Source: a virus. Taken from it: a stretch of DNA of 34,690 nt. The stretch lies in UHGV virus genome UHGV-0268713. One strand, 5' to 3'. A program made the translations under genes and the position numbers. The notes beneath the pieces are model-generated. The model was not told the DNA's origin, searched no databases, and was given only the letters and a program-made list of their open reading frames with translations. Shown in pieces: positions 1 to 34,690 of this stretch; positions within the stretch are counted from its first letter, which is position 1, and the number at the start of each line of letters is the position of its first letter.

Positions 1-48
1 TTAACAGCTAACTCATAGCAACTCATTCCTATTCAGATACTAATTTAA

Positions 49-79
49 CCCTCTGTTTTTACAGAGGGTTTTTGTTTTT
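49..79 (+). terminator. Rho-independent terminator-like hairpin
   Basis: CCCTCTG (49-55), loop TTTTTA, CAGAGGG (62-68), then TTTTTGTTTTT; read directly from the sequence. Confidence 0.5.
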
Positions 80-135
80 ATGTATTCATTTCTATTCACT
101 CTACACCATATTTTTCGGCGGTACAGGTGACGGTA

Positions 136-150
136 TTACCTTAAAGGTAT
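136..150. promoter_or_regulatory. Imperfect operator-like site upstream of integrase
   Basis: TTACCTTAAAGGTAT matches the TTACC-N5-GGTAA motif at 14 of 15 positions; lies 43 bp upstream of the int start. Confidence 0.3.
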
Positions 151-192
151 ACTCTCATACCGTCATGAAAATGGTTTCTATACGGGTGAATT

Positions 193-1443
193 GTGCTTAC
201 CGATACAAAATTAAAAAACCTCAAGCCGCAGGACAAACTGTACAAGGTCTCCGATCGTGACGGGCTGTATGTAGCTGTGCTTACGTCAGGCACGGTCTCG
301 TTTCGCTATGACTACCGTATCAACGGTCGCCGCGAAACACTGGTAATCGGGCAGTATGGGCGTGACGGTATCAGCCTGGCAGAAGCGCGAGAAGAACTGA
401 TTGCTGCAAAGAAGCTGCTTAAAGCAGGCCAGTCGCCGGCTGCGGCTAAACGTGACGGTATCAAAAAGATTCGTGGTGCCGAGACGTTTGCGGTACATAC
501 CGACAGTTATATGAAACACGTCATCCTGGCTGACAGTACCCGCGCAATGAAGCAGGCGGTGATCGACCGTGACATACTTCCGGTTCTTGGCAACAAAATG
601 ATGGCTGAAATTACCACATCGATGGTTCGTGATTTGTGTGACCGGATTGTCGAACGCGGTGGTCGGGCAACAGCAGTACAGGCCAGGGAAATCATCAGCA
701 GCGTATACCGTCACGCCAATGACCGTGGTCATGGTTTGTTTAATCCTGCGGCTGACATTAAACCTTCGTCTATCGCCATATTTAAACCACGAGAGCGAAC
801 ACTGACACCAGAAGAAATTGGCCTGTTCTTCCGCACGCTGGATGCCATTGGTGCTATGGGCACTATGAAAATGGCTTTAAAGCTGGTGCTTATCACTATG
901 GTTCGTAAAGGCGAATTCACCAATGCAACGTGGGATGAAATAGATTTTAAAAAATGGACATGGACAATTCCTTCAGACCGCATGAAGGGAAGCCGGGCGC
1001 ACGTTATTTACCTGCCTAAACAGGCACAGGATATATTGGTTGGGTTGCAGATGTGCGCTGGTGGAAGTGAATATCTGGTTCCTGGTCGTTACAATTTCCG
1101 GAAGCCATTATCTAATGCCGCGCTGAACTCTCTGATCGACAGAACGGTGAAAATAATAAATGAAGATGGTGAGCATATTCAGGGCTTCACCGTACACGAT
1201 ATGCGCCGTACAGCCAGTACGTTGTTGCATGAGGCTGGTTATCCTTCAGACTGGATTGAAAAGGCTCTGGCACATGAGCAGAAAGGTGTGCGCGCCGTAT
1301 ATAACAAAGCGGAATACGCCAGACAGCGCGCCTACATGTTGCAGCAGTGGGCCGATATGATTGATTCCTGGATTAACGGGGAGCATACGGATCTGATTCC
1401 GTTCTCCCCGTCGAAGTTTGAGAAGTGGATGGCGGGGGAATAA
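193..1443 (+). CDS. int: Tyrosine site-specific integrase, P4-like with N-terminal arm-binding domain
   Basis: 416-aa ORF with GTG start. N-terminus MLTDTKLKNLKPQDKLYKVSDRDGLYV is typical of P4-type integrase arm-binding domains; C-terminal HDMRRT...Y region fits the tyrosine recombinase catalytic domain. Confidence 0.9.
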   Translation: MLTDTKLKNLKPQDKLYKVSDRDGLYVAVLTSGTVSFRYDYRINGRRETLVIGQYGRDGISLAEAREELIAAKKLLKAGQSPAAAKRDGIKKIRGAETFAVHTDSYMKHVILADSTRAMKQAVIDRDILPVLGNKMMAEITTSMVRDLCDRIVERGGRATAVQAREIISSVYRHANDRGHGLFNPAADIKPSSIAIFKPRERTLTPEEIGLFFRTLDAIGAMGTMKMALKLVLITMVRKGEFTNATWDEIDFKKWTWTIPSDRMKGSRAHVIYLPKQAQDILVGLQMCAGGSEYLVPGRYNFRKPLSNAALNSLIDRTVKIINEDGEHIQGFTVHDMRRTASTLLHEAGYPSDWIEKALAHEQKGVRAVYNKAEYARQRAYMLQQWADMIDSWINGEHTDLIPFSPSKFEKWMAGE

Positions 1444-1451
1444 TTTTGCCC

Positions 1452-1490
1452 GGCACATCCCTGTGCCGCCGCCCGTCAGAAGAACCCAGC
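1452..1490. repeat. 39-bp exact direct repeat, copy 1 (identical to 34652-34690)
   Basis: GGCACATCCCTGTGCCGCCGCCCGTCAGAAGAACCCAGC is identical at both positions, with a mismatch immediately to the left (1451 C versus 34651 A). It contains the hairpin GGCACA-TCCC-TGTGCC and overlaps the 3' end of the antirepressor gene at 1476-2132. Confidence 0.9.
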
Positions 1491-2132
1491 CTTGTCGTTG
1501 ATGTACTCCGCGTGGGTCTGGATATCACGCAGGCATTTGCTCACACCAACGATGTAACAGAACATGGTGGTCAGCTCCGCCGCCGCGCCCGATACATCGT
1601 GCCCGTCTTCCTGTAACTGGTTCAGCAGATTCATCAGCAGTGAGTTCTCCGTCAGGCCGAGAACACCAGACGGAGAATGAATCAGACTGCGGTAGCCGGG
1701 CTTCAGTGGGGCGCTGTATTCTTTTTTGTCTTCCAGCTTGATCGCCTCCATAATGGCGGGCATGAAGCCTGACAAGACCTTCTCCACTTTTGTTTCTTGT
1801 TGTCTTAAACGTTTCTCGCATTCAATGAAGTAGCGTCGTACCTGACGACCTTTTTCGTTACGCTCGACCATTGCTAGTTCTTTGGCTGTATCGAGGGTGA
1901 GGTGGTACTCTTTGCGGTTGTGGCCGCCTCTACCAGATGTTTGCTTTCCCAAATTGGAAAGCAAAATATAGTCTTGATTTTCAATGAATTCGTATTCTGA
2001 AATGCGATTTGTAATCCATGCTGCAAACACCTTTTTAACACCTAAAAAAGCGTGCAGATCGCGGGCATTGCAAAGTAGGGCTGTTTCGTTAGATATAGTG
2101 CCGTTGAATACGGGGATGAGTTGACTGGTCAT
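1476..2132 (-). CDS. Antirepressor paralog 1 (Rha-like N-terminal domain plus KilAC-type C-terminal domain)
   Basis: ORF track 1476-2162; start moved to the ATG at 2132, which has an AAGGAGG Shine-Dalgarno 5 nt upstream. The C-terminal ~75 aa ([37 protein letters not shown]...KAGFF) are identical in protein to the C-terminus of the ORF at 32558-33502, at roughly 95% DNA identity. Confidence 0.8.
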
Positions 2133-2161
2133 GATGACCTCCTTTGAAGTTTTAGTTAGCA

Positions 2162-2184
2162 ATCACCAGTTAGTAGCTGGTGAT
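2162..2184. promoter_or_regulatory. Perfect 8-bp inverted repeat upstream of antirepressor 1
   Basis: ATCACCAG-TTAGTAG-CTGGTGAT, 30-52 nt upstream of the ATG at 2132; candidate operator for antirepressor control. Confidence 0.35.
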
Positions 2185-2456
2185 CGGGTGTCAACTAGAG
2201 CCTTCAAAGACGCTCCGGGCATATTCCCCTTTTGGGTATTGTATTACGCCTCTCCACCCGACCTTTGTACGGATGTGACTATGCCAAATTGCAGGCATAA
2301 AAAAGCCGCAAAGCTATCGGGTGCGGGTGACCGCTTTGAAGTTCTAGTACGGTCAGTATGCGATAGCTCTGGCGGCATTGTCAAATCATGCGCCACTGAG
2401 TCCAGCAATCTCTGCAATACCAATAGCGAGATAATCGCGATTCGTCAGGCGTGATT

Positions 2457-2705
2457 TTATTGCATATGTCTTAGCTCCACTGAAGTTGTGATTTTATATG
2501 GGTTGCCTTTTACCTCAATAACACGATGAGGATCATTTTTTAGCTCTTCCGTAATCTTCCGTAATCTTCTAACAGCTGAACTTCGGTGTTTATAACGGTA
2601 AGTTACAGTTTCTTTTCTCTGTAATACCTCATCATTGCGGTACTTAGTCAAAACCATGACGACTTCAAACCTGACGCCGTTGTGTGCAACCATAATCTGC
2701 TTCAT
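2457..2705 (-). CDS. Hypothetical small protein (83 aa)
   Basis: Internal ATG at 2705 (MKQIMVAHNGVRFEVV...) overlaps the upstream gene's TGA stop as ATGA, suggesting translational coupling. Contains a 10-bp tandem duplication at 2546-2565. Confidence 0.5.
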   Translation of the reverse strand: MKQIMVAHNGVRFEVVMVLTKYRNDEVLQRKETVTYRYKHRSSAVRRLRKITEELKNDPHRVIEVKGNPYKITTSVELRHMQ

Positions 2706-3352
2706 GCTGCACGCTCCCGCCCCTGGTTGTCTGTTGGTGACAGCGGAGCATTGCTGAATGCATTTGTTAATCTGGCAATATCCAACGCGTATCCAGGGTG
2801 TAGTTGCACTGCCGGGTCTTCGCACTGATTACCCCAAACATCGAAGCCATGAGACGACTGGCGGGCGAACAGTTCAATGCGAGAAACATCGCCTAACAAT
2901 TGCACAAGTTTTTCACGAGCGATATCTGGCTTTCTTGAATGCTCAAGCCGCGGTGCGGTAAATGACTGAACGATCCCTGCATTAATGCGCGTAGGTAGTT
3001 TTCCCTTTACCGCAAACAGGCAATCTTCACTATTGGCGCGAGTCATGTGCCCCATACCCATAACCAGTTTATCTGGTTGTCGACTACCACATTTTATCCA
3101 CGTGAAGCCCTTCATCGTCATCAGACGAAATCCCCAGGCTTCAACAACTTTTAGTGCTTCGAGTGGTTGTGTTGGCACCCACCACATGGCCAACAGACAG
3201 TTTTCATCGGCCAAATCCCACACAGGAAGGCGGCAGATATCCAGCACACTCATAACCGGATATTTAAAACCGGCACCGCGATTACCATCTGCGGCTTTGT
3301 CCCGGTATACCCAGGGTGGATCTGCATAGATTAGTGTGTATTTCTTAGTCAT
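2702..3352 (-). CDS. DNA N6-adenine methyltransferase, DPPW-motif (MT-A70-like) family
   Basis: N-terminal MTKKYTLIYADPPWVY carries the DPPW catalytic motif of amino-methyltransferases. ATG at 3352 preferred over GTG at 3364. Confidence 0.8.
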   Translation of the reverse strand: MTKKYTLIYADPPWVYRDKAADGNRGAGFKYPVMSVLDICRLPVWDLADENCLLAMWWVPTQPLEALKVVEAWGFRLMTMKGFTWIKCGSRQPDKLVMGMGHMTRANSEDCLFAVKGKLPTRINAGIVQSFTAPRLEHSRKPDIAREKLVQLLGDVSRIELFARQSSHGFDVWGNQCEDPAVQLHPGYALDIARLTNAFSNAPLSPTDNQGRERAA

Positions 3353-3644
3353 AAACCACCCCACAACATCCTATGCCGCTATAGTCGCCACGGCGAAGGC
3401 CGTTACCTTTTGTGATACATTGGTCCCTGCGAACCGCGATCCTTGCACGCTCAACATCACCAGAAGCAACATCCATACACTGAAGCCAAAGGTGAGCGGC
3501 AATGCGGAACTGCCCTTTTTTCTCTCTTTCAATCGCGCGTTTTTCGATCTCTATCGCCGCAGGAGTAACGGCGACAATCTTTGACGGACTGCGCATTGAA
3601 ACCTTGTTCATGTGATATTTTTCAAGTCGGCTTAACTTTCTCAC
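3345..3644 (-). CDS. Hypothetical protein, start uncertain
   Basis: ORF tightly packed between the AlpA-like gene and the methyltransferase; candidate starts at 3644 (GTG), 3611 or 3596 (ATG); no recognisable domain. Confidence 0.35.
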   Translation of the reverse strand: MRKLSRLEKYHMNKVSMRSPSKIVAVTPAAIEIEKRAIEREKKGQFRIAAHLWLQCMDVASGDVERARIAVRRDQCITKGNGLRRGDYSGIGCCGVVYD

Positions 3645-3753
3645 TTAATCCAACCCTCTCTGAAAATTAATGCCAGCAGATAAAGCCATGCTGAAACAGA
3701 GGCCAGGAATAAGTACCATCCTGACCATTTGCTCCAGTGCCTTAGCAGCACAC

Positions 3754-4002
3754 TCATGCCGCGTTGCTCACGGGACGATATACACGTTGCTGAACAGGAG
3801 GTTTTTTACCCTGGAACTCTGCCGGGCTTGCTGCCTGACGTTCATCAAGCCAACGCTCAACTTCATCACGGTTCCATGCGCAGCGTTTATCGGTGATATA
3901 CCAGCGTTTAGGAAATTCCCCTGCGCGCTCCATACGGTCGATAGTGCTCCATGACAGTGGCACCACCGCCAGGAGTTCCTTCTTACCTAATGCACCTTTC
4001 AT
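3754..4002 (-). CDS. AlpA-family DNA-binding protein (excisionase-like regulator)
   Basis: 82 aa; ELLAVVPLSWSTIDRMERAGEFPKRWYITDKRCAWNRDEVERWL matches the AlpA/Xis-type HTH pattern; GAGAGG Shine-Dalgarno upstream. Confidence 0.7.
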   Translation of the reverse strand: MKGALGKKELLAVVPLSWSTIDRMERAGEFPKRWYITDKRCAWNRDEVERWLDERQAASPAEFQGKKPPVQQRVYRPVSNAA

Positions 4003-4051
4003 AAATACCTCTCTTGGTTGCAGTGCGGCGCGCGTGGCGCCGCGGTGGTGG

Positions 4052-4933
4052 TTACATAGATGTTTCGTTTAATTCTTCCCGACGAACGCTGTAAACGTCG
4101 GTGGCTTTTGCCAGCAGTTCGTCATCATCTGAAAGTTTTTGTGCAATATATTTGTAAGCCTTATCCAGTTCGGAGACAGTGCTGTAATTCATCGCTGCGC
4201 TGGTAAAGGCCATCAGCATTTCTTCTGGATCACGGCTATCCGCTTTACGCGTTTGCTCATCAGGCTTTTTCACTGGTTTAGCGTTGATCAGACTGTTCAT
4301 TCCCGCAGCAGTAGTTGTTTGCGGAGTAATGTCTCGCTCAACGCGCGGTGCCGTTTCCTGTAATTCGTCAGGGGTGTAAACACCAAGAAGTACATCAGGA
4401 GCGTGCAGGCGAGCCCATCGTTTCGTGCAAAGATAGGCAAGTTGCTGGCGCGGATCCTGTTCCCACAATGGAGAGTTACGCACTCCGGCTTGCGCCATAC
4501 TGATGGTAAGCTCACGTGGTTCTGCTTCTCCTTTAAGGACTGCTGACACAGTTACCGTCAGATTCGGTGATTTATCTGTTTTGCCGTTAACATTCGACCA
4601 GTCACCGCTCCAGCGATAATTCAGGCGTGTCGCTAGCAGGCTGGAAGAGGATACGACCGCGTTTACCAACTGTGCTTCGTAGCCTAACGTTCCGTTTACC
4701 ACATGCGTTTTCTGCGCCACGGCGAAAGGGTTCATTCCCCACTGTGCCGCCTGCATGGTCACCGCCAGGCAATCGGCAGGTTTGCCTTCAAGATGTTTCG
4801 GTACAGTCGCTTTGCTTTGTGACATCAACTCAGCGAAACGCACCAGTTGATTCATGCCCTCGGGGCTGAAGATTGCCGCAGCAGTGCCTACAGTTGCGCC
4901 TGGTTGTGATGTGATTGCGATATCATTGCTCAT
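4052..4933 (-). CDS. Bet/RecT-family single-strand annealing protein
   Basis: 293 aa; AAQWGMNPFAVAQKTHVV and VERDITP resemble the lambda Bet motifs NQYGLNPW and ERDITP as recalled; lies in an operon with the exonuclease. Confidence 0.75.
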   Translation of the reverse strand: MSNDIAITSQPGATVGTAAAIFSPEGMNQLVRFAELMSQSKATVPKHLEGKPADCLAVTMQAAQWGMNPFAVAQKTHVVNGTLGYEAQLVNAVVSSSSLLATRLNYRWSGDWSNVNGKTDKSPNLTVTVSAVLKGEAEPRELTISMAQAGVRNSPLWEQDPRQQLAYLCTKRWARLHAPDVLLGVYTPDELQETAPRVERDITPQTTTAAGMNSLINAKPVKKPDEQTRKADSRDPEEMLMAFTSAAMNYSTVSELDKAYKYIAQKLSDDDELLAKATDVYSVRREELNETSM

Positions 4934-5751
4934 ACGTACATATCCTGTTTACGTGCCCAGTCAGGGCGTTTAATAATTTCCACTCCGCCCCACTCATCGT
5001 TGATGCGGCATTCGTGATAGGTATTCAGATCCCGGCGGAACAGAGCGTGACCGGCATCGACATCCGGCGCATCCAGCTCGAACACGCGTACCGGATACCG
5101 ACCACAATCAACGCTTTCGCTCACGGCAAGAAAGAAAAAACCATGCGGCTGACCAGTAACCCTCATTGCGCCTTCGCGGTACATTGCGTCCTGCACGTGG
5201 TAGCGGAATTCCTCGATGTGGAGTGCAAAACGGTCCATATCTGCAACCTTTTTCACGTCGACGATCACGTTGTGCTCGTTCAGCCATTTGTCTGGACGAA
5301 TGCGGCACAACTCACCAGTCTCTTCATCGTTCCAGTACATTGATGCTTCGCAGTAACCAGGTGCTTCCAGCATCCAGCGTGCCGCCGGGTGAGCCATTGC
5401 GCTATCACGCATCAGCTCCAGTTTCCGCCACTGCTCGGCATCAAGTACCGTAATCCCCATATCCGCTACATCACGAAGAAATGCTTCTTCGTCAGCTTTA
5501 CCTTGTTTCGTCCGACGATCGAACTTTGGTGAAACAATGAAGCGTTTGTCGAATTCTCCAGGTTCCAGAAGCAGACAGTGCAGAGCAGTACCCATGTCCA
5601 GTGCAGATTTCTTCTCTTCGTCTTCTGGTGCTGCCTGAACCCATTTAAGAAGCGCCGGATTCTTGGCAACCATGTCCAGTTGCGACTTACTCACGCCGTC
5701 ACCGGCGTGGTAGTCATCGTTGCTGATGTCGAAATAAATTCCCGGTTTCAT
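4930..5751 (-). CDS. PD-(D/E)XK exonuclease (YqaJ/RecE-like recombination exonuclease)
   Basis: 273 aa; N-terminal FDISNDDYHAG and a D...VDVKK motif; overlaps the annealing-protein gene by 4 nt. Confidence 0.75.
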   Translation of the reverse strand: MKPGIYFDISNDDYHAGDGVSKSQLDMVAKNPALLKWVQAAPEDEEKKSALDMGTALHCLLLEPGEFDKRFIVSPKFDRRTKQGKADEEAFLRDVADMGITVLDAEQWRKLELMRDSAMAHPAARWMLEAPGYCEASMYWNDEETGELCRIRPDKWLNEHNVIVDVKKVADMDRFALHIEEFRYHVQDAMYREGAMRVTGQPHGFFFLAVSESVDCGRYPVRVFELDAPDVDAGHALFRRDLNTYHECRINDEWGGVEIIKRPDWARKQDMYV

Positions 5752-6047
5752 GCCGCATCCCTCTGCCCATCAAGCTGATCAGCCAGATCCCAGCGCGCGA
5801 TAATTGCCATTGCCTCGCGCCGGTAGGAATCCATCAGTTCTTCGAACTCAGGGCTGTCTTTAGCTGCTTCCAGCACTTCCTGGCGAACGCCTTTGCCTGT
5901 TACAACGTCGAAAGCTGAGGCCAGTTGATGAAGCCGGATACTCTCAATCAGTTCGACTTGTCGGTCATATAGCTGTTCTGACAGGCGGTAGTCCTTGTCG
6001 AATGCCAGCATGATTTTTTGAAGATTTTTCTGCTGATTAACGTTCAT
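5748..6047 (-). CDS. Hypothetical early protein (99 aa)
   Basis: ATG at 6047 preceded by a GGGAGGG Shine-Dalgarno; no recognisable domain. Its position upstream of exo/bet is where lambdoid phages carry gam/kil-type genes (positional inference only). Confidence 0.55.
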   Translation of the reverse strand: MNVNQQKNLQKIMLAFDKDYRLSEQLYDRQVELIESIRLHQLASAFDVVTGKGVRQEVLEAAKDSPEFEELMDSYRREAMAIIARWDLADQLDGQRDAA

Positions 6048-6049
6048 TA

Positions 6050-6202
6050 TCAGCCCTCCCATATCTCGTTATCGTTGGCCACATCTCGAGCTTCTTTGCT
6101 GACGAAAGCCCACTTAATACCTTCCTGTAAGGTGCGGAACTTCCAGCTCATGAATCCGCATGCAGTAACGCAGTACCAACCGTTGATGATTTTCCACTGC
6201 AT
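6050..6202 (-). CDS. Small hydrophobic protein (50 aa), first gene of the leftward early operon
   Basis: Translated by hand as MQWKIINGWYCVTACGFMSWKFRTLQEGIKWAFVSKEARDVANDNEIWEG; its stop is 2 nt before the next start. Below the 60-aa ORF-track cutoff. Confidence 0.35.
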   Translation of the reverse strand: MQWKIINGWYCVTACGFMSWKFRTLQEGIKWAFVSKEARDVANDNEIWEG

Positions 6203-6208
6203 AACTTG

Positions 6209-6298
6209 TTACCTCGGTTTGTTACCGTTGAGGTAATGATTATGCGTATCTGGTTTGATGTCAATAGATATGAGTTAAAAAAATTACCCGTTAGGTAA
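6209..6298. promoter_or_regulatory. OL-like operator/promoter region
   Basis: Two perfect TTACC-N5-GGTAA palindromes (6222-6236, 6284-6298) plus a TTACC half-site at 6209-6213, between the repressor terminator and the first leftward early gene. Confidence 0.55.
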
Positions 6299-6307
6299 TC
6301 GAGTAGG

Positions 6308-6335
6308 CAATAAAAAAGCCGCCAGAAGGCGGCTT
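6308..6335 (-). terminator. Rho-independent terminator downstream of the repressor gene
   Basis: AAGCCGCC-AGAA-GGCGGCTT hairpin (6316-6335) followed on the minus strand by TTTTTTATT. Confidence 0.6.
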
Positions 6336-6355
6336 ACTTACTGAAAAATATGATT

Positions 6356-6940
6356 TTATTGTTTGTTTTTTTCGTTCTGGTTGATGACAAATTCAATGTA
6401 ACTTTCGATCTTTGCTTTCTCGGTTTCGGGTAACAATGCGTAGCGCGAGCGATCATAGTTAATGGTCGCAGGGTCGTGCGGGTGAATCAGTAATTCATAG
6501 CCGTGACGCCCGAATGCGGATGCAACATTCTCCAGGGTGGAAATGGAAACGCTGACCTCATTGTTTAACAGACGGCTGATTGTCACCTGGGCGACGCCGG
6601 ATGCGCGGTGTAGTTTTCCCTGCGTTGAAAGGTCGCGGCTTTCGCTCATCCAGCGTTCCAGGTTGTGAGCCGCCAGCTGACCTATATCGCTCGGGCCGAC
6701 AGGCTGAAAACCCTCCTGAGAAAGCGAGCGATCAATATCAAGCCAGTTACGGGGTTTATTGGCGGCAGCTTCAATTTTTCGTGCAACCTGGTCGCCGATA
6801 ACCTTCTTGCCAAGAGCCCAGCGGTTTACCAGATTTGCCTGAGTTCCAAGTTTTTCTGCCATCCGCGTCTGAACACCATTGAATTCACGGTCGATCAAGT
6901 CGTTGAGATTTTGCCTGCGGACGTCCTGGATACTTTTCAT
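6356..6940 (-). CDS. Phage immunity repressor, double XRE-type HTH, no LexA-like peptidase domain
   Basis: 194 aa; two HTH-like segments (QTRMAEKLGTQANLVNRWALGKK... and GVAQVTISRLLNNEVSVSISTLENVASAFG); divergent from the Cro-like gene with operators between them. Confidence 0.8.
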   Translation of the reverse strand: MKSIQDVRRQNLNDLIDREFNGVQTRMAEKLGTQANLVNRWALGKKVIGDQVARKIEAAANKPRNWLDIDRSLSQEGFQPVGPSDIGQLAAHNLERWMSESRDLSTQGKLHRASGVAQVTISRLLNNEVSVSISTLENVASAFGRHGYELLIHPHDPATINYDRSRYALLPETEKAKIESYIEFVINQNEKNKQ

Positions 6941-6995
6941 TTTCTGGAAAATCGCCTCATATATGAATCAGTAGATGATTCAATTTAAAGCAATA

Positions 6996-7058
6996 TTACC
7001 CAACAGGTAAATGCACCTCATAGGTAACTATCCTTGATTTTTGTTACCTTATGGGTGA
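6996..7058. promoter_or_regulatory. OR-like tripartite operator region between repressor and Cro-like gene
   Basis: One perfect TTACCCAACAGGTAA (6996-7010) and two imperfect copies (GCACC-N5-GGTAA at 7013-7027; TTACC-N5-GGTGA at 7044-7058). A TTGATT -35-like hexamer sits at 7035-7040. Confidence 0.55.
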
Positions 7059-7094
7059 ATATTTATTATCTGAAATAAATATCAGGCAATAGCT

Positions 7095-7325
7095 ATGAGC
7101 GATAACGGACATTTCGATTTCAAAAAGCACTGGCTTGCACTTACTCCGGATGAGCGTGAAGCCTTCGCACAGGAAGCCGGAACGACGAGTCACTATATCC
7201 AGACTCACTTAACAGGTAAGCGCAAAATGCCAGGTAAGGTATTGATGAATGGGCTTTTTAAAGCCTGTAAAACAAGACAATGGCTGCGCTCAAAAGCAGA
7301 ACTGGCATACTTCTTCTACTCATGA
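7095..7325 (+). CDS. Cro-like small HTH regulator
   Basis: 76 aa, divergent from the repressor; LTPDEREAFAQEAGTTSHYIQTHLTGKRKMP is HTH-like. Confidence 0.6.
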   Translation: MSDNGHFDFKKHWLALTPDEREAFAQEAGTTSHYIQTHLTGKRKMPGKVLMNGLFKACKTRQWLRSKAELAYFFYS

Positions 7326-7347
7326 TATCCAGCCACAACCCTCTGTA

Positions 7348-7370
7348 GACCGCCATCCGGCGGTCTTTTC
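7348..7370 (+). terminator. Rho-independent terminator after the Cro-like gene
   Basis: GACCGCC-ATCC-GGCGGTC followed by TTTTC. Confidence 0.6.
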
Positions 7371-7380
7371 ATATCTATTC

Positions 7381-7395
7381 GTACCTCAAAGGTAA
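7381..7395. promoter_or_regulatory. Imperfect operator-like site
   Basis: GTACCTCAAAGGTAA (14 of 15 to motif) just downstream of the terminator and upstream of the replication genes, in an AT-rich stretch. Confidence 0.3.
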
Positions 7396-7473
7396 TAAAA
7401 AACCAAATCTGGTTGATCAAATTTTCCAATTGTGCAAAATAGCCAATATCAATAACAAAAAGGGGCGGAAAAA

Positions 7474-7686
7474 TTGAAGATAGTAACCAGAATGGAGGCC
7501 GCAAAAGCCGGGTTAAATCGCTATTTCACAGGAAAGCGGTGCCGTCACGGCCATCTCTCTGAAAGGTATGTTCTGAACGGAACATGTGTTGAATGTGCAA
7601 TGAATAGCGCCAACCGCCATCGTAATGAATTTGCTTGTGCACTAAAGAGTGCAAGAGGGGAAACCTATGGCAAGCAGCTGGATTAA
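7474..7686 (+). CDS. Hypothetical Cys/His-rich small protein
   Basis: 70-aa ORF with TTG start (alternative ATG at 7492); CRHGH...CVEC suggests a zinc-binding motif; function unknown. Confidence 0.4.
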   Translation: MKIVTRMEAAKAGLNRYFTGKRCRHGHLSERYVLNGTCVECAMNSANRHRNEFACALKSARGETYGKQLD

Positions 7687-8497
7687 GGTTGAAGTTATCA
7701 CTCCTGATAAACCTGAAATTTTTCAGATAGCAGAAATTCTGGGTATTGATCCAGATGCTGTTCTTGGAAAGCTGGTTCGTATATGGGCATGGGCTGACCA
7801 GCAAACAATAGACGGTAACGCTGGCAGCGTTACAAAAGGAGTACTTGATAGACTCGCTTTTATTACAGGATTTGCTGACGCCCTCATTAGCGTCGGATGG
7901 CTTGCTTATCATGACGGCAAACTAATTCTTCCAAACTTTGAGCGACACAATGGAGAATCATCGAAAAAACGTGCACTTACGAATAGAAGAGTGGCAGAGC
8001 ATCGAAAACGAGTAACGCAAAAAGTAACGCCAACAGCGTTACAAAAGGAGTTACCAGAGGAAGAGGAAGAGGAAGATATATATAAAACCCCACACATAGC
8101 GCACGTGCGCGAGGGTGCTCCGACCAGTGAAGCGAACAGTACGCCGTTGCAGGTGGCAGAACCTGAATTTCTGGATGGCCTGAGTGAACCCATCGGGAAA
8201 TTTCCGATGACAGATGGCTGGCTGCCGTCGCCAGATTTTCGGCGGCGTGCTGCGCTGTGGGGAACGGCCCTGCCGGAACCGGAATTTACACCTGCTGAAC
8301 TTGCTGCATTCCGGGATTACTGGATGGCTGAGGGCAAAGTGTTCACGCAGGTTCAGTGGGAACAAAAATTCGCCAGGCACGTAAATCATATCAGGGGAAA
8401 ATCAAAAAATGCCGGGAAAAGCGATGAGCTTGACTGGAATAACACTGACTGGATAGAAGGGGTGTGGGATGAAATCAACTCCAGAACTTCTCAATGA
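7667..8497 (+). CDS. Replication initiation protein (lambda O functional analog, DnaT-like C-terminal region)
   Basis: ATG at 7667 with an AGAGGGG Shine-Dalgarno; sits immediately upstream of the P-like gene; contains internal palindromic iteron-like repeats and an acidic EEEEEED linker. Confidence 0.65.
   Translation: MASSWIKVEVITPDKPEIFQIAEILGIDPDAVLGKLVRIWAWADQQTIDGNAGSVTKGVLDRLAFITGFADALISVGWLAYHDGKLILPNFERHNGESSKKRALTNRRVAEHRKRVTQKVTPTALQKELPEEEEEEDIYKTPHIAHVREGAPTSEANSTPLQVAEPEFLDGLSEPIGKFPMTDGWLPSPDFRRRAALWGTALPEPEFTPAELAAFRDYWMAEGKVFTQVQWEQKFARHVNHIRGKSKNAGKSDELDWNNTDWIEGVWDEINSRTSQ
7815..8086. repeat. Iteron-like palindromes and AT-rich tract (candidate ori) inside the replication initiator gene
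   Basis: GTAACGC-N5-GCGTTAC palindromes at 7815-7833 and 8024-8042; an extra GTAACGC at 8012-8018; 18-bp exact direct repeat CAGCGTTACAAAAGGAGT at 7825-7842 and 8033-8050; (GAGGAA)x3 at 8056-8073 then ATATATATAAAA at 8075-8086. Confidence 0.4.
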
Positions 8498-9245
8498 GTA
8501 CGATCGCTTACGTGAGCATGGTGTTGCTGTGCATGAAGAGCGGCGTGACAGCAATGGCAAAAAGGAGCAGGTTGCTAGAATTTTCAATGAACTATTTGTC
8601 CAGTTACAGGCTGCATTTCCTGCAAGCGTTTCGACCATAAGGGAGCAGAACAAACTTAATGAATTCCGTAAGCAATGGATGCTTGCGTTTCTGGAGAATG
8701 GGATCACTACAATGGAACAGGTTAACGCTGGTATGCGCCACGCCCGCGCCAGTGAATCTCCGTTCTGGCCGTCGCCAGGGCAATTTATCAAGTGGTGTAA
8801 AGACAGCAAGATGGTTCTTGGCGTCACCATTGACGATGTGATGGCGGAGTTTCACCGGTACAGCAAGGAAAAAAGTTTATATCCTGGTGGTCCCGAAAGA
8901 TTCCCGTGGCGGCATCCGGTTATGTACTGGGTCGTATGTGATACCCGCCGTGCAATGTATCAGCGCCAGCTTAGCGAGATTGAGGTTGAGAAACATGCGC
9001 GCAGGCTGCTTGATGATTGGGCGAAAAAGGTGGCTTCCGGACAGCAGATACCCGATCCGGTGATCAGCATACAGGCAAAGCCAGAGCCCATGAGTACGCC
9101 TCCGGACACAGGGAGAGACGTTTACCATCCACCAGGGCGAAGTTTCGGGTGCATGCCTAACGCCGCCACCCTGGGGGGAATAACACCGGCGCAGTGGCTG
9201 ATGGAGGAATACAGGCGGGGAAAGGCGTCAGGATTTATCAAGTAA
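8469..9245 (+). CDS. Replication protein P-like (DnaB helicase loader)
   Basis: 258 aa; NGITTMEQVNAGMR and PSPGQF match conserved lambda P segments as recalled. Confidence 0.8.
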   Translation: MKSTPELLNEYDRLREHGVAVHEERRDSNGKKEQVARIFNELFVQLQAAFPASVSTIREQNKLNEFRKQWMLAFLENGITTMEQVNAGMRHARASESPFWPSPGQFIKWCKDSKMVLGVTIDDVMAEFHRYSKEKSLYPGGPERFPWRHPVMYWVVCDTRRAMYQRQLSEIEVEKHARRLLDDWAKKVASGQQIPDPVISIQAKPEPMSTPPDTGRDVYHPPGRSFGCMPNAATLGGITPAQWLMEEYRRGKASGFIK

Positions 9246-9277
9246 TACCAGCGCGATAGCGCATTTTTTTACGTCTC

Positions 9278-9359
9278 TATAATTACCTGTGAGGTAATAA
9301 ATTATTCTAAAATCTATTGATTTCGTGTCTTATGTGGTTTTTAATTACCTTAGGGGTAA
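9278..9359. promoter_or_regulatory. Promoter region with two perfect operator motifs
   Basis: TTACCTGTGAGGTAA (9283-9297), overlapped by a TATAAT hexamer at 9278-9283, and TTACCTTAGGGGTAA (9345-9359), which overlaps the ribosome-binding site of the gene starting at 9363. TTGATT at 9319-9324. Confidence 0.5.
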
Positions 9360-9362
9360 ATC

Positions 9363-9707
9363 ATGAGAAAACAGATACAGGCTCTTGGTCGACTCAAAAC
9401 AGGCCAGATGAACAAAACAGAATCTGCGTATTGCCAGCACCTTGAGCTGCGTAAACGTGCAGGAGAAATCGTCTGGTATCGATTTGAGGGTATCAAGCTG
9501 CGGTTAGCTGACAACACGTTCTATACGCCCGATTTTGCTGTGATGCTCGCCACCGGCGAGATGGAACTGCACGAAGTGAAAGGTTTCTGGACCGACGACG
9601 CCAGGGTGAAAACCAAAGTCGCCGCAGATCAGTATCCGTTCCGAATCATCGGGGTAACGGTTAAACCAAAGAAAGCAGGTGGTGGCTGGAACATCGAAGA
9701 GTTCTGA
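9363..9707 (+). CDS. Hypothetical protein with PD-(D/E)XK-like motif (possible nuclease)
   Basis: 114 aa; YTPDF ... ELHEVKG resembles a D...E-x-K nuclease core (inference). Confidence 0.55.
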   Translation: MRKQIQALGRLKTGQMNKTESAYCQHLELRKRAGEIVWYRFEGIKLRLADNTFYTPDFAVMLATGEMELHEVKGFWTDDARVKTKVAADQYPFRIIGVTVKPKKAGGGWNIEEF

Positions 9708-9768
9708 ATCGACGATCTTTTTAGTTATCAATGTAATCAATAAGTTATGTGGATAAGCGAGGGTAAAG

Positions 9769-10353
9769 ATGAAACCGAGTTATGAAGAACTTGAAGAGCA
9801 ACTGAACAGATCTCGACGTCTCTGTGATGCTGCTCTGGCTAATGAGAGGGCATGGGAAACAGCCATGATGCAGGCATGCGGTGAAGACGGTCCGAAGTCA
9901 GTAGCTGATAAGTTTGCGGAACTTGAAGCCAGATGCGCGGCGCTGGCGGCGGAGAATGCACTTGCTCGTAAAGCTGTTCAGGCATTCTGTGAGGTTGTTG
10001 GTGACAACACTGAGATTATCTCCGAGTTGGTTGGGCAAGATGGCGTTCTGGTTATTTTGAAGGCCATGAAGGCAACAGGAAATATGTCAGCCACCGACGC
10101 TTTCCTGGCTGAAATACGTGCGGAGGCACGCAACGAGGGGATTAACTACACCGCAAGCCGTCTTGCTGCTGCGTTCAATCACGGATTTATCAATAAGTCT
10201 TTGCGTGAAGTTTTCGACGTTACACGCATGATTTTGTCAGCGAAAGAAGAGTTGGCTAATGAACCGCATCCGATTGATGGCCTGTCTGGTGAATATGCGG
10301 AGAAATCCCTTGAAGAATGGGCGGAACAGATTCGCAAAGGAGGCAACCAGTGA
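9769..10353 (+). CDS. Hypothetical protein, Ala-rich and predicted coiled-coil
   Basis: 194-aa ORF, tightly packed in the early-right cluster. Confidence 0.55.
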   Translation: MKPSYEELEEQLNRSRRLCDAALANERAWETAMMQACGEDGPKSVADKFAELEARCAALAAENALARKAVQAFCEVVGDNTEIISELVGQDGVLVILKAMKATGNMSATDAFLAEIRAEARNEGINYTASRLAAAFNHGFINKSLREVFDVTRMILSAKEELANEPHPIDGLSGEYAEKSLEEWAEQIRKGGNQ

Positions 10354-10844
10354 GCGAAATTAATTACCAGGCACTACGTGAGGCGGCAGAACGTGCAACT
10401 CCAGCAATGGAACGCCTGTTAATGTTGCCAGTTGATGATGATTTGTTAAGTGAACAGGAACTTAAGGATTACGGTGTGGATATTGATGCGCTCAACGCCT
10501 TCAAATTTCTGACCGGACCAGAAACCGTGCTGGCACTACTGGATGAACGGGAAGCAGACAAAAAGCGCATTGCAGAACTGGAAGCTCGGGAAATAAAACC
10601 AGCCCAAGGTGAAGTTCTTGTCGTTGTTTCTGGTTTTACTGGTTGCGGGAAAAGCGCCATCGCCGGGGAAATAGAAACCGCGATGAAGGCTATTGGTGTA
10701 CCGGTTCAGTGGACTAATGGCGATGCGGAAAAGCGCATGACAGGAGCTGACTGGCTGACAGCGATTGAGATGTACAAACCAACAGTGCGCATCGTGGAAG
10801 TTAATGTGCCACGCGCCGCTGGCATTCGCATCAAAGGAGAGTGA
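10350..10844 (+). CDS. Hypothetical protein (possibly Ead/Ea22-like)
   Basis: GTG start at 10350 overlapping the upstream stop (GTGA) with an AAAGGAGG Shine-Dalgarno; MSEINYQALREAAERATP N-terminus. Confidence 0.5.
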   Translation: MSEINYQALREAAERATPAMERLLMLPVDDDLLSEQELKDYGVDIDALNAFKFLTGPETVLALLDEREADKKRIAELEAREIKPAQGEVLVVVSGFTGCGKSAIAGEIETAMKAIGVPVQWTNGDAEKRMTGADWLTAIEMYKPTVRIVEVNVPRAAGIRIKGE

Positions 10845-10845
10845 T

Positions 10846-11361
10846 ATGGCGTTAACACACCGCGAACTCTGTCAGATTGCGTACAAGTTCCTTAAGCGCA
10901 ACGGGTTCAAGGTTTGTTTTCATGACCGCTTTATAGCTGTAACCAGTACCGGAGAACAGCCAGATGCTATGGGATTCAGAAATTCAGCATCATGCCTGAT
11001 AGAGGCGAAGTGTTCTCGTGCTGACTTGTTAGCAGATAGAAAAAAGCGTTTTCGTAAAAATCCGTCTCTTGGAATGGGCGACTGGCGATTCTTTATTAGT
11101 GAGCCGGGGATTATTTCAATTGAGGATTTACCACCTGGCTGGGGATTACTTCACGTTGTTAACGGAAGAGTACGGAAAGTACATGGGTGGCCCAAGGGGA
11201 ATTGCTGTTGGGGTAATCCTGACGATAAGCCATTTACTGGGAATAAGCAGGTTGAATGCGATTACATGTTATCTGCATTAAGGCGCATGGAGCTAAGAGG
11301 ACACCTTAATGAAATATATGACGGTGTAATTGTTAATAAGAAAGAAGGAAACGCGGCATGA
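10846..11361 (+). CDS. Hypothetical protein
   Basis: ATG at 10846 with an AAAGGAGA Shine-Dalgarno; 171 aa; possible D...E-x-K motif (EQPD ... IEAKCSRAD). Confidence 0.55.
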   Translation: MALTHRELCQIAYKFLKRNGFKVCFHDRFIAVTSTGEQPDAMGFRNSASCLIEAKCSRADLLADRKKRFRKNPSLGMGDWRFFISEPGIISIEDLPPGWGLLHVVNGRVRKVHGWPKGNCCWGNPDDKPFTGNKQVECDYMLSALRRMELRGHLNEIYDGVIVNKKEGNAA

Positions 11362-12047
11362 CAACTTTAACCGACAAAGAAATGATTAAAGAAATCAAAG
11401 AACGCATAGGCAGCCTGGACGTGCGAGACAATATTGAGCGCCGGGCTTATGAAATTGCTCTGGCATCACTGGCAGTAGTATCGGATGAACGAGCAGCCTA
11501 TGAATTATTTATGGAGAAGCGTTTCGGGGAATCTGTAGATCGCCGTAGGGCAAAAAATGGCGATAGAGAATACATGGCATGGGATATGGCGCTTGGCTGG
11601 ATTATCTGGTGTCACCGCGCCGCCATGCTTCATGGTAGCCAACCTGTAAGCCAAACTTACAACTTGCCAGAATTAATCGAAGGCATGGAAGTTTCCATTG
11701 ATATAAGCACTTGTGATGCTGATTTAGGTAATCGCTATTTCGGCACCGTCACCGAAGCGTTAGAACTTGATACAGCCAAGAATGGTTACATCCTCCTGGT
11801 TCAGGACGCAGAGCCAAACTTCGATGTAAATGGCAACTATCCGGTAACTCCGGATAGTTGGATAAGCTGTAGTGAGCGGACGCCGAACGACGCGCAGTGG
11901 TGCGTAGTGAACACAAAATACGGGTATTACGTGCAATGCTGGTCTGAAGGTCAAGGGTGGCTTGGTGATGATATCAGCATCCCTGAATGCGATGTAATCA
12001 ATTGGATGCCGCTACCGGAACCGCCGCAGGAGGTTAACCGTGGCTAA
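11358..12047 (+). CDS. Hypothetical protein with DUF551-like C-terminal region
   Basis: 229 aa; C-terminal WISCSERTPND...VINWMPLPEPP resembles DUF551 as recalled. Confidence 0.55.
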   Translation: MTTLTDKEMIKEIKERIGSLDVRDNIERRAYEIALASLAVVSDERAAYELFMEKRFGESVDRRRAKNGDREYMAWDMALGWIIWCHRAAMLHGSQPVSQTYNLPELIEGMEVSIDISTCDADLGNRYFGTVTEALELDTAKNGYILLVQDAEPNFDVNGNYPVTPDSWISCSERTPNDAQWCVVNTKYGYYVQCWSEGQGWLGDDISIPECDVINWMPLPEPPQEVNRG

Positions 12048-12321
12048 CCTGCAACTTGCCGTCAAAGGTGAATACTTCGATGCCATGATTCGCGGGGAGA
12101 AAACGGAAGAGTATCGCCTGTGTAATGACTACTGGAATAAGCGAATTATGTTCCGGGAGTATGACCGCCTGATTATCACAAAGGGATATCCGAAGCGCGA
12201 CGATTCCAGCCGCAGAATTGACGTCCCGTATGACGGATATGAAATCAAGACAATCACACATCCGCACTTCGGCGATAAACCGGTAAATGTGTTCGCGATA
12301 AAGGTGAATATTGATGGCTAA
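12040..12321 (+). CDS. Hypothetical protein
   Basis: 93-aa ORF overlapping its neighbours by a few nt. Confidence 0.55.
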   Translation: MANLQLAVKGEYFDAMIRGEKTEEYRLCNDYWNKRIMFREYDRLIITKGYPKRDDSSRRIDVPYDGYEIKTITHPHFGDKPVNVFAIKVNIDG

Positions 12322-12652
12322 ATCAGCAGCAGAGCGCAAAGCCGCTCAGAGAGCCAGACAAGCTGCATCTGGTGTGCGTAAGCTGGAAATTGTGCTTGAT
12401 GCTCAGGAAATTGAAATGCTGGAGAGTAACTGTGCCACGCGTCGCCCCGGGCGTGCGCCTTACGAATTTGGTGAGTATATAGCGTTACTGATCCGCCAGG
12501 ATGATGCACGCGTGCGCGGGCGTATAAAATCGATCAGCAGAAAACGTTGCGGTAAGTGCGGCGAGAGAGTTCCTGTGAATTCATGCCCGTGTAATGGTGA
12601 CTCGCAATGCTGGGTGACCAAAGGCTGGCATGAAACGAAATTAATAGTGTGA
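12314..12652 (+). CDS. Hypothetical basic, Cys-rich protein
   Basis: ATG at 12314 with an AAGGTGAA Shine-Dalgarno; C-terminal CGKCGERVPVNSCPCNGDSQC cluster; its stop codon lies inside the GTGACATGTCAC palindrome. Confidence 0.5.
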   Translation: MAKSAAERKAAQRARQAASGVRKLEIVLDAQEIEMLESNCATRRPGRAPYEFGEYIALLIRQDDARVRGRIKSISRKRCGKCGERVPVNSCPCNGDSQCWVTKGWHETKLIV

Positions 12653-12660
12653 CATGTCAC
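12649..12660. promoter_or_regulatory. 12-bp perfect palindrome GTGACATGTCAC, copy 1
   Basis: Exact 12-mer, followed by GAAGGTGTTAT; 10 nt upstream of the ATG at 12670. Confidence 0.4.
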
Positions 12661-12669
12661 GAAGGTGTT

Positions 12670-12882
12670 ATGCCAAAAATACGCTACGACCTTGAAGATA
12701 TGAGAGATAACTCAGCAAATTTTCCGAAAGAGGTTAAATTTCTCATGCATAAGTATGGTTGCGCCAGGAGGGATATAGTTATCGACAGTCAGCACCCTTG
12801 CGGCGAGGATGTAATTTTCATTCGCGGTAAATGGGAAGGGTATCTTGACGAGAGTTTTTACGATGAATTTGATGGACTTTGA
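12670..12882 (+). CDS. Hypothetical small protein (70 aa)
   Basis: ATG at 12670 with a GAAGGTG Shine-Dalgarno; the ORF track gives 12649-12882. Confidence 0.5.
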   Translation: MPKIRYDLEDMRDNSANFPKEVKFLMHKYGCARRDIVIDSQHPCGEDVIFIRGKWEGYLDESFYDEFDGL

Positions 12883-12924
12883 ATACTGCCGCCAACTATG
12901 GCGGCTTTATTTTGCATGGTACTA

Positions 12925-12957
12925 TTACCACAACGGTAACTATTACCACGGTGGTTA
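12925..12957. promoter_or_regulatory. Tandem operator motifs immediately upstream of terS
   Basis: Perfect TTACCACAACGGTAA (12925-12939) and imperfect TTACC-N5-GGTTA (12943-12957), the latter ending at the terS start codon. Confidence 0.45.
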
Positions 12958-13553
12958 TGATGCCTGCTGAACCTAAAACCTATAAACGCAAATCAACGCA
13001 ATTTAAGCCACTAACAGCAATGCAGGAGGCTTATTGCCAGTCATACATCAAAACGCCTGAAAATCAGACTCAGGCTGCGATTAACGCAGGATTCTCCCCA
13101 AATACAGCGGCAGTTAAAGCCAGTGTCATGATGCGCGATGAACGCATTCAGAAACGGATTGCCGAGCTGATGGAAGAGCGCAACAAACGAATGCGCGTCA
13201 GTGCTGATTACGTTCTCATGCGCCTGGTGGAGATCGACCAGATGGACGTGATCGACATCCTCAACGACGATGGGAGCCTTAAGCCAATCCGCGAGTGGCC
13301 GAAAATCTGGCGCACTACGCTTAGTGGCTTTGATCTGTCATCGACCATCATGAACATGAACGAGGATTCGATAGAGACAATCCTCAAAAAAATTAAATGG
13401 CCTGACAAGGTGAAGAACCTTGAGCTGATTGGTAAGCATGTTGATGTCAACGCGTTCAAAGAACGTCTGGATGTTAATGTGAATGTGACAATTGCTGATC
13501 GCATAGCAGCAGCCAGGAAGCGACTCAAAGAACGTCAGGATGGTAATCAGTGA
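12957..13553 (+). CDS. Terminase small subunit
   Basis: ATG at 12957 (the ORF track's upstream extension encodes a low-complexity TITTTVTITT stretch); HTH-like TAMQEAYCQSYIKTPENQTQAAINAGFSP; directly upstream of the large subunit. Confidence 0.7.
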   Translation: MMPAEPKTYKRKSTQFKPLTAMQEAYCQSYIKTPENQTQAAINAGFSPNTAAVKASVMMRDERIQKRIAELMEERNKRMRVSADYVLMRLVEIDQMDVIDILNDDGSLKPIREWPKIWRTTLSGFDLSSTIMNMNEDSIETILKKIKWPDKVKNLELIGKHVDVNAFKERLDVNVNVTIADRIAAARKRLKERQDGNQ

Positions 13554-15025
13554 CAGATACAGCGTTATCTCCTGAAGAGCAGTTAATCGAGGATATTGCA
13601 GGGTTCACTCACGATCCGCTTGGCTATGCCCTCTATGCGTTCCCATGGGGGGAAGAGGGGACTGAACTGGCACATGCCACCGGCCCACGTCAGTGGCAGG
13701 CTGATGCGTTCCGAGAGATACGTGATCACCTGCAGAATCCAGAGACGCGCTATCAGCCGCTTATGCTGGCACGCGCTTCTGGTCACGGTATTGGTAAATC
13801 CGCATTCATCTCAATGCTGATCAACTGGGGCATGTCCACTTGCGAGGATTGTAAGGTCGTGGTGACCGCCAACACCGACAACCAGCTACGAACGAAGACC
13901 TGGCCGGAAATTATCAAGTGGTCGAACCTTGCTATCACGAAAGACTGGTTTACCTGTACCGCTACCGCGATGTACAGCAATGATCCTGGGCACGACAAGC
14001 GGTGGCGGGCTGACGCAATCCCCTGGTCTGAGCACAACACTGAGGCATTCGCAGGACTACACAACGAGCGCAAACGCATCATCGTGGTATTCGATGAAGC
14101 GTCGAACATTGCGGATCTGGTGTGGGAAGTTGCTGAGGGTGCGCTTACGGACGAAGACACTGAGATTATCTGGGTGGCGTTCGGAAACCCTACACGTAAC
14201 ACCGGGCGTTTCCGCGAATGTTTCCGCAAATATAAACACCGCTGGAAAACTGCGCAGATTGACAGCCGGACGGTGGAAGGCACTAACAAACAGCAGTTGC
14301 AGAAATGGGTTGATGACTACGGGGAAGACAGCGACTTCGTTAAAATCCGTGTGCGCGGCATATTCCCTGATGCATCTGAATTGCAGTTTATCCCTACCGG
14401 TCTTACTGATGAGGCAATGAAACGGGTGGTAACCGCTGCGCAGGTGGCGCATGCTCCGGTGATAATCGGTGTTGACCCGGCATATTCAGGCGTTGATGAC
14501 GCGGTGATATACCTGCGGCAGGGGCTACACAGTAAGGTGCTGTGGACTGGCAACAAGACCACCGACGATCTGATTATGGCGAAGCGTATCGCTGACTTTG
14601 AAGACCAGTACCATGCTGACGCGGTGTTCATCGACTTCGGTTACGGAACCGGTCTGAAGTCAATCGGTGATGGCTGGGGTCGTACATGGCAACTTGTTCC
14701 GTTCGGTGGTGCGTCAACTGACCCTCAGATGCTCAACAAGCGCGGGGAGATGTTCAACTCATGTAAGACATGGCTGAGGCTGGGCGGCATGCTGGATGAC
14801 CAGGAAACAGCGGACGACCTGTCGGCGGCAGAGTACAAAGTTCGAGTGGACGGTAAAATCGTTATCGAACCGAAGGAAGATATCAAGGAGCGGCTTGGGC
14901 GTTCTCCTGGTAAAGGCGATGCGCTACTGCTGACGTTTGCGTTCCCTGTGTCGAAGCGTCTGCGAATTCCCGGGCAGCAGAACCAGCAAGGCAAGGCCAT
15001 CACAGATTACGATCCCTATGCTTAA
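13550..15025 (+). CDS. Terminase large subunit
   Basis: 491 aa; Walker A-like GHGIGKS, Walker B-like IIVVFDEAS, C-terminal acidic nuclease-like region (IGVDPAYSGVDDA). Confidence 0.85.
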   Translation: MTDTALSPEEQLIEDIAGFTHDPLGYALYAFPWGEEGTELAHATGPRQWQADAFREIRDHLQNPETRYQPLMLARASGHGIGKSAFISMLINWGMSTCEDCKVVVTANTDNQLRTKTWPEIIKWSNLAITKDWFTCTATAMYSNDPGHDKRWRADAIPWSEHNTEAFAGLHNERKRIIVVFDEASNIADLVWEVAEGALTDEDTEIIWVAFGNPTRNTGRFRECFRKYKHRWKTAQIDSRTVEGTNKQQLQKWVDDYGEDSDFVKIRVRGIFPDASELQFIPTGLTDEAMKRVVTAAQVAHAPVIIGVDPAYSGVDDAVIYLRQGLHSKVLWTGNKTTDDLIMAKRIADFEDQYHADAVFIDFGYGTGLKSIGDGWGRTWQLVPFGGASTDPQMLNKRGEMFNSCKTWLRLGGMLDDQETADDLSAAEYKVRVDGKIVIEPKEDIKERLGRSPGKGDALLLTFAFPVSKRLRIPGQQNQQGKAITDYDPYA

Positions 15026-15075
15026 TCCGCTGGTGGGGATAATGTCGTTGATATCCTCTGGTGAGGATAAAACAA

Positions 15076-15095
15076 AGCCAGCTCATAGGCTGGCT
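15076..15095 (-). terminator. Terminator hairpin between convergent genes
   Basis: AGCCAGC-TCATAG-GCTGGCT; T-rich on the minus strand (TTGTTTTAT), weaker on the plus strand. Confidence 0.45.
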
Positions 15096-15099
15096 GTTT

Positions 15100-15111
15100 G
15101 TGACATGTCAC
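15100..15111. promoter_or_regulatory. 12-bp perfect palindrome GTGACATGTCAC, copy 2
   Basis: Exact 12-mer followed by GGTGTTAT, as in copy 1; sits between the terminase large-subunit stop and the reverse-oriented gene. Confidence 0.4.
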
Positions 15112-15115
15112 GGTG

Positions 15116-15448
15116 TTATTTCGGTAGATTGTGTTTGGCATTCGACTCGTCTATCACGTAACGCATTGCAGTTCGACCGAGATTACCAGGATCTTCATGC
15201 AGACTCACTCGTGCCTTTAGGAGCACACATTCAGCCTTGACATAGTTTGCTGGAATTATTCCTACCTCGGCATTTTTAAATGCCTCCTTCACCGCCTCAC
15301 CGTTGTACTGACCGCCAAGCAACTCTGTACATGTCAGGTTGTTATGGATAATTGCAAGGAGATCTTTAATCTCTTCACGCAGGTTTACAATCGCCATCGC
15401 GGCATTGATAGCTGCGGCATAGCGCTCAGCTGCAGTCTTCTCTTTCAT
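15116..15448 (-). CDS. Hypothetical protein, reverse-oriented accessory gene between terminase and portal
   Basis: ATG at 15448 with an AAGGTGA Shine-Dalgarno; 110 aa; opposite strand to the flanking late genes; preceded by hairpins. Confidence 0.55.
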   Translation of the reverse strand: MKEKTAAERYAAAINAAMAIVNLREEIKDLLAIIHNNLTCTELLGGQYNGEAVKEAFKNAEVGIIPANYVKAECVLLKARVSLHEDPGNLGRTAMRYVIDESNAKHNLPK

Positions 15449-15648
15449 GATTTTCACCTTAAAAAAATGCCCGGACGAACCGGGCGAACTGGAAGCAATG
15501 AGTTATGCCTTCCGTGGCTGTACTGGTTTACAGCATGAAGTCATCGCAATGGCGTCCTGCTGTAAAAAGGGCGGTGATAGCCCTTCAAGGGAAACCATCA
15601 CCGCCAAGCCCCTGGAACTTCTGGCATCACGGTCCTTAGGCGTGATTC

Positions 15649-15725
15649 TGGCGTGGCATGCAGGATTCGAACCTGCGACCAACCGCTTAGAAGGCGGTTG
15701 CTCTGTCCAACTGAGCTAATGCCAC
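15649..15725 (-). tRNA. tRNA-Arg (anticodon UCU)
   Basis: Minus-strand sequence GTGGCATTAGCTCAGTTGGACAGAGCAACCGCCTTCTAAGCGGTTGGTCGCAGGTTCGAATCCTGCATGCCACGCCA folds by eye into a cloverleaf: 7-bp acceptor stem, D-arm GCTC/GAGC, anticodon stem ACCGC/GCGGT with loop CUUCUAA, T-arm GCAGG-TTCGAAT-CCTGC, encoded CCA. Confidence 0.85.
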
Positions 15726-16047
15726 AACGCTGAGAGCACTTAGCCTGTTAAGGCGCCACACTTTGTCGCGGCTCCATAAATGCTCTCATCGTTGTACCCT
15801 CGTCTCTTCCGAGGCGTCACACCGAATCGCCGGGATGGTGAATCCCCGTGCGCGGAATAAAACCGCTCGACTTGCACATTCCGGCTACCTGGTTCGTTTG
15901 CCCGAGCAAGGGAGGGGGCCCCTTAAACGTATCCAGACCGCTATCGGCGCATGTGCCATACGCCGTACTGCTCAAAATAAAAGCTCACTCCACCTGTTCA
16001 ATTTAACGACAAGCCAGTCAGGTTAATAACCGGAATGAATCATTTAC

Positions 16048-16062
16048 TTACCTGAAAGGTAA
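16048..16062. promoter_or_regulatory. Perfect operator motif upstream of the portal region
   Basis: TTACCTGAAAGGTAA, about 90 bp upstream of the ORF at 16153 and about 310 bp upstream of the portal gene. Confidence 0.45.
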
Positions 16063-16152
16063 TAATTCGTGCGTTAAATGTCAACTATCTACGATAAATA
16101 AATCATATGTGGTTAAATTGGTAATAATTAAATTGCGTACGGAGTCATTGAT

Positions 16153-16359
16153 ATGTGCATGGGTAGCTCACCGTCAGTGCCTGCAACACCAGAAGTTCAG
16201 GCAGCACCACAGGAGCAGGATGCCGCCGTTGTTGATGCCCGCGACGAAGAAACTCGTCGCCGTCGCGCTGCTGCTGGTCGTAGTTCTACGCTGCTTACCG
16301 GTTCTCAGGGCGACACATCAACCGCTAATACCAGCGGTAAAACGCTGCTTGGTCAGTAA
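16153..16359 (+). CDS. Hypothetical small protein (68 aa)
   Basis: ATG preceded by the 12-nt CGGAGTCATTGA that also precedes the portal start codon; Ala/Arg-rich, low complexity, so coding status is uncertain. Confidence 0.4.
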   Translation: MCMGSSPSVPATPEVQAAPQEQDAAVVDARDEETRRRRAAAGRSSTLLTGSQGDTSTANTSGKTLLGQ

Positions 16360-16373
16360 CCGGAGTCATTGAA

Positions 16374-18053
16374 ATGGCGGAAACAACTAAAGAGCGATTG
16401 AACAAACAGTTCGCACAACTTGAAAGCGAGCGTCAGTCGTTCGAGCCGCACTGGCGCGAGTTGAGTGATTACATCAACCCGCGTGGTTCCCGCTTTCTGA
16501 CTTCTGAGGTCAACCGTAACGATCGACGCAATACACGCATTATTGATTCGACCGGGACTATGGCGGCGCGCACTCTCGCCAGCGGCATGATGTCAGGCAT
16601 CACAAGCCCCGCGCGTCCGTGGTTTCGCCTGGCTACGCCAGATCCTGAAATGATGGATTATGGCCCTGTTAAGTTGTGGCTTGAGGCGGTGCAGAACCGC
16701 ATGAACGATATGTTCAATAAGTCGAATCTCTATCAGTCGCTGCCGCAGTTATACGGAAGCCTCGGCACATACAGCACTGGCGCAATGGCGGTGCTGGAGG
16801 ATGACGAGGACATCATTCGTACAATGCCATTCCCGATAGGAAGTTACTACCTGGCTAACTCACCTCGTGGCAATGTGGACACCTGTTTTCGCAAGTTCTC
16901 TATGACTGTTCGTCAGCTTGTTCAGGAGTTCGGACTAAATAACGTCAGCGAATCCGTAAAAAGCATGTGGGAAAGCGGCACCTACGAGAAGTGGATTGAA
17001 GTGATGCATTCGGTTTACCCGAACATTGACCGCGATACATCGAAGCTGGATAGCAAGAACAAGCCATTCAAATCGGTTTATTACGAGGTTGGTGGCGATA
17101 ACGACAAGTTGTTGCGTGAGTCCGGATTTGATGAGTTTCCAATTATGGCTCCGCGCTGGGAAGTTAATGGCGAAGATGTTTATGGATCATCATGCCCGGG
17201 TATGCTGGCGCTTGGACCTGTTAAGGCATTGCAACTTCTCCAGAAGCGCAAGTCGCAGTTGATTGATAAAGCCACCAATCCGCCGATGGTTGCTCCGACT
17301 TCCCTCAAGAATCAGCGCGCCTCCCTTCTTCCTGGCGACATCACGTATATCGATCAGATTACTGGTCAGGATGGCTTCAGGCCTGCTTATCTGGTTAACC
17401 CCAGTACAGCAGATCTGGTAGCAGACATTCAGGACACTCGTCAAATCATTAACAGCGCCTACTTTGTCGATCTGTTCATGATGTTGCAGAACATCAATAC
17501 CCGCTCGATGCCTGTTGAAGCAGTGATCGAAATGAAAGAAGAAAAACTTCTGATGTTGGGGCCGGTTCTGGAGCGTCTGAACGACGAATGTCTTAATCCT
17601 CTCATTGACCGCGCTTTCTCGATGATGGTGCGTAAAAACATGCTGCCGCCACCGCCTGACGCGATGGAAGGTATGCCCCTGAAGGTCGAATACATTTCCG
17701 TCATGGCTCAGGCGCAGAAGTCTATCGGCCTGTCCAGTCTGGCGTCTACGGTCAACTTCATTGGTCAACTTGCGCAAGCGAAACCAGAAGCTCTCGACAA
17801 ACTCAACGTTGATCAGGCGATCGATGCATTCGCTGATATGTCCGGAGTGTCTCCAACCGTCATTGTTCCGCAGGAACAGGTTGAGCAGGCTCGCCAGCAA
17901 CGGGCACAGCAACAACAGCAGCAACAAATGATGGCGATGGGGATGGCGGCGGCACAGGGTGCCAAGACGCTAAGCGAAGCTAAAACTTCGGATCCGAGTG
18001 TTTTGTCAGCTATGGCGAATGCAGTTAGTGGTCAGGGTGGGCAATCACAATGA
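16374..18053 (+). CDS. Portal (head-to-tail connector) protein, podovirus/T7-like
   Basis: 559 aa; lies after the terminase genes; Gln-rich C-terminal tail; N-terminus consistent with T7-type connector proteins as recalled. Confidence 0.8.
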   Translation: MAETTKERLNKQFAQLESERQSFEPHWRELSDYINPRGSRFLTSEVNRNDRRNTRIIDSTGTMAARTLASGMMSGITSPARPWFRLATPDPEMMDYGPVKLWLEAVQNRMNDMFNKSNLYQSLPQLYGSLGTYSTGAMAVLEDDEDIIRTMPFPIGSYYLANSPRGNVDTCFRKFSMTVRQLVQEFGLNNVSESVKSMWESGTYEKWIEVMHSVYPNIDRDTSKLDSKNKPFKSVYYEVGGDNDKLLRESGFDEFPIMAPRWEVNGEDVYGSSCPGMLALGPVKALQLLQKRKSQLIDKATNPPMVAPTSLKNQRASLLPGDITYIDQITGQDGFRPAYLVNPSTADLVADIQDTRQIINSAYFVDLFMMLQNINTRSMPVEAVIEMKEEKLLMLGPVLERLNDECLNPLIDRAFSMMVRKNMLPPPPDAMEGMPLKVEYISVMAQAQKSIGLSSLASTVNFIGQLAQAKPEALDKLNVDQAIDAFADMSGVSPTVIVPQEQVEQARQQRAQQQQQQQMMAMGMAAAQGAKTLSEAKTSDPSVLSAMANAVSGQGGQSQ

Positions 18054-18346
18054 CAGATTACGAAGACGATCAACTGAAAGAAGAAAACGCCCGTAAGCAA
18101 CGTGACATGGCGCAGCGTGAAATTGATGACATTCGCTTTGTCATGAGCAGTGAACAGGGGCGTCGCGTTGTCTGGTCGGTGCTGGAGAAAGGCCGTGTGT
18201 TTTCCGCTATCTCACCGATGGACGCTATGGCAATGGCATTTAATGAGGGGCAACGCAATCTGGCGCTGGAACTGTTTCAGCGCGTTATGGCGCATTGCCC
18301 TGAACAGTATTTGAAGATGGCCAAAGAGGCCAGTGAACAGGAGTGA
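18050..18346 (+). CDS. Hypothetical head-assembly-region protein
   Basis: 98-aa ORF coupled between the portal and scaffold genes. Confidence 0.55.
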   Translation: MTDYEDDQLKEENARKQRDMAQREIDDIRFVMSSEQGRRVVWSVLEKGRVFSAISPMDAMAMAFNEGQRNLALELFQRVMAHCPEQYLKMAKEASEQE

Positions 18347-19044
18347 TCATGAATTTATTTGAGCGTTTGCTGTATCGCCGTCTTTGCAATGAGCAACCAG
18401 TCGATGGTGGAGCAGCTCCGGCTGCGTCAGAACCGTCAGCGCCTGCAGGTGATAACCCTGCTCCAGTTGGTGATCCATCACAACAGGAAGGTGATAAGCC
18501 ACAACCTGTTGCTGATGGCGATAAACCTGCTGATGACAAAAAGCCTGAAAACGATAAGCAGGATGAAAAAAAGGACGGCGATAAACCAGAGGGTGCGCCT
18601 GAGAAGTACGAGTTTCAGGCTGCCGAAGGCGTAGAGCTGGATACAGAAGCGTTGAAGGAATTCGAGCCGGTGGCGCGAGAACTTAACCTGACCAACGAGC
18701 AAGCGCAAAAGCTGGTTGATGCTTATCCGAAGATTCTGGCAGGTGTTCAGCAGCGCCAGGCAGAAGCCTGGCAGAAAACAACCGAGCAGTGGGCTGCGGA
18801 TGTAAAAGCTGACAAAGAAATCGGTGGCGACAAGTTGATTTCTAACCTTAGCGCCGCACAGCGTGCGCTTGACCAGTTCGGGACACCTGAACTCAAAGAA
18901 TATCTGAACACCACCGGGCTGGGTAATCACCCTGATCTGGTCAAAACGTTCGTGAAAATCGGAAAGGCGATGTCTGAAGATGGCATGGTCACCGGTGGTA
19001 ATGAAGGCCATCGTAGTGCGGCCGAAGTGCTCTATGGCAAATAA
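18343..19044 (+). CDS. Putative scaffolding protein
   Basis: 233 aa, acidic and Pro/Asp/Lys-rich, predicted helical; located between portal and major capsid genes. Confidence 0.55.
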   Translation: MIMNLFERLLYRRLCNEQPVDGGAAPAASEPSAPAGDNPAPVGDPSQQEGDKPQPVADGDKPADDKKPENDKQDEKKDGDKPEGAPEKYEFQAAEGVELDTEALKEFEPVARELNLTNEQAQKLVDAYPKILAGVQQRQAEAWQKTTEQWAADVKADKEIGGDKLISNLSAAQRALDQFGTPELKEYLNTTGLGNHPDLVKTFVKIGKAMSEDGMVTGGNEGHRSAAEVLYGK

Positions 19045-19052
19045 GAGAGGAA

Positions 19053-20045
19053 ATGACAATGGCTGTTAAAGGCTTAACTGCGCTAACGCTGGCTGACTGG
19101 GGTAAGCGCGTCGATCCAAACGGGAAAGTCGATAAGATTATCGAGCTTCTCAGTCAAACTAACCCAATCCTTCAGGATATGCCTTTTGTTGAAGGAAACC
19201 TTCCTACCGGACACCGAACCACCATTCGTTCTGGTTTACCTTCCGCTACCTGGCGTTTGCTGAACTATGGCGTACAACCGAGCAAATCAACAACGGTGCA
19301 GGTCACTGATTCCATTGGCATGCTGGAAACCTATGCTGAAGTCGATAAGTCACTGGCTGATCTGAACGGCAATACCGCTGAATTCCGCCTGTCTGAAGAC
19401 CGCGCATTTATTGAAGCGATGAATCAGCAGATGGCGCAGACGCTGTTTTATGGTGATTCCAGCGTTAACCCTCAGCAGTTTATGGGACTGTCCTCCCGCT
19501 ATTCCAGCCTGTCTGCGGGTAATGCTCAGAACATCATTGATGCTGGTGGCACGGGTACAGATAACACCTCAATCTGGTTAGTGGTGTGGGGCGAAAACAC
19601 CGTGCATGGCATCTTCCCGAAAGGGCAGAAGGCTGGCATCCAGATGGAAGATAAAGGCCAGGTGACACTGGAAGATGCTAATGGCGGCAAGTACGAAGGC
19701 TATCGCACCCATTACAAATGGGACAACGGACTTGCTCTGCGTGACTGGCGTTATGTTGTTCGCATTGCAAACATCGATGTCAGCAATCTTTCAGAACCTT
19801 CCTCTGCCACAAATATTGCGAAGTTGATGGTTAAAGCACTGCATCGCATTCCAAACCGTGGAATGGGTCGCCCGGTGTTCTACATGAACCGCACTGTAGG
19901 CCAGGCTCTTGATCTGCAATCTCTGGAGAAAACATCTCTGGCGATCAGCGTAAAAGAGACAGAAGGCGAGTGGTGGACTTCATTCCGTGGTGTACCAATC
20001 CGTGAAACTGATGCGCTTCTGGAAACAGAATCCCGTGTGGTGTAA
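19053..20045 (+). CDS. Major capsid protein
   Basis: 330 aa, directly after the scaffold gene; the true start may be the ATG at 19059, which has better Shine-Dalgarno spacing. Confidence 0.75.
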   Translation: MTMAVKGLTALTLADWGKRVDPNGKVDKIIELLSQTNPILQDMPFVEGNLPTGHRTTIRSGLPSATWRLLNYGVQPSKSTTVQVTDSIGMLETYAEVDKSLADLNGNTAEFRLSEDRAFIEAMNQQMAQTLFYGDSSVNPQQFMGLSSRYSSLSAGNAQNIIDAGGTGTDNTSIWLVVWGENTVHGIFPKGQKAGIQMEDKGQVTLEDANGGKYEGYRTHYKWDNGLALRDWRYVVRIANIDVSNLSEPSSATNIAKLMVKALHRIPNRGMGRPVFYMNRTVGQALDLQSLEKTSLAISVKETEGEWWTSFRGVPIRETDALLETESRVV

Positions 20046-20096
20046 CGCCTGTTATTAACCAGTGGGTCGTAACAGACCCACTAATGGAGAAAGAAG

Positions 20097-20534
20097 ATGA
20101 TCACCGACAAACTGTTGATGTTCTCCGAAGCACAGGCGGTAACTGATACCGCGGCTTCTACTGACGTAATCGATCTTGGTCCAATTGATGGAAATCGTCG
20201 CGATATCGGCGTGGGTTACCCGCTTGAGTTTTGGGCGCTGGTTAACGAAGCCGCCACGGCAAGTGGTGAGGCAACTGTAAACATCCAGTTGCAGACGAGT
20301 GAGAATAACAGCTCTTGGACCACTATTTATGATAGTGGTGCGTTGGCAAAGGCCACCATGACTGCAGGTAAACGTGTTGTTTCTGCAAAGGTGCCTGCCG
20401 GTGTTCAGCGATATCTGCGTGTTAACTACTCCGTCGCAACTGGCCCACTAACGGCCGGCAAATTCACTGCTGGTATCAGTCTTGATGTTGATGCCAATAC
20501 GCCGTATCCGATCCGCTCAAAAGTAACTGGTTAA
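20097..20534 (+). CDS. Virion structural protein (possible capsid decoration or accessory protein)
   Basis: 145 aa immediately after the capsid gene; composition suggests a beta-rich protein. Confidence 0.5.
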   Translation: MITDKLLMFSEAQAVTDTAASTDVIDLGPIDGNRRDIGVGYPLEFWALVNEAATASGEATVNIQLQTSENNSSWTTIYDSGALAKATMTAGKRVVSAKVPAGVQRYLRVNYSVATGPLTAGKFTAGISLDVDANTPYPIRSKVTG

Positions 20535-20535
20535 G

Positions 20536-20880
20536 GTGATATCGATGTCTGGTGAGAAACCAAGATACCGCGTTCTGCGCCTCTCTCATATCCATAACAC
20601 TCTGTGGCCGGAGGGGGCAGAAATCGAATACGAAGGTGAGCCTGGTAGCGCACTGGAACCTGTTAACGATGCAGCCAGACAGGCAAAAGCAAAAGTTGCA
20701 GGAAAGGTGTCAATGGCAACAACCAGCACCAAAATCATCAACGATGTGTCAGATGATGGTGAACTGGATAAGCTCCGTGAAGAGTACGAATTGCTCTTTA
20801 ACGAGAAGCCACACCATAACGCCAAAGCCGAAACGCTCCGCGAGAAGATCGCAGATAAGCGTAAAGAACTGGGCGTGTAA
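20536..20880 (+). CDS. Hypothetical structural-module protein
   Basis: 114-aa ORF adjacent to the previous gene. Confidence 0.5.
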   Translation: MISMSGEKPRYRVLRLSHIHNTLWPEGAEIEYEGEPGSALEPVNDAARQAKAKVAGKVSMATTSTKIINDVSDDGELDKLREEYELLFNEKPHHNAKAETLREKIADKRKELGV

Positions 20881-20896
20881 GCCTCGCGGATCAGAC

Positions 20897-20919
20897 AAGG
20901 GGCTTCGGCCCCTTTATTG
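20897..20919 (+). terminator. Terminator-like hairpin inside the structural operon
   Basis: AAGGGGC-TTCG-GCCCCTT followed by TATTG. Confidence 0.5.
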
Positions 20920-20930
20920 CAGGAGTGTAT

Positions 20931-21266
20931 ATGGAACTCGTAAACCTCAAAACCGGCACTGACAGCTACCAGGATGAGAGCGGAGAAACCAGAACTCGCG
21001 ATGAATACCCGTGGGGGCTGTGCATCACTCTTAATAACGACACATTGAATAAGCTGAAGGCGCAACCTCAGGGCGTCGGAACAGAAGTGATGATAACTGC
21101 AAAAGCTGTTATTCGAGGCCTGTCTGCCAGAGAAACTGACGATGGTGTTAATCGCAGCGCCGATCTGCAGATCACTGATATGGCGATCGCTCCTGTTTCC
21201 GGGAATGTAGAAAAATCAGCGGCTGAAACCCTGTACGGCAATGGGGGTGAGCAATGGCCTCTATAG
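20931..21266 (+). CDS. Hypothetical structural-module protein
   Basis: ATG at 20931 with an AGGAG Shine-Dalgarno; 111 aa. Confidence 0.5.
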   Translation: MELVNLKTGTDSYQDESGETRTRDEYPWGLCITLNNDTLNKLKAQPQGVGTEVMITAKAVIRGLSARETDDGVNRSADLQITDMAIAPVSGNVEKSAAETLYGNGGEQWPL

Positions 21267-21859
21267 TAGAGATCTGCAATCGTGCGCTGTCCAATATTGG
21301 CAACAGCCGCAGCATTAACAGCCTGACGGAAGCCAGCAAGGAAGCGGGGGAATGTTCGCTGCACTTTGAGGCCTGCCGTGATGCTGTTCTTTCTGATTTT
21401 GACTGGAACTTTGCTACCAAACGCGTGGCGCTTGCAGATACGAGCAATCCACCGCCTGACTGGGAATATGCGTACCAGTACCCGTCCGATTGTCTGCGCA
21501 TTACTGAAATTATGCTTCCTGGTGTACGTAATCCAACAGCAGCAATGCGCGTTCAGTACGAAGTTGGTGCAGACACCAACGGAACAGGAAAATTGATCTA
21601 CACAGACCAGCCGCAGGCATGGCTCAAGTATGTCTCTCGCGTTACAGATGTGAACATGTTTGATGCCATTTTTATGGAGGCGCTGGCCTGGCGTCTTGCG
21701 GCAGCTATTAACATGGCGCTGACTGGGAATGCAGACCTCGGTACGTTTGCCCTCAATATGTACAATCGCGTGATTATTAGTGCTGGCTCGCATAGCCAGA
21801 ATGAATCACAGGAACCACAGCCACCGGTTGATGAGTTTACCATTGCGAGGTTGTCCTGA
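21254..21859 (+). CDS. Tail adaptor, tubular protein A-like (T7 gp11-like)
   Basis: 201 aa; the N-terminal pattern ICNRALSNIGNS...SLTEA...FDWNFA resembles T7 gp11 as recalled; lies immediately upstream of the large nozzle-like protein. Confidence 0.5.
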   Translation: MASIVEICNRALSNIGNSRSINSLTEASKEAGECSLHFEACRDAVLSDFDWNFATKRVALADTSNPPPDWEYAYQYPSDCLRITEIMLPGVRNPTAAMRVQYEVGADTNGTGKLIYTDQPQAWLKYVSRVTDVNMFDAIFMEALAWRLAAAINMALTGNADLGTFALNMYNRVIISAGSHSQNESQEPQPPVDEFTIARLS

Positions 21860-24330
21860 TGGCTATCAGTTGGATCCAGCCCAGCTTTGCTGGTGGTGAG
21901 ATTGGACCGTCGTTGTACGGACGTATCGACATGGCGAAGTACCAGGTGGCATTGCGCAAGTGCGATAATTTTATCGTGCGGCAGTATGGCGGCGTTGAGA
22001 ATCGACCTGGTACGCGTTTTGTCGGTGCCGCCAAATACCCAAATCGGAAATGCCGTCTGATCCCGTTCCAGTTCTCGACGGTTCAGACTTATGCTCTGGA
22101 GTTCGGACACCAGTACATGCGCGTTATCAAAGATGGTGCGTTGGTGCTGAACAGCAGCAATGTTATTTATGAAATTGCCACGCCATATACTGAAGCCGAT
22201 CTGTTCCGAATTAAATTCACGCAAAGCGCAGACGTGCTTACGCTGGTTCATCCGGCATACCCGCCGAAAGAGTTGCGTCGCTATGCGCATGACAACTGGC
22301 AACTGGTTGATGTGGTAACGAAGAACGGGCCATTTGAAGATATCAATATTGACGAGTCAGTGACGGTTTATGCCAGCGCCAGCACCGGGACAATTACGTT
22401 AACGGCAAGCGCCTCTATTTTTGGCGCGGAGCAGGTAGGCAAATTATTCTATCTGGAACAGCCTGCAGTGGATTCAGTGCCGGTATGGGAAACCAGTAAG
22501 AGTACGTCGATTGGCGATATTCGCCGTGCAGACAGTAACTACTATCGCGCCGTTACAGCAGGCAAAACAGGTACTTTGCGCCCTTCGCATACAGAAGGCA
22601 CATCATGGGATGGCTGGGGCGGATCCGGTGATGATGATACTGGCATTGAGTGGGAGTATCTGCACAGTGGTTTTGGCATTGCCCGTATCACTGCTGCAAA
22701 TGGCACTACTGCAACTGCTGAGGTGATTTCCTATATCCCTTCGCAGGTCGTTGGCGAGGATAATGCCAGCTATAAATGGGCTAAATATGCCTGGAACAGT
22801 GTTAATGGTTATCCTGGCACTGTTGTTTATTATCAACAACGTCTTTACTTCGCCGCATCGACTGCGTTCCCTCAGACTATCTGGGCCAGCCGTACCGGGG
22901 ATTATAAGGATTTTGGCAAAAGCAATCCTACGCAGGATGACGACAGAATTATCTACACCTATGCCGGGCGTCAGGTTAATGAGATCCGTCACCTGATTGA
23001 TGTTGGTTCGCTGGTGGCGCTGACTTCCGGAGGTGAGTACGTCATCACCGGCGACCAGAACAAAGTGTTAACCCCATCATCATTTGCATTCAGCTCTCAG
23101 GGATCAAATGGCTCAAGCAACGTCCCGCCAATTGCCGTGGCGAATATTGCTCTGTTCGTCCAGGAGAAAGGCAGCGTTGTCCGTGATCTGGCCTACTCAT
23201 TCGATGTTGACGGCTATCAGGGGAACGACCTGACCATCCTTGCCAATCATCTTTTTCAGAAGCACAGCATTGTTGACTGGTGCTTCTCTATTGTCCCTTA
23301 CTCCAGCGCCTTCTGCATTCGTGATGACGGTAAATTACTGGTGATGACCTATTTGCGTGATCAGCAGGTTTTTGCATGGGCACCACAATCCAGTACCGGG
23401 AAATATGAAAGCACATGCAGTATCAGCGAAGGCAATGAAGATGCGGTGTATTTCGTCGTTAACCGAACCGTTAACGGGCAAACAGTGAGATACATCGAGC
23501 GACTGTCCAGCCGTTTATTTACCAGCGATGAAGATGCTTTCTTTGTTGATTCTGGCCTTAGCTATGATGGAAGAAATACGTCTGACAGAACGATGATCAT
23601 CACTGGTGGTTCTGGCGAATGGGATTACCGCGAGGAATATACAATCAGTGTTTCTGGTGGTGCGTACTTCACCAGTAGTGATGTCGGTGCTCAACTACAG
23701 TTCCCTTATACCGGAACTGATCCTGATACTGGCGATGAAGTGTCAAAAGAATTACGTTGCGACATCATTTCTGTAACCAGCAATACCGCTGTAGTGGTTC
23801 GTGCTAACAGGAACGTCCCGCCACCCCTCAGGAATGTGGCTACCACGAACTGGCAGATGGCGCGCCGGACATTTGGAGGCCTGTCTCATCTTGAAGGCCA
23901 GACCGTAAACATTCTCTCTGATGCGAACGTGGAACCACAGAAAGTGGTTTCCGGAGGTGCCGTCACGCTGGAATCACCTGGGGCTGTTGTGCACATCGGC
24001 CTGCCAATAACTGCTGAATTCGAAACACTGGATATCAACATTAACGGACAGGAAACGCTGCTGGACAAAAAACAGGTGATCCCATCCGTTACTCTGGTTG
24101 TGAATGCCAGCCGCGGCATCTGGGCGACTACGCCCGGCGGTAAATGGTACGAATATCCACAGCGTGAATTCGAGTTCTACGATGATCCTGTTGATGATGC
24201 TACCGGAAAAGTAGAAGTGAAACTGGACAGTAACTGGGGCAAAAACGGACGTGTAAAAATCCGTCAGCTTGACCCGTTGCCGCTGTCTGTTCTTGCCGTT
24301 ATTCCTCGCCTTACTGTTGGGGGATTCTGA
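21859..24330 (+). CDS. Tail nozzle, tubular protein B-like (T7 gp12-like)
   Basis: 823 aa; size and position match T7 gp12; N-terminus MAISWIQPSFAGGEIGPSLYGRID parallels the gp12 N-terminus. Confidence 0.55.
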   Translation: MAISWIQPSFAGGEIGPSLYGRIDMAKYQVALRKCDNFIVRQYGGVENRPGTRFVGAAKYPNRKCRLIPFQFSTVQTYALEFGHQYMRVIKDGALVLNSSNVIYEIATPYTEADLFRIKFTQSADVLTLVHPAYPPKELRRYAHDNWQLVDVVTKNGPFEDINIDESVTVYASASTGTITLTASASIFGAEQVGKLFYLEQPAVDSVPVWETSKSTSIGDIRRADSNYYRAVTAGKTGTLRPSHTEGTSWDGWGGSGDDDTGIEWEYLHSGFGIARITAANGTTATAEVISYIPSQVVGEDNASYKWAKYAWNSVNGYPGTVVYYQQRLYFAASTAFPQTIWASRTGDYKDFGKSNPTQDDDRIIYTYAGRQVNEIRHLIDVGSLVALTSGGEYVITGDQNKVLTPSSFAFSSQGSNGSSNVPPIAVANIALFVQEKGSVVRDLAYSFDVDGYQGNDLTILANHLFQKHSIVDWCFSIVPYSSAFCIRDDGKLLVMTYLRDQQVFAWAPQSSTGKYESTCSISEGNEDAVYFVVNRTVNGQTVRYIERLSSRLFTSDEDAFFVDSGLSYDGRNTSDRTMIITGGSGEWDYREEYTISVSGGAYFTSSDVGAQLQFPYTGTDPDTGDEVSKELRCDIISVTSNTAVVVRANRNVPPPLRNVATTNWQMARRTFGGLSHLEGQTVNILSDANVEPQKVVSGGAVTLESPGAVVHIGLPITAEFETLDININGQETLLDKKQVIPSVTLVVNASRGIWATTPGGKWYEYPQREFEFYDDPVDDATGKVEVKLDSNWGKNGRVKIRQLDPLPLSVLAVIPRLTVGGF

Positions 24331-24794
24331 TGATCGATGTTCAAATTATTCCCGCAACCGAAGAGCATCTTCAGATGATTTTGCCGGATGTTCGTCAGGC
24401 TGATATTGACGAACTGTATGCGGTATCGCTGATGACTACCGAAGATGCACTGCATGTTGGTCTGCGTACTGCGACTATGGCCTGGTCAGGATTTGCGAAC
24501 GGAGAACTGGTAACCATGTTTGGCGTATCTCCGGCGTCAATGATCGGTGGCAATGGTACGCCCTGGCTGGTCGGGACCAGCCGTATTGAAAAATATCAGA
24601 AGACATTTCTTAGCCACTGCAGACCTGTATTGCAGCAGATGCTGGCAGTTTATCCGCGCCTGGAAAACTACGTCGACGAGCGAAACCATATTGCCAAAGC
24701 ATGGCTGCACTGGCTTGGATTCAGGCTTGAAGAAGCCGCGCCTTATGGTGCTCTTGGTCTTAATTTCCACAGATTTCACATGGAGAGAAAATAA
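24330..24794 (+). CDS. Internal virion or assembly protein (gp13-like position)
   Basis: 154-aa ORF coupled between the nozzle and internal-core genes. Confidence 0.5.
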   Translation: MIDVQIIPATEEHLQMILPDVRQADIDELYAVSLMTTEDALHVGLRTATMAWSGFANGELVTMFGVSPASMIGGNGTPWLVGTSRIEKYQKTFLSHCRPVLQQMLAVYPRLENYVDERNHIAKAWLHWLGFRLEEAAPYGALGLNFHRFHMERK

Positions 24795-25369
24795 TGTGCG
24801 ATCCGGTTATTGCTGGTGGCGCAATGCTCGCCATGAGTGGCATTCAGGCATACACCCAGTACCAACAGGGAAAGTATGCCTCGAAGGTTGCAGAAGCGAA
24901 CGCAGATATAGCCACTGCTCAGGCAAATGATGCAATAAACAGAGGTAACGCTGAAGCTGAGCAACGGCGCAGAGAGACCCGACAGCGGCTTGGTACACAG
25001 GCGGCGACAATGGGGGCTACCGGCGCTGATTTATCTACAGGTAACGCGCTGGATATATTTGGTGACACTGCTCAGTTTGGCGCTCTTGATGCGCTGACGA
25101 CGGTGAATAACGCGCAACGCGAGGCTTACGGTTATCAGGTTCAGGCTGCCAACTATAAAGCAGAAGCCAGTTCAGCCCGTAAACAGGGGAATGTGGGAGC
25201 AGCAACAACTTTGCTCACTGCGCCTCTGAAGGCATACGGTGCGTACCAGATGTTTGGTGGGACGTGGAGTCCGTTCTCTAAAGGAAGTACATCTAGTGGT
25301 GGGACGCCAATGTTATCTAACTCAGGTTTTATGAATTCTGACTCCCGATTCAAAATAGGAGGTTACTGA
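24794..25369 (+). CDS. Internal virion protein (gp14-like position)
   Basis: 191 aa, Ala/Gly/Gln-rich, typical composition for podovirus core proteins. Confidence 0.5.
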   Translation: MCDPVIAGGAMLAMSGIQAYTQYQQGKYASKVAEANADIATAQANDAINRGNAEAEQRRRETRQRLGTQAATMGATGADLSTGNALDIFGDTAQFGALDALTTVNNAQREAYGYQVQAANYKAEASSARKQGNVGAATTLLTAPLKAYGAYQMFGGTWSPFSKGSTSSGGTPMLSNSGFMNSDSRFKIGGY

Positions 25370-28086
25370 TGCCTGTTGTTCCTACTACATCCGGACGCCA
25401 GGTGCAAAGTCGTGGTGTGCAAACCGGTGGTTTTCAGACCTTCGATGTTCCTCAAGCAGGTCAGGTGCTGGCGAATGTCGCAGATCAGTATGCGGTGGCA
25501 TATGGTGAAGCCAGGCAGAAAGCGAATGTTGCATTGTCTCAGGATGCCATCCTTCAGCTTAATCAGCGCAGCAATGAACGTCTTTATAACCCTCAAACCG
25601 GTTTTTATGCACAACAAGGCAAAAATGCGATTGGTAAGGGGCAAGAGTACATATCTGGATTTGATCAGGATGTGGAAGAAATAGCTGCTTCATTGACTGA
25701 TGAAGCAGCAAGAAATATGTTTTTGCAACAAGCCAGAACACAGAAAATTCAGTTCAGTACTGGAGTTCTCAGACATGAGATAGGGCAGACAAATGCCTAT
25801 GAAGATGAGCAATATCAGGCAACGAGAAAATTATGGATACAAAATGAAGCGGATGCCTGGAATGACCCGCAAACTGCCACTTTAGCCAGAAATTCCAGAA
25901 TGGTAGCCATTGCCAGATATGGAGCTGCCAGGGGATGGTCACAAGAACGCATTCTGGAAGAAATAGAAAGTGATGATCGCAGTGCCACAGAAATGCGGGC
26001 GAAGAATTATGCCGCTGCCAATCCAGAAGGATGGCTAAATGGTCTGTTTCAGAAAAATGATTCTGGAGGCATGGACATGCGTGCCATACGCCTTGTTGAA
26101 TCAGGTGATCGACATTTTAATCCTGATGGTAGTCTTCTTGAGGGACCGATAACATCTTCTGGAGAGAGAGCCCAGGGGAAATACCAGTTAATGCCGGGCA
26201 CAGGAAAAGAACTGGCGGCCAAGCGTGGCGTTGAATACAACCCTACGGACGAACAACAGCATGAAATGCTCGCCAGTGACTATGTAAATCAACTGTATGG
26301 TAAGTACGGTTCCGAAATATTGACCGGAGCAGCATATAACTGGGGGATGGGTAACGTGGATAAACTGATCGCCAAAGTCGGTGATCCACGTAAAGGTGAA
26401 ATATCAGAAGAAGAATTTATCCGAAATCTTCCATCAGAAACACAAGGGTGGCTTTCCCGATATAGAAAAAATAAAACTGCAATGGATCCGCTGACTATTT
26501 ATCAAATAGATAACCTTGCTAATAGTCAGATAGAAAAGCAAAGGAAGTTAATATTAGAACAGCTTGAGCCAGCTATTAATAACACCATGGCCCAGCTATA
26601 TAACGGTGAGGTTCCAGATTATATACCGGCTCAGGAGACCATCATCAGGGGGTATGGAAAAAACGCAGATAAAATAATCAATCAACTGGATATAGCGATT
26701 GATAACGCGAGAATATTCCAGGCAATTCAGTATTTGCCTCCTTCTCAGCAGCAAGAAGAAATGCAGAAAGTGAAGCCTGAGGTTAACGATCCTCACTATG
26801 CGTTAAAACTCGATGCTTACGGAAAATTGTCTGCATTGCTTCAGAGATCAAATGAAGCAATTCAGGCGCAACGGGATTCACGCAGATTCAATGAGGCGCT
26901 GACAATAGGTGAAAAATTAGACCCAAGCAACAAGTCAATGCAGAAAGCTGCTGATTACACAGAAATGGCGCAGAACTTTCGTATTAATGATGCCTCCACT
27001 CATGATGGGGTTGTTCGGCTTGTGGCTCAGACTGGCATAATGCCTTCGCAGGTCATCACGCAGCTTTCAGCAGTATCCCGATCCAGCAATCAGGAAGTGG
27101 TTAAAAATGCGTCGGAACTGTTTAGTCGGTTATATGAAACAGACAATGCATCTATTGGAAATATGCCGAAGGATATGCAGGGTTTTTATCTGACTGTTAA
27201 GCAACTAACTGATTCTGGCATGTCTGCTGATGCGGCTATCGAGCAGGCGCAGAACCTTACGTACAACCAGACCGATGCTCTTAAAGCTCAATTGGCATCA
27301 ACGCAGAGTTCAAAAGAGTACAAAAATGATCGCAGCAAGGCGATGAATTCTGCTGTCAGCAATATGGCGCAGTGGTTCCGTTGGGATCCGTCTGCGGATG
27401 ACCAGACGCCGGAAGCAGCTAGATTCCGTAATGACTATCAGACGCTGTATGACATTAACTACCGCGTTGCTGGTGGTAACGCTGACGTAGCGAAGCAAAT
27501 GACCAACCAGCAGATAGCCCGCACCTGGAGTATCAGCGAGGTTAACGGAGAAGCGCAGTTTATGAAATATGCACCGGAGGCGCTTTATCAATATGGGCCG
27601 TCAGGCTGGCAGGCGGCGCAGTGGAAAGCTGAAAAAGAACGGCTGATGTACGGTGAGCGCAAAGAGATTATAACAACCAGCCCGACGTTGCTTGGGATCA
27701 CGTCAGGTAATGCTCCTGTAGTTGAGACAAAAACCCCTGAGAGTCGTATTAATGGAGAATTATTCATAACCCCTGACGTGTTAACACCCCGTAATGGTGA
27801 TTACGCCATTATGGTAAGAACTAAGGATGAAAATGGCATCGATCGGGTCCAGCCGTTTTATAACAAACATGGGCGTCCTATGCGTTGGGAACCATCACTA
27901 GAAGATTGGGAACCCTATAAGAAAATGCAGCAGGAACGGGAGCAGTACGAGCAGGAAGAAATTATGCGTGGACAGGCTATACGAAACTTCAAAGACAAGC
28001 ATCGCGCTCTGGATGAGCAGTATCAGCGCCTGCATAACGAACGTATGGATAAATTTAAAGATTACTTTTCGTGGGGATCTAAATAA
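25369..28086 (+). CDS. Internal core/ejection protein with lytic transglycosylase (SLT) domain
   Basis: 905 aa; GKYQLMPGTG ... AAYNWGMGNV matches the SLT-domain signature (GLMQ/AYNxGxGxV-type). Confidence 0.7.
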   Translation: MPVVPTTSGRQVQSRGVQTGGFQTFDVPQAGQVLANVADQYAVAYGEARQKANVALSQDAILQLNQRSNERLYNPQTGFYAQQGKNAIGKGQEYISGFDQDVEEIAASLTDEAARNMFLQQARTQKIQFSTGVLRHEIGQTNAYEDEQYQATRKLWIQNEADAWNDPQTATLARNSRMVAIARYGAARGWSQERILEEIESDDRSATEMRAKNYAAANPEGWLNGLFQKNDSGGMDMRAIRLVESGDRHFNPDGSLLEGPITSSGERAQGKYQLMPGTGKELAAKRGVEYNPTDEQQHEMLASDYVNQLYGKYGSEILTGAAYNWGMGNVDKLIAKVGDPRKGEISEEEFIRNLPSETQGWLSRYRKNKTAMDPLTIYQIDNLANSQIEKQRKLILEQLEPAINNTMAQLYNGEVPDYIPAQETIIRGYGKNADKIINQLDIAIDNARIFQAIQYLPPSQQQEEMQKVKPEVNDPHYALKLDAYGKLSALLQRSNEAIQAQRDSRRFNEALTIGEKLDPSNKSMQKAADYTEMAQNFRINDASTHDGVVRLVAQTGIMPSQVITQLSAVSRSSNQEVVKNASELFSRLYETDNASIGNMPKDMQGFYLTVKQLTDSGMSADAAIEQAQNLTYNQTDALKAQLASTQSSKEYKNDRSKAMNSAVSNMAQWFRWDPSADDQTPEAARFRNDYQTLYDINYRVAGGNADVAKQMTNQQIARTWSISEVNGEAQFMKYAPEALYQYGPSGWQAAQWKAEKERLMYGERKEIITTSPTLLGITSGNAPVVETKTPESRINGELFITPDVLTPRNGDYAIMVRTKDENGIDRVQPFYNKHGRPMRWEPSLEDWEPYKKMQQEREQYEQEEIMRGQAIRNFKDKHRALDEQYQRLHNERMDKFKDYFSWGSK

Positions 28087-31000
28087 TGCCAGTTTATGCA
28101 CAAGCTGAAGATCTTAATAACGGACTGATCCCGTCAGGTAATGTTTTGCCGGAACAAACTGGGTTTGATGTTGCCCTTCCGGAAGGGGCTAATCCTGAGC
28201 CATTGCCACCTGAGCCTTCCGTATGGGGGGCTGCAATGCGACAGAACAATATTCTGTCTGGTTTTTTCCGCCCAGCCAGACAGTTTGAACCGGTCGAGGG
28301 TTATAACCCATATGCTGATAAAAATGAGTTGCACGGTTATGAATACTGGGGGGCGAAATTTGCAGATTCCCGATCGCCAGAGGAAACGGCGTGGATTAAG
28401 CAGCAGATAGATGATGAAAATGAAGACAGACGTTTATTGTCTGATGCTGGCGTAGTTGGAACCCTTGCCAGTATTGCTGCGGGAATGGATCCGGTTACTG
28501 TTGCGTCAATGTTTATTCCCGGTGCTCAAGGAGGGGCACTGGCGCGTATTGGCTCACAGATTGCGATTGGTGCTGCCGGTACAGCATTAAGCGAGGTTGT
28601 ACTGAATAATCAGCAAATAACACGCTCATGGGGTGAAAGTGCCGCTCACGTTGCAGCGGGTGCGATGATGAGCGGCGTGTTTGCCAGTGCTGGTGTTGCG
28701 CTTTCGCCATCCGTCCGGGCTGCAGCCACACGTGAGGTTGCTGATGCTCTTGATAATATGAGCATTACATCAGCGACTGACAGGGCTGCCGCTTCGCTTT
28801 CCGATGGTGGTAGTGTTGGTGCTATGAAAATTGATACAGCGACTCTGGATGATTTAACCCCTGTTTCCGGTGGGTGGGTTGGAAAGGCTGCATGGAAAGC
28901 AGGGAGCTATCTTACTCCTTTGACAAGGTTAATGGAGTCTCCGTCCAAGACGGTGCGAAAAACAACGCTGGAGTTAGCCGAAAATAATTTCACCCTTAAA
29001 GGAAATGAAAGGGGGATTGAAACACCGGTAGCTGTAGAAACCCGTACACGTGGATGGCAGCGTGAAGAAGCTGCTGTTGTTGTCGGAAATAAACAGGCAT
29101 ACGCAAAGTATAAAGCTGATGGTGGTGACATGAGTTTTGATTCATTTCGTCAGCAGGTTGGGAATGCTATGCGAAGCGGTGATGTGCATGCTAATCCTGT
29201 TGTTCAGGAAACGGCGCAGGCGATGCGAACTGTATTAAATCGGGTGAAAGTTGAAATGCAAAAGCTTGGTTTATTGCCGCCAGATGAAGAACTGAAAGCA
29301 TTAGGCCAGGCAAGCTATTTCCCACGCATATATAAAGTTGGAAAAATAATCAGTGAACGCGATAAATTTCGACGTATTTTGGTTGGCTGGTGGTCGAGAG
29401 GAAATAAAACACTGGATCCTGAGGATGCTGAAATTGCAGCGGATATCGTAATTAATAAAATTACTGGTGCTAAGGTTCCACAGGATTTTGTCAGCGTATT
29501 TTCTGTAAAAGCCGCAGGTAGTACGAAAGAAAGAACATTAAATGTTCCTGATAGTCTTATCAGGGATTATCTTGAAAGTGATGTGAATTACGTGCTGCAA
29601 CGTCATATCCGTGAAGCGGCAGCAGAAATTGAGTTGACGAGAACATTTGGCAAACGAACTATGACTGAGCGTCTGCAATTAATTGAGGACGAATATGACA
29701 GTCTGTTACGGGAAGTGCCTGAAAAAATAAAGGCGAAATATGACGAAAGTGTGGCAAATCTGAAAGCACGTTATGAGAGCAATGGTGAAGTTGTTCCTCA
29801 GGGTAAACTCGATTCATTAATGCGAAAGTACGAAAAGGAATTACGGAAAGAACAGTCCAGACTTTCAAAATCAAGAGCAAATGATCTCAGAGACATAACA
29901 GCATTACGCGATCGTCTTGTTGGTACATATGGTATGCCTGATGATCCGTCTTCGTTTTTTGTTCGTGCTGGCGCTTTTCTGCGGGATGTGAACTTCACGA
30001 CCAAACTCGGTGGAATGACAGTATCAGCTATTCCAGATCTGGCCAGAGGGGTTATGGTTAATGGTTTCCGTAACACCATGAAAGGCTATGCTTCTCAGAT
30101 ATCCCAATCACCGGCATTTAAGGCCAGCAAAGAAGAGATGTTGAAGATGGGGATTGGATTGGAAGCTGTACTACATTCACGTTCTCGTGCAATTGGTGAT
30201 CTTGTTGACAGTTCTTCCAGGACAACAGCAGTCGAAGCAGGAATGGAGCGAATTACTGATGCCTTCGGCAAGCTGACACTCATGGATCGATTTAATGACA
30301 TAAACAAATCCATGAACGGAATGCTCACGTCAGACGGTATTTTGTCTGGTGCGTTTTCTGCACGTCGCATGGCAAAACTCGGTATCAACGACAATATGGC
30401 TGCGCGTATTCGCAGTGAGTTCGAGAAACATGGTGAGGTAATTGATGGATGGCACATTGGTAACTTTGATAAATGGGACGATCAGTACGTTGCCGGAGTA
30501 TTCCAGTCAGCGGTTCTGAAAGACGTTAATAACACTATCATCACCCCCGGTATTGGTGACACACCTTTATGGGCGAGTACTCCAATGGGGCGAACGATAT
30601 TTCAGTTTAAATCATTCACAACGGCTTCATACAACCGTGCGCTACTTGGTGGGTTACAGGAAGGAACTGCGCAATTTTATTATGGCACTGCATTTCAGAT
30701 TGCTCTTGGCTCACTGGTCTATGCGCTAAAAGAAGCATCGAAAGGGAAAAATGTTGACTGGTCACCAGAGAAGCTGGTGCTTGAGGGTATAGATAGATCC
30801 GGTATTCTTGGGCCATTGATGGAATATAACAACATGGCTGAAAAGGCTACTGGTGGTGCTGTTGGGCTGGGGGCTTTATTTGGCACTGGCACACAGTCTA
30901 GGTATGCCAGTCGTGGATTCGTAGGATCTCTATTCGGACCGTCATTTGGTCTTGCGGATAGCATCATTGATGTGACCGCAGGAGTGTTGAATGGTGATGC

Positions 31001-31100
31001 CGGTGATCGTATTGTGCATAATGTCCGAACCCTGATACCAGGCAATAACCTGTTCTGGATTGCGCCACTAATAAACCAGTTGGATCCGGTGATGCGGTGA
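28086..31100 (+). CDS. Large internal core/ejection protein
   Basis: 1004 aa, directly after the SLT-domain protein; composition is unlike a beta-helical tailspike. Confidence 0.6.
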   Translation: MPVYAQAEDLNNGLIPSGNVLPEQTGFDVALPEGANPEPLPPEPSVWGAAMRQNNILSGFFRPARQFEPVEGYNPYADKNELHGYEYWGAKFADSRSPEETAWIKQQIDDENEDRRLLSDAGVVGTLASIAAGMDPVTVASMFIPGAQGGALARIGSQIAIGAAGTALSEVVLNNQQITRSWGESAAHVAAGAMMSGVFASAGVALSPSVRAAATREVADALDNMSITSATDRAAASLSDGGSVGAMKIDTATLDDLTPVSGGWVGKAAWKAGSYLTPLTRLMESPSKTVRKTTLELAENNFTLKGNERGIETPVAVETRTRGWQREEAAVVVGNKQAYAKYKADGGDMSFDSFRQQVGNAMRSGDVHANPVVQETAQAMRTVLNRVKVEMQKLGLLPPDEELKALGQASYFPRIYKVGKIISERDKFRRILVGWWSRGNKTLDPEDAEIAADIVINKITGAKVPQDFVSVFSVKAAGSTKERTLNVPDSLIRDYLESDVNYVLQRHIREAAAEIELTRTFGKRTMTERLQLIEDEYDSLLREVPEKIKAKYDESVANLKARYESNGEVVPQGKLDSLMRKYEKELRKEQSRLSKSRANDLRDITALRDRLVGTYGMPDDPSSFFVRAGAFLRDVNFTTKLGGMTVSAIPDLARGVMVNGFRNTMKGYASQISQSPAFKASKEEMLKMGIGLEAVLHSRSRAIGDLVDSSSRTTAVEAGMERITDAFGKLTLMDRFNDINKSMNGMLTSDGILSGAFSARRMAKLGINDNMAARIRSEFEKHGEVIDGWHIGNFDKWDDQYVAGVFQSAVLKDVNNTIITPGIGDTPLWASTPMGRTIFQFKSFTTASYNRALLGGLQEGTAQFYYGTAFQIALGSLVYALKEASKGKNVDWSPEKLVLEGIDRSGILGPLMEYNNMAEKATGGAVGLGALFGTGTQSRYASRGFVGSLFGPSFGLADSIIDVTAGVLNGDAGDRIVHNVRTLIPGNNLFWIAPLINQLDPVMR

Positions 31101-31111
31101 GTTAAACGCCT

Positions 31112-31723
31112 TTAGCATGATTCAGGGGAAACCCCAATATTAAATATGAGTGACTCCCCTGAATCAGCATAATAATGTAATATTATTGACTTACGTTGTT
31201 TTCTTGCTTCGTAGAATAAACGCTCTTGCGGCGATAATTTGTGAAAACTGCCGGATGCACAATATATGTTTTTTAACTTTTCGCTGGTTGCTTTTATTGT
31301 ATCTTCTGAGATGTATTTTAGGTATTTATCCGTATAGATGTTGCTACTATAAGAAATTAATGTTTTGCTGTTGTTGTGATGTATTGTATTTTTATCGTTG
31401 AAGTCTGTATTTTTATTTACTGTCATTAGGTTTTTAATGATTACATGTAATGCAATAGTCTCCCCATCATCAATTCCATATTTGATGTCATAGTCAGTAT
31501 ATTTATTTGTTATACCGCTTCCTGATAGCGGCACTATGTACTCTGAGAAAAATGAGTTTGCCGCGTGACCATCAAGAGCAATAGCAGTTTTTTTGTGGTA
31601 AAAATAAAACAATATTGAGAGAGTCAAAATAATAGCGACGCCTAATGCAACCTTTAATATAGATATGGTTTTCAAAATATCGCTCCTTGTTGTAACATAC
31701 ATCAGTAATGTGGCGTTTTTCAA
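31112..31723 (-). CDS. AT-rich single-pass membrane protein (candidate superinfection-exclusion or lysogenic-conversion protein)
   Basis: Strongly AT-rich versus the rest of the window; N-terminal hydrophobic segment ILKTISILKVALGVAIILTLSILFYFY; directly downstream of the Mnt-like gene on the same strand. Start ambiguous (TTG 31723 or ATG 31702). Confidence 0.55.
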   Translation of the reverse strand: MKNATLLMYVTTRSDILKTISILKVALGVAIILTLSILFYFYHKKTAIALDGHAANSFFSEYIVPLSGSGITNKYTDYDIKYGIDDGETIALHVIIKNLMTVNKNTDFNDKNTIHHNNSKTLISYSSNIYTDKYLKYISEDTIKATSEKLKNIYCASGSFHKLSPQERLFYEARKQRKSIILHYYADSGESLIFNIGVSPESC

Positions 31724-31765
31724 TTGTATTAAAGACGTGTAATATGTACACGCCTTTTGTTCTTC

Positions 31766-32197
31766 CTATTCAGGTATTTCAATTCCAAAACCATCTGCAT
31801 CCCATGAGTTTTCACAGATGATGTAACCTAGTTCATTGAGCTTATTAAATGTTTTTTCAAAGATGATCTGGTAATCATTATCTGCAAGTGATTCCAGTTC
31901 AAGGTCATTAAGGTTTATATAAAAACTTGTATGTCCAAGTGTTATTTTTTTATTGATTTCATTAAAAGTTCTTTTGAAAATAATATTTGATATTTCATGC
32001 CGTGCATTGTTTGCAATAATTTTTGCTTCATAAGCAGAAATTACGTCATCTTCATGAATATCTTTCAGAAAGCTGGTGTCAAGACGTTGTACTATTTCAG
32101 CGTTCATTGATCGCTTATTGGCTTTTGCAGAAATTTCTATTTTTTCTTTTACTTCAACGGGAAGTCTGATCCTTAGTTGTGGATCTTCTCTGCTCAT
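31766..32197 (-). CDS. Mnt-like ribbon-helix-helix repressor fused to a C-terminal domain of unknown function
   Basis: ATG at 32197 with a GGTGAAG Shine-Dalgarno. N-terminus MSREDPQLRIRLPVEVKEKIEISAKANKRSMNAEIVQRL closely parallels P22 Mnt (MARDDPHFNFRMPMEVREKLKFRAEANGRSMNSELLQIV, recalled from memory). The remaining ~100 aa are AT-rich-encoded with no recognised domain. Confidence 0.7.
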   Translation of the reverse strand: MSREDPQLRIRLPVEVKEKIEISAKANKRSMNAEIVQRLDTSFLKDIHEDDVISAYEAKIIANNARHEISNIIFKRTFNEINKKITLGHTSFYINLNDLELESLADNDYQIIFEKTFNKLNELGYIICENSWDADGFGIEIPE

Positions 32198-32243
32198 GTT
32201 CTTCACCAAATATTGAGTTACTTGCAATGATTGAAGTATGCCT

Positions 32244-32303
32244 CACCGTGTGCTTGACATCAATGACGCACGGTGTGACAATTGTTTTGCCCCACGGTGG
32301 GGC
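32244..32303. promoter_or_regulatory. immI-like divergent promoter/operator region
   Basis: TTGACA (32255-32260), 17-nt spacer, GACAAT (32278-32283) reading rightward; flanking inverted repeat CACCGTG (32244-32250) / CACGGTG (32269-32275); palindrome GCCCCACGGTGGGGC (32289-32303), whose core CCACGGTGG resembles the P22 Mnt operator as recalled. Confidence 0.45.
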
Positions 32304-32317
32304 TAAGGAGATATGAA

Positions 32318-32485
32318 ATGCAAAAAGCAAAAGAGATGTGTCAACGACGAGTTCGTTTTCCGGACGATGTGAAGTTAGCTATTGAAAGAAATGGCGAAAA
32401 AGAATGCCGAAAGTTCAATACAGAGATTATCTATCAGCTGAGGAAAGTGTATGGACTCACTGGTGAGAAGAATAGCGTGGCATAA
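32318..32485 (+). CDS. Arc-like ribbon-helix-helix repressor
   Basis: ATG at 32318 with an AAGGAG Shine-Dalgarno; 55 aa; RVRFPDDVKLAIERNGEKECRKFNTEIIYQL fits the Arc/Mnt RHH pattern; immediately upstream of the antirepressor. Confidence 0.6.
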   Translation: MQKAKEMCQRRVRFPDDVKLAIERNGEKECRKFNTEIIYQLRKVYGLTGEKNSVA

Positions 32486-32557
32486 AACAGCGAAGCCCAA
32501 CGGTGGCCAGACCGTCAGGGCTTCAGTATCGTAAAACTACGTATAGGAATTAACGAC
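32483..32557 (-). ncRNA. Candidate sar-like antisense RNA covering the antirepressor ribosome-binding site
   Basis: Minus-strand sigma70-like promoter TTGATA (32592-32587), 17 nt, TATACT (32569-32564); hairpin GAAGCCC-N19-GGGCTTC (32492-32524) followed on the minus strand by GCTGTTTTA. Predicted transcript of about 70 nt. Confidence 0.3.
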
Positions 32558-33502
32558 ATGACGAGTATAGCAACAGCGGTATCTACTATCAACGTGCCAT
32601 TCCACGGCGCAGAACTTTATGTTGTCAATCACAACGGAGAACCGTACACCCCAATGAAACCTATCGTTGAAGGCATGGGTATGGATTGGGCTTCACAGTT
32701 TACGAAAATGAAGCAGCGGTTTAAAACCTGCATTGTGAAAATCACAATGCAGCTTCCTGGGGATGAACAGCGCCGTGAGATTATTTGTTTGGCACTTCGC
32801 AAACTTGCTGGCTGGTTGCAAACCATCAGCCCTAACAAAGTCCGCCCTGAAATCCGCGACAAGGTAATCCAGTATCAGGAAGAGTGTGACGATGTGCTCT
32901 ACGAGTACTGGACTAAAGGCCATGTGGTTAACCCACGCAAAGCTAAAAAGGCGTTGCCGGGTAAAATAACCACTGAACAGCAGGAAGCCATTAAACAACT
33001 CGTCATGAGTCGCGGTCAGTCTCTACCAAAAGAAAAACAGGCTAAGGCGATGATCACCATGTGGTCGTCACTGAAATCTCATTTTGGCTGTTCGTACAAA
33101 GAAATTGGTGAAGATCAATTTGCCGAAGCGTTGTCTCTTGTTGCTCGGGTTCCGCTTGAAGGGGAGTATCTCCCTGCTGGATCTGCATCAGAGAATGATG
33201 AAGTGGCAGTCAAGATGTTAGATGCGCTTCGTGAGGCAATTAAAACACAGACAAAATGTTATGGTTATCCACTGAAGCCCGGCTACCGCAGCCTGATTCA
33301 TTCGCCGTCTGGTGTTCTCGGCCTGACGGAGAACTCACTGCTGATGAATTTGCTGAACCAGTTACAGGAAGACGGGCATGACGTATCGGGCGCGGCGGCG
33401 GAACTGACCACCATGTTCTGCTACATCGTCGGTGTGAGTAAATGCCTGCGTGATATCCAGACCCACGCGGAGTACATCAACGACAAGGCAGGGTTCTTCT
33501 GA
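32558..33502 (+). CDS. Antirepressor paralog 2 (AntA-like N-terminal domain plus KilAC-type C-terminal domain)
   Basis: 314 aa; its C-terminal ~75 aa are identical in protein to antirepressor 1; sits downstream of the arc-like gene as in P22 immI. Confidence 0.85.
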   Translation: MTSIATAVSTINVPFHGAELYVVNHNGEPYTPMKPIVEGMGMDWASQFTKMKQRFKTCIVKITMQLPGDEQRREIICLALRKLAGWLQTISPNKVRPEIRDKVIQYQEECDDVLYEYWTKGHVVNPRKAKKALPGKITTEQQEAIKQLVMSRGQSLPKEKQAKAMITMWSSLKSHFGCSYKEIGEDQFAEALSLVARVPLEGEYLPAGSASENDEVAVKMLDALREAIKTQTKCYGYPLKPGYRSLIHSPSGVLGLTENSLLMNLLNQLQEDGHDVSGAAAELTTMFCYIVGVSKCLRDIQTHAEYINDKAGFF

Positions 33503-33540
33503 CAGAACGGCGGCACAGGGATGTGCAAAACGGAACTATC

Positions 33541-33552
33541 GTGACATGTCAC
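33541..33552. promoter_or_regulatory. 12-bp perfect palindrome GTGACATGTCAC, copy 3
   Basis: Exact 12-mer, immediately 5' of a terminator hairpin. Confidence 0.4.
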
Positions 33553-33578
33553 AGGCCGCTTTCGCGGCCTTGTTTTTA
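33553..33578 (+). terminator. Rho-independent terminator after antirepressor 2
   Basis: AGGCCGC-TTTC-GCGGCCT followed by TGTTTTT. Confidence 0.6.
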
Positions 33579-33737
33579 ACGAATGCCACCGCCGCCAGGG
33601 CGGGAATCCGCAGAACGCCCACCGCAGCGGGAGCCGTCAGCGGCAGTATCGCTGTCGTGCTGACAACGACCGGCAAAGGCCTGAGTTGAAGCTACCAGAG
33701 ACAACAAAACGAACAGTGCAGCAAATGCTTTTTTCAT
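33576..33737 (-). CDS. Candidate small secreted peptide (53 aa with signal peptide)
   Basis: MKKAFAALFVLLSLVASTQAFA looks like a Sec signal peptide with an AxA cleavage site; the predicted mature 31-aa peptide is Gly/Arg-rich with two Cys. Upstream promoter-like TTGACG, 16-17 nt, TATAGA; no clear Shine-Dalgarno. Confidence 0.3.
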   Translation of the reverse strand: MKKAFAALFVLLSLVASTQAFAGRCQHDSDTAADGSRCGGRSADSRPGGGGIR

Positions 33738-33807
33738 TGTGAAATTTCCATCTATAAGCCACCTCAATGTGGCGTCAATGAGTGTAGCACTGACTTTTGT
33801 TTCGTCC

Positions 33808-33830
33808 ACAAAAAAGCCCGCGCTGCGGGC
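33808..33830 (-). terminator. Rho-independent terminator for the accessory operon
   Basis: GCCCGC-GCT-GCGGGC hairpin (33816-33830) followed on the minus strand by TTTTTTGT. Confidence 0.55.
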
Positions 33831-34375
33831 TATTCCTTCCATTTATCAGAAAAAAGATCTTCTTCTAAAGGCATTGGTTCTGTTTTTGTTTTCTCAAAGA
33901 ATTGATAACTGATAGTGATTGCTGCCTCTTTAAACTCTTCTTGCTCAGTTATGTTGTGAGCATCTGCGTCAACAAAAAACATAACCAGCGCATCACGATT
34001 GTGATTTACCGAATAAACTAAAAAGCAATCACTTGTTGGTATGCATTTTACTTGTACAGACGCTATATTTTTCCATGCATCCCAAGATGATTTTTTACCA
34101 GTGTGTTTTTTATCACTATCTTCTGGAATATAGTCTTGGTTATCGACATGAGTATGCCTGACATTTAGTTTAAGCATTTCTGTCGGACGAGCAAATGCAG
34201 CATCTTTACCAAGAGATGGATGGTATCCCGTTTTCCAATACTGGGTAAAGGCATCAGATACTTTCTTCAGCTCAAGATCAGATGCACAAAGGGCCGAGAA
34301 ATTTTGCGTATGCAATACTCGACCCTTATATCTGACAATTTGATTTTTATCATTCTGCGACGCAGACGAACTCAT
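33830..34375 (-). CDS. Hypothetical protein (181 aa), AT-rich accessory gene
   Basis: ATG at 34375 with an AAGGA Shine-Dalgarno; low GC; no confidently recognised domain. Weak resemblance of HTH and LVY...H segments to YafO-type toxins is unverified recall. Confidence 0.55.
   Translation of the reverse strand: MSSSASQNDKNQIVRYKGRVLHTQNFSALCASDLELKKVSDAFTQYWKTGYHPSLGKDAAFARPTEMLKLNVRHTHVDNQDYIPEDSDKKHTGKKSSWDAWKNIASVQVKCIPTSDCFLVYSVNHNRDALVMFFVDADAHNITEQEEFKEAAITISYQFFEKTKTEPMPLEEDLFSDKWKE

Positions 34376-34690: not shown

Follow-up and report, generated by a model that had tools for sequence, protein, structure and literature searches.

A conserved operator pair and a candidate promoter downstream of the replication genes in an epsilon15-like phage

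Phage and gene order

We analyzed a stretch of viral DNA of 34,690 nucleotides (UHGV-0268713), referred to here as the window, which is the genome of an epsilon15/phiV10-like temperate podophage of E. coli, genus Uetakevirus. From immunity through replication (6300-10400), it shares 97-99% identity with Escherichia phages vB_EcoP_ZX5, HEMP4, TL-2011b and phiV10. Genes of interest in this region are as follows.

6356-6940, minus strand: repressor gene, encoding a homologue of SPC32H Rep (Pfam HTH_3)
7095-7325, plus strand: Cro-like gene (PHROG 35)
7474-7686, plus strand: small PHROG-1081 gene
ending at 8497, plus strand: DnaT-like gene
8469-9245, plus strand: lambda-P-like replication gene (Pfam PF06992, 1.7e-55), which closes the upstream unit
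9363-9707, plus strand: DUF1064 / Holliday-junction-resolvase-like gene (Pfam PF06356; PHROG 190, 7e-43), which opens the downstream unit

The lambda-P-like and DUF1064 genes are separated by a gap of 117 bp, the subject of this analysis. On the 3' side of the DUF1064 gene is a nin-like gene run, the last member of which encodes a PHROG-536 'transcriptional regulator' (12311-12652) and is followed by terS.

Over residues 1-190, the repressor aligns with the Rep of Salmonella phage SPC32H, for which a crystal structure is available (PDB 5D50 chain A, E = 4e-42), with 42% identity overall and ∼55% over the N-terminal 60 residues. The tetramerization domain of Rep has been compared to those of DNA-looping regulators (PMC9986798), and SPC32H Rep is inactivated by an antirepressor (PMC9638917). 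A gene for a P22 Ant-like antirepressor (P22_AR_N, 314 aa, Pfam 9.7e-45) is present on the plus strand of the window at 32558-33502.

Operator palindromes in the window

The palindrome TTACC-N5-GGTAA, with at most one mismatch, occurs 12 times in the window, compared to 0.47 copies expected, and 0 of 100 shuffled sequences reached 12. All of these copies are intergenic. In ZX5, a close relative with an annotated genome, 14/14 sites lie inside the 8.8% of the sequence that is intergenic. The 12 sites in the window, and one two-mismatch copy in OR, are listed below.

136-150: operator TTACCTTAAAGGTAT upstream of int, ∼45 bp 5' of the integrase ORF (193-1443)
6222-6236 and 6284-6298: OL operators, 62 bp apart
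6996-7010, 7013-7027 (two mismatches) and 7044-7058: OR operators
7381-7395: degenerate operator GTACCTCAAAGGTAA after the Cro-like gene, one mismatch to the motif
9283-9297: operator 1 (distal), TTACCTGTGAGGTAA, exact match to the motif
9345-9359: operator 2 (proximal), TTACCTTAGGGGTAA, exact match to the motif
12925-12939 and 12943-12957 (one mismatch): operators ahead of terS
16048-16062: operator ahead of the portal operon
34590-34604: operator near the end of the window

Promoters were scored with a simple sigma-70 PWM, built on consensus frequencies; the corresponding background, taken as the best score per random 120-nt window, has a mean of 5.6. By this measure, PL (TTGACA-17-AATCAT, 6264 to 6236, minus strand) scores 11.3 and is bracketed by the OL operators, while PR (TTGTTA-17-TATTAT, 7041-7069, plus strand) scores 10.6 and overlaps the OR palindromes. 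Because the palindromes flank the repressor gene and overlap both PL and PR, we refer to them as immunity operators. SPC32H contains equivalent OL, OR and internal sites. The TTACC/GGTAA arms are identical in every relative examined, including phages of Escherichia, Salmonella, Klebsiella and Enterobacter. The repressors themselves are only ∼42% identical across these Escherichia, Salmonella, Klebsiella and Enterobacter phages, yet the operator arms are the same. Cro-like proteins are ∼76% identical across the genus, and the Cro-like protein may bind the same operators besides Rep.

The operator upstream of int has a GGTAT mismatch that is also seen at the equivalent position of epsilon15 (26882) and ZX5 (8026). 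This variant may be conserved through its position in the attP/int promoter region.

Two operators and a hairpin in the 117-bp gap

Besides the two operators, the gap contains a terminator-like hairpin and elements resembling a promoter.

9251-9270, plus strand: terminator-like element, consisting of the hairpin GCGC-GATA-GCGC (9251-9262) and a T7 run (9264-9270)
9317-9322, plus strand: -35-like TTGATT, inside a conserved CTATTGA element (9314-9322)
9340-9345, plus strand: -10-like TTTAAT, separated from the -35 by a 17-nt spacer and sharing its last T with the start of operator 2

Both internal sites conform to the definition of the operator (a 15-17-bp palindrome with TTACC/GGTAA arms and a free 5-nt center), and operator 1 has the extended 17-bp form ATTACC-N5-GGTAAT (9282-9298). 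Measured center to center, the two are 62 bp apart, which corresponds to about six helical turns and hence would place both operators on the same face of the DNA. The spacer between them is AT-rich (31% GC). According to the initial annotation, a TATAAT hexamer at 9278-9283 overlaps operator 1, and operator 2 covers the ribosome-binding site of the gene at 9363. Both statements are correct: operator 1 begins with the last T of the hexamer, and the SD-like sequence AGGGG (9352-9356) lies within operator 2, which ends 3 nt ahead of the ATG. Operator 2 also overlaps the candidate -10 and the predicted transcription start (∼9352). Taken together with the sites around the repressor gene, the motif makes it very likely that the internal sites are Rep (immunity) operators.

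The hairpin has a predicted folding energy of -7.4 kcal/mol (z = -2.2), and its 4-bp stem is below the 5-pair rule of the terminator scan. Its counterpart in phiV10 is annotated as a rho-independent terminator. Given the short stem, we regard the element as a partial terminator at best. Termination here may be weak, with read-through from upstream dominating expression of the downstream genes.

Conservation of the module among relatives

Relatives were retrieved from IMG/VR in two scans. The first used the operator pair itself as the pattern and yielded 67 unique relatives. Contigs with such operator pairs, ∼40 kb in length, numbered at least 120; most of them carry one pair at OL and another at the internal locus, ∼3.1 kb away, and 62 bp is the commonest spacing. 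Conservation of the operator arms in this set is circular, because the set was retrieved by the operator pattern. In the second scan the operators were left out, and we searched for the anchor GCGCRTTTTTTTAC followed by a gap of 39-43 nt and CTATTGA, which gave 104 unique modules. In these operator-independent relatives, operator 1 is exact in 103/104, operator 2 is exact in 102/104, and the spacing is 62 bp in 104/104. Positional entropy is 0.01 bits in the operator arms, compared to 1.45 and 1.07 bits in the centers of operators 1 and 2, respectively. The center of operator 2 is purine-rich in the relatives, doubling as a Shine-Dalgarno sequence, and the 5 nt ahead of this operator show an entropy of 0.37 bits. 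Conservation extends to the hairpin. The sequence GCGC-N4-GCGC-(A/G)T7AC is invariant or nearly so in the 67 operator-retrieved relatives; part of this element is the anchor of the second scan, and the stem columns outside the anchor are near-invariant in the 104 modules.

In a BLAST search with positions 9000-9720, epsilon15 and several Salmonella phages match over the intergenic part only (query 250-366), and the flanking genes of these phages are different. An ATG is found 3 nt past operator 2 in most relatives, also where the gene differs, as in epsilon15, in which it is RuvC-like. The same 62-bp operator pair is present in epsilon15, SPC32H, phiV10 and ZX5, as well as in Klebsiella phage ST512-KPC3phi13.3 and Enterobacter phage BUCT554.

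Candidate promoters between the P-like and DUF1064 genes

The initial annotation suggests an internal promoter with the TATAAT at 9278-9283 as its -10 and a start near 9290. In this reading, operator 1 would lie over the start, and operator 2 would add a further block downstream, around the ribosome-binding site. In favor of this assignment, the hexamer is a perfect -10 and the sole plus-strand copy in the window, where TATAAT is rarer than expected by chance (4 copies on both strands versus 14.9 expected, with at least 4 in every shuffle). Its last T is shared with the operator, as at PL (AATCAT/TACC) and ahead of terS (TGgTACTAT/TACC), and 56/67 relatives have A at position 2 of the hexamer. 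Against it, there is no -35 (the best partners, ATAGCG or GATAGC, fall inside the hairpin) and no TG, and the PWM score of 5.1 compares to 5.6 for the mean of the background. In the 104 relatives, the hexamer's five free bases (1.16 bits) are as variable as the operator centers, and TATAAT itself occupies this position in only 3/104. In the Salmonella group the hexamer is GTGAAT or ATGAAT, position 2 being T. By itself, TATAAT was not found to be significant as a promoter signal in the window. These observations argue that the hexamer is probably not the main -10, and we consider a promoter of this configuration unlikely.

It is plausible that the promoter core lies instead between the two operators. 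The candidate TTGATT-17-TTTAAT matches the consensus at 4/6 positions of the -35 and 5/6 of the -10, the latter having T in place of the near-essential A at position 2. Its PWM score, 8.2, is the best on the plus strand of the intergenic region, a value attained by ∼12% of random 120-nt windows; a stricter consensus scan returned no plus-strand promoter at this locus. Among the 67 operator-retrieved relatives, the top plus-strand promoter is found at the same offset in 58, the median PWM score is 10.1, and TTGA of the -35 is invariant. In the set of 104 this invariance arises by construction, since TTGA is part of the search anchor. Variants of the -35 in the relatives are TTGATT, TTGAAA, TTGATA and TTGAAT. 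When the spacer is taken as 18 nt, the -10 reads TAAATT in 48/104 relatives and TTAATT in 52/104, the window being among the latter. Transcription from this promoter would start at ∼9352, and hence the leader would be just 10-11 nt, with the SD at its extreme 5' end. A minor possibility is a promoter with a -35 at ∼9276 and a -10 (TAAATT) at 9298, an arrangement like that of PR, with an operator (here operator 1) within the spacer. Relatives conserve this -10, but only some of those in the E. coli group have the -35.

In the literature searched, we found no transcription-start or RNA-seq paper on the epsilon15-like group. Four promoters were predicted in the paper describing ZX5, the text of which gives no operator or promoter coordinates.

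The internal module resembles the terminator-OL-PL module

Over ∼115 columns, the internal module aligns without gaps to the module comprising the terminator, OL and PL (6197-6336, minus strand), in epsilon15 as well as in the window. The order of elements common to the two is a hairpin and T-run, 12-13 nt, a distal operator (A-TTACC-N5-GGTAA-T), 16 nt, CTATTGA and then, 17 nt after the -35, a -10-like hexamer whose last T opens the proximal operator (ATTACC-N5-GGTAA). The CTATTGA heptamer also holds the -35 of PL (TTGACA). This gapless alignment makes the internal module an apparent paralogue of PL, and the collinearity is the strongest argument that we are dealing with a promoter cassette rather than stray sites.

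The two copies have the same 62-bp operator spacing and differ in the quality of the promoter. PL has TTGACA and an A at position 2 of the -10 (PWM 11.3), whereas the internal copy has TTGATT and TTTAAT (PWM 8.2). The leader of PL is ∼27-34 nt, whereas that of the internal copy would be ∼10 nt.

The junction after the Cro-like gene

A related arrangement is seen farther upstream, where the initial annotation noted a terminator after the Cro-like gene followed by the operator-like site at 7381-7395.

7347-7370, plus strand: intrinsic terminator after the Cro-like gene (stem 7347-7366 plus T-run), 8-bp stem
7413-7440, plus strand: promoter-like TTGATC-N16-CAAAAT (PWM 8.1), ahead of the gene at 7474 and the replication genes

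Our analysis agrees on both counts. The stem has a predicted folding energy of -15 kcal/mol (z = -4.9) and is annotated as a terminator in phiV10. The site differs from the motif at one position, and in 29 aligned relatives its right arm is conserved and its left arm degenerate. The sequence GGTTGATC-N16/17-(C/G/T)AA(A/T)AT, in which the -35 region reads GGTTGAT(C/A), is kept in 29/29 of these relatives. The element at 7413-7440 has an upstream (distal-type) operator only, with none over its -10.

At the junctions after the Cro-like gene and after the P-like gene alike, a terminator or terminator-like element is followed by an operator and a TTGAT-type -35. On this basis, the early-right region seems to fall into three units that would open, past such an element, with an operator and a -35 of this type. 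The idea of an internal, repressor-controlled promoter put forward in the initial annotation is therefore retained in part: the operators are genuine, the geometry is that of a repressor-controlled promoter, and the early-right region is interrupted at 7347-7395 and 9251-9359, but the role of TATAAT as the -10 is not supported.

Other operator-associated sequences in the window

Ahead of terS, a terminator (12888-12905) is followed by an extended -10, TGgTACTAT (12917-12925), whose last T opens the operator at 12925-12939. The second operator of this pair (12943-12957) contains the Shine-Dalgarno sequence of terS, the ATG of which is at 12960. The motif TGnTA(C/G)TAT, with a variable n, is conserved in all but one of 22 unique relatives. 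With an extended -10 abutting the operator, the late operon looks as though it is directly gated by the repressor.

In the region 16048-16084, the operator at 16048-16062 overlaps the -10 of a leftward promoter, TTGACA-17-TACCTT, which has the best PWM score of the window (12.0) and is aimed at a minus-strand ORF (15116-15457) between terL and the portal operon. Near the end of the window, in the region 33830-34632, the operator at 34590-34604 abuts the leftward promoter TTGCAG-17-TACTAT. Downstream of this operator on the minus strand are a 59-aa ORF (34350-34529) and a 190-aa YafO_toxin-like ORF (33830-34402; Pfam 1.2e-5), which may form a repressor-controlled toxin-antitoxin-like pair. The 59-aa ORF had no match to the SPC32H Ant chain or any other PDB sequence.

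Comparison with known systems

The closest annotated counterpart is in epsilon15 (GenBank AY150271.2). The intergenic region of the window matches epsilon15 at 35875-35989 by BLAST, and that record has a protein_bind feature, 'repressor; lysogeny' (35906-35922), which is directly homologous to operator 1. Comparable protein_bind features are annotated in epsilon15 before terS, the portal operon and the tailspike gene, and at OL. The two phages share the palindrome, (A)TTACC-N5-GGTAA(T), and its location where the replication genes give way to the next block, although the flanking genes are DnaT-like and RuvC-like in epsilon15 and P-like and DUF1064 in the window. We counted 15 copies of the motif in epsilon15. 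Of the two internal sites, its record includes only the first; the second (35969-35983), an exact match 62 bp from the first, is unannotated, and no promoter is annotated there. Because a counterpart is already annotated in epsilon15, we regard the internal module as ordinary phage immunity wiring. The present analysis contributes a second site, strictly paired with the first at 62 bp, the apparent paralogy to the PL cassette, and a likely promoter core that lies away from TATAAT.

At the protein level, the nearest known system is the Rep/Ant immunity system of SPC32H (PDB 5D50/5D4Z), the repressor of which is homologous to that of the window. Direct control of several transcription units, beyond PL and PR, by one immunity repressor is known elsewhere. 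In P1, operators for C1 are dispersed around the genome, and N15 has CB sites outside its immunity region. The proteins and operators of these phages are unrelated to those described here: P1 operators are asymmetric 17-mers, whereas the sites in the window are palindromic, often paired at 17-18 or 62 bp, and located after terminators. In mycobacteriophage L5, gp71 binds many stoperators in short intergenic regions, asymmetric and orientation-dependent sites at which elongation is blocked away from promoters. The sites in the window are likewise intergenic, but they are symmetric and located on or beside promoter-like elements just after terminators. We rejected L5-type stoperators as an explanation of the internal sites, which are perfect palindromes situated after terminator-like and over promoter-like elements.

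Interpretation of the internal module

We favor the view, with a probability of roughly 0.55, that the 117-bp gap is a conserved regulatory cassette of epsilon15-like phages, containing a weak sigma-70 promoter between Rep operators. According to this model, the hairpin and T7 run (9251-9270) would act as at least a partial stop for transcription coming from the replication genes. In the lysogen, Rep would occupy both operators and keep the promoter off. The proximal operator would mask the -10, the start at ∼9352 and the DNA of the ribosome-binding site, and the distal operator would be located at ∼-62. Binding would probably be cooperative or bridging, as proposed here on the basis of the fixed 62-bp spacing; the AT-rich spacer and the likeness of the Rep tetramerization domain to looping regulators (PMC9986798) fit such a mode. 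Once Rep is inactivated, the promoter would drive the block that runs from DUF1064 to the PHROG-536 regulator (12311-12652), without depending on transcription reading through from PR. Inactivation of SPC32H Rep by the antirepressor was reportedly described by Kim & Ryu in 2013. It is from the sequence that we infer Rep binding, promoter activity, cooperativity and termination at the internal module.

Alternatively, the internal sites could serve without any promoter, as auxiliary repressor sites that block residual read-through in the lysogen or as anchors for long-range bridging to OR and OL via the tetrameric repressor. The borderline promoter scores in the window fit this explanation, as does the location of operator 2 on the ribosome-binding-site/ATG region rather than beside a strong -10, and dispersed repressor sites that block elongation are known in mycobacteriophage L5. 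However, without a promoter, neither the invariance of CTATTGA/-35 nor the conservation of TwAAT at a fixed 17-nt spacing between the operators would be explained. It would also be at odds with the collinearity between the module and a bona fide promoter module, PL, and the sites follow a terminator-like element, so that little transcription would be left for a roadblock to act upon. We judge this explanation rather improbable, though worth keeping in mind. A promoter could also point leftward (AAGACA-16-TAGAAT, 9331 to 9304), giving rise to RNA antisense to the last part of the P gene. This sequence scores 9/12 matches in the consensus scan and 7.1 by PWM, a score that is within background, and the corresponding sequence of epsilon15 and SPC32H has no usable -35 or -10, making a leftward promoter very improbable.

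A further alternative operates at the level of RNA, with operator 1 pairing with operator 2 in the read-through transcript and sequestering the ribosome-binding site of the DUF1064 gene. Positions 9283-9365 do fold with operator 1 paired to operator 2 (-21 kcal/mol, z = -3.8), but such pairing is trivial for two palindromes with the same arms. In the variable centers, where complementarity would be informative, there are 2.13 pairs, compared to 2.13 with shuffled partners. An Rfam search returned only a sub-threshold match to the plant snoRNA snoR12 (25.8 bits versus a gathering score of 39). We rejected the RNA helix because the centers show no complementarity beyond chance and the Rfam match is a chance one, and see hardly any likelihood that it regulates the DUF1064 gene.

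A broader reading extends the promoter-cassette model to the whole phage. Tentatively, and with some doubt on our part, one tetrameric Rep might run the entire program through at least seven terminator-insulated units, with operator-abutted promoters replacing lambda-style antitermination, and with the two DNA-binding pairs of a single tetramer bridging operator pairs at fixed spacings of 62 or 17-18 bp. The internal module would then have arisen by duplication of the PL cassette and double as a joint for mosaic recombination. The units counted here are PL, PR, post-cro, internal, terS/late, the portal region and the accessory/toxin-like region, in addition to the site near int.

Implications for epsilon15-like phages

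The cassette is not a new kind of system, and one of its two sites is already part of the epsilon15 annotation. As an annotation landmark, it can be recognized by the series hairpin plus T7, operator, CTATTGA, operator, ATG. An unusual mode of binding DNA in trans has been proposed for the SPC32H Rep tetramer, and operators in strict 62-bp pairing lend themselves to testing it. Should the internal promoter prove real, the post-replication genes, including the putative regulator just before terS, would be switched on directly by loss of the repressor. In that case, both timing and immunity would differ from a model of read-through from PR in prophages that are widespread in E. coli, Salmonella and Klebsiella.

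Follow-up and report, generated by a model that had tools for sequence, protein, structure and literature searches.

The three exact copies of the 12-bp perfect palindrome GTGACATGTCAC found in the window, as we call the whole 34,690-nucleotide stretch of viral DNA analyzed here, are probably the cognate DNA boxes of one of the phage's own proteins, a member of the epsilon15 gp49 family (PHROG 536) that is predicted to form a ribbon-helix-helix (RHH) dimer. The window is an epsilon15-like (Uetakevirus) prophage, and the gene and its box form a portable module in which the TGA stop codon of the gene lies within box 1. More tentatively, we propose that the boxes may serve as a protein-dependent transcription barrier at operon ends, through which the protein would also limit its own synthesis. 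Taken as a whole, cognate boxes with a barrier function are, on balance, the explanation that we find best. The gene-plus-site pair is apparently new: our literature search found no published description of it, and none of the 12-mer, a phage "matS-like" site, or a phage MatP-like protein.

The palindromes and their surroundings

The copies lie at 12649-12660, 15100-15111, and 33541-33552, just as the earlier note had listed them. Only ≈0.002 exact copies of GTGACATGTCAC are expected by chance in the window, and a sequence of this size would contain some 12-bp perfect palindrome three or more times with p ≈ 6e-6. In Markov simulations (n = 100), 12-bp palindromes reached two copies at most. 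A fourth match, at 18102, has two mismatches and is at chance level. The 3′ flank said to be common to copies 1 and 2 is indeed present in both as GGTGTTAT, which follows the palindrome after three nucleotides in copy 1 (GTGACATGTCAC-GAA-GGTGTTAT) and directly in copy 2 (GTGACATGTCAC-GGTGTTAT). We also agree that the palindrome differs from the TTACC operator (TTACC-N5-GGTAA), of which the window holds eight sites. Two other identities were considered and rejected. None of the known host operators considered (CRP, LexA, Fur, and others) fits the spacing, and although GTGACA resembles a promoter −35 hexamer, a consistent −10 element is absent across relatives. The features around the boxes are as follows.

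12314..12652, plus strand: epsilon15 gp49-family gene (PHROG 536), 112 aa from the ATG at 12314, closing the early-right operon
12649..12660, no strand: box 1, GTGACATGTCAC, with the TGA stop (12650-12652) of the gp49-family gene inside it
12670..12882, plus strand: optional 70-aa gene (PHROG 1541) between box 1 and the terminator
12888..12913, plus strand: intrinsic terminator, GCCGCCAACTATGGCGGC then a T-run, at the end of the early-right operon
15076..15095, minus strand: hairpin between terL and box 2, a full terminator with T-run on this strand
15100..15111, no strand: box 2, at the 3′ end of the terS-terL operon
15116..15457, minus strand: exchangeable cassette gene (PHROG 27507) converging on box 2
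33541..33552, no strand: box 3, directly 5′ of a terminator, closing the structural/immI block, here after the antirepressor gene
33553..33578, plus strand: intrinsic terminator, AGGCCGCTTTCGCGGCCT then TGTTTTT, adjoining box 3

In order, the boxes close three rightward transcription units, namely the early-right operon, terS-terL, and the structural/immI block, with terminators beside them at 12888, 15095-15076 (minus strand), and 33553. The placements described previously are borne out at each site. Copy 1 includes the TGA of the ORF ending at 12652. Copy 2 sits between convergent genes (terL ends at 15025; the reverse gene spans 15116-15457), 4 nt from a hairpin that is T-run poor on the plus strand and 4 nt from the reverse gene's stop. 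Copy 3 touches a hairpin at 33553-33570, downstream of the antirepressor gene at 32558-33502. Beyond the first terminator come the TTACC operator of 12925 and, at 12957, what is probably the start of terS, and the epsilon15 record annotates a homologous stem-loop and operator, the counterparts of the 12888 terminator and the 12925 site. The TTACC operators at 12925 and 16048 head the operons that follow boxes 1 and 2, and another TTACC site lies ≈1 kb past box 3. The PHROG 1541 gene is reduced to an 8-codon relic in most relatives. In the window, box 1 stands 228 nt from its terminator, so any co-operation between box and terminator cannot rely on a fixed spacing.

A search of related phages, the check suggested earlier, showed that each of the eight epsilon15-like genomes examined keeps the exact 12-mer at one or more syntenic sites. 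All three sites are present in the window, epsilon15, PAS61, and ZX5, two in phiV10, TL-2011b, and phiv142-3, and one in EC.W1-9; the copy that phiV10 lacks is a 1-mismatch version divided between the ends of the record. Around the sites, the flanks diverge or are replaced by other cassettes. The arrangement of box 1 at the gp49-family stop is identical in 82 of 89 epsilon15-group hits, and across 80 loci box 2 has a conserved left flank and ≈20 different forms of right flank. At box 3, BLAST homology to several relatives begins exactly at 33540-33551. The boxes coincide with mosaic junctions.

The gp49-family protein and its pairing with the box

Of the roles that had been offered for the palindrome, that of a second regulator binding site fares best, in that the motif travels with one protein family, is specific in its spacing, and has a center that covaries with the predicted DNA-reading strand. 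Of 204 loci in which a PHROG 536 homolog occurs, 190 have a GTGAC-NN-GTCAC box at its stop codon, and in 186 of 208 tabulated hits the box overlaps the gene's TGA. The loci with both gene and box include podovirus epsilon15-like phages, myovirus ZF40, Pantoea AH07, P2-like Yersinia phages, siphovirus N15, and Pseudomonas elements. Where the gene is present, a genome has one to three boxes, usually two or three, against 0.03-0.05 expected, and P2 and P22, both without a PHROG 536 gene, have zero. The Vibrio K233-type homologs have no box at the stop codon. Only a spacer of 2 is enriched (128, 105, and 58 copies vs <1 expected); each of the other spacers within 0-7 has 0-4 copies.

The two central base pairs vary together with the predicted beta-strand of the protein. 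An AT center accompanies the strand xKLE(I/L)xLD, a GC center INE(I/V)RxRLE, a TG center T(S/T)RRDW(I/V)LE, and a CG center the Pseudomonas strand IERREVKQS, whereas the GTGAC half-sites and an N-terminal R/K helix remain constant. The pairing of protein and site is drawn from this covariation, over only four to five subfamilies and confounded by phylogeny, together with co-occurrence. Boxes also fall within coding regions elsewhere, in N15 repA, an integrase gene, a Q-like gene, and the ZF40 cII-like gene. In N15-like phages the box inside repA is invariant while adjacent codons are variable. The boxes within genes of other phages do not look like simple operon-end insulation.

By its predicted fold, the gp49-family protein is an RHH protein with a Cys4 zinc ribbon. 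A basic N-terminal helix precedes the RHH core, which has the predicted beta-alpha-alpha fold that dimerizes into a two-stranded sheet, and the zinc ribbon and a C-terminal helix follow. Co-occurrence and the covariation of beta-strand with box center argue indirectly that this sheet binds a short symmetric DNA site. In such a complex, reading of the invariant GTGAC half-sites would fall to the basic N-terminal helix and that of the central two base pairs to the RHH beta-strand. The zinc-binding portion has a marginal likeness to TraR. The top three matches in a PDB HMM search were TraR, TraR, and YbiI (E ≈ 0.025), and hhalign aligns residues 48-107 with TraR 6-65 at a probability of 70.7%. 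The cysteines are arranged as CxxC and then two single residues, and Pfam zf-dskA_traR is absent from the listed matches of the protein. DxxDxA is the acidic tip motif with which DksA and TraR reach the RNA polymerase active site. It is absent from the TraR-aligned region, which reads PGRAPYEFGEYI.

PHROG 536 comprises 153 clusters at 50% identity and occurs in hundreds of prophages of Escherichia, Salmonella, Klebsiella, Yersinia, Vibrio, and Pseudomonas. Its members are at present annotated only as "hypothetical" or "transcriptional regulator."

Possible roles of the boxes

We infer a protein-dependent barrier with self-limitation from the position of the boxes, which close three rightward operons beside intrinsic terminators. 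As the last early product accumulates, it would bind the boxes and block or insulate transcription where operons end. Box 1 overlaps the gene's own stop codon, so polymerase stalled there would give gp49-family transcripts without a stop codon, and the protein would in this way limit its own synthesis. We know of no RHH dimer established as a roadblock to RNA polymerase.

The main rival is a Q-like late switch, which we judge unlikely but serious: the gp49-family protein on its boxes would make polymerase terminator-resistant or activate late transcription, such that early-right transcription continues past the 12888 terminator into terS, and late transcription past the one at 33553. Elements of the epsilon15-like, Pseudomonas, and Vibrio groups have the gene as their final early gene, just ahead of the late genes, and no Q or N homolog is recognized in them. 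Boxes 1 and 3 precede terminators on the plus strand, the stretch from box 1 to terS showed no sigma-70-like promoter, and over its C-terminal two thirds the protein is similar to TraR, a zinc-finger protein that binds RNA polymerase. The Pseudomonas loci add a near-consensus sigma-70 promoter ≈52 nt past the box, followed by two or three intrinsic terminators and a holin gene, an order that matches lambda PR′-tR′. With the gene at the lambda Q position and a strong promoter ahead of terminators, antitermination is thus favored over blocking in these loci. The full Q-type order of gene, late promoter, and terminator is present in Pseudomonas loci L201 and L202; in the window the terminator is present and a sigma-70-like promoter was not found. 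Against a Q-like switch, the module also occurs in phages that already have Q (ZF40, AH07, and N15) or Ogr (P2-like), box 2 comes after its hairpin when read in the late direction, and the Pseudomonas box is centered ≈90 bp before the start site, which sets it apart from known Q-binding elements. Nor does the protein resemble any Q family, with zero Pfam or NCBIfam matches and an RHH fold by prediction, and the TraR tip is missing. A bolder idea, to which we give somewhat less credence still, is that PHROG 536 represents a new class of DNA-tethered elongation regulator, in which the RHH domain would read the matS-like GTGAC-N2-GTCAC and a TraR/DksA-like zinc module would engage polymerase on its arrival at the box, the gene-and-box module being portable between phage types. 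Such a regulator might stop polymerase, making a protein-made terminator that limits itself through its own stop codon, or it might license read-through as a fourth kind of Q.

The remaining explanations set transcriptional control by the phage protein aside. The E. coli matS consensus is GTGACATTGTCAC, a 13-bp GTGAC-RNY-GTCAC (PMC3603311, PMC8669397). The half-sites of GTGACATGTCAC are identical to those of matS, and the boxes could accordingly be architectural sites of the MatP/matS or parS kind, which the protein would bridge or mark, either folding the phage chromosome or acting on host SMC (MukBEF) or segregation machinery to control it, the target then not being transcription. Few copies per genome, some inside genes, are typical of architectural sites, and many hosts belong to the MatP/MukBEF clade. 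We nevertheless consider this improbable. The spacer of the boxes is strictly 2 bp and never the matS-like 3 (overall, spacer 3 was seen 0-1 times vs 58-128 for spacer 2), and P2-like phages have a single box and thus nothing to bridge. The gp49-family protein lacks the MatP architecture of four-helix bundle, RHH, and coiled coil (Pfam PF06303, PF17414). Sequence homology to MatP was rejected as well: MatP was not among the PDB HMM matches, and hhalign against it was not significant. The family also occurs in Pseudomonas, a genus not known to have MatP. Binding by host MatP or another host factor in place of a phage protein is hardly credible, even though the box equals consensus matS minus one central base. 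The 13-bp form is essentially absent and the 12-bp form enriched >100-fold, and in lineage after lineage the box stays physically linked to the phage gene, with a center that varies with the gp49-family protein. Prophages avoid true matS (PMC3603311), which also argues against host MatP as the binder.

Two other roles had been raised in the earlier note. The suggestion of an RNA processing or termination element stands only insofar as terminators adjoin the boxes in epsilon15-like phages. Boxes 2 and 3 touch terminator hairpins and would fall in transcript 3′ ends, where a small hairpin might act in processing, stability, or termination, but these hairpins are elements separate from the 12-mer. 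The 12-mer itself folds at only −1.2 kcal/mol (4-bp stem) with no U-run of its own, and Rfam has zero families at the sites. An RNA hairpin needs no perfect palindrome through its loop positions, the asymmetric center in N15 occurs in both orientations relative to mRNA, and boxes are found in genes on either strand. We give an RNA-level role next to no weight. A recombination or packaging site, with boxes as joints for cassette exchange or pac-type cleavage, gained no positive support and is very improbable. Homology to relatives does break exactly at the boxes, one box 2 faces ≈20 right flanks, boxes 1 and 2 bracket the terminase genes, and GGTGTTAT recurs in the flanks of copies 1 and 2. Flank counts in the 80 related loci, however, gave no recombinant flank combinations, and no inversions or deletions between boxes were seen. 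Twelve base pairs are short for homologous exchange, no dedicated recombinase co-occurs, and the module is present in cos phages too (N15 and P2-like). A conserved functional island among exchangeable morons would give identical breakpoints.

If the boxes are the cognate sites of the gp49-family protein, a widespread phage family gains a target site and a testable role, and the early/late operon limits of epsilon15-like phages, where no Q or N homolog is recognized, could be accounted for. An operator inside the regulator's own stop codon would be a rare layout. The near-matS box, one base shorter than matS, illustrates how the spacing of half-sites might be set by RHH proteins, and its near-identity to matS brings up the question of whether it engages in cross-talk with host Ter/MukBEF.

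Comparison with known systems

The gp49-family protein shares with RHH repressors (Arc, Mnt, CopG, omega, ParG, and antitoxins) a predicted fold, small dimers, and a short symmetric site nearby. The operators of those repressors overlap promoters and stand 5′ in the unit that they regulate, whereas the gp49-family site lies at the 3′ end of its gene, at operon ends, or inside genes, and the protein has an extra basic helix and a zinc ribbon. An analogy in layout is LacI on O3 at the lacI 3′ end, reportedly a roadblock (Abo et al. 2000) that yields non-stop lacI mRNA and tmRNA tagging. There too, the operator lies over the 3′ end of the regulator's coding sequence and offers a route to self-limitation, but the protein family is different and the likeness is analogy only.

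TraR and DksA are C4 zinc-finger proteins of the polymerase secondary channel. The gp49-family protein aligns marginally with TraR and differs in cysteine spacing and in lacking the acidic tip, and its RHH domain caps the helix expected to enter the channel. Lambda Q has the same place as last early gene just upstream of the late genes and, in the Pseudomonas relatives, the same succession of site, strong promoter, and terminators. Its site, however, is within the promoter and not ≈90 bp upstream of the start site, and the gp49-family protein has no sequence or fold similarity to Q, has several sites per genome, and is found even in phages that have Q. Finally, MatP reads matS through helix alpha4 plus strand beta1. 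The phage system differs in its 2-bp spacer, in its phage-encoded 112-aa zinc-ribbon protein, and in having one site at the gene's own stop codon, but the way in which the gp49-family protein is proposed to read its box, with a basic helix on the half-sites and a beta-strand on the center, parallels that of MatP.

Boxes in the window and in epsilon15-like relatives

As the earlier note had claimed, the 12-bp perfect palindrome GTGACATGTCAC, here called the box, occurs in three exact copies, which we recovered by scanning the window and reading the sequences directly. The positions of ORFs and hairpins likewise agree with the context given there for each copy.

Boxes of the window and the intrinsic terminators beside them
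12649-12660: box 1, includes the TGA stop codon of an ORF that ends at 12652
12888-12905 (+): terminator by box 1
15100-15111: box 2, 4 nt from a hairpin; terL (to 15025) on one side, a reverse gene (15116-15457) on the other
15095-15076 (-): terminator by box 2
33541-33552: box 3, downstream of the antirepressor gene, abuts a hairpin at 33553-33570
33553-33570 (+): terminator by box 3

About 0.002 exact copies are expected in the window, the probability of any 12-bp perfect palindrome reaching at least three copies in DNA of this size is ≈6e-6, and none exceeded two copies in 100 Markov simulations. A fourth site at 18102, with two mismatches, is within chance level. Each box has an intrinsic terminator beside it, and three successive rightward units end at the boxes: the early-right operon, whose final gene is of the gp49 type, terS-terL, and the structural/immI block. 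Operators of the form TTACC-N5-GGTAA at 12925 and 16048 head the terS and head operons after boxes 1 and 2, and a further such site (34590) lies ≈1 kb past box 3. The window has eight inverted repeats of this kind in all, the other five at 6222, 6284, 6996, 9283 and 9345. The epsilon15 record labels matching sites as repressor-binding. Beside the site at 12925 we detected no sigma-70-like promoter.

The window is an epsilon15-like (Uetakevirus) prophage with TL-2011b, phiV10, and PAS61 as its closest relatives. Conservation and position in related phages, which the earlier note had named as a check, bear out the palindrome: the 12-mer occupies the same syntenic sites in seven epsilon15-like phages, with three copies in epsilon15, PAS61, and ZX5, two in phiV10, TL-2011b, and phiv142-3, and one in EC.W1-9. 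The sites lie at the gp49-type gene's stop codon, just past the terL hairpin, and just before the structural-block terminator; the copy "missing" from phiV10 is a one-mismatch copy split over the ends of the GenBank record. Salmonella phage epsilon15 keeps the 12-mer exact between strongly diverged flanks. BLAST homology with relatives begins or ends at the boxes, and across 80 further IMG/VR loci each box has one constant and one variable side; at box 2 the right flank takes about 20 forms. The palindrome is not annotated in the updated epsilon15 record, which marks TTACC-type repressor, IHF, and RNase III sites and terminators, nor was the 12-mer found in the literature searched.

Several other features of the window were recorded. 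The right flanks of boxes 1 and 2 share GGTGTTAT (12661-12669 and 15112-15119, 3-nt offset), one copy forming a Shine-Dalgarno sequence and start codon and the other containing the stop codon of the reverse gene; this sharing may be due to chance or to an ancient duplication. A 70-aa gene (PHROG 1541, 12670-12882) lies between box 1 and its terminator. Most relatives carry instead an eight-codon relic, ATGCATGATGAATTTGATGGGTTTTGA, with the same C-terminal codons, so the short form looks like a deletion derivative. The longest terS ORF (12879-13553, TTG start at 12879) spans the terminator hairpin and the TTACC operator, and translation probably begins at ATGATG (12957; MMPAEPK...), the start given in the TL-2011b annotation. 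A tRNA-Arg(tct) gene (15649-15725, -) lies in the variable stretch that separates box 2 from the head operon. Rfam matches were a P22-type sar antisense RNA upstream of the antirepressor gene (32489-32556, -; 45.2 bits, threshold 43) and sRNA-Xcc1 (2174-2263, -; 62.9 bits, threshold 53). Through a 235-nt inverted repeat, 96% complementary (1475-1709 and 33269-33503), a reverse gene beside the integrase contains a second copy of the antirepressor gene's 3' part. The adjoining 3' flank recurs as a 39-nt exact direct repeat (1452-1490 and 34652-34690) that runs up to the last nucleotide of the window; a third copy may therefore extend past it. The early-right region has a 28-nt direct repeat (7815-7842 and 8024-8051), each copy with a hairpin GTAACGC..GCGTTAC followed by AAAAGGAGT, and a 24-nt near-perfect inverted repeat (31118-31166) lies in a low-GC segment (GC 0.34) around 31-32 kb.

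The gene-plus-box module and its protein

The gene that ends in box 1 (12314-12652, +) belongs to PHROG 536, labeled "transcriptional regulator", and encodes a gp49-family protein that matched no Pfam or NCBIfam family. Homologs were found by tblastn in 151 records from phages of widely differing type, from which representatives were fetched for box counts.

Boxes in representative phages (identity to the window protein where given)
Pectobacterium ZF40: myovirus, 66% (tblastn); three exact GTGACATGTCAC, one 2 nt past the homolog stop codon
N15: siphovirus, 35%; three GTGACTGGTCAC, one holding the gp46 stop, one within repA
Yersinia vB_YenM_56.17: P2-like; GTGACGCGTCAC at the stop
Pantoea AH07: myovirus; GTGACCTGTCAC at the stop, one exact GTGACATGTCAC elsewhere
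Vibrio K233: 31%; three boxes, none at the stop
Pseudomonas elements: ≈30%; GTGAC(CG/TG)GTCAC at the stop, plus more copies

Only 0.03-0.05 boxes of the form GTGAC-NN-GTCAC are expected per genome. A box lies at the stop codon in 190 of 204 homolog-bearing loci, mostly with the TGA inside it; loci of the epsilon15 group that depart from this have a single-base variant or meet the end of a record. When GTGAC-Nk-GTCAC was tallied for k = 0-7 as an internal control, k = 2 alone was enriched (128, 105, and 58 copies versus <1 expected), other spacers giving 0-4. In P2 and P22, which have no PHROG 536 gene, the inverted repeat is absent at every spacing. The repA-internal copy is unchanged across N15-like contigs, in contrast to the codons on either side. 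The PHROG 536 gene closes an early operon, or is the penultimate gene of one, in the P2-like, Pseudomonas, and Vibrio elements examined. Judged from these sequences, the palindromes are one instance of a conserved module, GTGAC-N2-GTCAC plus PHROG 536, that spans many phage architectures, a finding more general than the earlier note saw; no description of this module was found in the literature searched. The N15 copies of GTGACTGGTCAC are at 28550, 33237, and 39269, one inverted, and K233 has at 19491, in addition to its three 12-bp boxes, one 13-bp inverted repeat, GTGACACCGTCAC, that fits the matS consensus.

An alignment of 56 diverse PHROG 536 members has a conserved basic N-terminal segment (AAxRKxxQRxR), a short strand followed by two helices, and a Cys-rich segment (CxKCG..LP.GC.G...GD..CW) in which C80 and C83 are invariant and C100 nearly so. 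Sequence searches gave weak ribbon-helix-helix (RHH) and RepB matches. The C-terminal two thirds marginally resemble the DksA-type zinc fingers TraR and YbiI (PDB HMM E ≈0.025; hhalign probability 70.7%); we do not place the protein in the DksA/TraR family, as the acidic tip motif is absent and the Cys spacing differs. The half-sites GTGAC/GTCAC are constant across subfamilies, and the central dinucleotide is subfamily-specific and tracks the predicted beta-strand.

Predicted strand and box center
xKLE(I/L)xLD: AT
INE(I/V)RxRLE: GC
T(S/T)RRDW(I/V)LE: TG
IERREVKQS (Pseudomonas): CG

This covariation, drawn from only four or five independent subfamilies, is as expected if an RHH sheet reads the center and the conserved basic helix reads GTGAC. 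The boxes are probably binding sites of the gp49-family protein, and among the roles the earlier note had listed, that of a second regulator site is the one supported.

Possible roles at operon ends

Because the boxes close three units beside terminators and the gene sits late in early operons, we tentatively favor a role for the boxes at the ends of operons as a protein-dependent barrier to transcription or as an insulator, although this reading may well prove wrong. Bound at the box, the putative regulator would stall polymerase over its own stop codon and, since the box overlaps that codon, yield non-stop transcripts. The protein would so limit itself, as LacI does at O3, where self-limitation of this kind is known. 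If true, this would explain why the stop-codon overlap is kept across lineages at ≈30% identity.

The main rival, of opposite sign, is a Q-like antiterminator, which we consider less likely. In its favor, the gene occupies the Q-slot position, no Q or N is recognized in epsilon15-like phages, and in Pseudomonas elements a near-consensus promoter lies ≈52 nt past the box, with two or three terminators between it and the holin gene; against it, the module co-occurs with Q or Ogr in ZF40, AH07, N15, and P2-like phages. An architectural, MatP-like role is possible but weaker, and binding of the boxes by host MatP is unlikely. The other roles in the earlier note fared poorly. An RNA hairpin is unlikely given its energy of -1.2 kcal/mol, the lack of any Rfam family at the sites, and the mixed orientation in N15, and a recombination or pac site is unlikely too, as recombinant flanks were not seen in the 80 IMG/VR loci.

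The two Pseudomonas loci (L201, 6035-6331; L202, 10387-10670) carry, 3' of the homolog, the promoter TTGACA-17/18-TATCTT or TAAGAT, and the initial transcript holds a conserved CTAGCGTGGTGA before the two or three intrinsic terminators. By its layout this is a predicted lambda PR'-tR'-like late control region with no recognized Q gene.

Comparison with MatP/matS

The site of MatP is GTGAC-RNY-GTCAC, with the E. coli consensus GTGACATTGTCAC (PMC3603311; PMC8669397), and the phage box is one central base shorter than that consensus and otherwise equals it. In MatP, an RHH protein, helix alpha4 and strand beta1 enter the major groove (PMC8669397), an order that matches the helix and strand at the N-terminus of the phage protein. 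True matS motifs are reported absent from 500 Escherichia and Salmonella prophages (PMC3603311). We rejected membership in the MatP/matS system since the phage spacer is strictly 2 bp, the other domains of MatP are absent, and there is no significant sequence similarity. The PHROG 536 family is also present in Pseudomonas, a genus not known to have MatP. Overall, an RHH regulator with a palindromic site is a kind already known; new here are a site placed at operon ends and over the stop codon of the gene itself, half-sites like those of matS, and the addition of a predicted zinc ribbon.

Follow-up and report, generated by a model that had tools for sequence, protein, structure and literature searches.

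Several described phage systems resemble one part or another of the locus examined here. The C4 RNAs of P1 and P7, the CI RNA of P4 and IsrK are phage regulatory RNAs that are cut from leader transcripts by RNase P. Genes for tRNA-Arg(UCU) are also carried by phages, for example argN and argO of the Stx phages and the tRNA-Arg of T4. Classical morons bring a promoter of their own and are active in lysogens. The put RNA of HK022 is reported to be a cis-acting and protein-independent antiterminator in the pL and pR leaders (PMC9378689, Nat Commun 2022). We compare with these systems an island in the window, by which we mean the whole 34,690-nt stretch of viral DNA analysed (UHGV virus genome UHGV-0268713). 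The ordinary part of this island is a phage tRNA with a small accessory gene, already present in phiV10-type phages. The unusual part is a covariation-supported, pseudoknotted RNA that one in three complete E. coli genomes carries and that is absent from Rfam 15.

The island lies between the gene for the large terminase subunit (terL, stop at 15025) and the portal gene of an epsilon15-like prophage (Uetakevirus, phiV10-type). It is an accessory insertion, as the preliminary description had proposed, and its reverse-oriented gene is exchanged cleanly among relatives. The same island is found in phiV10, TL-2011b, O157 typing phages 9 and 10, vB_EcoP_ZX5 and other phiV10-type phages, in which the flanks, the tRNA-Arg(UCU), the terminators and the structured-RNA and promoter/operator regions are 97-99% identical to the window. 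Some of these records already carry an annotation of the tRNA and a terminator, and one tRNA is noted in the ZX5 paper (PMC9782041). Apart from the 110-aa gene, the interval is 98.7% identical to phiV10, and it is recognisable in Salmonella and Klebsiella relatives at 70-82% identity. The parts have the same order in phiV10, SPN9TCW, Klebsiella phages, Tyrion and the prophages of Klebsiella oxytoca. In epsilon15, most of the RNA and the tRNA have been removed by a deletion between 13-bp repeats and the phage is viable, so the unit is dispensable. The island itself is not new, being known from phiV10-like phages, and it is the RNA family that appears to be undescribed. The structured RNA is annotated in none of the inspected records (phiV10-type and others); a literature search with its exact invariant 19-mer found no relevant paper, and literature searches directed at put, at tRNA leaders in phages, at the ban operon of P1 and at STnc100 likewise yielded nothing about it.

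The island had been placed inside the late operon, a description that obscures its nature as a very probably separate leftward unit, in which a copy of the operator motif overlaps the predicted promoter. Because of this overlap, the unit is probably repressor-controlled, transcribed early and shut off during lysogeny, and probably not one of the morons that lysogens express. The predicted order of the parts on the minus strand is a promoter with the operator motif over its -10 element, a spacer of about 80 nt, a pseudoknotted RNA of 242-246 nt, the tRNA-Arg(UCU), two intrinsic terminators, a ribosome-binding site with the swappable 110-aa gene and, at the end, a terminator common to this gene and terL. 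We consider it very likely that the parts so ordered make up a self-contained leftward transcription unit.

The putative promoter, which was read from the sequence, is of the sigma-70 type and occupies 16056-16084 on the minus strand, with a -35 element TTGACA (16084-16079), a spacer of 17 nt and a -10 element TACCTT (16061-16056). A consensus scan missed it because the weak -10 element fits only three of the six consensus positions (T1, A2 and T6). In phiV10, SPN9TCW, epsilon15, Klebsiella phages and K. oxytoca the spacer differs in sequence, but the hexamers and the distance between them are kept. An operator-type palindrome, TTACCTGAAAGGTAA (16048-16062; motif TTACC-N5-GGTAA), overlaps the -10 element and the predicted start. 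The motif is matched 12 times in the window, where 0.47 matches would be expected, an excess of about 25-fold, and the remaining copies cluster near the repressor gene (6222-7395 and 9283-9359). In epsilon15 the homologous site is annotated as a repressor binding site, beside an IHF site. The stretch of about 80 nt from the predicted start to the structured RNA contains a small minus-strand hairpin with a weak T tail (16014-16033, from a terminator-pattern scan). The stretch varies among relatives; SPN9TCW and K. oxytoca have none or a different one, and their RNA begins 5-35 nt past the -10 element. The block at 16085-16152 is AT-rich (GC 0.30-0.33) and nearly invariant in alignment A1. It lies upstream of a gp3-like gene (16153-16359), includes an IHF site according to the epsilon15 annotation, and is presumably the regulatory region of the rightward structural genes.

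This bears on the claim that the 430 bp at 15726-16152 are GC-rich, which is correct for 15726-15975 and incorrect for 15975-16152. GC values of 0.53-0.60 are confined to the part between 15700 and about 15975; they drop to 0.30-0.41 between about 15975 and 16150, and the AT-rich third is the promoter/operator region. There is indeed no convincing ORF in 15726-16152, only short overlapping ones, and the indels found there among relatives have lengths that are not multiples of three.

The tRNA-Arg with anticodon UCU, reported earlier, is real. It is located at 15649-15725 on the minus strand with an encoded CCA, and it was identified both by ARAGORN (anticodon tct at position 35) and by the Rfam model RF00005, with 73.3 bits against a gathering score of 29 over model positions 1-71 of 71. 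The acceptor stem, read from the sequence, is intact and ends with the 3' CCA (GTGGCAT...ATGCCAC-G-CCA), and the base at -1 is a U. ARAGORN also found this tRNA in phiV10, typing phage 9, SPN9TCW, Klebsiella phage ST512-KPC3phi13.3 and BUCT711, and it is annotated as well in some of these records; some relatives have no tRNA, or a tRNA-like RNA in its place. It had been suggested that the tRNA supplies rare AGA codons. Comparing mechanically chosen ORFs of the window with only 42 K-12 genes, we found AGA at 7.4 per 1000 against 1.2 in the K-12 sample (about 6-fold; Fisher p 5.5e-15) and AGG at 3.7 per 1000 against 0.68 (about 5-fold; Fisher p 1.1e-7), an enrichment that fits a tRNA-Arg(UCU) acting as a codon supplier. 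Other phage tRNA-Arg(UCU) genes share its anticodon and its rationale, the decoding of AGA and AGG codons that the host uses rarely and the phage more often. What sets the tRNA of the window apart is its fusion to a conserved structured leader, with tandem terminators and then a cassette gene behind it.

The two hairpins noticed beyond the tRNA exist, but they had been assigned to the plus strand and their T-runs are on the minus strand. Both are predicted intrinsic terminators of leftward transcription arriving from the tRNA. Terminator 1 (15564-15605, minus strand, from the terminator scan) lies 44 nt past the tRNA 3' end and is a 14-pair hairpin, GGCGGTGATGG...CTATCACCGCC (stem 15605 to 15570), followed by CTTTTT. 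Its stem has changed in a compensatory manner, from GAUGG/CUAUC in the window to GGCAG/CUGAC in the Salmonella and Klebsiella relatives. Terminator 2 (15461-15485, minus strand, from the same scan) consists of GCCCGGTTCGTCCGGGC (stem 15485 to 15469, six G-C pairs) followed by T7. Its stem is succeeded by ATTTTTTT, which leads directly into AAGGTGAAAATCATG of the 110-aa gene, so the T7 run abuts the Shine-Dalgarno sequence and the second hairpin does lie next to the ribosome-binding site, as first noted. This terminator is kept in SPN9TCW and in epsilon15, with a compensatory change of GG/CC to AC/GU, and is annotated as rho-independent in the epsilon15 GenBank record; K. oxytoca has the same arrangement of terminator and ribosome-binding site. 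A weak RyhB-like match at 15461-15516 (22 bits against 55) was merely terminator 2.

A third terminator-like hairpin was found by the terminator scan at 15076-15095, after both terL and the 110-aa gene. It scores as a minus-strand terminator (AGCCAGCCTATGAGCTGGCT with TTGTTTT) and forms the right-hand conserved flank of the cassette slot, where the phiV10 GenBank record marks a terminator. The segment 15026-15120 is 92.6% identical to phiV10 and is also kept in other relatives, whereas the neighbouring gene is not conserved. A G+C-rich hairpin with a T-run is thus found at three minus-strand sites that are conserved in relatives, and terminator-like sites in 14900-16400 number 4, against 1.7 +/- 1.3 in shuffles. 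Between the first two terminators there is a further conserved minus-strand hairpin, TTTACAGCA...TGCTGTAAA (15527-15566), which was detected as an inverted repeat in a blastn self-comparison. It is present in the MFE and centroid folds and is kept in relatives, even in epsilon15, which is without the tRNA.

The reverse-oriented gene was also correctly recognised. It is an ORF on the minus strand at 15116-15448 that starts with ATG and encodes 110 aa, with a Shine-Dalgarno sequence AGGTG at 15455-15459. The start of a 113-aa version, GTG at 15457, falls within this AGGTG. A homology search assigned the protein to phrog_27507 (PHROG match 3.5e-75), a family of unknown function, and to no functional family. 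It had no Pfam family at E<=0.1, no match in PADLOC or in a PDB sequence search, and zero tblastn matches among 50,697 phage records. Only 15 clusters in 5.8 billion proteins were found, and the AlphaFold (AF2) model is poor (pLDDT 55). Homologues in K. oxytoca prophages occupy the same slot. The alignment of the window with phiV10 breaks at 15120 and 15454, and the reverse gene differs: the slot proteins of phiV10 and epsilon15 match Phage_gp49_66 (PF13876) at 6e-35 and 4e-37, a profile that the window's phrog_27507 protein does not match. Nor did it match the Tad2-like anti-Thoeris family (PF11195), to which the same-slot protein of Klebsiella phage ST512-KPC3phi13.3 belongs by its match (4.2e-26), and Pfam and PADLOC detected no relation to anti-defence families. 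The arrangement is that of the cassette slots of temperate phages, in which a single short gene between conserved flanks is swapped among relatives. It differs from that of the classical morons in that the gene has no promoter of its own and stands behind two terminators in an operator-controlled unit. Most probably, the cassette gene is an accessory gene of the early phase with a possible anti-defence role, and this early slot behind terminators is worth screening for anti-defence functions.

The noncoding stretch had been thought able to hold a structured RNA, and it does so in all probability. We are highly confident that 15726-15967, on the minus strand, is a genuine structured RNA of an uncatalogued family, and alignments A2 and A4, folded with RNAalifold, show that its fold is supported by covariation. 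The RNA has at least five helices and two proposed pseudoknots. Its parts are the hairpin H1 with the invariant loop UAUGGCACAU, H2 and a variable arm; it further has an invariant 19-mer, GGUAGCCGGAAUGUGCAAG (15871-15889), the hairpins H3 (loop AYUCACCAU) and H4 (loop GAAGAGA) and, at the 3' side, the long helix H5, which stops with its 3' strand at tRNA position +1. In 28 diverse copies, the 52 proposed pairs are 98.6% paired, against 30-43% with slid partners, and 15 pairs have compensatory changes; none of 500 shuffles attained the observed values. A second set of 35 copies is 98.8% paired, with compensatory changes in 8 pairs (slid controls across the sets, 29-43%). One of the proposed pseudoknots has a covarying pair and the other has zero; the larger one (GCACAU/AUGUGC) is invariant and hence gives no covariation signal either way. 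Frequent G-U pairs would be A-C mismatches on the opposite strand, and because they are tolerated on one strand only, the RNA was assigned to the minus strand. The 320-nt stretch 15726-16045, which contains the RNA, has an MFE z-score of -3.1, and R1, a covariance model of the 156-position core, detects one copy in the window at 139.7 bits.

The Infernal/Rfam scan that recovered the tRNA gave no covariance-model match for 15726-15967 in Rfam 15, on both strands and even at E<=10, and the homologous loci matched nothing but the neighbouring STnc100, C4, isrK and tRNA. RNase P RNA, tmRNA, 6S and SRP RNA were rejected, as their conserved motifs are missing and Rfam gave no match. A GTG-started protein right after the RNA ('VVNAQADA...') was rejected as well; its frames diverge at once and its lengths are inconsistent, and the conserved part behind it is a hairpin with a compensatory change of GCGCA/UGCGC to GCACA/UGUGC. 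A lambda-type nut site has a single-stranded boxA (CGCUCUUA or UGCUCUUUA) followed by a boxB hairpin and works with the N protein. In many copies of the RNA, the 3' strand of H5 reads UGCUCUCA or UGCUCUUU, and the H4 loop begins with GAAGA. We leave this as a resemblance, because the boxA-like strand is paired and covaries, in some copies away from boxA (AGUCAUC, GAGCUAC); it also follows the hairpin on the 3' side. A Pfam search of the window's ORFs revealed no antiterminator of the N or Q type.

The RNA is widespread. It is present, unannotated, in 1840 of 5426 complete E. coli genomes, and also in phage P1, Stx2-converting phages and many Enterobacterales prophages. Among 34 IMG/VR loci that are otherwise unrelated in sequence, only the module 15966-15722 is shared, at about 82% identity. 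Lambdoid copies are located just past the cI terminator and begin about 10 to 130 nt (estimated) past operator-bearing pL-type promoters; in K. oxytoca the RNA begins about 5 nt (estimated) after the predicted start. H5 ends between GUU and G, and what comes next is tRNA-Arg, another tRNA-like sequence or a tRNA-shaped RNA that matches Rfam STnc100; K. oxytoca, Tyrion and the lambdoid phages retain the RNA with no true tRNA behind it. The P1 copy is without H5 and lies within an mRNA of the C1-controlled ban operon, about 2.3 kb from the ban promoter and directly upstream of ban. Each phage has one copy, and the rightward early operon has none. A second copy, as would be expected of a left and right antiterminator, was found neither in the window nor in mEp460, and in mEp460 no intrinsic terminator was detected from the RNA to the first downstream gene. 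Homology to the HK022 put RNA was considered and rejected: the best nhmmer match in the HK022 immunity region was 16 nt (E 0.19), and R1 found nothing better than E 5.9. The single copy per phage, the distant P1 copy lacking H5, the situation in mEp460 and the lack of sequence or model similarity to putL all count against antitermination in cis.

Our best explanation joins the repressor-controlled leftward unit, the RNA, the tRNA, the terminators and the cassette gene in one scheme, and taken as a whole we hold it to be evenly balanced between right and wrong. On infection or induction, the repressor would leave the operator, RNA polymerase would transcribe leftward, and the first portion of the transcript would fold into the conserved RNA. 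The tRNA +1 position comes after a U, exactly where the last helix of the RNA ends. Cleavage there by RNase P would free both a discrete structured RNA and the tRNA, and we lean towards such a release. The freed tRNA would raise the capacity to read AGA and AGG. The majority of transcripts would end at the two terminators, and the cassette gene would be expressed by read-through only, because the T7 run borders its Shine-Dalgarno sequence and the scan for terminators and promoters found no promoter-like site between the tRNA and the gene. For the structured RNA, action in cis seems to us the likeliest role: it would sustain elongation over the long untranslated stretch and the terminators, by way of a termination-resistant or Rho-shielded polymerase, with the logic of put and not its sequence. 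We propose this read-through role tentatively and with low confidence. We infer the promoter, the start site, the RNase P cleavage and the terminator read-through from the sequence. A broader and rather speculative proposal is that the RNA (about 170-250 nt, pseudoknotted) founds an undescribed class of phage riboregulators, made first from repressor-controlled early promoters, trimmed by RNase P at the adjoining tRNA or tRNA-like module and serving, with no help from a phage protein, either terminator read-through or the neutralisation of a host factor as infection begins. Such a class would cover epsilon15-like, lambdoid and P1-like phages of Enterobacterales, and would be a second solution, unrelated to put, for terminator read-through.

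The structured RNA might instead be a stand-alone early RNA that acts in trans, with the RNase P cut serving only to fix a 3' end that a helix protects, comparable to MALAT1, whose 3' end is set by the tRNA-like mascRNA. Once freed, it could bind a host or phage factor and might serve as a decoy or inhibitor in takeover or counter-defence. We think this possible, though doubtful. The borders of the module are sharp and independent of context, H5 stopping exactly at the cleavage site whatever comes next, and the loops and junctions are invariant across Enterobacterales phages that are otherwise about 70% identical. One copy per phage looks like a gene rather than a cis site repeated in each operon, the RNA of K. 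oxytoca lies so few nt from the predicted start that promoter and RNase P would yield a discrete RNA, and repressor-controlled early promoters have the timing typical of takeover and anti-defence functions. However, no partner is known or predictable, the orientation and the position at the head of the operon never change, although a gene acting in trans would have no need of this, and the P1 copy, with no H5, sits in an mRNA right upstream of ban.

It is improbable that the RNA is only a passive precursor leader, which presents the tRNA or tRNA-like RNA to RNase P and shields the untranslated transcript from RNase E and Rho. The RNA does always adjoin a tRNA or tRNA-like module, early phage transcripts are often processed at long hairpins, the annotators of epsilon15 predicted an RNase III site in the leader, and epsilon15 lost the RNA and the tRNA in a single deletion. 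But the tRNA leaders of E. coli need no such structure, the invariant 19-mer, the loops and the pseudoknot pair are kept over three unrelated phage backbones, and the RNA persists in K. oxytoca, Tyrion and lambdoid phages that have no true tRNA.

A DNA-level site for packaging, recombination or protein binding, or a small protein gene, is a very improbable reading of 15726-15967. The block is overlapped by an 87-aa ORF on the plus strand (15763-16026) and by several shorter ORFs, hypothetical proteins are called over the homologous stretch in mEp460 and Ayreon, and the adjoining AT-rich part has predicted protein-binding sites. Against this, compensatory changes preserve pairing in five helices, the plentiful G-U pairs suit one strand only, the indels are not multiples of three and are located in helix-capping loops, and most of the listed E. 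coli records have no PGAP gene call at this place. The earlier thought of a degenerate second tRNA is scarcely credible: a T-arm-like GGTTCAATTCCAG does occur in the variable H5 insert of SPN9TCW-type copies and STnc100-type tRNA-shaped modules replace the tRNA in other phages, but ARAGORN found one tRNA only, the Rfam tRNA model had no second match in 15000-16400 even at E<=10, and the covariation-supported fold is not a cloverleaf.

If the RNA acts on transcription, it would offer N-less temperate phages a new, RNA-only route through the early programme; action in trans would make it an early RNA that is common among phages and has a host target. The layout ties phage tRNA genes and STnc100-type tRNA-like sRNA genes to a common leader, a link that may explain how such modules are expressed and exchanged.

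Some known systems resemble the RNA in part. C4 of P1 and P7, CI of P4 and IsrK come from regulated early transcripts by tRNA-type processing, as we propose for the RNA, and copies of C4 and isrK are present in the same lambdoid immunity regions as the structured RNA. These are antisense regulators of antirepressor genes, about 77-87 nt long, whereas the element has three times their size, shows no obvious target for antisense pairing and is not matched by the Rfam C4 and isrK models. STnc100 (RF02076) is a tRNA-shaped RNA that stands right behind the structured RNA in lambdoid copies, in the exact place of the window's tRNA-Arg; at one such locus (L147), the module scores 47.7 bits against a gathering score of 47. 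It is the downstream neighbour and not the element, and the window has a true tRNA there with no STnc100 match. In their available parts, the STnc100 and PasD papers give neither function nor biogenesis for it. The element is about 246 nt long against about 70 nt for put of HK022, and it has one copy per phage where put has a left and a right copy. The location expected of a put-type RNA is found, in single copy, in the leader of the window and in lambdoid pL leaders. Like put, the RNA stands at the start of repressor-controlled early operons, with terminators downstream in the window, and in mEp460, whose record annotates no N gene, it takes the pL leader position.

The noncoding stretch between the tRNA and the portal side of the island holds a predicted structured RNA that is widespread and well supported by covariation. 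The preliminary description had suggested that a structured RNA could lie here; the compensatory changes agree with this, and its GC-rich part is most plausibly read as one discrete RNA (15726-15967, minus sense). Alignment with relatives revealed near-invariant blocks upstream of the tRNA with variable insertions between them, and an invariant 19-mer, GGTAGCCGGAATGTGCAAG (15871-15889, minus sense), was present in at least 120 IMG/VR loci. Among 212 loci bearing the 19-mer, a tRNA-Arg lay downstream in 98, a tRNA(CAU) lay upstream in 16, and no tRNA was nearby in 99. The window and 34 loci have only 15966-15722 in common (about 82% identity), so the RNA module has borders of its own.

In an alignment of 28 copies less than 93% identical to one another (A2), RNAalifold found five helices with 14 compensatory pairs. 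A nine-helix model with two pseudoknots was 98.6% paired, compared with 30-43% when partners were slid by 1-3 columns, and both-side changes were seen in 15 pairs (78 cells), with none of 500 shuffles reaching the observed values. Pairing was 98.8% in a second set, made up of 35 core sequences with P1 and species-representative genomes among them. The many G-U pairs indicate that the RNA sense is the minus strand, as for the tRNA. Covariation backs a single pair of the smaller pseudoknot (CACC/GGUG), where three sequences have A-U in place of C-G. The larger proposed one (GCACAU/AUGUGC) is invariant but for one mismatch, so covariation gives it no proof. The loop UAUGGCACAU also belongs to the RNA. 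The 320-nt stretch containing it (15726-16045) had an MFE z-score of -3.1, and a covariance model of the core (R1) found one copy in the window with 139.7 bits. The Infernal/Rfam scan proposed for the interval recovered the tRNA (73.3 bits) but gave no Rfam 15 match for the structured RNA, even at E<=10. An exact-sequence literature search with the 19-mer, covering 8 million papers, had no relevant hit, and topic searches brought up no account of the RNA, which appears to be uncatalogued.

The last helix, H5 (UGCAACGAUGAGAGCAUU...AGUGCUCUCAGCGUUG), has many compensatory variants, for example GAUGACU/AGUCAUC and GGUAGCUCAC/GUGAGCUAC, and ends at GUU|G, in which the G is position +1 of the tRNA. 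Its 3' strand (15728-15745, minus sense AGUGCUCUCAGCGUUG) reads UGCUCUCA in the window and UGCUCUUU in many copies, and these resemble boxA of lambda and rrn, while the loop of H4 (15800-15816) begins with GAAGA, as in lambda nutL boxB. We hold the boxA/boxB reading to be a resemblance only, because this strand takes part in base pairs and in some copies has covaried to sequences unlike boxA. The tRNA-Arg(UCU) itself (15649-15725, minus), proposed earlier on the strand of the neighbouring gene, was recovered by ARAGORN as well as by the Rfam model. It is an ordinary tRNA; its gene includes the CCA, and the nucleotide at -1 is U. The suggested codon comparison, of 37 window ORFs with 42 K-12 genes, gave 7.4 versus 1.2 AGA per 1000 codons (Fisher p 5.5e-15) and 3.7 versus 0.68 AGG (Fisher p 1.1e-7), both being commoner in the phage. 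Genes rich in AGA lie at 25369-31100.

The window is a temperate podovirus or prophage, epsilon15-like and of the phiV10 type (genus Uetakevirus), and phages of this type are known to carry the island. Three quarters of the region 15000-16400 can be aligned with phiV10, TL-2011b, O157 typing phages 9 and 10, ZX5 and others, at 97-99% identity. An integrase gene (193-1443), a minus-strand HTH repressor gene (6356-6940) and the terminase small (12879-13553) and large (13550-15025) subunit genes precede the island; a 68-aa gp3-like protein (16153-16359; phrog_831, gp3 of epsilon15) and the portal (16374-18053; Head-tail_con, 6e-188) follow it. The gp3-like protein has an Arg-rich middle (RRRRAAAGR), and its gene, directly upstream of that for the portal, is kept in all relatives. 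Elsewhere, a sar antisense RNA (32489-32556, minus; Rfam RF00262, 45.2 bits) lies beside genes for an Arc-like repressor and a P22-type antirepressor (31766-32227, 32558-33502), and together they form a second, P22 immI-like immunity region in an epsilon15-like phage. A match to sRNA-Xcc1 (2174-2263, minus; Rfam RF02221, 62.9 bits, gathering score 53) adjoins an AntA/AntB-type antirepressor gene (1476-2162), and an ORF near the right end (33830-34402, minus) has a weak YafO-toxin match (PF13957, 25.8 bits, cut-off 25).

The 430 bp described as GC-rich are so up to about 15975 (GC content 0.53-0.60), but not from there to 16152 (0.30-0.41), and this AT-rich third is a predicted promoter/operator region. 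A putative leftward promoter was read from the minus strand, with the -35 hexamer TTGACA (16084-16079), a 17-nt spacer and the -10 hexamer TACCTT (16061-16056). Across phiV10, SPN9TCW, epsilon15, Klebsiella phages and K. oxytoca, the spacer sequence differs but its length and the two hexamers do not. A consensus scan did not report this promoter because the weak -10 matches only at T1, A2 and T6. An operator-type palindrome, TTACCTGAAAGGTAA (16048-16062), overlaps the -10 and the start predicted near 16049. Its motif TTACC-N5-GGTAA has 12 copies in the window versus 0.47 expected (136-150, 6222-6298, 6996-7058, 7381-7395, 9283-9359, 12925-12957, 16048-16062 and 34590-34604). Most of the others are around the repressor gene (6222/6284, 6996/7044, 7381, 9283/9345), in pairs on both sides of it and ahead of the replication genes; isolated copies are found by the integrase, within the first part of the terminase small subunit gene and close to the right end. 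The twelve palindromes are apparently the full operator set of the phage, with sites more scattered than in lambda. In the epsilon15 GenBank record, the site homologous to 16048-16062 is annotated as a repressor site adjoining an IHF site. Given the operator over the -10, the clustering of the motif at the repressor and this annotation, leftward transcription would be off in the lysogen and on upon induction or infection.

Two hairpins with T-tracts had been placed on the plus strand; they exist, but the terminator scan found them terminator-like on the minus strand. Terminator 1 (15605-15570) has a 14-pair stem followed by CTTTTT, and terminator 2 (15485-15469) a stem of six G-C pairs followed by T7. 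With a third such site after the 110-aa gene, facing the terminase large subunit gene (15095-15076, minus), 4 terminator-like sites were observed versus 1.7 +/- 1.3 in shuffles. The label attenuator-like for the second hairpin is apt, because its T7 runs straight into AAGGTGAAAATCATG. The unit is dispensable for laboratory growth, because in epsilon15 a deletion has taken away the tRNA together with the greater part of the RNA and one half of terminator 1. SPN9TCW (L004) keeps two 13-bp direct repeats, TTCCCTTGATGCT, in a variable arm of the RNA (1630-1642) and in the loop of terminator 1 (2024-2036); in epsilon15 (L002, 2228-2295) one copy is left and the intervening 394 bp are gone. In this region epsilon15 is an exact deletion derivative.

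The 110-aa gene is present on the minus strand, from an ATG (15448->15116); the GTG start of the 113-aa version given by the ORF tool falls within its Shine-Dalgarno sequence, AGGTG. It occupies a slot where the phiV10 alignment stops at 15120 and restarts at 15454, between flanks 92.6% and 98.7% identical, and the conserved left flank takes in terminator 2, the Shine-Dalgarno sequence and the start codon. The occupant is a Phage_gp49_66 protein in phiV10 and epsilon15, an unrelated 168-aa protein in SPN9TCW, a 263-aa coiled-coil protein in BUCT711, and, in Klebsiella phage ST512-KPC3phi13.3 (L005, 1983-2504), a protein in which a Tad2-like (Thoeris anti-defence 2) domain was recognised (4.2e-26). 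In epsilon15-like phages generally, this slot may be worth searching for early counter-defence genes. The window protein belongs to phrog_27507, a family with no assigned function, and searches of Pfam, PADLOC, PDB and, by tblastn, 50,697 phage records gave no match. Only 15 related clusters exist among 5.8 billion proteins, a Klebsiella oxytoca homologue (73% identical) is in exactly the same slot, and the AlphaFold model is helical and, with pLDDT 55, too weak for use. All elements listed in the preliminary description are present, with strand and composition corrected, and its interpretation is partly supported.

The RNA is consistently found with predicted early promoters and with tRNA or tRNA-like modules, and we regard this association as the part worth attention. 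In lambdoid phages (mEp460, cdtI, Stx2c phages, Ayreon and many IMG/VR prophages) it lies just past the cI terminator at the head of the early-left operon, starting an estimated 10 to 130 nt after pL-type promoters with operator palindromes. The same GUU|G junction leads there or elsewhere into other tRNA-like sequences or a tRNA-shaped RNA, as in mEp460 (L223, 2744-2875; GUGGUGA...UCACCAC-AACA). In K. oxytoca (L248, CP033844, 3690-3790) the flanks are identical (GUU|G ... AAUCACGCC), but a tRNA-like module stands between them in place of tRNA-Arg. The tRNA-shaped RNA is about 95-130 nt long, with 5' GUGGUGA, D-arm-like and T-arm-like hairpins and 3' (U)CACCAC-AACC/AACA. One such module (L147) reaches the Rfam STnc100 threshold, and STnc100-type prophage sRNAs may be tRNA derivatives freed by RNase P. 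P1, P7, D6 and SJ46 carry an unannotated copy lacking H5 in the C1-controlled ban operon, where it sits between trnI and ban; in P1 (L222, NC_005856, 2500-2675) this core is far from its promoter. Weak nhmmer matches in P1 to the H5-type long hairpin alone (982-1067, 1207-1301, 1490-1560), after trnT and near plp/upl, suggest that H5 may be a processing hairpin in its own right, used in more than one setting. There is one copy per phage; the sole tandem pair among the loci seen, two full core copies in the same orientation with some 800 bp from one to the next, is in one prophage contig (L024, IMG/VR UViG_2791355294_000005; 4000-4154 and 4807-4959, 132.8 and 159.7 bits). The RNA occurs in 1840 of 5426 complete E. 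coli genomes (at 1920 chromosomal and 554 plasmid sites), where PGAP has no annotation over it in most records listed, and in 19 further species-representative Enterobacterales genomes.

From the fold, the codon bias and the conserved order of the parts, we propose that the repressor blocks the leftward promoter and that, on derepression, the transcript would fold into the structured RNA. RNase P would cut at tRNA +1, releasing the RNA and the tRNA, which would help to decode AGA and AGG. The two terminators would halt most transcripts, and the cassette gene would be expressed by read-through only, because no promoter of its own was found within 15460-15648. Tentatively, we favour a role of the RNA in cis, keeping elongation going, because two strong terminators stand before a maintained, exchanged gene and no N- or Q-type protein was detected in the window ORFs. 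The mEp460 record has no annotated N gene. Against the cis role stand the single copy per phage, the distance of the P1 copy from its promoter and, in mEp460, that no intrinsic terminator was found right after the RNA. About equally likely is an early RNA that acts in trans and has its 3' end set by RNase P. A purely passive leader is improbable, since it would not account well for the invariant loops, nor for the RNA being kept at loci with no tRNA behind it. For the cis-acting role the nearest comparison is put of HK022; the HK022 immunity region has no similarity to the window RNA, and the likeness to put is one of logic only.

Follow-up and report, generated by a model that had tools for sequence, protein, structure and literature searches.

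Two small co-oriented genes, both much richer in A + T than the DNA around them, lie in the right part of the 34,690 bp viral DNA analyzed here (UHGV-0268713, called "the window" below), and the question they raise is whether they are parts of one functional unit and what the proteins they encode might do. Judged from DNA identities of 97–99% to TL-2011b, HEMP4 and phiV10, the window is a phiV10/TL-2011b-type E. coli prophage (Uetakevirus, epsilon15-like). Two minus-strand ORFs occupy the whole of the interval 31112–32197, which is the lowest-GC 1086 bp segment within the 34.7 kb; the membrane protein gene has a GC fraction of 0.328, the Mnt-like gene 0.319 and the pair 0.326, compared with a window mean of 0.484 (z = −4.4 with a standard deviation of 0.036 among 1086 bp windows). 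This windowed calculation bears out the two AT-rich co-oriented genes of a preliminary description of this DNA, but not its corollary that their composition marks a separate acquisition; the distant homologues of both genes are likewise AT-richer than their own flanks, so AT-richness is no evidence of recent separate acquisition here.

The explanation we favor combines the above prophage type, a long-form Mnt repressor and a separate exported protein with an exclusion role, and as a whole we give it a probability of about 0.55. It holds that positions 31112–33502 are an immI-type secondary immunity region with a layout like the gene 16 - sieA - mnt - arc - ant region of P22, and that Mnt, Arc and Ant constitute a conserved mobile three-gene module of Enterobacterales prophages. 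The locus is thus of a well-understood type and not a new kind of system, and it carries two uncharacterized proteins; our literature search found no paper on either protein family. The annotated order in P22 immI is gene 16 (injection protein), convergent sieA, orf59a, mnt, operators, arc and ant, and gene order and orientation in the window are alike, gene for gene, except that orf59a is missing, so the positional analogy to sieA that had been proposed stands. The features of the region are listed in Table 1.

Table 1. Features of the immI-type region and the adjoining ejection protein genes (positions in the window)
Feature	Position	Strand	Evidence
905-aa ejection protein gene with SLT domain	25369-28086		Precedes the 1004-aa gene; SLT domain E 3.7e-7
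Last large ejection (internal virion) protein gene, 1004 aa	28086..31100	+	Convergent with membrane protein gene
187-aa exported protein gene (predicted), sieA position	31112..31675	-	TTG start, Shine-Dalgarno, hydropathy, PHROG 8033
Two overlapping weak sigma-70-like promoter matches	31694..31750	-	Consensus matches
Hairpin core 3' of Mnt-like stop codon	31736..31752	-	MFE fold; terminator-like site on + strand
Long-form Mnt-like repressor gene, 143 aa	31766..32197	-	Pfam Arc, PHROG 1388, PDB 1mnt, BLASTP to P22/ST64T Mnt
Inferred Pmnt-like promoter	32235..32263	-	Reading of alignment
Three operator-like CACNGTG-core sites	32239..32304	.	Repeat family D1; pattern search; cross-genus conservation
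Pant-like promoter for arc-ant	32254..32282	+	Promoter scan and sequence reading
Arc-like 55-aa ribbon-helix-helix gene	32318..32485	+	PHROG 228 Arc-like repressor, E 3.4e-5
Antirepressor Ant, 314 aa	32558..33502	+	Pfam P22_AR_N, E 9.7e-45; PHROG 524/245 anti-repressor Ant

The 143-aa protein had been described as an Mnt-like repressor, and profile searches agree: an Arc/Mnt ribbon-helix-helix occupies residues 2–46 (Pfam PF03869, 54.5 bits with a cut-off of 20.4), the best solved relative is P22 Mnt (PDB 1mnt, E 3.5e-7), PHROG 795 (the Mnt family) aligns with residues 1–84, and the whole protein belongs to the uncharacterized family PHROG 1388 (E 5e-72). It is longer than P22 Mnt (143 and 83 aa, respectively), but not by the "about 100" extra C-terminal residues originally supposed. 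In BLASTP alignments P22 Mnt matches residues 1–86 from end to end and ST64T Mnt (82 aa) matches residues 1–84 from end to end, so the truly extra part is only about 57 residues long (87–143). The ribbon-helix-helix is homologous to that of P22 Mnt and the alignment runs on to the Mnt C-terminus, where residues 55–87 form a helix collinear with the C-terminal one of Mnt; similarity within this helix is weak, and a weak but collinear alignment suggests that it may be homologous to the Mnt tetramerization helix (tetramerization domain PDB 1QEY). An AlphaFold2 model of mean pLDDT 81.5 (about 82–93 over most of the C-terminal domain, residues 51–140) displays residues 87–143 as an additional strand-helix-strand-strand unit, for which searches of PDB and Pfam gave no match. 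From its sequence, then, we regard this protein as a long-form Mnt. There are 262 full-length homologues across the Enterobacterales, and the gene is under strong purifying selection (dN/dS ~0.02). The long-form module is widespread yet uncharacterized, being found in Enterobacter, Salmonella, Citrobacter, Proteus and 557 Yersinia pestis contigs, with a related form in Pseudomonas Pf prophages. In the Pf filamentous prophage PfAC03, ORF7 (PMC7549136) shares both the ribbon-helix-helix and the C-terminal addition as far as residue 125 (40% identity, E 4e-28), but it is divergent from an excisionase gene at the inovirus repressor locus and has no arc-ant pair beside it.

What does the Mnt-like gene travel with? 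A divergent 55-aa Arc-like gene lies beside it in 62 of 63 other viral contigs, 74–129 bp away (118–129 bp in all but one), and in 56 of those 62 the Arc-like gene is in turn followed by an antirepressor-sized ORF. In prophages of Enterobacter and Y. pestis, mnt, a 55-aa arc and an antirepressor gene are arranged alike, within siphovirus tail regions, and the 55-aa genes encode proteins 62–71% identical to the Arc-like protein of the window; the module thus occupies a Uetakevirus here and siphovirus tail regions elsewhere, which differs from its setting in P22. On the other side of mnt the next gene is convergent in 57 of the 63 contigs, and in none of them (0/63) is it the membrane protein gene.

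The 120 bp between mnt and arc contain three operator-like sites, O3 (32239–32253), O2 (32264–32280) and O1 (32289–32303), whose starts are 25 and 24 bp apart. When the whole window was searched, the CACNGTG operator pattern was found only in this intergenic region (0.38 matches are expected by chance, and none of 100 shuffled sequences reached 4 matches). Three copies of the motif are present in 59 of 62 mnt-arc intergenic regions, and the modules of Enterobacter and Y. pestis keep the core without change. A Pant-like promoter (TTGACA, 17 nt, GACAAT, with an upstream TG) is placed such that O2 lies in its spacer and O1 at its predicted start site, and an inferred Pmnt-like promoter (TTGATG, 17 nt, CATACT, the last of these being CATAAT in the other species of the alignment), which the promoter scan did not report, has a −35 hexamer that overlaps that of Pant and a spacer that holds O3. 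The gene is therefore arranged like a P22-type mnt: it is divergent from arc-ant, and symmetric operator-like sites overlap the predicted ant promoter, as the operators do in P22. The two systems differ in that P22 has one Mnt and one Arc operator where the window has three CACNGTG-core sites 24–25 bp apart, and in that the DNA-reading strands of the P22 repressors are H-N-R and Q-N-R, while the Mnt-like and Arc-like proteins of the window have the same Q-x-R/K-x-R strand. Inspection of the intergenic region by eye found no LexA box (CTGT-N8-ACAG).

These features suggest the following mode of action. The ribbon-helix-helix dimer of the long-form Mnt most likely binds the three operators, probably together with the 55-aa Arc-like protein, and their occupancy in the lysogen would keep the antirepressor off and make the Mnt-like gene autoregulated. 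The Mnt-type helix and the extra 57-residue unit most likely provide the higher-order oligomerization that three phased sites would need, a role for the C-terminal addition at which we arrive purely by inference; once known, what this extra domain does would account for the control of antirepressors in many lysogens of clinical relevance.

Are the two AT-rich genes nonetheless a pair? They had been read as a two-gene cassette, which we spell out here as a co-acquired and co-transcribed defense or exclusion unit in which the extra repressor domain senses or controls the effector. The genes are indeed adjacent, co-oriented, 90 bp apart and similarly AT-rich, and within the TL-2011b lineage (36 E. 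coli genomes, 18 viral contigs) neither is ever seen without the other. Outside that lineage, however, mnt keeps company with arc-ant and never with the membrane protein gene (the 63 contigs above and the Enterobacter and Yersinia genomes), and 12 distant Providencia/Proteus-type loci have the membrane protein gene without mnt, arc or ant. A search of the window found no operator motif before the membrane protein gene, neither protein has a credible match in PADLOC-DB 2.0 (the Mnt-like protein has none at all), and selection acts oppositely on the two genes; their variable codons have nonsynonymous:synonymous ratios of 10:3 in the membrane protein gene and 1:8 in the Mnt-like gene (Fisher p = 0.0075). 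A hairpin also intervenes directly 3' of the Mnt-like stop codon, with an 11 bp RNA stem (AAAGGCGUGUA / UACACGUCUUU) and, after it, a short U-rich tail. It could be a weak bidirectional terminator that separates the two genes, and a terminator is annotated at the corresponding place in P22, but as a terminator it is only modest, so that read-through of the kind a cassette calls for is possible. Taken together, the comparative data largely refute the cassette, which we consider quite improbable. A type II toxin-antitoxin pair was likewise rejected, since the genes never co-occur outside the TL-2011b lineage and type II toxins do not typically have an exported domain. By their sequence context the two genes are unrelated neighbors, mnt belonging with arc-ant and the membrane protein gene with the ejection protein gene on its other side.

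That second association is an old one. The membrane protein gene is convergent to the last ejection protein gene in 30 of 30 loci (18 close and 12 distant), and in the distant ones the ejection proteins are 41–50% identical and the membrane protein 28–30% identical to those of the window, although such synteny could have arisen from vertical inheritance alone. Its start is most likely the TTG at 31675: an AAGGAG Shine-Dalgarno sequence precedes this codon by 7 nt, and the resulting protein of 187 aa is consistent with the PHROG 8033 profile, with how TL-2011b is annotated and with the N-termini of homologues. The earlier label of single-pass membrane protein fits the hydropathy of this product, which has a single hydrophobic segment (residues 4–26). 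Because two lysines (Lys-Lys) follow that segment, the topology was assigned by homology and not from the protein's own sequence; the homologues have classical cleavable signal peptides, and a signal anchor or signal peptide at the N-terminus probably directs export of the protein, with a predicted periplasmic domain of about 155 aa. Cys139 and Cys187 are invariant in homologues and probably form a disulfide in this domain. A lipoprotein was rejected, as there is no Cys in the N-terminal region.

The statement that no domain could be recognized is correct as regards Pfam (NCBIfam and PADLOC gave no credible match to the 187-aa protein either, and for the Mnt-like protein the three libraries yielded only the Arc domain), but both proteins do belong to PHROG families, 1388 for the Mnt-like protein and 8033 for the 187-aa protein (E 7e-127), the latter being uncharacterized. 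The structural model of the 187-aa protein is weak (pLDDT 66, with one of five models usable), and the fold matches made with it are tentative; the best of them are PA3611 (PDB 3NPD) and the AspS pilotin (PDB 4FTF), whose 9–14% sequence identity to the query implies no functional link, and BFVD (viral structures) gave no match at E<=0.001. A PDB profile match to the iota-carbonic anhydrase 7c5x (E 3e-7) sums three non-significant repeats with independent E values of 0.45–0.8 and above, and we take it as a weak lead to an NTF2/SnoaL-like hairpin, not as a finding. A ThsB TIR-like PADLOC match (E 0.013, 13.9 bits), which falls in the predicted periplasmic region, is noise.

Is the membrane protein gene functional at all? 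Among near-identical prophages its dN/dS is 0.88, a value that rests on 13 variable codons and is significantly above those of its neighbors, and this, together with an allele that has an in-frame 7-codon deletion and the TTG start codon, might suggest a decaying or non-functional remnant. The ORF is however intact in all 19 of the full-length ungapped copies analyzed, 36 complete E. coli genomes contain the region in full, the Shine-Dalgarno sequence is strong, and Cys, Tyr and Pro columns are invariant across homologues 28–35% identical. Proteus alleles have dN/dS values of 0.4–1.2, so the 0.88 may be a short-timescale effect, and the long-range dN/dS of 0.12–0.31 argues that the protein is functional. 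We thus judge decay to be very improbable, the least probable of the alternatives considered here.

What, then, might the exported protein do? Superinfection exclusion is our best guess, and a tentative one that leans on analogy. The targets of P22 SieA are the ejection proteins gp16 and gp20 (Leavitt et al. 2024, PMC10883804). The sieA gene has the same position as that of the 187-aa protein, convergent with the last ejection protein gene, downstream of mnt and before the tailspike gene, and in both cases the product is membrane-associated and of similar size (162–164 aa for SieA) and the slot varies between related phages. The two proteins nonetheless differ in important ways: SieA has three transmembrane helices and the 187-aa protein one N-terminal segment plus an exported globular domain, their host phage types and ejection proteins also differ, and homology to SieA types A, B or C was not found (pairwise E 0.14 against P22 SieA; PHROG 7745 matches P22 SieA only). 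The SieA motif FxRYPxEAxxFNK (PMC10883804) is absent from the sequence of the 187-aa protein, and comparison with known exclusion proteins gave no similarity in sequence or fold.

Lytic phage T4 provides a second analogy. Its Spackle (Sp) and Imm proteins are periplasmic or inner-membrane exclusion proteins, and Spackle inhibits the lysozyme carried by T4 gp5. Like Spackle, the 187-aa protein is small and predicted to be exported and could act in the periplasm on penetration machinery, and a neighboring ejection protein carries an SLT lytic transglycosylase domain; this parallel is purely inferential, no homology is expected, and Spackle differs in coming from a lytic phage, whereas the gene here is a prophage gene. 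Under our preferred reading the prophage-expressed 187-aa protein would interfere, in the periplasm or inner membrane, with the ejection protein conduit of incoming related podoviruses, including the SLT-bearing ejection protein, and so have a function like that of SieA in P22 or Spackle in T4, to neither of which it is homologous. A bolder and distinctly more speculative version, doubtful as a whole, is that the 187-aa protein founds a new periplasmic exclusion family specific to epsilon15/phiV10-like podoviruses, that it neutralizes the ejection protein conduit of the incoming phage, possibly the SLT transglycosylase, in a Spackle-like manner, and that this family is a non-homologous stand-in for SieA in function, retained beside its target genes across long evolutionary distances; separately, the C-terminal domain of the long-form Mnt would be a new oligomerization fold that brings together three ribbon-helix-helix dimers on operators phased by ~24.5 bp (roughly 120 degrees).

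Two other roles were weighed against exclusion. The protein could be a lysogenic-conversion or host-fitness moron product (an envelope, adhesion or virulence-related periplasmic protein) whose slot is merely a permissive insertion hot spot. The region from the ejection genes to the tailspike gene is known to hold varying morons (PMC8022706), other small AT-rich membrane protein genes occupy the slot in sister prophages whose ejection proteins are 96–97% identical, morons of diverse functions are typically AT-rich and transcribed independently, and the best fold matches are to a protein secreted by Pseudomonas, of unknown function in the bacterium, and to a secretin pilotin. Yet adjacency to the ejection genes that is kept in all 30 loci, while the ejection proteins have diverged to 41–50% identity, is more than is expected of a random hot-spot occupant, and the protein family, which is very rare and fast-evolving, has members in this phage type only, with none on bacterial chromosomes except within such prophages; this makes a moron unlikely, if by far the most serious of the rivals. 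Alternatively, the protein might serve the phage's own cycle along with the ejection proteins, in DNA delivery, envelope penetration, lysis or release; the tight, ancient synteny and co-divergence with the ejection protein genes and a periplasmic location, the site of ejection protein action, are what such a role would predict. But the gene is on the opposite strand, convergent with the late operon, and so is not transcribed with the structural genes, and it is dispensable for the phage cycle because it is missing from prophages whose ejection proteins are 96–97% identical (L002 and L003) and from phages with a shared backbone such as phiV10 and phiv142-3, and we hold this role to be improbable.

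If exclusion is the true function, the problem solved by SieA would have a second solution in the 187-aa protein, one unrelated in structure, and the protein would give a handle on the passage of epsilon15/phiV10-type DNA across the periplasm; phages of this type are in use for the typing, reporting and biocontrol of O157 and STEC.

DNA of 33% GC is typically silenced by H-NS in E. coli, which could limit expression in the lysogen. The 90 bp gap upstream of the membrane protein gene contains two sigma-70-like matches (TGTACA-16-TACAAT and TTGAAA-18-TATGTT), which are no more numerous than in shuffled sequence; partial read-through from Pmnt is possible, and P22 sieA is annotated with a promoter of its own.

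The window is a phiV10/TL-2011b-type prophage, one of the epsilon15-like podoviruses (genus Uetakevirus); its initial 25 kb are 97–98% identical to HEMP4, TL-2011b, ZX5, PAS61 and phiV10, and the region of the two genes considered here is 99% identical to Escherichia phage TL-2011b. Positions 31112–32197 are occupied by two minus-strand ORFs, and their surroundings follow the P22 immI/sieA gene order, annotated there as gene 16 (injection protein), a convergent sieA that has a promoter of its own, a terminator, orf59a and mnt, then overlapping Pmnt and Pant promoters with operators, then arc and ant. The locus encodes two proteins without an assigned structure class, but it is no novel kind of system; it is the immI/sieA layout varied in a different phage genus.

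Features of the two-gene region, its flanks and the equivalent slot in related loci (L002, L003, sister E. coli prophages; L011, a Providencia locus; L015, a further locus)
Feature	Location	Strand	Description
Ejection protein, 905 aa	late operon, upstream side of two-gene region	+	SLT domain, Pfam E 3.7e-7
Ejection protein, 1004 aa	28086-31100	+	end of late operon
Membrane gene	31112-31675	-	187-aa exported protein
Mnt-like gene	31766-32197	-	143 aa
O1			at predicted start site of Pant-like promoter
O2			in spacer of strong Pant-like promoter (TTGACA, 17 nt, GACAAT); promoter scan
O3			in spacer of inferred divergent Pmnt; reading of alignment A4 (mnt-arc intergenic region)
Arc-like gene	32318-32485	+	55 aa; downstream side of two-gene region
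Antirepressor gene (ant)	32558-33502	+	314 aa; P22_AR_N, Pfam E 9.7e-45
Small ORF	33576-33842	-	GC 0.53
YafO-like toxin gene	within 33830-34529	-	190 aa; Pfam YafO_toxin E 1.2e-5; GC 0.37
59-aa ORF	34350-34529		overlaps YafO-like gene on upstream side
Slot occupant	L002 5123-5650		175 aa, one transmembrane segment; AT-rich
Slot occupant	L003 5120-5416		98 aa, two transmembrane segments; AT-rich
Slot occupant	L011 5352-5879		175 aa, signal peptide; AT-rich
Slot occupant	L015 3223-3519		98 aa, three transmembrane segments; AT-rich

The preliminary description called the pair an AT-rich cassette of separate origin. The pair is indeed AT-rich relative to the prophage: its GC content is 0.326 (membrane gene 0.328, Mnt-like gene 0.319) against a window mean of 0.484 (z = -4.4), the lowest of any 1086-bp window in the whole sequence. 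This is no mark of recent acquisition, however, because distant homologues of both genes are also low in GC (Mnt-like genes 0.43 vs. 0.51 in Enterobacter and 0.40 vs. 0.46 in Yersinia; membrane-gene homologues in distant phages 0.32–0.37 vs. 0.39–0.47), and low GC is a stable trait of both families. Nor do the genes form a cassette; they are two juxtaposed genes, one of which is found elsewhere with arc and ant and the other with ejection genes. In all loci examined, the membrane gene and the last large ejection-protein gene converge (18 close E. coli and 12 distant loci, the ejection proteins of the latter being 41–50% identical to the window's), and mnt, arc and ant are absent from the 12 distant loci. 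An 11-bp hairpin lies directly 3' of the Mnt-like stop codon, the 90-bp gap between the genes has weak promoter-like matches, and an operator pattern search of the window found no operator preceding the membrane gene.

The siphovirus prophages of Enterobacter and Y. pestis carry the Mnt-like gene among their tail genes. Its divergent neighbour there is a 55-aa gene with a Bro-N/P22_AR_C antirepressor behind it, and its neighbour on the downstream side is convergent. A further survey covered 63 viral contigs with Mnt-like homologues (57–67% identity): a divergent Arc-like gene is present in 62, at 74–129 bp (118–129 bp except one), with three CACGGTG/CACCGTG copies in nearly all of these 62 intergenic regions; an ORF of 100–364 aa follows the Arc-like gene in 56 contigs, a convergent gene lies downstream of mnt in 57, and the membrane gene is absent from all 63. 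The mnt-arc control region has 82% mean column identity across genera, with an invariant operator core. Within the window the pattern TGMCNCACSGTGKG is confined to 32239–32304 (4 matches vs. 0.38 expected by chance; none of 100 shuffles had four), where the three operator sites start 25 and 24 bp apart. The Mnt-like and Arc-like DNA-reading strands have a common Q-x-R/K-x-R pattern in an alignment that includes what we take to be the P22 Arc sequence. The Mnt-like gene very probably serves a conserved, mobile mnt-arc-ant module as its maintenance repressor. The operator spacing corresponds to ~2.3 helical turns, so successive operators face ~120 degrees apart around the helix; a trimer of dimers, or wrapping of the DNA, would fit this geometry better than a flat dimer of dimers. 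Over its N-terminal two-thirds (window 32492–33167), ant has 85–91% DNA identity to the ant genes of the P22-like phage CUS-3 (CP000711 5892–6560), of a Salmonella phage and of many Stx-converting phages. No such identity extends to mnt and arc beside it; a mosaic joint lies within the immI module, and a "boundary sequence" is annotated there in CUS-3.

Since residues 1–86 of the 143-aa protein align with the whole of P22 Mnt (83 aa; 32% identity, E 3e-14) and residues 1–84 with ST64T Mnt (82 aa; 40%, E 1e-15), the C-terminal addition is ~57 residues long, not the ~100 first reported. The family is widespread (262 matches conserved over their full length at 58–69% identity), with homologues of 142–154 aa, save a few longer or truncated calls, in Citrobacter, Enterobacter, Salmonella, Klebsiella, Proteus, Yersinia, Morganella and Cronobacter; one cluster is present on 557 Y. 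pestis contigs. A Pseudomonas Pf filamentous prophage shares the architecture up to residue 125; its homologue lies at the repressor locus and diverges from the excisionase gene (PMC7549136). An AlphaFold2 model built on 37 homologues (mean pLDDT 81.5; ~82–93 over most of residues 51–140) shows, beyond the ribbon-helix-helix, a long helix (55–87), a strand (91–95), a helix (106–123) and a hairpin (126–140). Profile searches of PDB sequences matched the ribbon-helix-helix and nothing else, and residues 52–143 gave no Pfam match even at E ≤ 1. The preliminary description named a known oligomerisation domain in the extension as grounds against its own reading, and this applies to only half of the extension: the first helix probably corresponds to the Mnt tetramerisation helix, and the last 57 residues match no known domain. 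We tentatively infer an oligomerisation role for this addition.

Strong purifying selection acts on the Mnt-like gene among TL-2011b-type prophages (1 nonsynonymous vs. 8 synonymous variable codons; dN/dS ~0.02). In TL-2011b itself (NC_019445), one inserted nucleotide at codon 9–10 (AGG to AGGG; window 32170–32173; NC_019445 about 7171–7175) shifts the frame within the DNA-reading beta-strand, and the gene is annotated there as a truncated 113-aa protein; it is intact in the window and 16 other copies. Either a sequencing error in the homopolymer or, in this phage recovered as free particles, a genuine mnt-defective allele could account for the insertion. The label "partition protein ATPase" on P22 mnt (NC_002371) and PHROGs 795 and 2685 is an annotation error propagating to RefSeq phage records.

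The membrane gene most likely starts at TTG 31675, preceded by AAGGAG, in agreement with its family PHROG 8033, the TL-2011b annotation and homologue N-termini. The family is very rare: a word-indexed search gave four near-identical clusters, a profile search 11 members and an exhaustive HMMER scan 17 representatives among 1.84 billion, and TL-2011b is the sole carrier among 50,697 phage records. Remote homologues (28–35% identity) occur in Providencia, Proteus and related prophages. Because several of these have classical cleavable signal peptides, and Cys139 and Cys187 are invariant in the family (as are Tyr, Pro and Phe columns), we read the protein as an exported, probably disulfide-bonded periplasmic domain, held in the window's case by what may be an uncleaved or poorly cleaved signal anchor. 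One homologue, P0142 (264 aa, on a 32 kb Logan contig), has a C-terminal fusion (…VEGYNPFDTPRELEGYE…SPEETRAIK…) that looks like the 1004-aa ejection protein's N-terminus, and after it a transmembrane segment. A rearrangement at the convergent junction, or an artefact of assembly there, could account for this.

Long-range dN/dS is 0.12–0.31, and the membrane gene is therefore functional. Near-identical prophages have 10 nonsynonymous vs. 3 synonymous variable codons (dN/dS ~0.88), significantly above the Mnt-like gene (p = 0.0075) and the ejection-protein gene (p = 0.012); selection on the gene differs with timescale. In sister E. coli prophages whose ejection protein is 96–97% identical, the slot behind the ejection genes is taken by other small, AT-rich genes for membrane proteins, and the more distant phiv142-3 has yet another arrangement. 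Rare, fast-evolving and syntenic with ejection genes, the 187-aa protein is an accessory of epsilon15-like phages. P22 SieA blocks DNA entry, and its escape mutations lie in ejection proteins gp16 and gp20 (PMC10883804). The 187-aa protein has the same genomic position but differs in sequence (pairwise E 0.14), has no PHROG family in common with SieA and has neither its topology nor its motif; for these reasons it does not belong to the SieA family, though it may work like SieA. Superinfection exclusion at the periplasm or inner membrane by the exported protein is the best-supported hypothesis, with a probability of roughly 0.4; that it is instead a moron with a phage-unrelated function ranks below this and seems unlikely. 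The slot proteins of L002, L003, L011 and L015, all without functional annotation, would be a useful panel of candidate exclusion genes.

Within the same variable region, the YafO-like gene and the 59-aa ORF are a possible toxin-antitoxin or abortive-infection pair, and Providencia loci L011 and L012 also have YafO-like homologues (43–45% identity). An internal Met start in the small ORF at 33576–33842 gives a ~53-aa peptide with a typical signal peptide (MKKAFAALFVLLSLVASTQAFA), and a Gly/Ser/Asp-rich tail that contains two Cys; its GC content is high, in contrast to its neighbours, and TL-2011b annotates it as a transmembrane-anchored protein.

Follow-up and report, generated by a model that had tools for sequence, protein, structure and literature searches.

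The immI (immunity I) region of Salmonella phage P22, its second immunity switch, is a textbook regulatory circuit. On the P22 map the genes follow in the order gene 16, sieA, mnt, arc, ant and tailspike, and the main repressor of the phage, C2, is S24-cleavable. Related blocks have been described as 'ant morons' in P22-like phages (epsilon34, CUS-3, HK620 and others; PMC2629481), where a variable block of the late operon with high gene flux often carries mnt/arc/ant. A second type of system is the Rep-Ant pair of SPC32H and SPN1S (Kim & Ryu 2013; Kim et al. 2016; PDB 5D50; via PMC7380047 and PMC9638917), in which a LexA-controlled Ant binds Rep and takes the Rep tetramer apart; the active form of this 86-aa Ant is a free tetramer (PMC9638917). 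In vB_EcoP_ZX5 (ORF4) and phiV10 (p23), the antirepressor is a Bro-N protein (PMC9782041). The Gifsy and Fels antirepressors and the Tum protein of 186 likewise inactivate a prophage repressor via protein binding rather than cleavage, and these are SOS-regulated (PMC7380047).

We analyzed a 34,690-nt viral sequence (UHGV-0268713, hereafter the window), an E. coli prophage that resembles TL-2011b and phiV10 (epsilon15-type). The prophage family is known from cattle-associated and Shiga-toxin-producing E. coli. The initial annotation had proposed a mnt/arc/ant module of the P22 immI type, and this was borne out by Pfam, PHROG and BLASTP matches, by a sar antisense RNA with its promoter Psar, and by a conserved promoter/operator block. 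As judged from its sequence, the region 31766-33570 is a full P22 immI-type cassette consisting of a Mnt-like ribbon-helix-helix (RHH) gene, Pant, operators, an Arc-like gene, sar, ant and a terminator (Table 1). The kind of system is already known, but its antirepressor appears, from the domain matches, to have been rebuilt with a domain predicted to disable this phage's non-cleavable repressor. We consider it likely that this is a complete control cassette whose Ant binds the phage's own Rep and so provides a second, LexA-independent route to Rep inactivation, and that the cassette is an 'ant moron' in an accessory-gene hotspot between the genes for internal-virion (ejection) proteins and the tailspike gene; this estimate covers the explanation as a whole.

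Table 1. Features of the cassette and the presumed target of Ant in the window
Feature	Coordinates	Strand	Evidence or remarks
Rep, prophage repressor, presumed Ant target	6356..6940	-	Pfam HTH_3 only
mnt-like gene, 143 aa	31766..32197	-	Pfam Arc 1.1e-14 over aa 2-46
Candidate Pmnt: TTGATG (32263-32258), 17-nt spacer, CATACT (32240-32235)	32235..32263	-	inferred, read from sequence
Candidate operator O1, GCCTCACCGTGTGCT	32240..32254	.	fills Pmnt spacer, abuts Pant -35
Pant: TTGACA, 17-nt spacer, GACAAT, TG extended -10	32254..32282	+	promoter scan 10/12
Candidate operator O2, GACGCACGGTGTGAC	32265..32279	.	in Pant spacer and -10, position of P22 Oarc
Candidate operator O3, GCCCCACGGTGGGGC, perfect 15-bp palindrome	32289..32303	.	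roughly +1 to +15
arc-like gene, 55 aa	32318..32485	+	PHROG 'Arc-like repressor' 3.4e-5; BLASTP to P22 Arc 4e-5
sar antisense RNA, 68 nt	32489..32556	-	Rfam RF00262, 45.2 bits (cutoff 43), E 3.3e-7, full-length
ant, 314 aa	32558..33502	+	P22_AR_N 9.7e-45; phrog_524 and phrog_245 'anti-repressor Ant'
Psar: TTGATA, 17-nt spacer, TATACT	32564..32592	-	promoter scan 10/12; inside ant codons 3-12
P22_AR_N domain, Ant aa 12-123	32591..32926	+	Pfam
Inverted-repeat arm 1, 292 bp, 91% complementary	33234..33525	.	mapped from L003
SPC32H-Ant-like domain, Ant aa 233-309	33254..33484	+	PDB 5D50_E 'Anti-repressor protein' E 8.1e-14
Terminator-like hairpin with T run	33553..33570	+	terminator scan; 50 nt past ant stop codon

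The proposed match in position to immI of P22 was also upheld. The internal virion genes (T7_gp14/SLT-type) ended at 31100 and were followed by the module, with the tailspike gene next in relatives; the order is equivalent to that of P22. Open reading frames, the P22 map and the neighbours in TL-2011b and a near-identical locus (L003) all placed a mnt gene divergent from an arc-ant operon between ejection-protein genes and tailspike. The 'ant morons' of the literature, however, are described for P22-like virions only, whereas the host genome here is Uetakevirus-like. A 203-aa membrane protein occupies the position equivalent to SieA; homology to SieA was rejected (E 0.15). The published Uetakevirus attP core ATTGAGTGGGAATGATT was not found within the window, PADLOC gave no match for any module gene or neighbour, and NCBIfam gave sub-threshold matches only, for the Mnt-like protein and Rep.

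The searches against HMM families and P22 proteins called for in the initial annotation agreed with it for the mnt-like and ant genes and, more weakly, for the arc-like gene. In addition to its Pfam match, the Mnt-like protein showed 32% identity to P22 Mnt (BLASTP, E 3e-14) and matched PDB 1mnt (1.8e-7). The ATG at 32197 is the correct mnt start, because MSREDPQLRIRLP opens all homologues. The protein consists of an N-terminal RHH domain homologous to that of P22 Mnt, a long helix (aa 55-87) and an extra alpha/beta subdomain (aa 88-143). The helix aligns with residues 52-83 of P22 Mnt, whose C-terminal region is helical and serves tetramerisation. Whereas P22 Mnt has 83 aa, this added subdomain extends the protein by about 55 residues. 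It is family-wide, well conserved and confidently modelled, and it had no match to a known fold. Mnt-like proteins of related cassettes were only about 60-67% identical.

Homology of the Arc-like protein was weak. It had no Pfam match, and its family profile reached Arc among PDB sequences only at E 0.06-0.13. The AF2 model had low confidence (pLDDT 56) and showed helices at residues 14-25 and 27-44. Comparison with the Mnt-like family by hhalign gave a probability of 81.5% (E 1e-5), and the size and first position in the ant operon are those of P22 Arc (about 53 aa; the range of the Arc-type genes is 53-55 aa). In other genera the gene always adjoins the long mnt. The residues of the presumed DNA-facing strand are Q9, R11 and R13. 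Both RHH proteins appear to present a Gln/Arg(Lys)/Arg triad; this Q/R/R pattern differs from H/N/R in P22 Mnt and Q/N/R in P22 Arc.

The near-consensus promoter noticed earlier in the intergenic region stood as Pant, whose layout is the same as that of the annotated P22 Pant (TTGACA-17-TATATT). The P22 Mnt operator core CCACGGTGG given earlier proved correct: the annotated mnt operator in NC_002371 reads ataGGTCCACGGTGGACCtgt. O3 shares this core and lies 37 bp past the Pant -35, compared with 38 bp for P22 Omnt (GGTCCACGGTGGACC). All three candidate operators, each of 15 bp, follow one half-site rule (GnCnCAC-S-GTGnGnC), and of the six occurrences of CAC(C/G)GTG in 34.7 kb, three fall within 56 bp here (centres 32247, 32272 and 32296). 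This arrangement of three operators of one sequence class differs from that of P22, which has one Omnt and an unrelated 21-bp Oarc. A 21-bp Arc operator of the ATGATAGAAGCACTCTACTAT type was absent from the Pant spacer, which holds GACGCACGGTGTGAC, of the same class as the other operators. The candidate Pmnt is a weak match (8 of 12 consensus positions), under the promoter-scan threshold; its equivalents in 17 related loci have CATAAT and the TTG of the -35 invariant or nearly so. Its -35 overlaps that of Pant, so that the two predicted promoters stand back-to-back, whereas they overlap fully in P22. In a footprint over these 17 loci from 14 genera, the operator and promoter blocks were conserved at 0.88-0.96 (Pant block, 0.93-0.96; O3 was also conserved), compared with 0.51-0.62 in the flanks.

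Two further elements, sar and Psar, were absent from the earlier note and make the immI assignment stronger. The sar RNA is complementary to the ribosome-binding site of ant (AGGA at 32545-32548) and its 3' end is a GAAGCCC...GGGCTTC terminator hairpin, found as a terminator-like site on the minus strand. The predicted fold has a free energy of -22.7 kcal/mol (z -3.3). Among the related loci scanned, five had sar at the same place (L004, at 59.4 bits, L010, L013, L015 and L017). As in P22, Psar lies in the first ant codons, its -10 falling in the conserved ATGAAyAGTATAGCA common to P22 and other cassettes. We also considered a fourth operator at GCCCAACGGTGG, an O3-like sequence within the sar terminator, and did not adopt it; it has no CAC core, and the hairpin is variable among related loci.

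The state of these parts bears on whether the cassette is a decaying remnant, with genes present and the circuit non-functional. O1 deviates from its family consensus, GCCCCAC(G/C)GTGGGG, and can be called degenerate; the TL-2011b reference has a 1-bp insertion that frameshifts mnt and, if real, would argue for Mnt dispensability; and mnt transcripts were not detected in lysogens of the P22-like phage Kapi1 (PMC12922286). Nevertheless, we hold decay to be highly improbable, since the three open reading frames are intact, both promoters found by the scan keep 10 of 12 consensus positions, and sar is above the Rfam threshold. Moreover, among 5426 complete E. coli genomes, 36 carried the cassette, each of them once and on the chromosome, with the region 97.7-100% conserved, and the Mnt-like gene was annotated 'Arc family DNA-binding protein' in all 25 records listed.

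Ant is, according to its alignments, a chimera in which the first two thirds are of the P22/CUS-3 type, with P22_AR_N, and a C-terminal SPC32H-type domain replaces P22_AR_C. The protein was 40% identical to P22 Ant over a 217-aa alignment (Ant aa 1-214). At the DNA level, 32492-33167 matched ant of CUS-3 and S.Kent 1-2-1 at 85-88%, and 32796-33167 matched Stx-phage ant at 91%. Unlike P22 Ant, it gave no Pfam match to P22_AR_C. Instead, aa 233-309 were 41% identical to the 86-aa SPC32H Ant, the domain being present as the C-terminus of a longer protein; this segment is the presumed repressor-binding module. No free-standing SPC32H-type ant gene was found within the window. The C-terminus of about 90 aa was 87-91% identical to the C-termini of the Bro-N 'anti-repressors' of E. 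coli Uetakevirus phages (91% for the C-terminal 89 aa of ZX5 ORF4), which differ in having Bro-N in place of P22_AR_N and no Mnt/Arc/sar control. The 3' part of ant also forms one arm of an inverted repeat. The other arm corresponds to the 3' end of the gene for the Bro-N antirepressor; by eye, it starts near 34653 and continues past the end of the window. The repeat was computed on L003, which is 99.3% identical (arms 11235-11526 and 12654-12945), and mapped by offset. A repeat search confined to the window did not find the ant/Bro-N inverted repeat, the second arm being truncated there.

The presumed partner of this module is Rep. In accord with the initial annotation, which had described a repressor without an autocleavage domain, Rep contained HTH domains only and no Peptidase_S24, in contrast to C2 of P22. 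Rep was 42% identical to SPC32H Rep and matched PDB 5D50_A 'Repressor' over its full length (E 4e-42). Since Ant aa 233-309 resemble chain E and Rep resembles chain A of one solved complex, Ant probably targets the phage's own Rep. The locus shares with SPC32H/SPN1S a homologous Rep and Ant domain; the phage lineage is the same, and so is the genome neighbourhood upstream of the tailspike. It differs in that the domain, free and LexA-controlled in SPC32H, is here the C-terminus of a 314-aa Ant under predicted Mnt/Arc/sar control. As a precedent, ZX5 ORF4, a Bro-N fusion, suggests that an SPC32H-type domain can work when fused to about 230 N-terminal residues. Overexpression of ORF4 cut prophage titres about 1000-fold (PMC9782041), and the ZX5 repressor is stated to have the same sequence as the phiV10 repressor (PMC9782041), to which Rep of the window is 100% identical.

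The earlier inference of antirepressor action on a repressor without an autocleavage domain was supported, the Ant module and Rep matching two chains of 5D50. It needs qualifying with regard to SOS induction, as Pant has no LexA box. We scanned the window with a PSSM derived from 17 LexA boxes of E. coli, and found no credible box anywhere in it and none at Pant: the best score was 10, compared with 12.7-25.5 for the real boxes used in training. LexA control of Pant was rejected on this best window score. The only copy of CTGT-N8-ACAG, at 15518, was also rejected; it adjoins a tRNA gene, and 29% of shuffles contain such a site by chance. Judged by sequence, ant of the window is thus not SOS-regulated, unlike the Gifsy/Fels antirepressors and Tum. 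Near-identical relatives carry a separate small Ant of 85 aa, 88% identical to SPC32H Ant, about 2 kb past the window end. Its LexA box is near-consensus: the TL-2011b box scores 26.2, the copy in L003 has one mismatch, and both lie past the end of the window. This separate small Ant is the likelier SOS trigger, rather than the immI ant. An antirepressor plus a non-cleavable repressor need not amount to an SOS route; the gene linked to LexA is another one.

These results also bear on a different reading, in which the immI Ant would itself be the physiological induction trigger: a signal acting on the Mnt subdomain would free Pant, and the resulting Ant would inactivate Rep without any involvement of LexA. 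The conserved subdomain without a known fold match would suit such a sensor, Rep cannot autocleave, and Ant carries the presumed Rep-binding module. We regard this as unlikely, because the relatives hold the small Ant with its canonical LexA box and its resemblance to the characterised SPC32H protein, and because P22 ant mutants stay SOS-inducible (PMC7380047). The alignment of helix 55-87 with the C-terminal region of P22 Mnt also speaks against it, and the same long Mnt serves unrelated backbones and antirepressor architectures, which fits generic oligomerisation better than a phage-specific sensor.

Genes for the Mnt-like protein, the 55-aa Arc-like protein and an antirepressor co-occurred in unrelated prophage backbones; in Enterobacter, Salmonella and Yersinia pestis, for instance, the cassette lies among tail genes of siphovirus and lambda-like types. 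Across the 17 loci the promoter/operator block hardly varies, and this one regulatory cassette serves at least four different antirepressor architectures. Such mobility, inside the late operons of many phage types, would be expected of a recent passenger without a role in the switch of its own phage, whose Ant cross-induces co-resident prophages or which modulates late read-through toward the tailspike, an idea raised for P22 (PMC2629481). Such a passenger would also be consistent with the absence of the cassette from phiV10, SPC32H and epsilon15, which manage without it, and with the N-terminal two thirds of Ant, which are common to Stx and CUS-3 phages whose antirepressors do not have this C-terminal domain. 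We nevertheless think this very unlikely. The C-terminal domain occurs in Rep-type phages only, and its counterpart in the resident Bro-N antirepressor is about 90% identical, which argues that the payload was re-fitted to the phage's own repressor family. Rep-family proteins (36 phage records) and proteins with the Ant domain (34 records) were distributed over the same phage groups, from Escherichia, Salmonella, Klebsiella and Enterobacter.

Under the explanation that we favor, of a complete cassette directed at the phage's own Rep, homology and layout suggest the following mechanism. In a lysogen, the Mnt-like repressor would be made from the weak leftward promoter Pmnt and would sit on the 15-bp operators over Pant (O2 in the spacer and -10, O3 at about +1), keeping arc and ant silent; O1, in the Pmnt spacer, could provide control of mnt itself. 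When the DNA enters a Mnt-free cell, Pant would fire and the Arc-like protein and Ant would be produced. The Ant burst would be shut off in two ways, by the Arc-like protein acting at the same operator set and by sar, transcribed from Psar and pairing with the ant ribosome-binding site. The chimeric Ant would bind the phage's own Rep and the Rep of homoimmune Uetakevirus prophages and lift repression. SOS induction would most likely proceed via the separate small Ant just past the window. Both partners of the solved complex are recognisable in the window, so that the predicted binding of Ant 233-314 to Rep is directly testable.

More tentatively, and with less than even confidence, we suggest that long-Mnt/Arc/sar is a portable plug-in controller, in which the payload is swapped at the Psar-bearing first ant codons and before the target-binding C-terminal domain. 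This would yield three proteins with one Rep-binding module under different promoters: the LexA-controlled small Ant, a Bro-N-Ant downstream of the small Ant, and the P22_AR_N-Ant under Mnt/Arc/sar. If this is true, Rep inactivation would integrate several independent inputs, and the C-terminal subdomain of Mnt could be one sensor.

The distribution described above implies that the immI circuit is not restricted to P22-like phages; it appears to travel as a unit through many Enterobacterales prophages, with the antirepressor re-fitted to the local repressor type. Since Rep is identical to that of phiV10, the cassette may influence superinfection immunity and cross-induction among the TL-2011b/phiV10-like phages of E. 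coli.

The window carries an epsilon15-type virion module (GP7 capsid, head-tail connector, T7_gp14-family and SLT-domain internal proteins), with the integrase gene as its first gene. The 3.7 kb around the immI cassette showed 97.6% identity to Escherichia phage TL-2011b, which has been classed with the Uetakevirus phages phiV10 and epsilon15 (PMC9782041), and 99.3% identity to prophages of bovine E. coli. Between its terminase and portal genes, the phage carries a tRNA-Arg gene (anticodon TCT; 15649-15725, minus strand). The P22 record gives the order gene 16, sieA, mnt, arc, ant and tailspike, and synteny with that order held, as the initial annotation had proposed in placing the module at the immI position; each element of the module also lay where that annotation had located it. 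In the position of sieA lies an AT-rich gene (31112-31723, minus strand; 30-33% GC) for a protein of 187-203 aa with hydrophobic residues clustered at its N-terminus (phrog_8033), which showed no similarity to SieA by sequence comparison. The parts first listed for the module did not include sar; its detection, ending in a hairpin with a T run, means that all components of P22 immI are present. A minus-strand promoter (Psar) is directed into the arc-ant spacer. By analogy, we regard the cassette as functionally the immI of P22, alike in gene order, Mnt RHH protein, sar, P22_AR_N and an Omnt-like operator, and unlike it in that both an Oarc-type operator and P22_AR_C are missing.

The Mnt-like RHH protein aligned with P22 Mnt (E 3e-14), in agreement with its first reading. 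Because its homologues across many genera all open with MSREDPQLRIRLP, its start is the ATG at 32197 rather than the upstream TTG. The predicted structure (pLDDT 80.5) comprised two RHH helices and a long helix aligning with the C-terminal region of P22 Mnt, and for an extra alpha/beta subdomain in the same prediction no convincing structural neighbour was found. In Enterobacterales, this long Mnt-like family forms 260 clusters (about 60-69% identical) labelled only 'Arc family DNA-binding protein', an annotation that the gene also carried in 25 of the 25 genomes listed among 36 matching E. coli genomes. TL-2011b has one extra C near mnt codon 9 (CCC vs CC; its position ~30910, aligned to window ~32172-32173), so that its annotation begins at an internal Met and gives a 113-aa 'hypothetical protein'; the extra C is possibly a homopolymer sequencing error. 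The RefSeq name for P22 Mnt (NC_002371, 14519-14770), like the label of PHROGs 795 and 2685, is 'partition protein ATPase', which looks like a mis-annotation now propagating to Mnt homologues. The proposed Arc-like RHH protein stood as a weak Arc relative (PHROG Arc-like 3.4e-5; P22 Arc 4e-5; hhalign against the Mnt-like family 81.5%); it had no match in Pfam, and its predicted structure was of low certainty.

The near-consensus promoter noted initially was recovered by promoter scan as Pant, and the operator core then given for P22 Mnt was correct, the annotated mnt operator in the P22 record being ataGGTCCACGGTGGACCtgt. The window contains six copies of the heptamer CAC(C/G)GTG, three of them inside 56 bp at immI, where each centres a 15-bp site (O1, O2 and O3); GnCnCAC fits every half-site. 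A leftward promoter is a candidate Pmnt. Both RHH proteins apparently present Gln/Arg(Lys)/Arg as recognition-strand residues; in the work of Knight and Sauer, P22 Mnt reportedly presents His/Asn/Arg and P22 Arc Gln/Asn/Arg. The shared residues fit a single operator class and do not allow sites to be assigned to either protein. The stretch GCCCAACGGTGG (32495-32506), part of the hairpin of the sar terminator right behind arc, had 11/12 identity with the left part of O3; as it is without the CAC core, it was taken as coincidence.

Features of the immI cassette and associated loci (window positions unless a genome is named)
Feature	Position	Strand	Details
mnt-like gene	31766-32197	-	143 aa; Pfam Arc over first 46 residues, 1.1e-14
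Candidate Pmnt	32263-32235	leftward	TTGATG-17-CATACT, weak; O1 would fall in its spacer
O1	32240-32254		15-bp predicted operator
Pant	32254-32282	+	TTGACA-17-GACAAT, 10/12 in promoter scan
O2	32265-32279		In Pant spacer and -10; same place as Oarc of P22
O3	32289-32303		Perfect palindrome, 37 bp after -35 (P22 Omnt, 38 bp)
arc-like gene	32318-32485	+	55 aa
sar RNA	32489-32556	-	Rfam, full-length, 45.2 bits vs gathering score 43
Psar	32592-32564	-	TTGATA-17-TATACT, 10/12 in promoter scan
ant	32558-33502	+	314 aa; P22_AR_N 9.7e-45
Inverted repeat arms	33234-33525; 34653-34690		Second arm cut by window end
Inverted repeat arms, L003	11235-11526; 12654-12945		
LexA box; small ant, TL-2011b	35540-35559; 35263-35520	- (gene)	
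LexA box; small ant, L003	13953-13972; 13676-13933	- (gene)	
TTACC-N5-GGTAA copies	136-150, 6222-6298, 6996-7058, 7381-7395, 9283-9359, 12925-12957, 16048-16062, 34590-34604		Predicted Rep operators

The antirepressor assignment was borne out, with residues 1-214 of Ant showing 40% identity to P22 Ant. At the DNA level, 32492-33167 (sar and Ant residues 1-203) showed 85-88% identity to the ant of CUS-3 and S.Kent 1-2-1, and 32796-33167 (residues 80-203) 91% to Stx-phage ant; the rest of ant had no such resemblance to these genes. Residues 233-309 matched chain E ('Anti-repressor protein') of PDB 5D50 (E 8.1e-14) and were 41% identical to the 86-aa SPC32H Ant. The repressor Rep (6356-6940, minus strand), described at first as lacking an autocleavage domain, indeed carries HTH domains only; it matched chain A ('Repressor') of 5D50 over its full length (E 4e-42) and was 100% identical to the phiV10 repressor. 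In the solved system, a Rep tetramer binds DNA, and tetrameric Ant binds two Rep dimers, splitting the tetramer (PMC9638917). The Ant C-terminal domain also ends Bro-N 'anti-repressors' of E. coli Uetakevirus phages (87-91% identical). One of these is ORF4 of ZX5, whose overexpression lowered prophage titres about 1000-fold; the ZX5 repressor sequence is the same as that of phiV10, according to its authors (PMC9782041). Judged from these sequences, Ant is a chimera predicted to be directed at this phage's own repressor.

In the 99.3%-identical locus (L003), the 3' end of ant is repeated in inverted orientation at the 3' end of the adjacent Bro-N gene (292 bp, 91% complementary), which suggests that the incoming ant recombined with the resident Bro-N gene and gained its C-terminus in this way. 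The repeat encloses 1.1 kb of cargo with a small membrane protein, a YafO-family toxin-like gene (33830-34402, minus strand; Pfam 1.2e-5, just above cutoff) and a 59-aa ORF (34350-34529, minus strand) that overlaps the latter upstream and could encode its antitoxin; neither of these two had matches in PADLOC or NCBIfam. Some E. coli genomes matched this region partially (about 79-80% covered), with the YafO toxin annotation absent. Inversion, or exchange of the cargo, could occur through the repeat.

No credible LexA box was found anywhere in the window by pattern search or PSSM scan. In TL-2011b, a near-consensus LexA box (AACTGTATAAATATACAGTA), with a higher score than any training box, immediately precedes an 85-aa gene, and the encoded protein shows 88% identity to the SPC32H/SPN1S antirepressor. 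L003 carries the box with one mismatch at the equivalent position, ahead of an 85-aa gene whose product again shows 88% identity to SPC32H Ant. This small ant is expected about 2 kb beyond the end of the window. SPC32H-type phages are induced via LexA-controlled Ant, and P22 ant mutants are still SOS-inducible (PMC7380047). In this phage lineage, the SOS trigger is likely the LexA-box small ant. The palindrome TTACC-N5-GGTAA (at most one mismatch) occurs 12 times in the window versus 0.47 expected, with copies on both sides of the repressor gene and others apparently preceding the terminase, portal and YafO-like genes, judging from ORF coordinates; a window search found no copy at Pant. These palindromes are probably Rep operators over many promoters.

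Starting from what was observed directly, namely the genes, RNA and sites, their P22-like arrangement, their conservation and the homology of Ant and Rep to two chains of one solved complex, we inferred every further regulatory step by analogy. In the lysogen, Pant would be kept shut by the Mnt-like protein; an infecting genome would give a burst of Arc-like protein and Ant, which the Arc-like protein and sar would then end, and Ant residues 233-309 would bind Rep.

The 'ant moron' concept is established for P22-like phages (PMC2629481), and the genes already appear in public records as 'Arc-like repressor' and 'anti-repressor Ant'; the literature searched gave no description of a long-Mnt cassette family with three like operators, of its spread into other phage types, or of an Ant chimera with an SPC32H-type module. 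In Enterobacter, Salmonella and Yersinia pestis, the long Mnt-like gene was found among siphovirus or lambda-like tail genes, always facing a 55-aa gene with an antirepressor gene after it, and one genome-collection scan gave 14 further full-length loci. Since phiV10 and SPC32H have the small ant but no immI cassette, the cassette is an insertion in the accessory hotspot upstream of the tailspike. When the mnt-arc spacer was aligned across 17 loci from 14 genera, conservation was 0.93 in the Pmnt -10/O1/-35 block, 0.96 in the O2/-10 block and 0.88 in O3, and lower in the mnt leader (0.56), the -10-to-O3 gap (0.62) and the arc leader (0.51); sar was detected at the same place in 5 of the 17. 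The gene after arc varied (P22_AR_N or Bro-N, each with or without P22_AR_C, or KilA-N with or without ANT), most such genes starting with ATGAAyAGTATAGCA or close variants, a stretch that carries the Psar -10. Conserved spacer blocks followed by varying genes indicate that the regulatory unit is conserved and mobile and that its payload is exchangeable.

Follow-up and report, generated by a model that had tools for sequence, protein, structure and literature searches.

A P22 sar-type antisense RNA predicted opposite the antirepressor ribosome-binding site of an E. coli epsilon15/phiV10-like prophage

The window analyzed here, by which we mean the whole 34,690-nt (34.7-kb) stretch of the virus genome UHGV-0268713, contains an immI-type region whose features are collected in Table 1. 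The immI gene set is present in the form of Mnt-type and Arc-type ribbon-helix-helix repressors together with an Ant antirepressor, and each of the three ORFs (mnt-like, arc-like, and ant) is intact. The product of the mnt-like gene is labeled an Arc family DNA-binding protein in RefSeq, and the counterpart of arc in the record of phage TL-2011b is labeled an Arc-like repressor. The arc-ant spacer measures 72 nt, and the predicted fold of the ant mRNA leaves both the Shine-Dalgarno sequence (SD) and the AUG unpaired. The Pant-like promoter is flanked by candidate operators, a 12-nt repeat (TGACGCACGGTG and variants) present in three copies. A second promoter, Psar, lies on the opposite strand ∼340 bp from Pant, in a convergent geometry as in P22.

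Table 1. Features of the immI-type region, with positions in the window
Feature	Position	Strand	Description and basis
mnt-like repressor gene	31766-32197	-	143 aa; N-terminal Arc ribbon-helix-helix domain (PF03869, E 1e-14)
Pant-like promoter	32254-32282	+	TTGACA/17/GACAAT with TG; promoter consensus scan; convergent with Psar
arc-like gene	32318-32485	+	55 aa; 33% identity to P22 Arc, E 4e-5
arc stop codon	32483-32485	+	TAA; sequence
Predicted sar RNA	32484-32557	-	∼71-74 nt; Rfam RF00262 and P22 analogy
Terminator tail of predicted sar	32484-32491	-	GCUGUUUU; overlaps arc stop codon TAA 32483-32485
Stem-loop 2 (predicted)	32492-32524	-	GC-rich terminator hairpin; 13 pairs, one bulged U
Stem-loop 1 (predicted)	32528-32557	-	Stem GUCGU/ACGAU; UUCCU in loop (32549-32545); folding
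ant translation start (predicted antisense target)	32545-32560	+	Shine-Dalgarno AGGAA 32545-32549, 8-nt spacer, ATG 32558-32560
ant antirepressor gene	32558-33502	+	314 aa; P22_AR_N (PF10547), E 1e-44; 40% identity to P22 Ant
Psar extended -10	32564-32572	-	TGCTATACT; -10 at 32569-32564, TG at 32572-32571; complement of ant codons 3-5 (AGT ATA GCA, Ser-Ile-Ala)
Psar -35 hexamer	32587-32592	-	TTGATA; complement of ant codons 10-12 (ACT ATC AAC)

The 551-nt arc-sar-ant segment was 100% identical to prophage DNA of E. coli strains such as OkiPb01683, and related copies of the segment were found in 181 of 5426 complete E. coli genomes. Further, the part of the window from position 12000 to its end (22.7 kb) shared 98% identity with phage TL-2011b, which covers 96% of that part. 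The structural genes of the window are of the phiV10 type, which we take to be epsilon15-like rather than P22-like. Because the backbone is of the phiV10 type, yet phiV10 itself gave no match to the arc-sar-ant segment by blastn, the cassette in the window behaves as a mobile "ant moron," an element known from P22-like phages (PMC2629481). The TL-2011b record does not annotate the RNA, and for the identical E. coli genome RefSeq lists no ncRNA.

The sequence-only reading of this DNA had pointed to a near-consensus sigma70 promoter on the minus strand (TTGATA, 17 nt, TATACT; 32592-32564), and our consensus scan found the same promoter, with 10 of 12 consensus matches and a TG preceding the -10. 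The extended -10 promoter is thus placed within the first ant codons. Four sites in the whole window reach at least 10/12, and only two of them, Psar and the Pant-like promoter at 32254 (+), also carry the TG of an extended -10. Because dinucleotide-shuffled sequence yields 0.38 ± 0.58 promoters of at least 10/12 with TG per window, the match of Psar by itself is only mildly improbable and not decisive; its combination with position, structure, and homology is what decides.

Analogy to the annotated P22 start, together with the spacing from the -10, places the +1 of the predicted RNA at G 32557, and the 3' end was put within the U tract at 32487-32484. An RNA of about 70 nt had been proposed from the letters alone, and these ends give 71-74 nt, against ∼68-69 nt expected and slightly longer than in P22. 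The predicted RNA is antisense to the arc-ant spacer, lies over the ant RBS, and ends at the arc stop. The sequence-only reading also had the promoter pointing leftward across both the RBS and the start codon of ant. The first part stands, as the predicted RNA covers AGGAA 32545-32549, but the start codon is overlapped by the promoter and not by the RNA: the ATG (32558-32560) sits between the -10 and the predicted +1, and the RNA probably begins 1 nt upstream of it, so that it covers AGGAA and the arc-ant spacer in full, just as P22 sar does.

The 74-nt form (32557 to 32484) folded into two hairpins at -23.7 kcal/mol (z -2.56), with the loop sequence UUCCU of stem-loop 1 directly opposite the ant SD AGGAA. 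On the minus strand, the terminator scan returned a stem at 32513-32494 whose tail is TCGCTGTTTT, and folding lengthened this stem to 32524-32492; the 13-pair hairpin and its U tract at 32487-32484 bear out the hairpin with a U-tract that had been placed at 32524-32483. The fold only moderately beats shuffled sequence, since 4 of 200 shuffles folded equally well, and no more than 5 pairs of stem 1 are solid; the terminator carries a bulged U and is followed by a short, interrupted U tract (GCUGUUUU). A search of the window for a second sar target with up to 3 mismatches over 21 nt returned nothing besides the cognate site. A small minus-strand ORF was ruled out as an account of the interval: neither AUG nor GUG occurs in the predicted RNA, and the only ORFs overlapping the area are mechanical ones of 31 and 41 aa.

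One alternative is that the prophage is defective and its cassette a relic without activity, being sar by descent with its regulatory role lost. In favor of such a relic, the terminator is slightly weakened by its bulge, the z-score of the fold is lower than those of its relatives, and the ant moron region changes rapidly, ant or arc being degraded in some phages (PMC2629481). However, the three ORFs of the region are intact, Psar is nearer to consensus than its counterpart in P22 (-35 TTGATA versus GTGTTA), near-identical sequence is present in the inducible phage TL-2011b, and related copies persist in the 181 E. coli genomes noted above. We therefore regard loss of function as extremely unlikely.

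When the window was scanned with Rfam at curated thresholds, three matches were obtained, one of which was sar RNA (RF00262). This match (minus strand, 32556-32489; all 68 positions of the model, 1-68; E 3.1e-6) reached 45.2 bits, a small margin of 2.2 bits above the gathering score of 43. The near-identical copy in TL-2011b scored 44.8 bits against RF00262, and a custom covariance model built in this analysis (R1) scored the window element at 75.9 bits. In the P22 record (NC_002371), arc ends at 15022, the sar misc_RNA runs from 15090 to 15021 with its terminator at 15021-15058, the sar promoter runs from 15125 to 15097, and ant starts at 15091. In both the window and P22, Psar occupies +6 to +34 from the ant ATG, and the 3' end of sar overlaps the arc stop codon. 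When the window was aligned directly with P22, TL-2011b, and CUS-3, three blocks proved invariant: TTGCTATACT, which comprises the -10 and its TG; TCATGT, which adjoins it and spans the start codon of ant; and GAAGCCCTGAC ... GGGCTTC, at the base of the terminator stem. P22 sar folds likewise, at -29.5 kcal/mol (z -5.3). P22 was not retrieved by blastn at word size 11, whether the query was the 551-nt or the 117-nt region, and homology between the window and P22 is visible only via covariance models and direct alignment. The full-length RF00262 match, the identical promoter offset, and the immI flanking genes substantiate the analogy with P22 sar in size and position that had been drawn earlier. 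Judged by these comparisons, the element is a true homologue of P22 sar and not just "sar-like." Because a curated Rfam model recognizes it and the family and its function are textbook knowledge, we rate it as an element of an already known kind: an unannotated, somewhat divergent copy of sar.

We next consider the start of ant, which RefSeq places in the identical E. coli genome at GTG 32594, versus ATG 32558 in Table 1. If GTG 32594 were correct, the RNA would miss the true RBS. Because AGGAA is followed after 8 nt by ATG 32558, because the resulting M-x-S-I-A N terminus is common with P22 Ant, and because the annotation of TL-2011b agrees, we favor the upstream codon; ant probably starts at ATG 32558, and the RefSeq start is probably 12 codons too far downstream. 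The significance of the element as a whole is mainly for annotation, and no new biology is implied. With ATG 32558 as the start, the prophage antirepressor would, by analogy, be under both transcriptional control (by the Mnt-like and Arc-like repressors) and antisense control.

To place the element in a wider set, we used 80 viral contigs recovered by homology to the Ant protein, with no reference to the RNA (identity of the best Ant segment, 60-99%). A sar element was present on the minus strand directly upstream of ant in all 80 contigs, as well as in P22 and CUS-3. Folded one by one, the 20 distinct sar variants all adopted the two-hairpin form, with loop 1 holding the anti-SD, and shuffle tests on eleven of them (the window and P22 included) gave z-scores of -2.6 to -6.3. 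In a structural alignment of the variants, compensatory double-sided changes were seen at 9 of 22 pairs (3 of 7 in stem 1 and 6 of 15 in stem 2), and the covariation score was 0.463, compared with 0.203 ± 0.016 for shuffles and 0.008-0.094 when the pairing partners were slid by 1-3 columns. This alignment was hand-built and N-padded from the minimum-energy fold of each sequence, which makes its 99% pairing partly a matter of construction, and the compensatory changes of pair type are its informative part. Two other alignments were set aside: a plain MAFFT alignment of the 20 variants had stem 1 out of register and was excluded from pair counting, and a covariance-model alignment was discarded on account of plus-strand matches to the near-palindromic terminator hairpin and a P22 sequence misplaced by one base.

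The codons in which Psar is embedded provide a second line of comparative evidence. Among 33 distinct ant 5' ends, codons 3-5 were AGT, ATA, and GCA wherever the residue was kept (33/33, 31/33, and 33/33, respectively), so that synonymous variation in the codons of the -10 and TG was zero despite their 6-, 3-, and 4-fold degeneracy. The Ile codon within the -10 is fixed as ATA, which is the rarest Ile codon in enterobacteria, and the ATC codon in the -35 was likewise invariant (33/33). In contrast, the third position of codon 12, just outside the -35 hexamer, varied between C and T, and the synonymous sites of codons 7, 12, and 13, in the spacer or just outside the hexamers, varied freely. Because synonymous sites within the hexamers are fixed and neighboring ones are variable, the pattern of codon use indicates that Psar is conserved beyond what the Ant protein requires.

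These data also bear on the possibility that the hairpin is a mere element of the arc-ant mRNA, such as a partial terminator or attenuator, a processing site, or a stabilizer, with Psar fortuitous and no functional antisense RNA made. The hairpin is indeed nearly palindromic and forms in plus-strand RNA too; the N terminus of Ant is conserved as protein, which alone would conserve some of the DNA; and a 10/12 promoter with TG is expected by chance in roughly one window in three. However, the plus-strand sequence has no T run behind the hairpin and the terminator scan predicted none there, and a bidirectional or plus-strand terminator was ruled out on this basis; because these features are lacking, rightward arc-ant transcription should be able to pass the hairpin. 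Further, the synonymous positions of the hexamers are frozen next to variable ones, and constraint on the Ant protein cannot explain the -10, because antirepressors whose N-terminal domains are unrelated are preceded by the same -10. Read on the minus strand, stem-loop 1 with its anti-SD loop covaries, and P22 sar is an experimentally detected RNA, seen in P22 RNA-seq (PMC13397905) and in work cited in PMC2629481. An element acting in the mRNA alone is thus exceedingly improbable.

In the mechanism that we propose, Psar, embedded in ant codons 3-12 on the opposite strand, would give rise to a 71-74-nt transcript from ∼32557. Its complementarity to the arc-ant intercistronic region is perfect by construction, and an intrinsic terminator of its own, lying over the arc stop, would end it. 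The anti-SD UUCCU in loop 1 would pair with the ant mRNA and occlude the RBS, and translation of Ant would be blocked on arc-ant transcripts from Pant as well as on read-through transcripts from upstream. In P22, Psar becomes active when Pant is shut off, and because the convergent geometry of Pant and Psar is preserved, the same activation is plausible in the window too. By this analogy, Psar would fire mainly once convergent transcription from the strong Pant has been shut off by the Arc-like or Mnt-like repressors, and sar would back up transcriptional repression, with antirepressor kept low in the establishment and maintenance of lysogeny. What the analysis shows directly is the anatomy of the sequence, its homology and synteny, the covariation of the structure, and the conservation of the promoter; at the window locus we infer the transcription of sar, its exact ends, the repression of ant, and the interplay with Pant. 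In P22, sar blocks ant post-transcriptionally (Liao 1987 and Wu 1987, as cited in PMC2629481, PMC12197685, and PMC11016777; see also PMC13397905), and by analogy a post-transcriptional block on ant is the most likely mechanism in the window.

The convergent promoter could instead act mainly by transcriptional interference, through collision or occlusion between Psar and Pant, with RNA pairing secondary or irrelevant. The two promoters do face each other at a distance of ∼340 bp and are the only two strong extended -10 promoters in the window, and interference between Psar and Pant is reportedly part of the P22 model of Liao et al. from 1987. Interference alone, however, would call for neither a conserved two-hairpin RNA nor compensatory changes nor retention of the anti-SD in a loop, and the zone of collision is limited by a terminator that lies only ∼70 nt from the start. 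In P22, Pant inhibits Psar, Psar is not known to inhibit Pant, and sar acts in trans. The literature likewise classes sar as trans-acting (PMC12197685), which argues against interference as the main mode of action. We therefore consider this explanation very unlikely. Overall, we hold it to be highly probable that the interval encodes an orthologue of P22 sar, an antisense RNA that is transcribed from Psar and blocks translation of ant.

The sar cassette was also observed before antirepressors of several domain types: Bro-N in phages Kapi1, PhiR5_1, KP12, and ST11-VIM1phi8.1; KilA-N in phage Emek; and P22_AR_N in the window, P22, ST899-OXA48phi17.1, and Oslo. In all of these sar-preceded antirepressors the protein begins with M-x-S-(I/V/L)-A or M-S-I-(A/V), which encodes the -10. 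Several true relatives of sar, including some before Bro-N antirepressors, fell below the Rfam threshold, with scores of 34-38 bits. The Rfam sar model is near its threshold even for real members such as the window element (45 bits) and, because true relatives score as low as 34-38 bits, the sar family is broader than the current model.

The sar cassette thus resembles a portable module that is joined to the antirepressor gene in mosaic fashion, a few codons after its start. A more far-reaching reading, which we put forward tentatively and consider possible but rather doubtful, is that the sar unit, made up of an extended -10 promoter in antirepressor codons 3-5, the anti-SD hairpin, and the terminator, is a portable regulatory cassette and no peculiarity of P22. 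In this reading it has been recombined into a non-P22-like backbone of the epsilon15/phiV10 type and imposes a shared M-x-S-(I/V/L)-A N terminus on antirepressors with three unrelated N-terminal domains, and the divergent variants of stem 1 and upper stem 2 represent specificity classes for silencing in trans. If this were true, the sar variant class would decide which antirepressors of co-resident or superinfecting phages a prophage silences in trans.

Among known systems, P22 sar belongs to the same family as the predicted RNA of the window. Like that RNA, it lies opposite the arc-ant spacer and the SD of ant, convergent with Pant; its hairpin 1 presents the anti-SD, and its hairpin 2 is a terminator over the arc stop. 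The two differ in detail: the spacer is 72 nt in the window versus 68 nt in P22, with a window RNA ∼4 nt longer; stem 1 is GUCGU/ACGAU in the window versus GUUGGU/ACUGAC in P22; the upper terminator stem and loop differ, with a bulged U in the window; and the -35 is better in the window (TTGATA) than in P22 (GTGTTA). The partner proteins are distant from those of P22 (Ant 40% and Arc 33% identity), and the Mnt-like protein of the window, at 143 aa, has an extra C-terminal part. The host element also differs, being an E. coli epsilon15/phiV10-like prophage in the window versus a Salmonella P22-like phage.

The E. coli P22-like phages CUS-3 and Kapi1 and the Salmonella phage Emek (84.6, 72.4, and 61.7 bits against RF00262, respectively) share with the window the promoter and the type of stem-loop 1, and CUS-3 is ∼90% identical to the window over the segment comprising sar and the 5' end of ant. 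In upper stem 2 they follow P22 and differ from the window. Unlike the window, CUS-3 lacks arc (PMC2629481), and the antirepressors of Kapi1 (Bro-N) and Emek (KilA-N) contrast with the P22_AR_N antirepressor of the window. The C4 antisense RNA of P1/P7 (RF01695), together with isrK/anti-Q, is likewise a small phage RNA by which an antirepressor is kept switched off post-transcriptionally, but C4 is unrelated to sar in sequence and structure and is processed from a same-strand transcript; it acts at sites upstream in the same operon and is no convergent cis-antisense RNA. In the close relative TL-2011b, a C4/isrK module is found a few kilobases downstream, at a position that falls outside the window. 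Finally, the OOP RNA of lambdoid phages resembles sar in being a 77-nt cis-antisense RNA with its own promoter and terminator that acts in the lysis-lysogeny decision (PMC12197685); unlike sar, it has no homology to the present element and targets the 3' end of the cII mRNA via RNase III cleavage, rather than acting by occlusion of an RBS.

Sar-like units, each made up of an extended -10 and two hairpins, immediately precede the antirepressor in seven further records (L084–L090). The antirepressors behind these units carry a Bro-N, KilA-N or P22_AR_N domain at the N terminus, and common to all of them is an M-x-S-(I/V/L)-A-type start, which encodes the -10. Three of the units that precede Bro-N antirepressors scored 34–38 bits, below the Rfam threshold of 43 bits, and in several of the seven records the antirepressor CDS is annotated through the sar region, with a start ~80 nt too early. 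Further, our home-made sar covariance model gave a weak match (16.3 bits, E = 0.79) in the oop terminator region of phage P22 (32271–32338, minus strand), which probably reflects only the common shape of a hairpin followed by a U-tract.

We also compared the start of the antirepressor gene (ant) with its RefSeq (PGAP) annotation in an E. coli genome identical to the window at this locus (L091 3445), where no ncRNA is annotated and the start is placed at GTG 32594, 12 codons downstream of ATG 32558. The ATG has an AGGAA Shine-Dalgarno sequence 8 nt upstream and encodes a P22-like M-T-S-I-A N terminus; the RefSeq start was probably mis-called. Upstream, a 12-nt motif (TGACGCACGGTG and variants) occurs three times at a spacing of 24–25 nt, bracketing the Pant-like promoter's -35 and -10 elements, and we consider these copies candidate operators for the Arc-like and Mnt-like repressors.

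Features of the window and of related genomes
Feature	Genome	Position	Strand	Remark
12-nt motif copies	window	32239–32250, 32264–32275, 32288–32299		
10+10 palindrome	window	32286–32306		contains one 12-nt motif copy; just downstream of Pant-like promoter
Sar-like units	L085, L086, L087, L088, L089	about 1170–1320 in each		
C4 antisense RNA, isrK and c4-a1b1 matches	TL-2011b (L002)	7273–7471	-	Rfam
sRNA-Xcc1 (RF02221)	window	2174–2263	-	full-length Rfam match; 62.9 bits (gathering score 53)
tRNA gene	window	15652–15725	-	73.3 bits
YafO-family toxin homologue	window	33833–34402	-	PF13957; 25.8 bits (cut-off 25)
88-aa ORF	window	33576–33842		between ant and toxin homologue
Terminator-like hairpin	window	33553–33570	+	between ant and toxin homologue
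Terminator-like hairpin	window	33831–33815	-	between ant and toxin homologue

In phage TL-2011b, C4 antisense RNA (77.7 bits), isrK (76.7 bits) and c4-a1b1 targets (41.7 bits, just below the gathering score of 46.7) were matched just beyond the 5' end of a gene that encodes a Bro-N domain, in a region that would fall ~700 nt past the right end of the window. It thus seems that phages of this type possess a second antirepressor-like module a few kb away from sar, one that would be controlled by an antisense RNA unrelated to sar.

Elsewhere in the window, the sRNA-Xcc1 match lies in the prophage's left-hand portion, and the tRNA gene is flanked by ORFs of 491 aa (13550–15025) and 559 aa (16374–18053), with tRNA-Arg annotated at the equivalent place in related phages. 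The YafO-family toxin homologue sits just downstream of ant.

The Mnt-like repressor (31766–32197, minus strand) has 143 aa compared with 83 aa for P22 Mnt; its Arc-fold domain covers residues 2–46 only, and the C-terminal ~95 residues had no Pfam match. Because phiV10 gave no match to the arc-sar-ant segment, we regard the immI cassette as a mosaic insert behind the 1004-aa gene (28086–31100), in a backbone (12000–34690) that is of the TL-2011b/phiV10 type, which is epsilon15-like, not P22-like.

Follow-up and report, generated by a model that had tools for sequence, protein, structure and literature searches.

The window, meaning the whole 34,690-nucleotide stretch of DNA from the virus genome UHGV-0268713 that was analysed, carries a minus-strand open reading frame (ORF) at 33576–33737 which, judged by comparison with its homologues, is a genuine and strongly conserved 53-codon prophage gene. 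The same comparison identifies its product as a free-standing copy of a widespread bacterial extracytoplasmic mini-domain of 25 residues that occurs in Gram-negatives. Taken as a whole, the balance tips slightly in favor of an explanation in which a self-contained accessory cassette (a moron), located in the immunity/accessory region of a TL-2011b-like Uetakevirus prophage, would give rise to an exported disulfide-loop peptide that binds to the cell envelope.

The ORF runs from ATG at 33737–33735 to TAA at 33578–33576 and translates as MKKAFAALFVLLSLVASTQAFA followed by GRCQHDSDTAADGSRCGGRSADSRPGGGGIR, the junction between the two parts being the predicted cleavage point. The predicted mature peptide (33579–33671, minus strand) has 31 residues, a mass of 3.06 kDa, a pI of 8.1, and a GRAVY value of -1.19. 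It is rich in Gly, Arg, Asp, and Ser, and the two cysteines are C25 and C38. A first-pass annotation of this DNA had described a 53-aa minus-strand ORF with a 31-aa Gly/Arg-rich tail and two Cys, and the sequence bears out each of these points. The start codon at MKK is backed by in-frame stops lying 2–6 codons upstream in homologues. An 88-aa in-frame extension from an ATG at 33842 was dropped, since it overlaps the upstream gene and its terminator and lacks conservation. Longer upstream starts are also annotated in phrog_3117 and several metagenomic clusters, where they are unconserved.

Selection on the coding sequence was analyzed across 45 loci. Synonymous divergence (pS) was 0.55–0.95, near saturation, and pN was 0.00–0.17 among the gammaproteobacterial copies and 0.00–0.36 across all 45 loci. 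In the core of one copy (L015), nucleotide identity was only 80%, yet pN was 0.00. The entropy of the core at codon positions 1, 2, and 3 was 0.69, 0.46, and 1.64. This pattern of change identifies purifying selection acting on the protein. The ORF was also intact in 80/80 viral contigs examined; all 80 loci are 100% identical, so they add abundance and no diversity. Synonymous-biased substitution in relatives, which the first-pass annotation had named as a check on the ORF, is therefore found, and its suspicion that the ORF might be an artefact is refuted by the purifying selection together with the intact reading frames.

Several features of the locus would suit such an artefact, with the region serving as a mere terminator pair or a small non-coding RNA: the Shine-Dalgarno sequence is weak, the ORF is very short, the unit is compact (~220 nt) with a structured leader, and a few alleles are disrupted, namely the frameshifted L146 and one other, P0057. 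We consider this reading extremely unlikely, because conservation depends on codon position and the protein is almost unchanged while synonymous change is saturated. Furthermore, homologues have strong Shine-Dalgarno sequences (e.g., AGGAGG in L140), the same peptide serves as a domain of longer proteins, and the frameshifted L146 copy belongs to a decaying prophage remnant in which pinE is frameshifted as well. Rfam gave no match at the locus either; its sole match at E ≤ 1 within 33000–34690 was a chance RsmV fragment outside it.

The gene is enclosed by two hairpins. On its upstream side, the intrinsic terminator of a YafO-like gene (33815–33831, minus strand; 7 pairs, 6 of them G-C, then a T run) forms the left edge of the cassette, and homology with other phages begins at this terminator. 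Directly past the stop codon lies the GC-rich hairpin AGGCCGC-GAAA-GCGGCCT (33553–33570). It has a T run on the plus strand only and is thus the terminator of the convergent ant gene. On the peptide strand it lacks a proper U run, being poor in this copy; a GC-rich hairpin nevertheless stands right past the stop in every homologue and is invariant in the E. coli and Klebsiella Uetakevirus phages, and the peptide transcript probably has its 3' terminus there. The span of 33553–33830 that had been marked out earlier as one unit fits the hairpin-bounded unit (33831–33815 on the minus strand to 33553–33570) almost exactly, and it also agrees with the DNA block common to other phages at 33540–33831.

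The gene has a GC content of 0.59–0.62, compared to 0.35–0.40 for the upstream YafO-like gene and about 0.46 for ant. Among Uetakevirus phages and E. coli prophages the cassette has changing neighbours (YafO-like, DUF2335, DUF4760, or hypothetical genes), and in phiV10 the gene is absent with only a 57-nt remnant left. Other copies are found in lambdoid and other phage types, among them one after a RelB/YafQ pair. A further copy lies directly downstream of a cI/LexA-family repressor, a position that hints at expression from the repressed prophage, and there is one on a plasmid beside IS26 and one among housekeeping genes of Agrobacterium vitis. Of 5,426 complete E. coli genomes, 426 (about 8%) contain at least 80% of the cassette; CE10, ST648 isolates, and the TL-2011b host NIPH-11060424 are among the carriers. 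Relatives of the peptide are found on 305 viral contigs, so it looks like common prophage cargo.

GC contrast, an own terminator, and patchy presence with variable neighbours are among the marks of a moron (Juhala et al. 2000, as summarised in PMC3594210), and this architecture is visible directly in the compared sequences. The earlier idea of lysogenic-conversion cargo fits a gene that stands as a separate unit, with a terminator hairpin on either side, within a temperate phage's accessory region. A role as partner of the adjacent YafO-like toxin in a type II toxin-antitoxin system was rejected, since an intrinsic terminator separates the two genes and DUF2335, DUF4760, or some other gene often takes the upstream place. 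A 59-aa ORF overlapping the start of the YafO-like gene is more likely to be its partner.

For the promoter, 15 aligned upstream regions were compared. The only invariant columns were the T, the A, and the final T of a TAnnnT hexamer, which is TACACT at 33786–33781 in the window and keeps a fixed distance to a leader stem-loop. With the preceding TGc, it would form a weak extended -10 element, TGcTACACT (33789–33781, minus strand), from which an mRNA of about 220 nt may start. A weak -35-like TGGACG (33803–33808, minus strand) lies 16 nt upstream and may complete the promoter; it is weakly conserved, with TGGATG, TGGGCG, TTGGGG, or TTGGTA in homologues. This candidate promoter scores 8/12, below the threshold of the consensus scan, which called no promoter within 33300–34690.

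The leader stem-loop is GCCAC-attgag-GTGGC (33758–33773, minus strand). A hairpin lies 3–7 nt past the -10 element in 13 of the 15 homologous upstream regions, with differing stem sequences. The MAFFT alignment misplaced several hairpin arms, and the upstream regions were therefore re-aligned by means of a covariance model, a step that favors the structure in the pair counts. In this structure-fitted alignment, 89% of cells pair, compared to 25–59% in slid controls, and both partners vary in 4 of 5 pairs. The covariation score, again from the alignment fitted to the structure, was reached by 0 of 500 shuffles. Taken one sequence at a time, the hairpins surpass shuffles by no more than a modest margin (median fraction 0.065). 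The predicted transcript would carry a conserved stem-loop at its 5' end and the GC-rich hairpin past the stop at its 3' end.

A different promoter had been proposed before, consisting of TTGACG (33778–33773) and TATAGA (33756–33751) on the minus strand with a spacer of 16–17 nt. Both hexamers exist, 16 nt apart, but they are unconserved in the 14 homologous upstream regions, the pair was left uncalled by the consensus scan, and TATAGA ends in A where a -10 element has its final T. TTGACG sits between the conserved -10-like TAnnnT and the conserved stem-loop, TATAGA is aligned to a leader CTACACA box, and the pair as a whole (33751–33778) overlaps the stem-loop. The hexamers are therefore probably not functional as such, and the comparison most likely points to the -10 element at 33786–33781 instead of TATAGA.

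Translation would begin at the ATG at 33737 through a weak Shine-Dalgarno-like GGAAA (33745–33749, minus strand) located 8–10 nt before it. The absence of a clear Shine-Dalgarno sequence had been pointed out at first pass and is confirmed here: only GGA (33749–33747) is available, and the predicted anti-SD pairing is -3.3 kcal/mol, compared to -10.3 kcal/mol for a homologue carried by a different phage. At this position, homologues show GGTAAG, GGAAAG, or AAGGA.

The N-terminal 22 residues (33672–33737, minus strand) have the layout of a signal peptide, with a positive n-region MKK, an h-region AFAALFVLLSLVA (hydropathy peak 2.92 over 10 residues), and a c-region STQAFA in which A20-F-A22 is followed by Gly and small residues stand at -3 and -1, as for Sec export and signal peptidase I. 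A helix at residues 2–22 was predicted by AlphaFold2. By a crude rule, a hydrophobic core with a small -1/-3 site was present in 182 of 190 family members, and the N-terminal residues vary in sequence across the family while the architecture is retained. In Nostocales relatives the signal is swapped for a lipobox (I-T-S-C or V-T-S-C) and a Gly/Ser linker, and in other relatives the module is placed after Pro/Thr-rich linkers. Because the N-terminus varies or is replaced while the mature part is near-invariant, the N-terminus appears to be a targeting device and the module the functional part. The N-terminal export signal read at first pass is thus supported by its n/h/c regions, its AxA site, and the family-wide architecture. 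A lipoprotein processed by signal peptidase II was ruled out for the window peptide, since F-A-G-R before C25 is not a lipobox ([LVI][ASTVI][GAS]C).

Hydrophobic residues 4–17 are long enough to span a membrane, and together with the predicted helix they would also allow the signal to stay uncleaved. The product would then be a tiny type II membrane protein with a cytoplasmic N-terminus, one helix, and a 31-residue periplasmic tail. It would work from the inner membrane, perhaps by blocking the entry of DNA as other small exclusion proteins do. This is what the names "transmembrane anchored protein" and "membrane associated protein" in the databases imply, one subfamily has the module beside a true membrane helix, and HK97 gp15 provides an earlier example of a small moron protein inserted in the membrane (PMC3594210). 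However, A-F-A at -3/-1 and the Gly behind it make up a classical signal peptidase I site with small residues there family-wide, and the anchored subfamily has its anchor C-terminal to the module, with a cleavable-looking N-terminal signal still present. The hydrophobic region is free to vary and gives way to lipoprotein signals or other domains in relatives, so it does not belong to the conserved functional unit. An uncleaved signal is accordingly judged quite unlikely. The product is most likely a Sec-exported, hydrophilic 31-residue disulfide-loop peptide that acts in the periplasm.

The conserved core module covers C25–G49 (25 residues; 33591–33665, minus strand), as delimited by near-invariant columns, codon-position entropy, and the comparison of pS with pN. 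Its pattern C-x4-D-x-A-x-DGSRCG-x-R-x4-RPGG, with a Cys spacing of C-x12-C, is near-invariant from E. coli prophages to Alphaproteobacteria and Cyanobacteria. The 57 genome loci collected belong to Gamma-, Alpha-, and Betaproteobacteria, Cyanobacteria, Bacteriovorax, and Polyangiaceae, and clustering of the family gives 692 groups at 90% identity and 566 representatives at 50%.

The module is widely distributed and used in varied settings: it occurs alone, in tandem, behind a lipoprotein anchor, beside a membrane anchor, and fused to exported proteins. Fusions include an SNase domain with the module at its C-terminus (P0253), T2SS-T3SS_pil_N, a pilus-secretin N-terminal domain, with the module (P0260 and P0264), and the module with a membrane helix and a domain of roughly 150 aa. 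One 805-aa protein with 11 weak repeats (P0275) was judged spurious, as it resembles a chitin-binding-type Cys repeat. When the mature part was modelled alone by AlphaFold2, a beta-bridge and a short turn were predicted with a pLDDT of 81–85 for residues 1–20, and confidence for the module was moderate in general (pLDDT 70–85).

The window peptide is 100% identical to gp43 of TL-2011b (YP_007001994.1), to WP_000708858.1, and to an annotated product of E. coli HCM-28C-2, and it matches phrog_14503 with an E-value of 2.3e-40 over residues 1–53 of 53. The family name "transmembrane anchored protein" reflects only the hydrophobic N-terminus, and the databases otherwise say hypothetical protein. 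The peptide had no match in Pfam, NCBIfam, PADLOC, or the PDB by sequence or fold, and 35 diverse members gave nothing meaningful against Pfam at E ≤ 10. Weak matches to T4 Spackle, Lysis_col, and LPAM were limited to one or two members each, were caused by the signal peptide, and were discarded. Literature searches by family name, accessions, and sequence strings returned no relevant paper on the family.

A secreted toxin, a signal, or a bacteriocin-like peptide had been suggested at first pass for this small product with an export signal and two Cys that is carried on mobile elements. The present data leave that suggestion unsupported, and we rate it very unlikely. All-against-all comparison of ORFs within 3 kb of the gene at 57 loci revealed no recurring neighbour gene, enterobacterial prophage genes recurring in 3–4 loci only, and thus no recurring immunity, dedicated exporter, modification, or receptor gene beside it. 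The signal is Sec-type rather than a double-glycine leader, and the mature peptide, besides being very hydrophilic, has no amphipathic character. A 3-kDa peptide exported via Sec alone remains periplasmic, which does not suit a toxin or signal. PADLOC also gave no match. A class II microcin or bacteriocin in particular was rejected on the Sec-type signal and on the neighbours, a YafO-like gene and ant, neither being recurrent in the 57 loci. Toxins and signals usually diversify, whereas the core hardly changes from phylum to phylum and also serves as a domain of larger proteins. Such conservation in chromosomal genes and larger proteins is more in keeping with a module for binding or structure than with a toxin or signal that diversifies.

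Under the favored explanation, the precursor would enter the Sec pathway and would most likely be cut by signal peptidase I after Ala22 (AFA|G). C25 and C38 would most likely be joined by DsbA to close a 12-residue loop. The peptide may then bind a conserved component of the envelope, in the most likely mode a metal ion such as Ca2+ or a constituent of the cell wall or outer membrane, and this binding could alter an envelope property of the lysogen, for example its resistance to superinfection. A broader and rather doubtful proposal sees in the C-x12-C "DGSRCG" unit an ancient mini-domain, so far undescribed, with which Gram-negatives bind a ligand in the periplasm. Temperate phages would have taken up a free copy in the form of a moron that competes for, or masks, the envelope ligand used by host module proteins or incoming phages, thereby remodelling the envelope or excluding superinfection.

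The module was also compared with the Excalibur domain (PF05901). In an unlikely reading, the module is a divergent Excalibur-type calcium-binding loop, and the peptide would bind Ca2+ in the periplasm or need it to fold. The two have a common layout, namely an extracytoplasmic module of about 30 residues with one Cys pair and D-x-x-x-D-G-x-x-C, and hhalign places DrAsDGSRCG against DRDGDGvaCe in exactly that register. SNase-Excalibur fusions are known; the staphylococcal-type nuclease P0253 likewise has the module at its C-terminus, and two Excalibur fragments carry the source label "micrococcal nuclease". The alignment used (A5) was built from proteins carrying PF05901. Against these real sequences homology was unsupported, with an hhalign probability of 0.8% and an E-value of 0.074 over 11 columns. 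PF05901 was matched neither by the window protein (E ≤ 1) nor by 35 diverse members (E ≤ 10). Furthermore, two of the expected Ca2+ ligands are invariantly lost, with Ala32 in place of the middle Asp and Gly39 in place of the Glu behind the Cys, and the first Cys lies 12 residues upstream rather than about 30.

These results turn a doubtful 53-codon ORF into a well-supported gene. They also place its product in a cross-phylum family of tiny exported modules still absent from the protein-domain databases. If the module is indeed a general envelope-targeting or metal-binding unit, it would aid the annotation of hundreds of hypothetical proteins in Proteobacteria and Cyanobacteria. The 3-kDa peptide is accessible by synthesis, which makes a ligand search inexpensive, and lysogen phenotypes offer a second line.

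Among known systems, the peptide is simply a member of PHROG 14503/phrog_3117, the NCBI "transmembrane anchored protein" family, with nothing that differs, and the Uetakevirus phages of E. coli and Klebsiella carry the gene at an equivalent position. Excalibur resembles the module as a short extracytoplasmic unit with one Cys pair that can be attached to staphylococcal-type nucleases. However, its motif is DxDxDGxxCE rather than the invariant DxAxDGSRCG, and the Cys spacing is shorter in the module. The retrieved Excalibur proteins with an organism name were all Gram-positive except for one Pseudomonadota metagenome bin, whereas the module was found only in Gram-negative lineages.

Small prophage-encoded envelope proteins such as lambda Bor and Lom, phi80/N15 Cor, T5 Llp, P22 SieA, and T4 Sp/Imm are products of accessory genes, often expressed in the lysogen, that alter the surface or block superinfection. 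The peptide is likewise small, envelope-targeted, and encoded by an accessory gene. Those proteins are lipoproteins, outer-membrane barrels, or integral membrane proteins and are not known to be conserved across phyla. The peptide, by contrast, is predicted to be a soluble disulfide-loop mini-domain that is also present within the own proteins of bacteria. HK97 gp15, the first described moron product, is a small superinfection-exclusion protein with chromosomal YebO homologues (PMC3594210), and it shares with the peptide gene its small size, its moron architecture, and bacterial homologues outside prophages.

The peptide gene lies on the minus strand, from the ATG at 33737-33735 to the TAA at 33578-33576, and encodes MKKAFAALFVLLSLVASTQAFAGRCQHDSDTAADGSRCGGRSADSRPGGGGIR. 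Its region, on a Uetakevirus-type prophage, was 99% identical to Escherichia phage TL-2011b, in which the equivalent ORF, gp43, is annotated as a 'putative transmembrane anchored protein'. The same 53-aa product is annotated by PGAP in E. coli chromosomes, and the peptide matched PHROG 14503 ('membrane associated protein', moron category) with an E-value of 2e-40. It had no match in Pfam, NCBIfam, or PADLOC, Rfam gave none over the locus, and no paper containing the family name in a bacterial context, the accession numbers, or the sequence was found in the literature. The gene itself is not a discovery, as a hypothetical-protein annotation already exists. What is new is its status as a bona fide moron and the membership of its product in a cross-phylum, undescribed mini-domain family.

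Homologues of the peptide were found in Escherichia, Shigella, Citrobacter, Klebsiella, Cronobacter, Franconibacter, Pectobacterium, Dickeya, and Salmonella. The 25 core codons (C25-G49) were compared across 45 loci, with pS measured against the window copy. The pS values were near saturation at 0.55-0.95, whereas pN was 0.00-0.17 in the gammaproteobacterial copies and at most 0.36 across all 45 loci. Column entropy at codon positions 1, 2, and 3 was 0.69, 0.46, and 1.64, and the Buttiauxella copy (L015) kept an identical core protein despite 80% nucleotide identity over the core. Broken alleles were uncommon. The ORF was intact and identical in all 80 viral contigs fetched, out of 305 with relatives of the peptide, and one frameshift was found, a 1-base deletion at codon 8-9 in E. 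coli O55:H7 DEC5E (locus L146, 1523-1795). Because the adjoining invertase gene pinE is likewise frameshifted, this locus, next to yfhH, is read as a decaying prophage remnant; PGAP calls a spurious 90-aa ORF in another frame over its peptide gene.

The first-pass annotation had described a minus-strand ORF with an export signal and a Cys tail, or else an ORF artefact, and had named synonymous-biased substitution in related copies as a check and frameshifts or stops in relatives as counter-evidence. The former was found, the latter were rare, and the description was largely right. The peptide ORF is a genuine, strongly constrained protein-coding gene; the pS and pN values refute an artefact, and an RNA-only locus is poorly supported as well. 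The start at MKK is supported by several homologues with in-frame stops 2-6 codons upstream, and by a strong, correctly spaced AGGAGG before the same ATG in one E. coli variant from a different phage. As noted earlier, the window copy has no clear Shine-Dalgarno sequence: the sole candidate is GGA at 33749-47, with a predicted anti-SD pairing of -3.3 kcal/mol. An 88-aa in-frame extension of the ORF was rejected, the extension showing no conservation.

The precursor opens with a positive n-region; a hydrophobic core of 13 residues follows, reaching a hydropathy of 2.92, and residues 1-22 close with A-F-A at -3 to -1. In the AlphaFold2 prediction, residues 2-22 form a helix and the remainder is a non-helical loop. 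Among family members, the sequence of the N-terminal part is free to vary but its signal-peptide architecture is kept, and the protein is nearly invariant from C25 onward. A crude rule recognised both a hydrophobic core and a small -1/-3 site, 0-2 residues ahead of the first Cys, in 182 of 190 members. Judged from these features, the product looks like a cleaved, exported peptide, and a real gene for an exported small protein is very probable. In the E. coli periplasm, signal peptidase I cleaves signals and DsbA oxidises Cys pairs; the precursor would be cleaved by signal peptidase I and C25-C38 oxidised by DsbA. Cleavage to a soluble periplasmic peptide is likely. A less likely alternative is an uncleaved, membrane-anchored form, as the name of gp43 implies. 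The predicted mature peptide (residues 23-53; 31 residues, 3.06 kDa, pI 8.1, GRAVY -1.19) is hydrophilic with only one aliphatic residue, so that 'transmembrane' in the database name covers the signal sequence only.

The mature peptide is a free-standing copy of a widespread mini-domain, hereafter the module, with the consensus C-x4-D-[RT]-A-[AS]-D-G-S-R-C-G-x-R-[AS]-x3-R-P-G-G; in most proteins the C-terminus lay one residue beyond it. Profile searches yielded 692 clusters (90% identity) and 566 representatives (50% identity), and in none of them did a Pfam domain cover the module. When one genome per species was scanned, 57 loci emerged, all in Gram-negative lineages. These included Tolumonas and Vibrio besides the Enterobacterales among Gammaproteobacteria, many Alphaproteobacteria (Mesorhizobium, Rhizobium, Agrobacterium, Bradyrhizobium, Methylobacterium, Devosia, and others), Cyanobacteria (Dolichospermum, Anabaena, Nostoc, and others), Rhodoferax, Bacteriovorax, and one Polyangiaceae genome. 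The contexts ranged from prophages to a housekeeping region in Agrobacterium vitis, with no recurring neighbour gene across the 57 loci.

The commonest architecture was the module alone after a signal peptide. In Nostocales it follows a lipobox and a Gly/Ser linker, and other proteins had tandem copies or the module, a linker, and another exported domain. The module also occupied the C-terminus of exported proteins after Pro/Thr-rich linkers, as in the staphylococcal-type nuclease P0253 and the pilus-secretin N-terminal domain proteins P0260 and P0264. Bacteria use it on the outer side of the cytoplasmic membrane. Such modularity is expected of a small binding or targeting unit, and the module may well be one. 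In a further architecture, the module is followed by a membrane helix and a cytoplasmic domain of ~150 residues. In this subfamily (P0152, P0157, P0158, P0168, P0184, P0188, P0204), the module ends in RPGGRNPDTDW, and the ~150-residue domain has a common '...G.NEYDAA..Y...Q...' stretch and no Pfam match. Its receptor-like architecture might show what the module senses.

For the promoter, 15 divergent upstream regions of peptide gene homologues were aligned. The only invariant columns were the T, A, and final T of one hexamer. In the window this -10-like hexamer is TACACT (33786-33781, minus strand; TACAAT, TATGAT, or TACGCT in homologues), preceded by TGc, with a weak -35-like element, TGGACG (33808-33803, minus strand), 16 nt further upstream. 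A GC-rich hairpin of 5-7 bp with differing stem sequences began 3-7 nt after the hexamer in 13 of the 15 regions; the window has the leader stem-loop GCCAC/GTGGC at 33773-33758 (minus strand). In an alignment fitted with a covariance model, which biases these figures toward structure, 89% of cells paired, both sides had changed in four of the five pairs, and no shuffle equalled the covariation score; slid controls paired in just 25-59% of cells. A 5' stem-loop can stabilise E. coli mRNAs. On the most economical reading, a weak, extended -10 promoter would drive the peptide gene from a start near 33774, giving a leader of ~37 nt with the stem-loop at its 5' end and a transcript of ~220 nt.

The first-pass annotation had instead placed a sigma70-like promoter at TTGACG (33778-33773) and TATAGA (33756-33751). 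Both hexamers are present, 16 nt apart, but the assignment is probably wrong. A consensus scan called no promoter at any point in 33300-34690, the TACACT element included. TTGACG falls after the -10 element and ahead of the hairpin, TATAGA aligns with a CTACACA box, and neither is conserved as a promoter hexamer. In most enterobacterial copies (L003-L015) the box (CTTATAGA in the window, 33750-33757) is conserved, lying after the stem-loop and before the Shine-Dalgarno region.

Two GC-rich hairpins enclose the ORF: at 33831-33815 (minus strand) stands the intrinsic terminator belonging to the YafO-like gene upstream, and at 33553-33570 a hairpin lies directly 3' of the peptide stop. The latter has a T run on the plus strand only, and the scan therefore assigns it, as a terminator, to the convergent antirepressor gene ant (32558-33502, plus strand). 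A perfect 12-bp palindrome, GTGACATGTCAC, follows at 33541-33552; copies from E. coli, Klebsiella, Kluyvera, and Buttiauxella share it unchanged, whereas the sequence past it diverges. It might act as a further terminator element or bind a protein. The DNA common to phages (phiv142-3, HEMP4, EC.W1-9, and others) runs in most from 33831 to 33540, hairpin to hairpin; in phiv142-3 and HEMP4 the homology begins slightly upstream, at 33856. This cassette (33540-33831) was covered to at least 80% in 426 of 5,426 complete E. coli genomes. GC content was 0.59-0.62 in the peptide gene, 0.35-0.40 in the YafO-like gene, and ~0.46 in ant.

In Uetakevirus phages of E. coli and Klebsiella, the peptide gene keeps to one place, the end of the accessory cluster that follows the tailspike, and its neighbours on both sides differ. 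Elsewhere it follows a RelB/YafQ pair in another phage type, lies beside a pin invertase, or adjoins IS26 on a small plasmid. The gene lies in a mobile cassette with a terminator hairpin at either end, probably has its own promoter, and bears the hallmarks of a bona fide moron as summarised in PMC3594210.

In the region 33830-34529 (minus strand), the YafO_toxin-like gene (181 aa, ATG 34375) matched PF13957 at E 1e-5, just above the cut-off, and its start is overlapped by a 59-aa ORF of PHROG 6685 (34350-34529, minus strand). The layout resembles a toxin-antitoxin pair; PADLOC matched neither gene. The segment with these two genes and the peptide gene is bracketed by an inverted repeat (arms 33488-33526 and 34653-34690; 19 nt at 100% and 16 nt at 94%, 1126 nt apart). 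The arms are the 3' end of antirepressor-type genes ('...AGFF*') plus the 3' UTR, from ant (plus) and a Bro-N gene (minus), and the repeat might serve in inversion or module exchange. Phage phiV10 (L154, 2455-2570) retains only the equivalent of 33540-33596, that is, the last ~20 nt of the peptide gene, the hairpin, and the palindrome. The '...AGFF*' end of the phiV10 Bro-N region directly abuts this remnant at a GGCGG(C/A)GG repeat, which occurs at both junction sites in the window. The phiV10 arrangement thus looks like a short-homology deletion that took out the 59-aa ORF and the YafO-like gene together with most of the peptide gene.

As to function, the peptide would be released into the periplasm and then oxidised. 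It may bind a conserved envelope component or a metal ion, and binding could benefit the lysogen, for example by excluding other phages. Any particular ligand or phenotype is unlikely to be the right one. The toxin or bacteriocin proposed earlier was unsupported, and a signal is likewise poorly supported. In a lambdoid prophage of E. coli 2015C-3121 (L147, 1691-3744), 97 nt separate a cI/LexA-family repressor gene from the peptide gene downstream of it. In lambda, the position after the repressor is occupied by lysogen-expressed exclusion genes such as rexAB. An SDH-family Clp-fold serine protease gene lies downstream of the L147 copy.

The family profile had no match among PDB sequences, and AlphaFold2 modelled the loop with moderate pLDDT (70-85), a beta-bridge T31-R37, and a short turn at residues 39-41. 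A less likely alternative is an Excalibur-like calcium loop, as D-x-A-x-D-G-S-R-C-G in the module resembles DxDxDGxxCE, the motif of the Excalibur calcium-binding domain. Compared by hhalign with real PF05901-carrying sequences, the two motifs fell in the same register over 11 columns, but with a probability of 0.8% and an E-value of 0.074. No family member matched PF05901, and two expected Ca2+-binding positions are an invariant Ala and Gly in the module family. Homology to Excalibur is therefore not supported. A functional analogy is possible, both being disulfide-stapled small extracytoplasmic loops that occur on nucleases.
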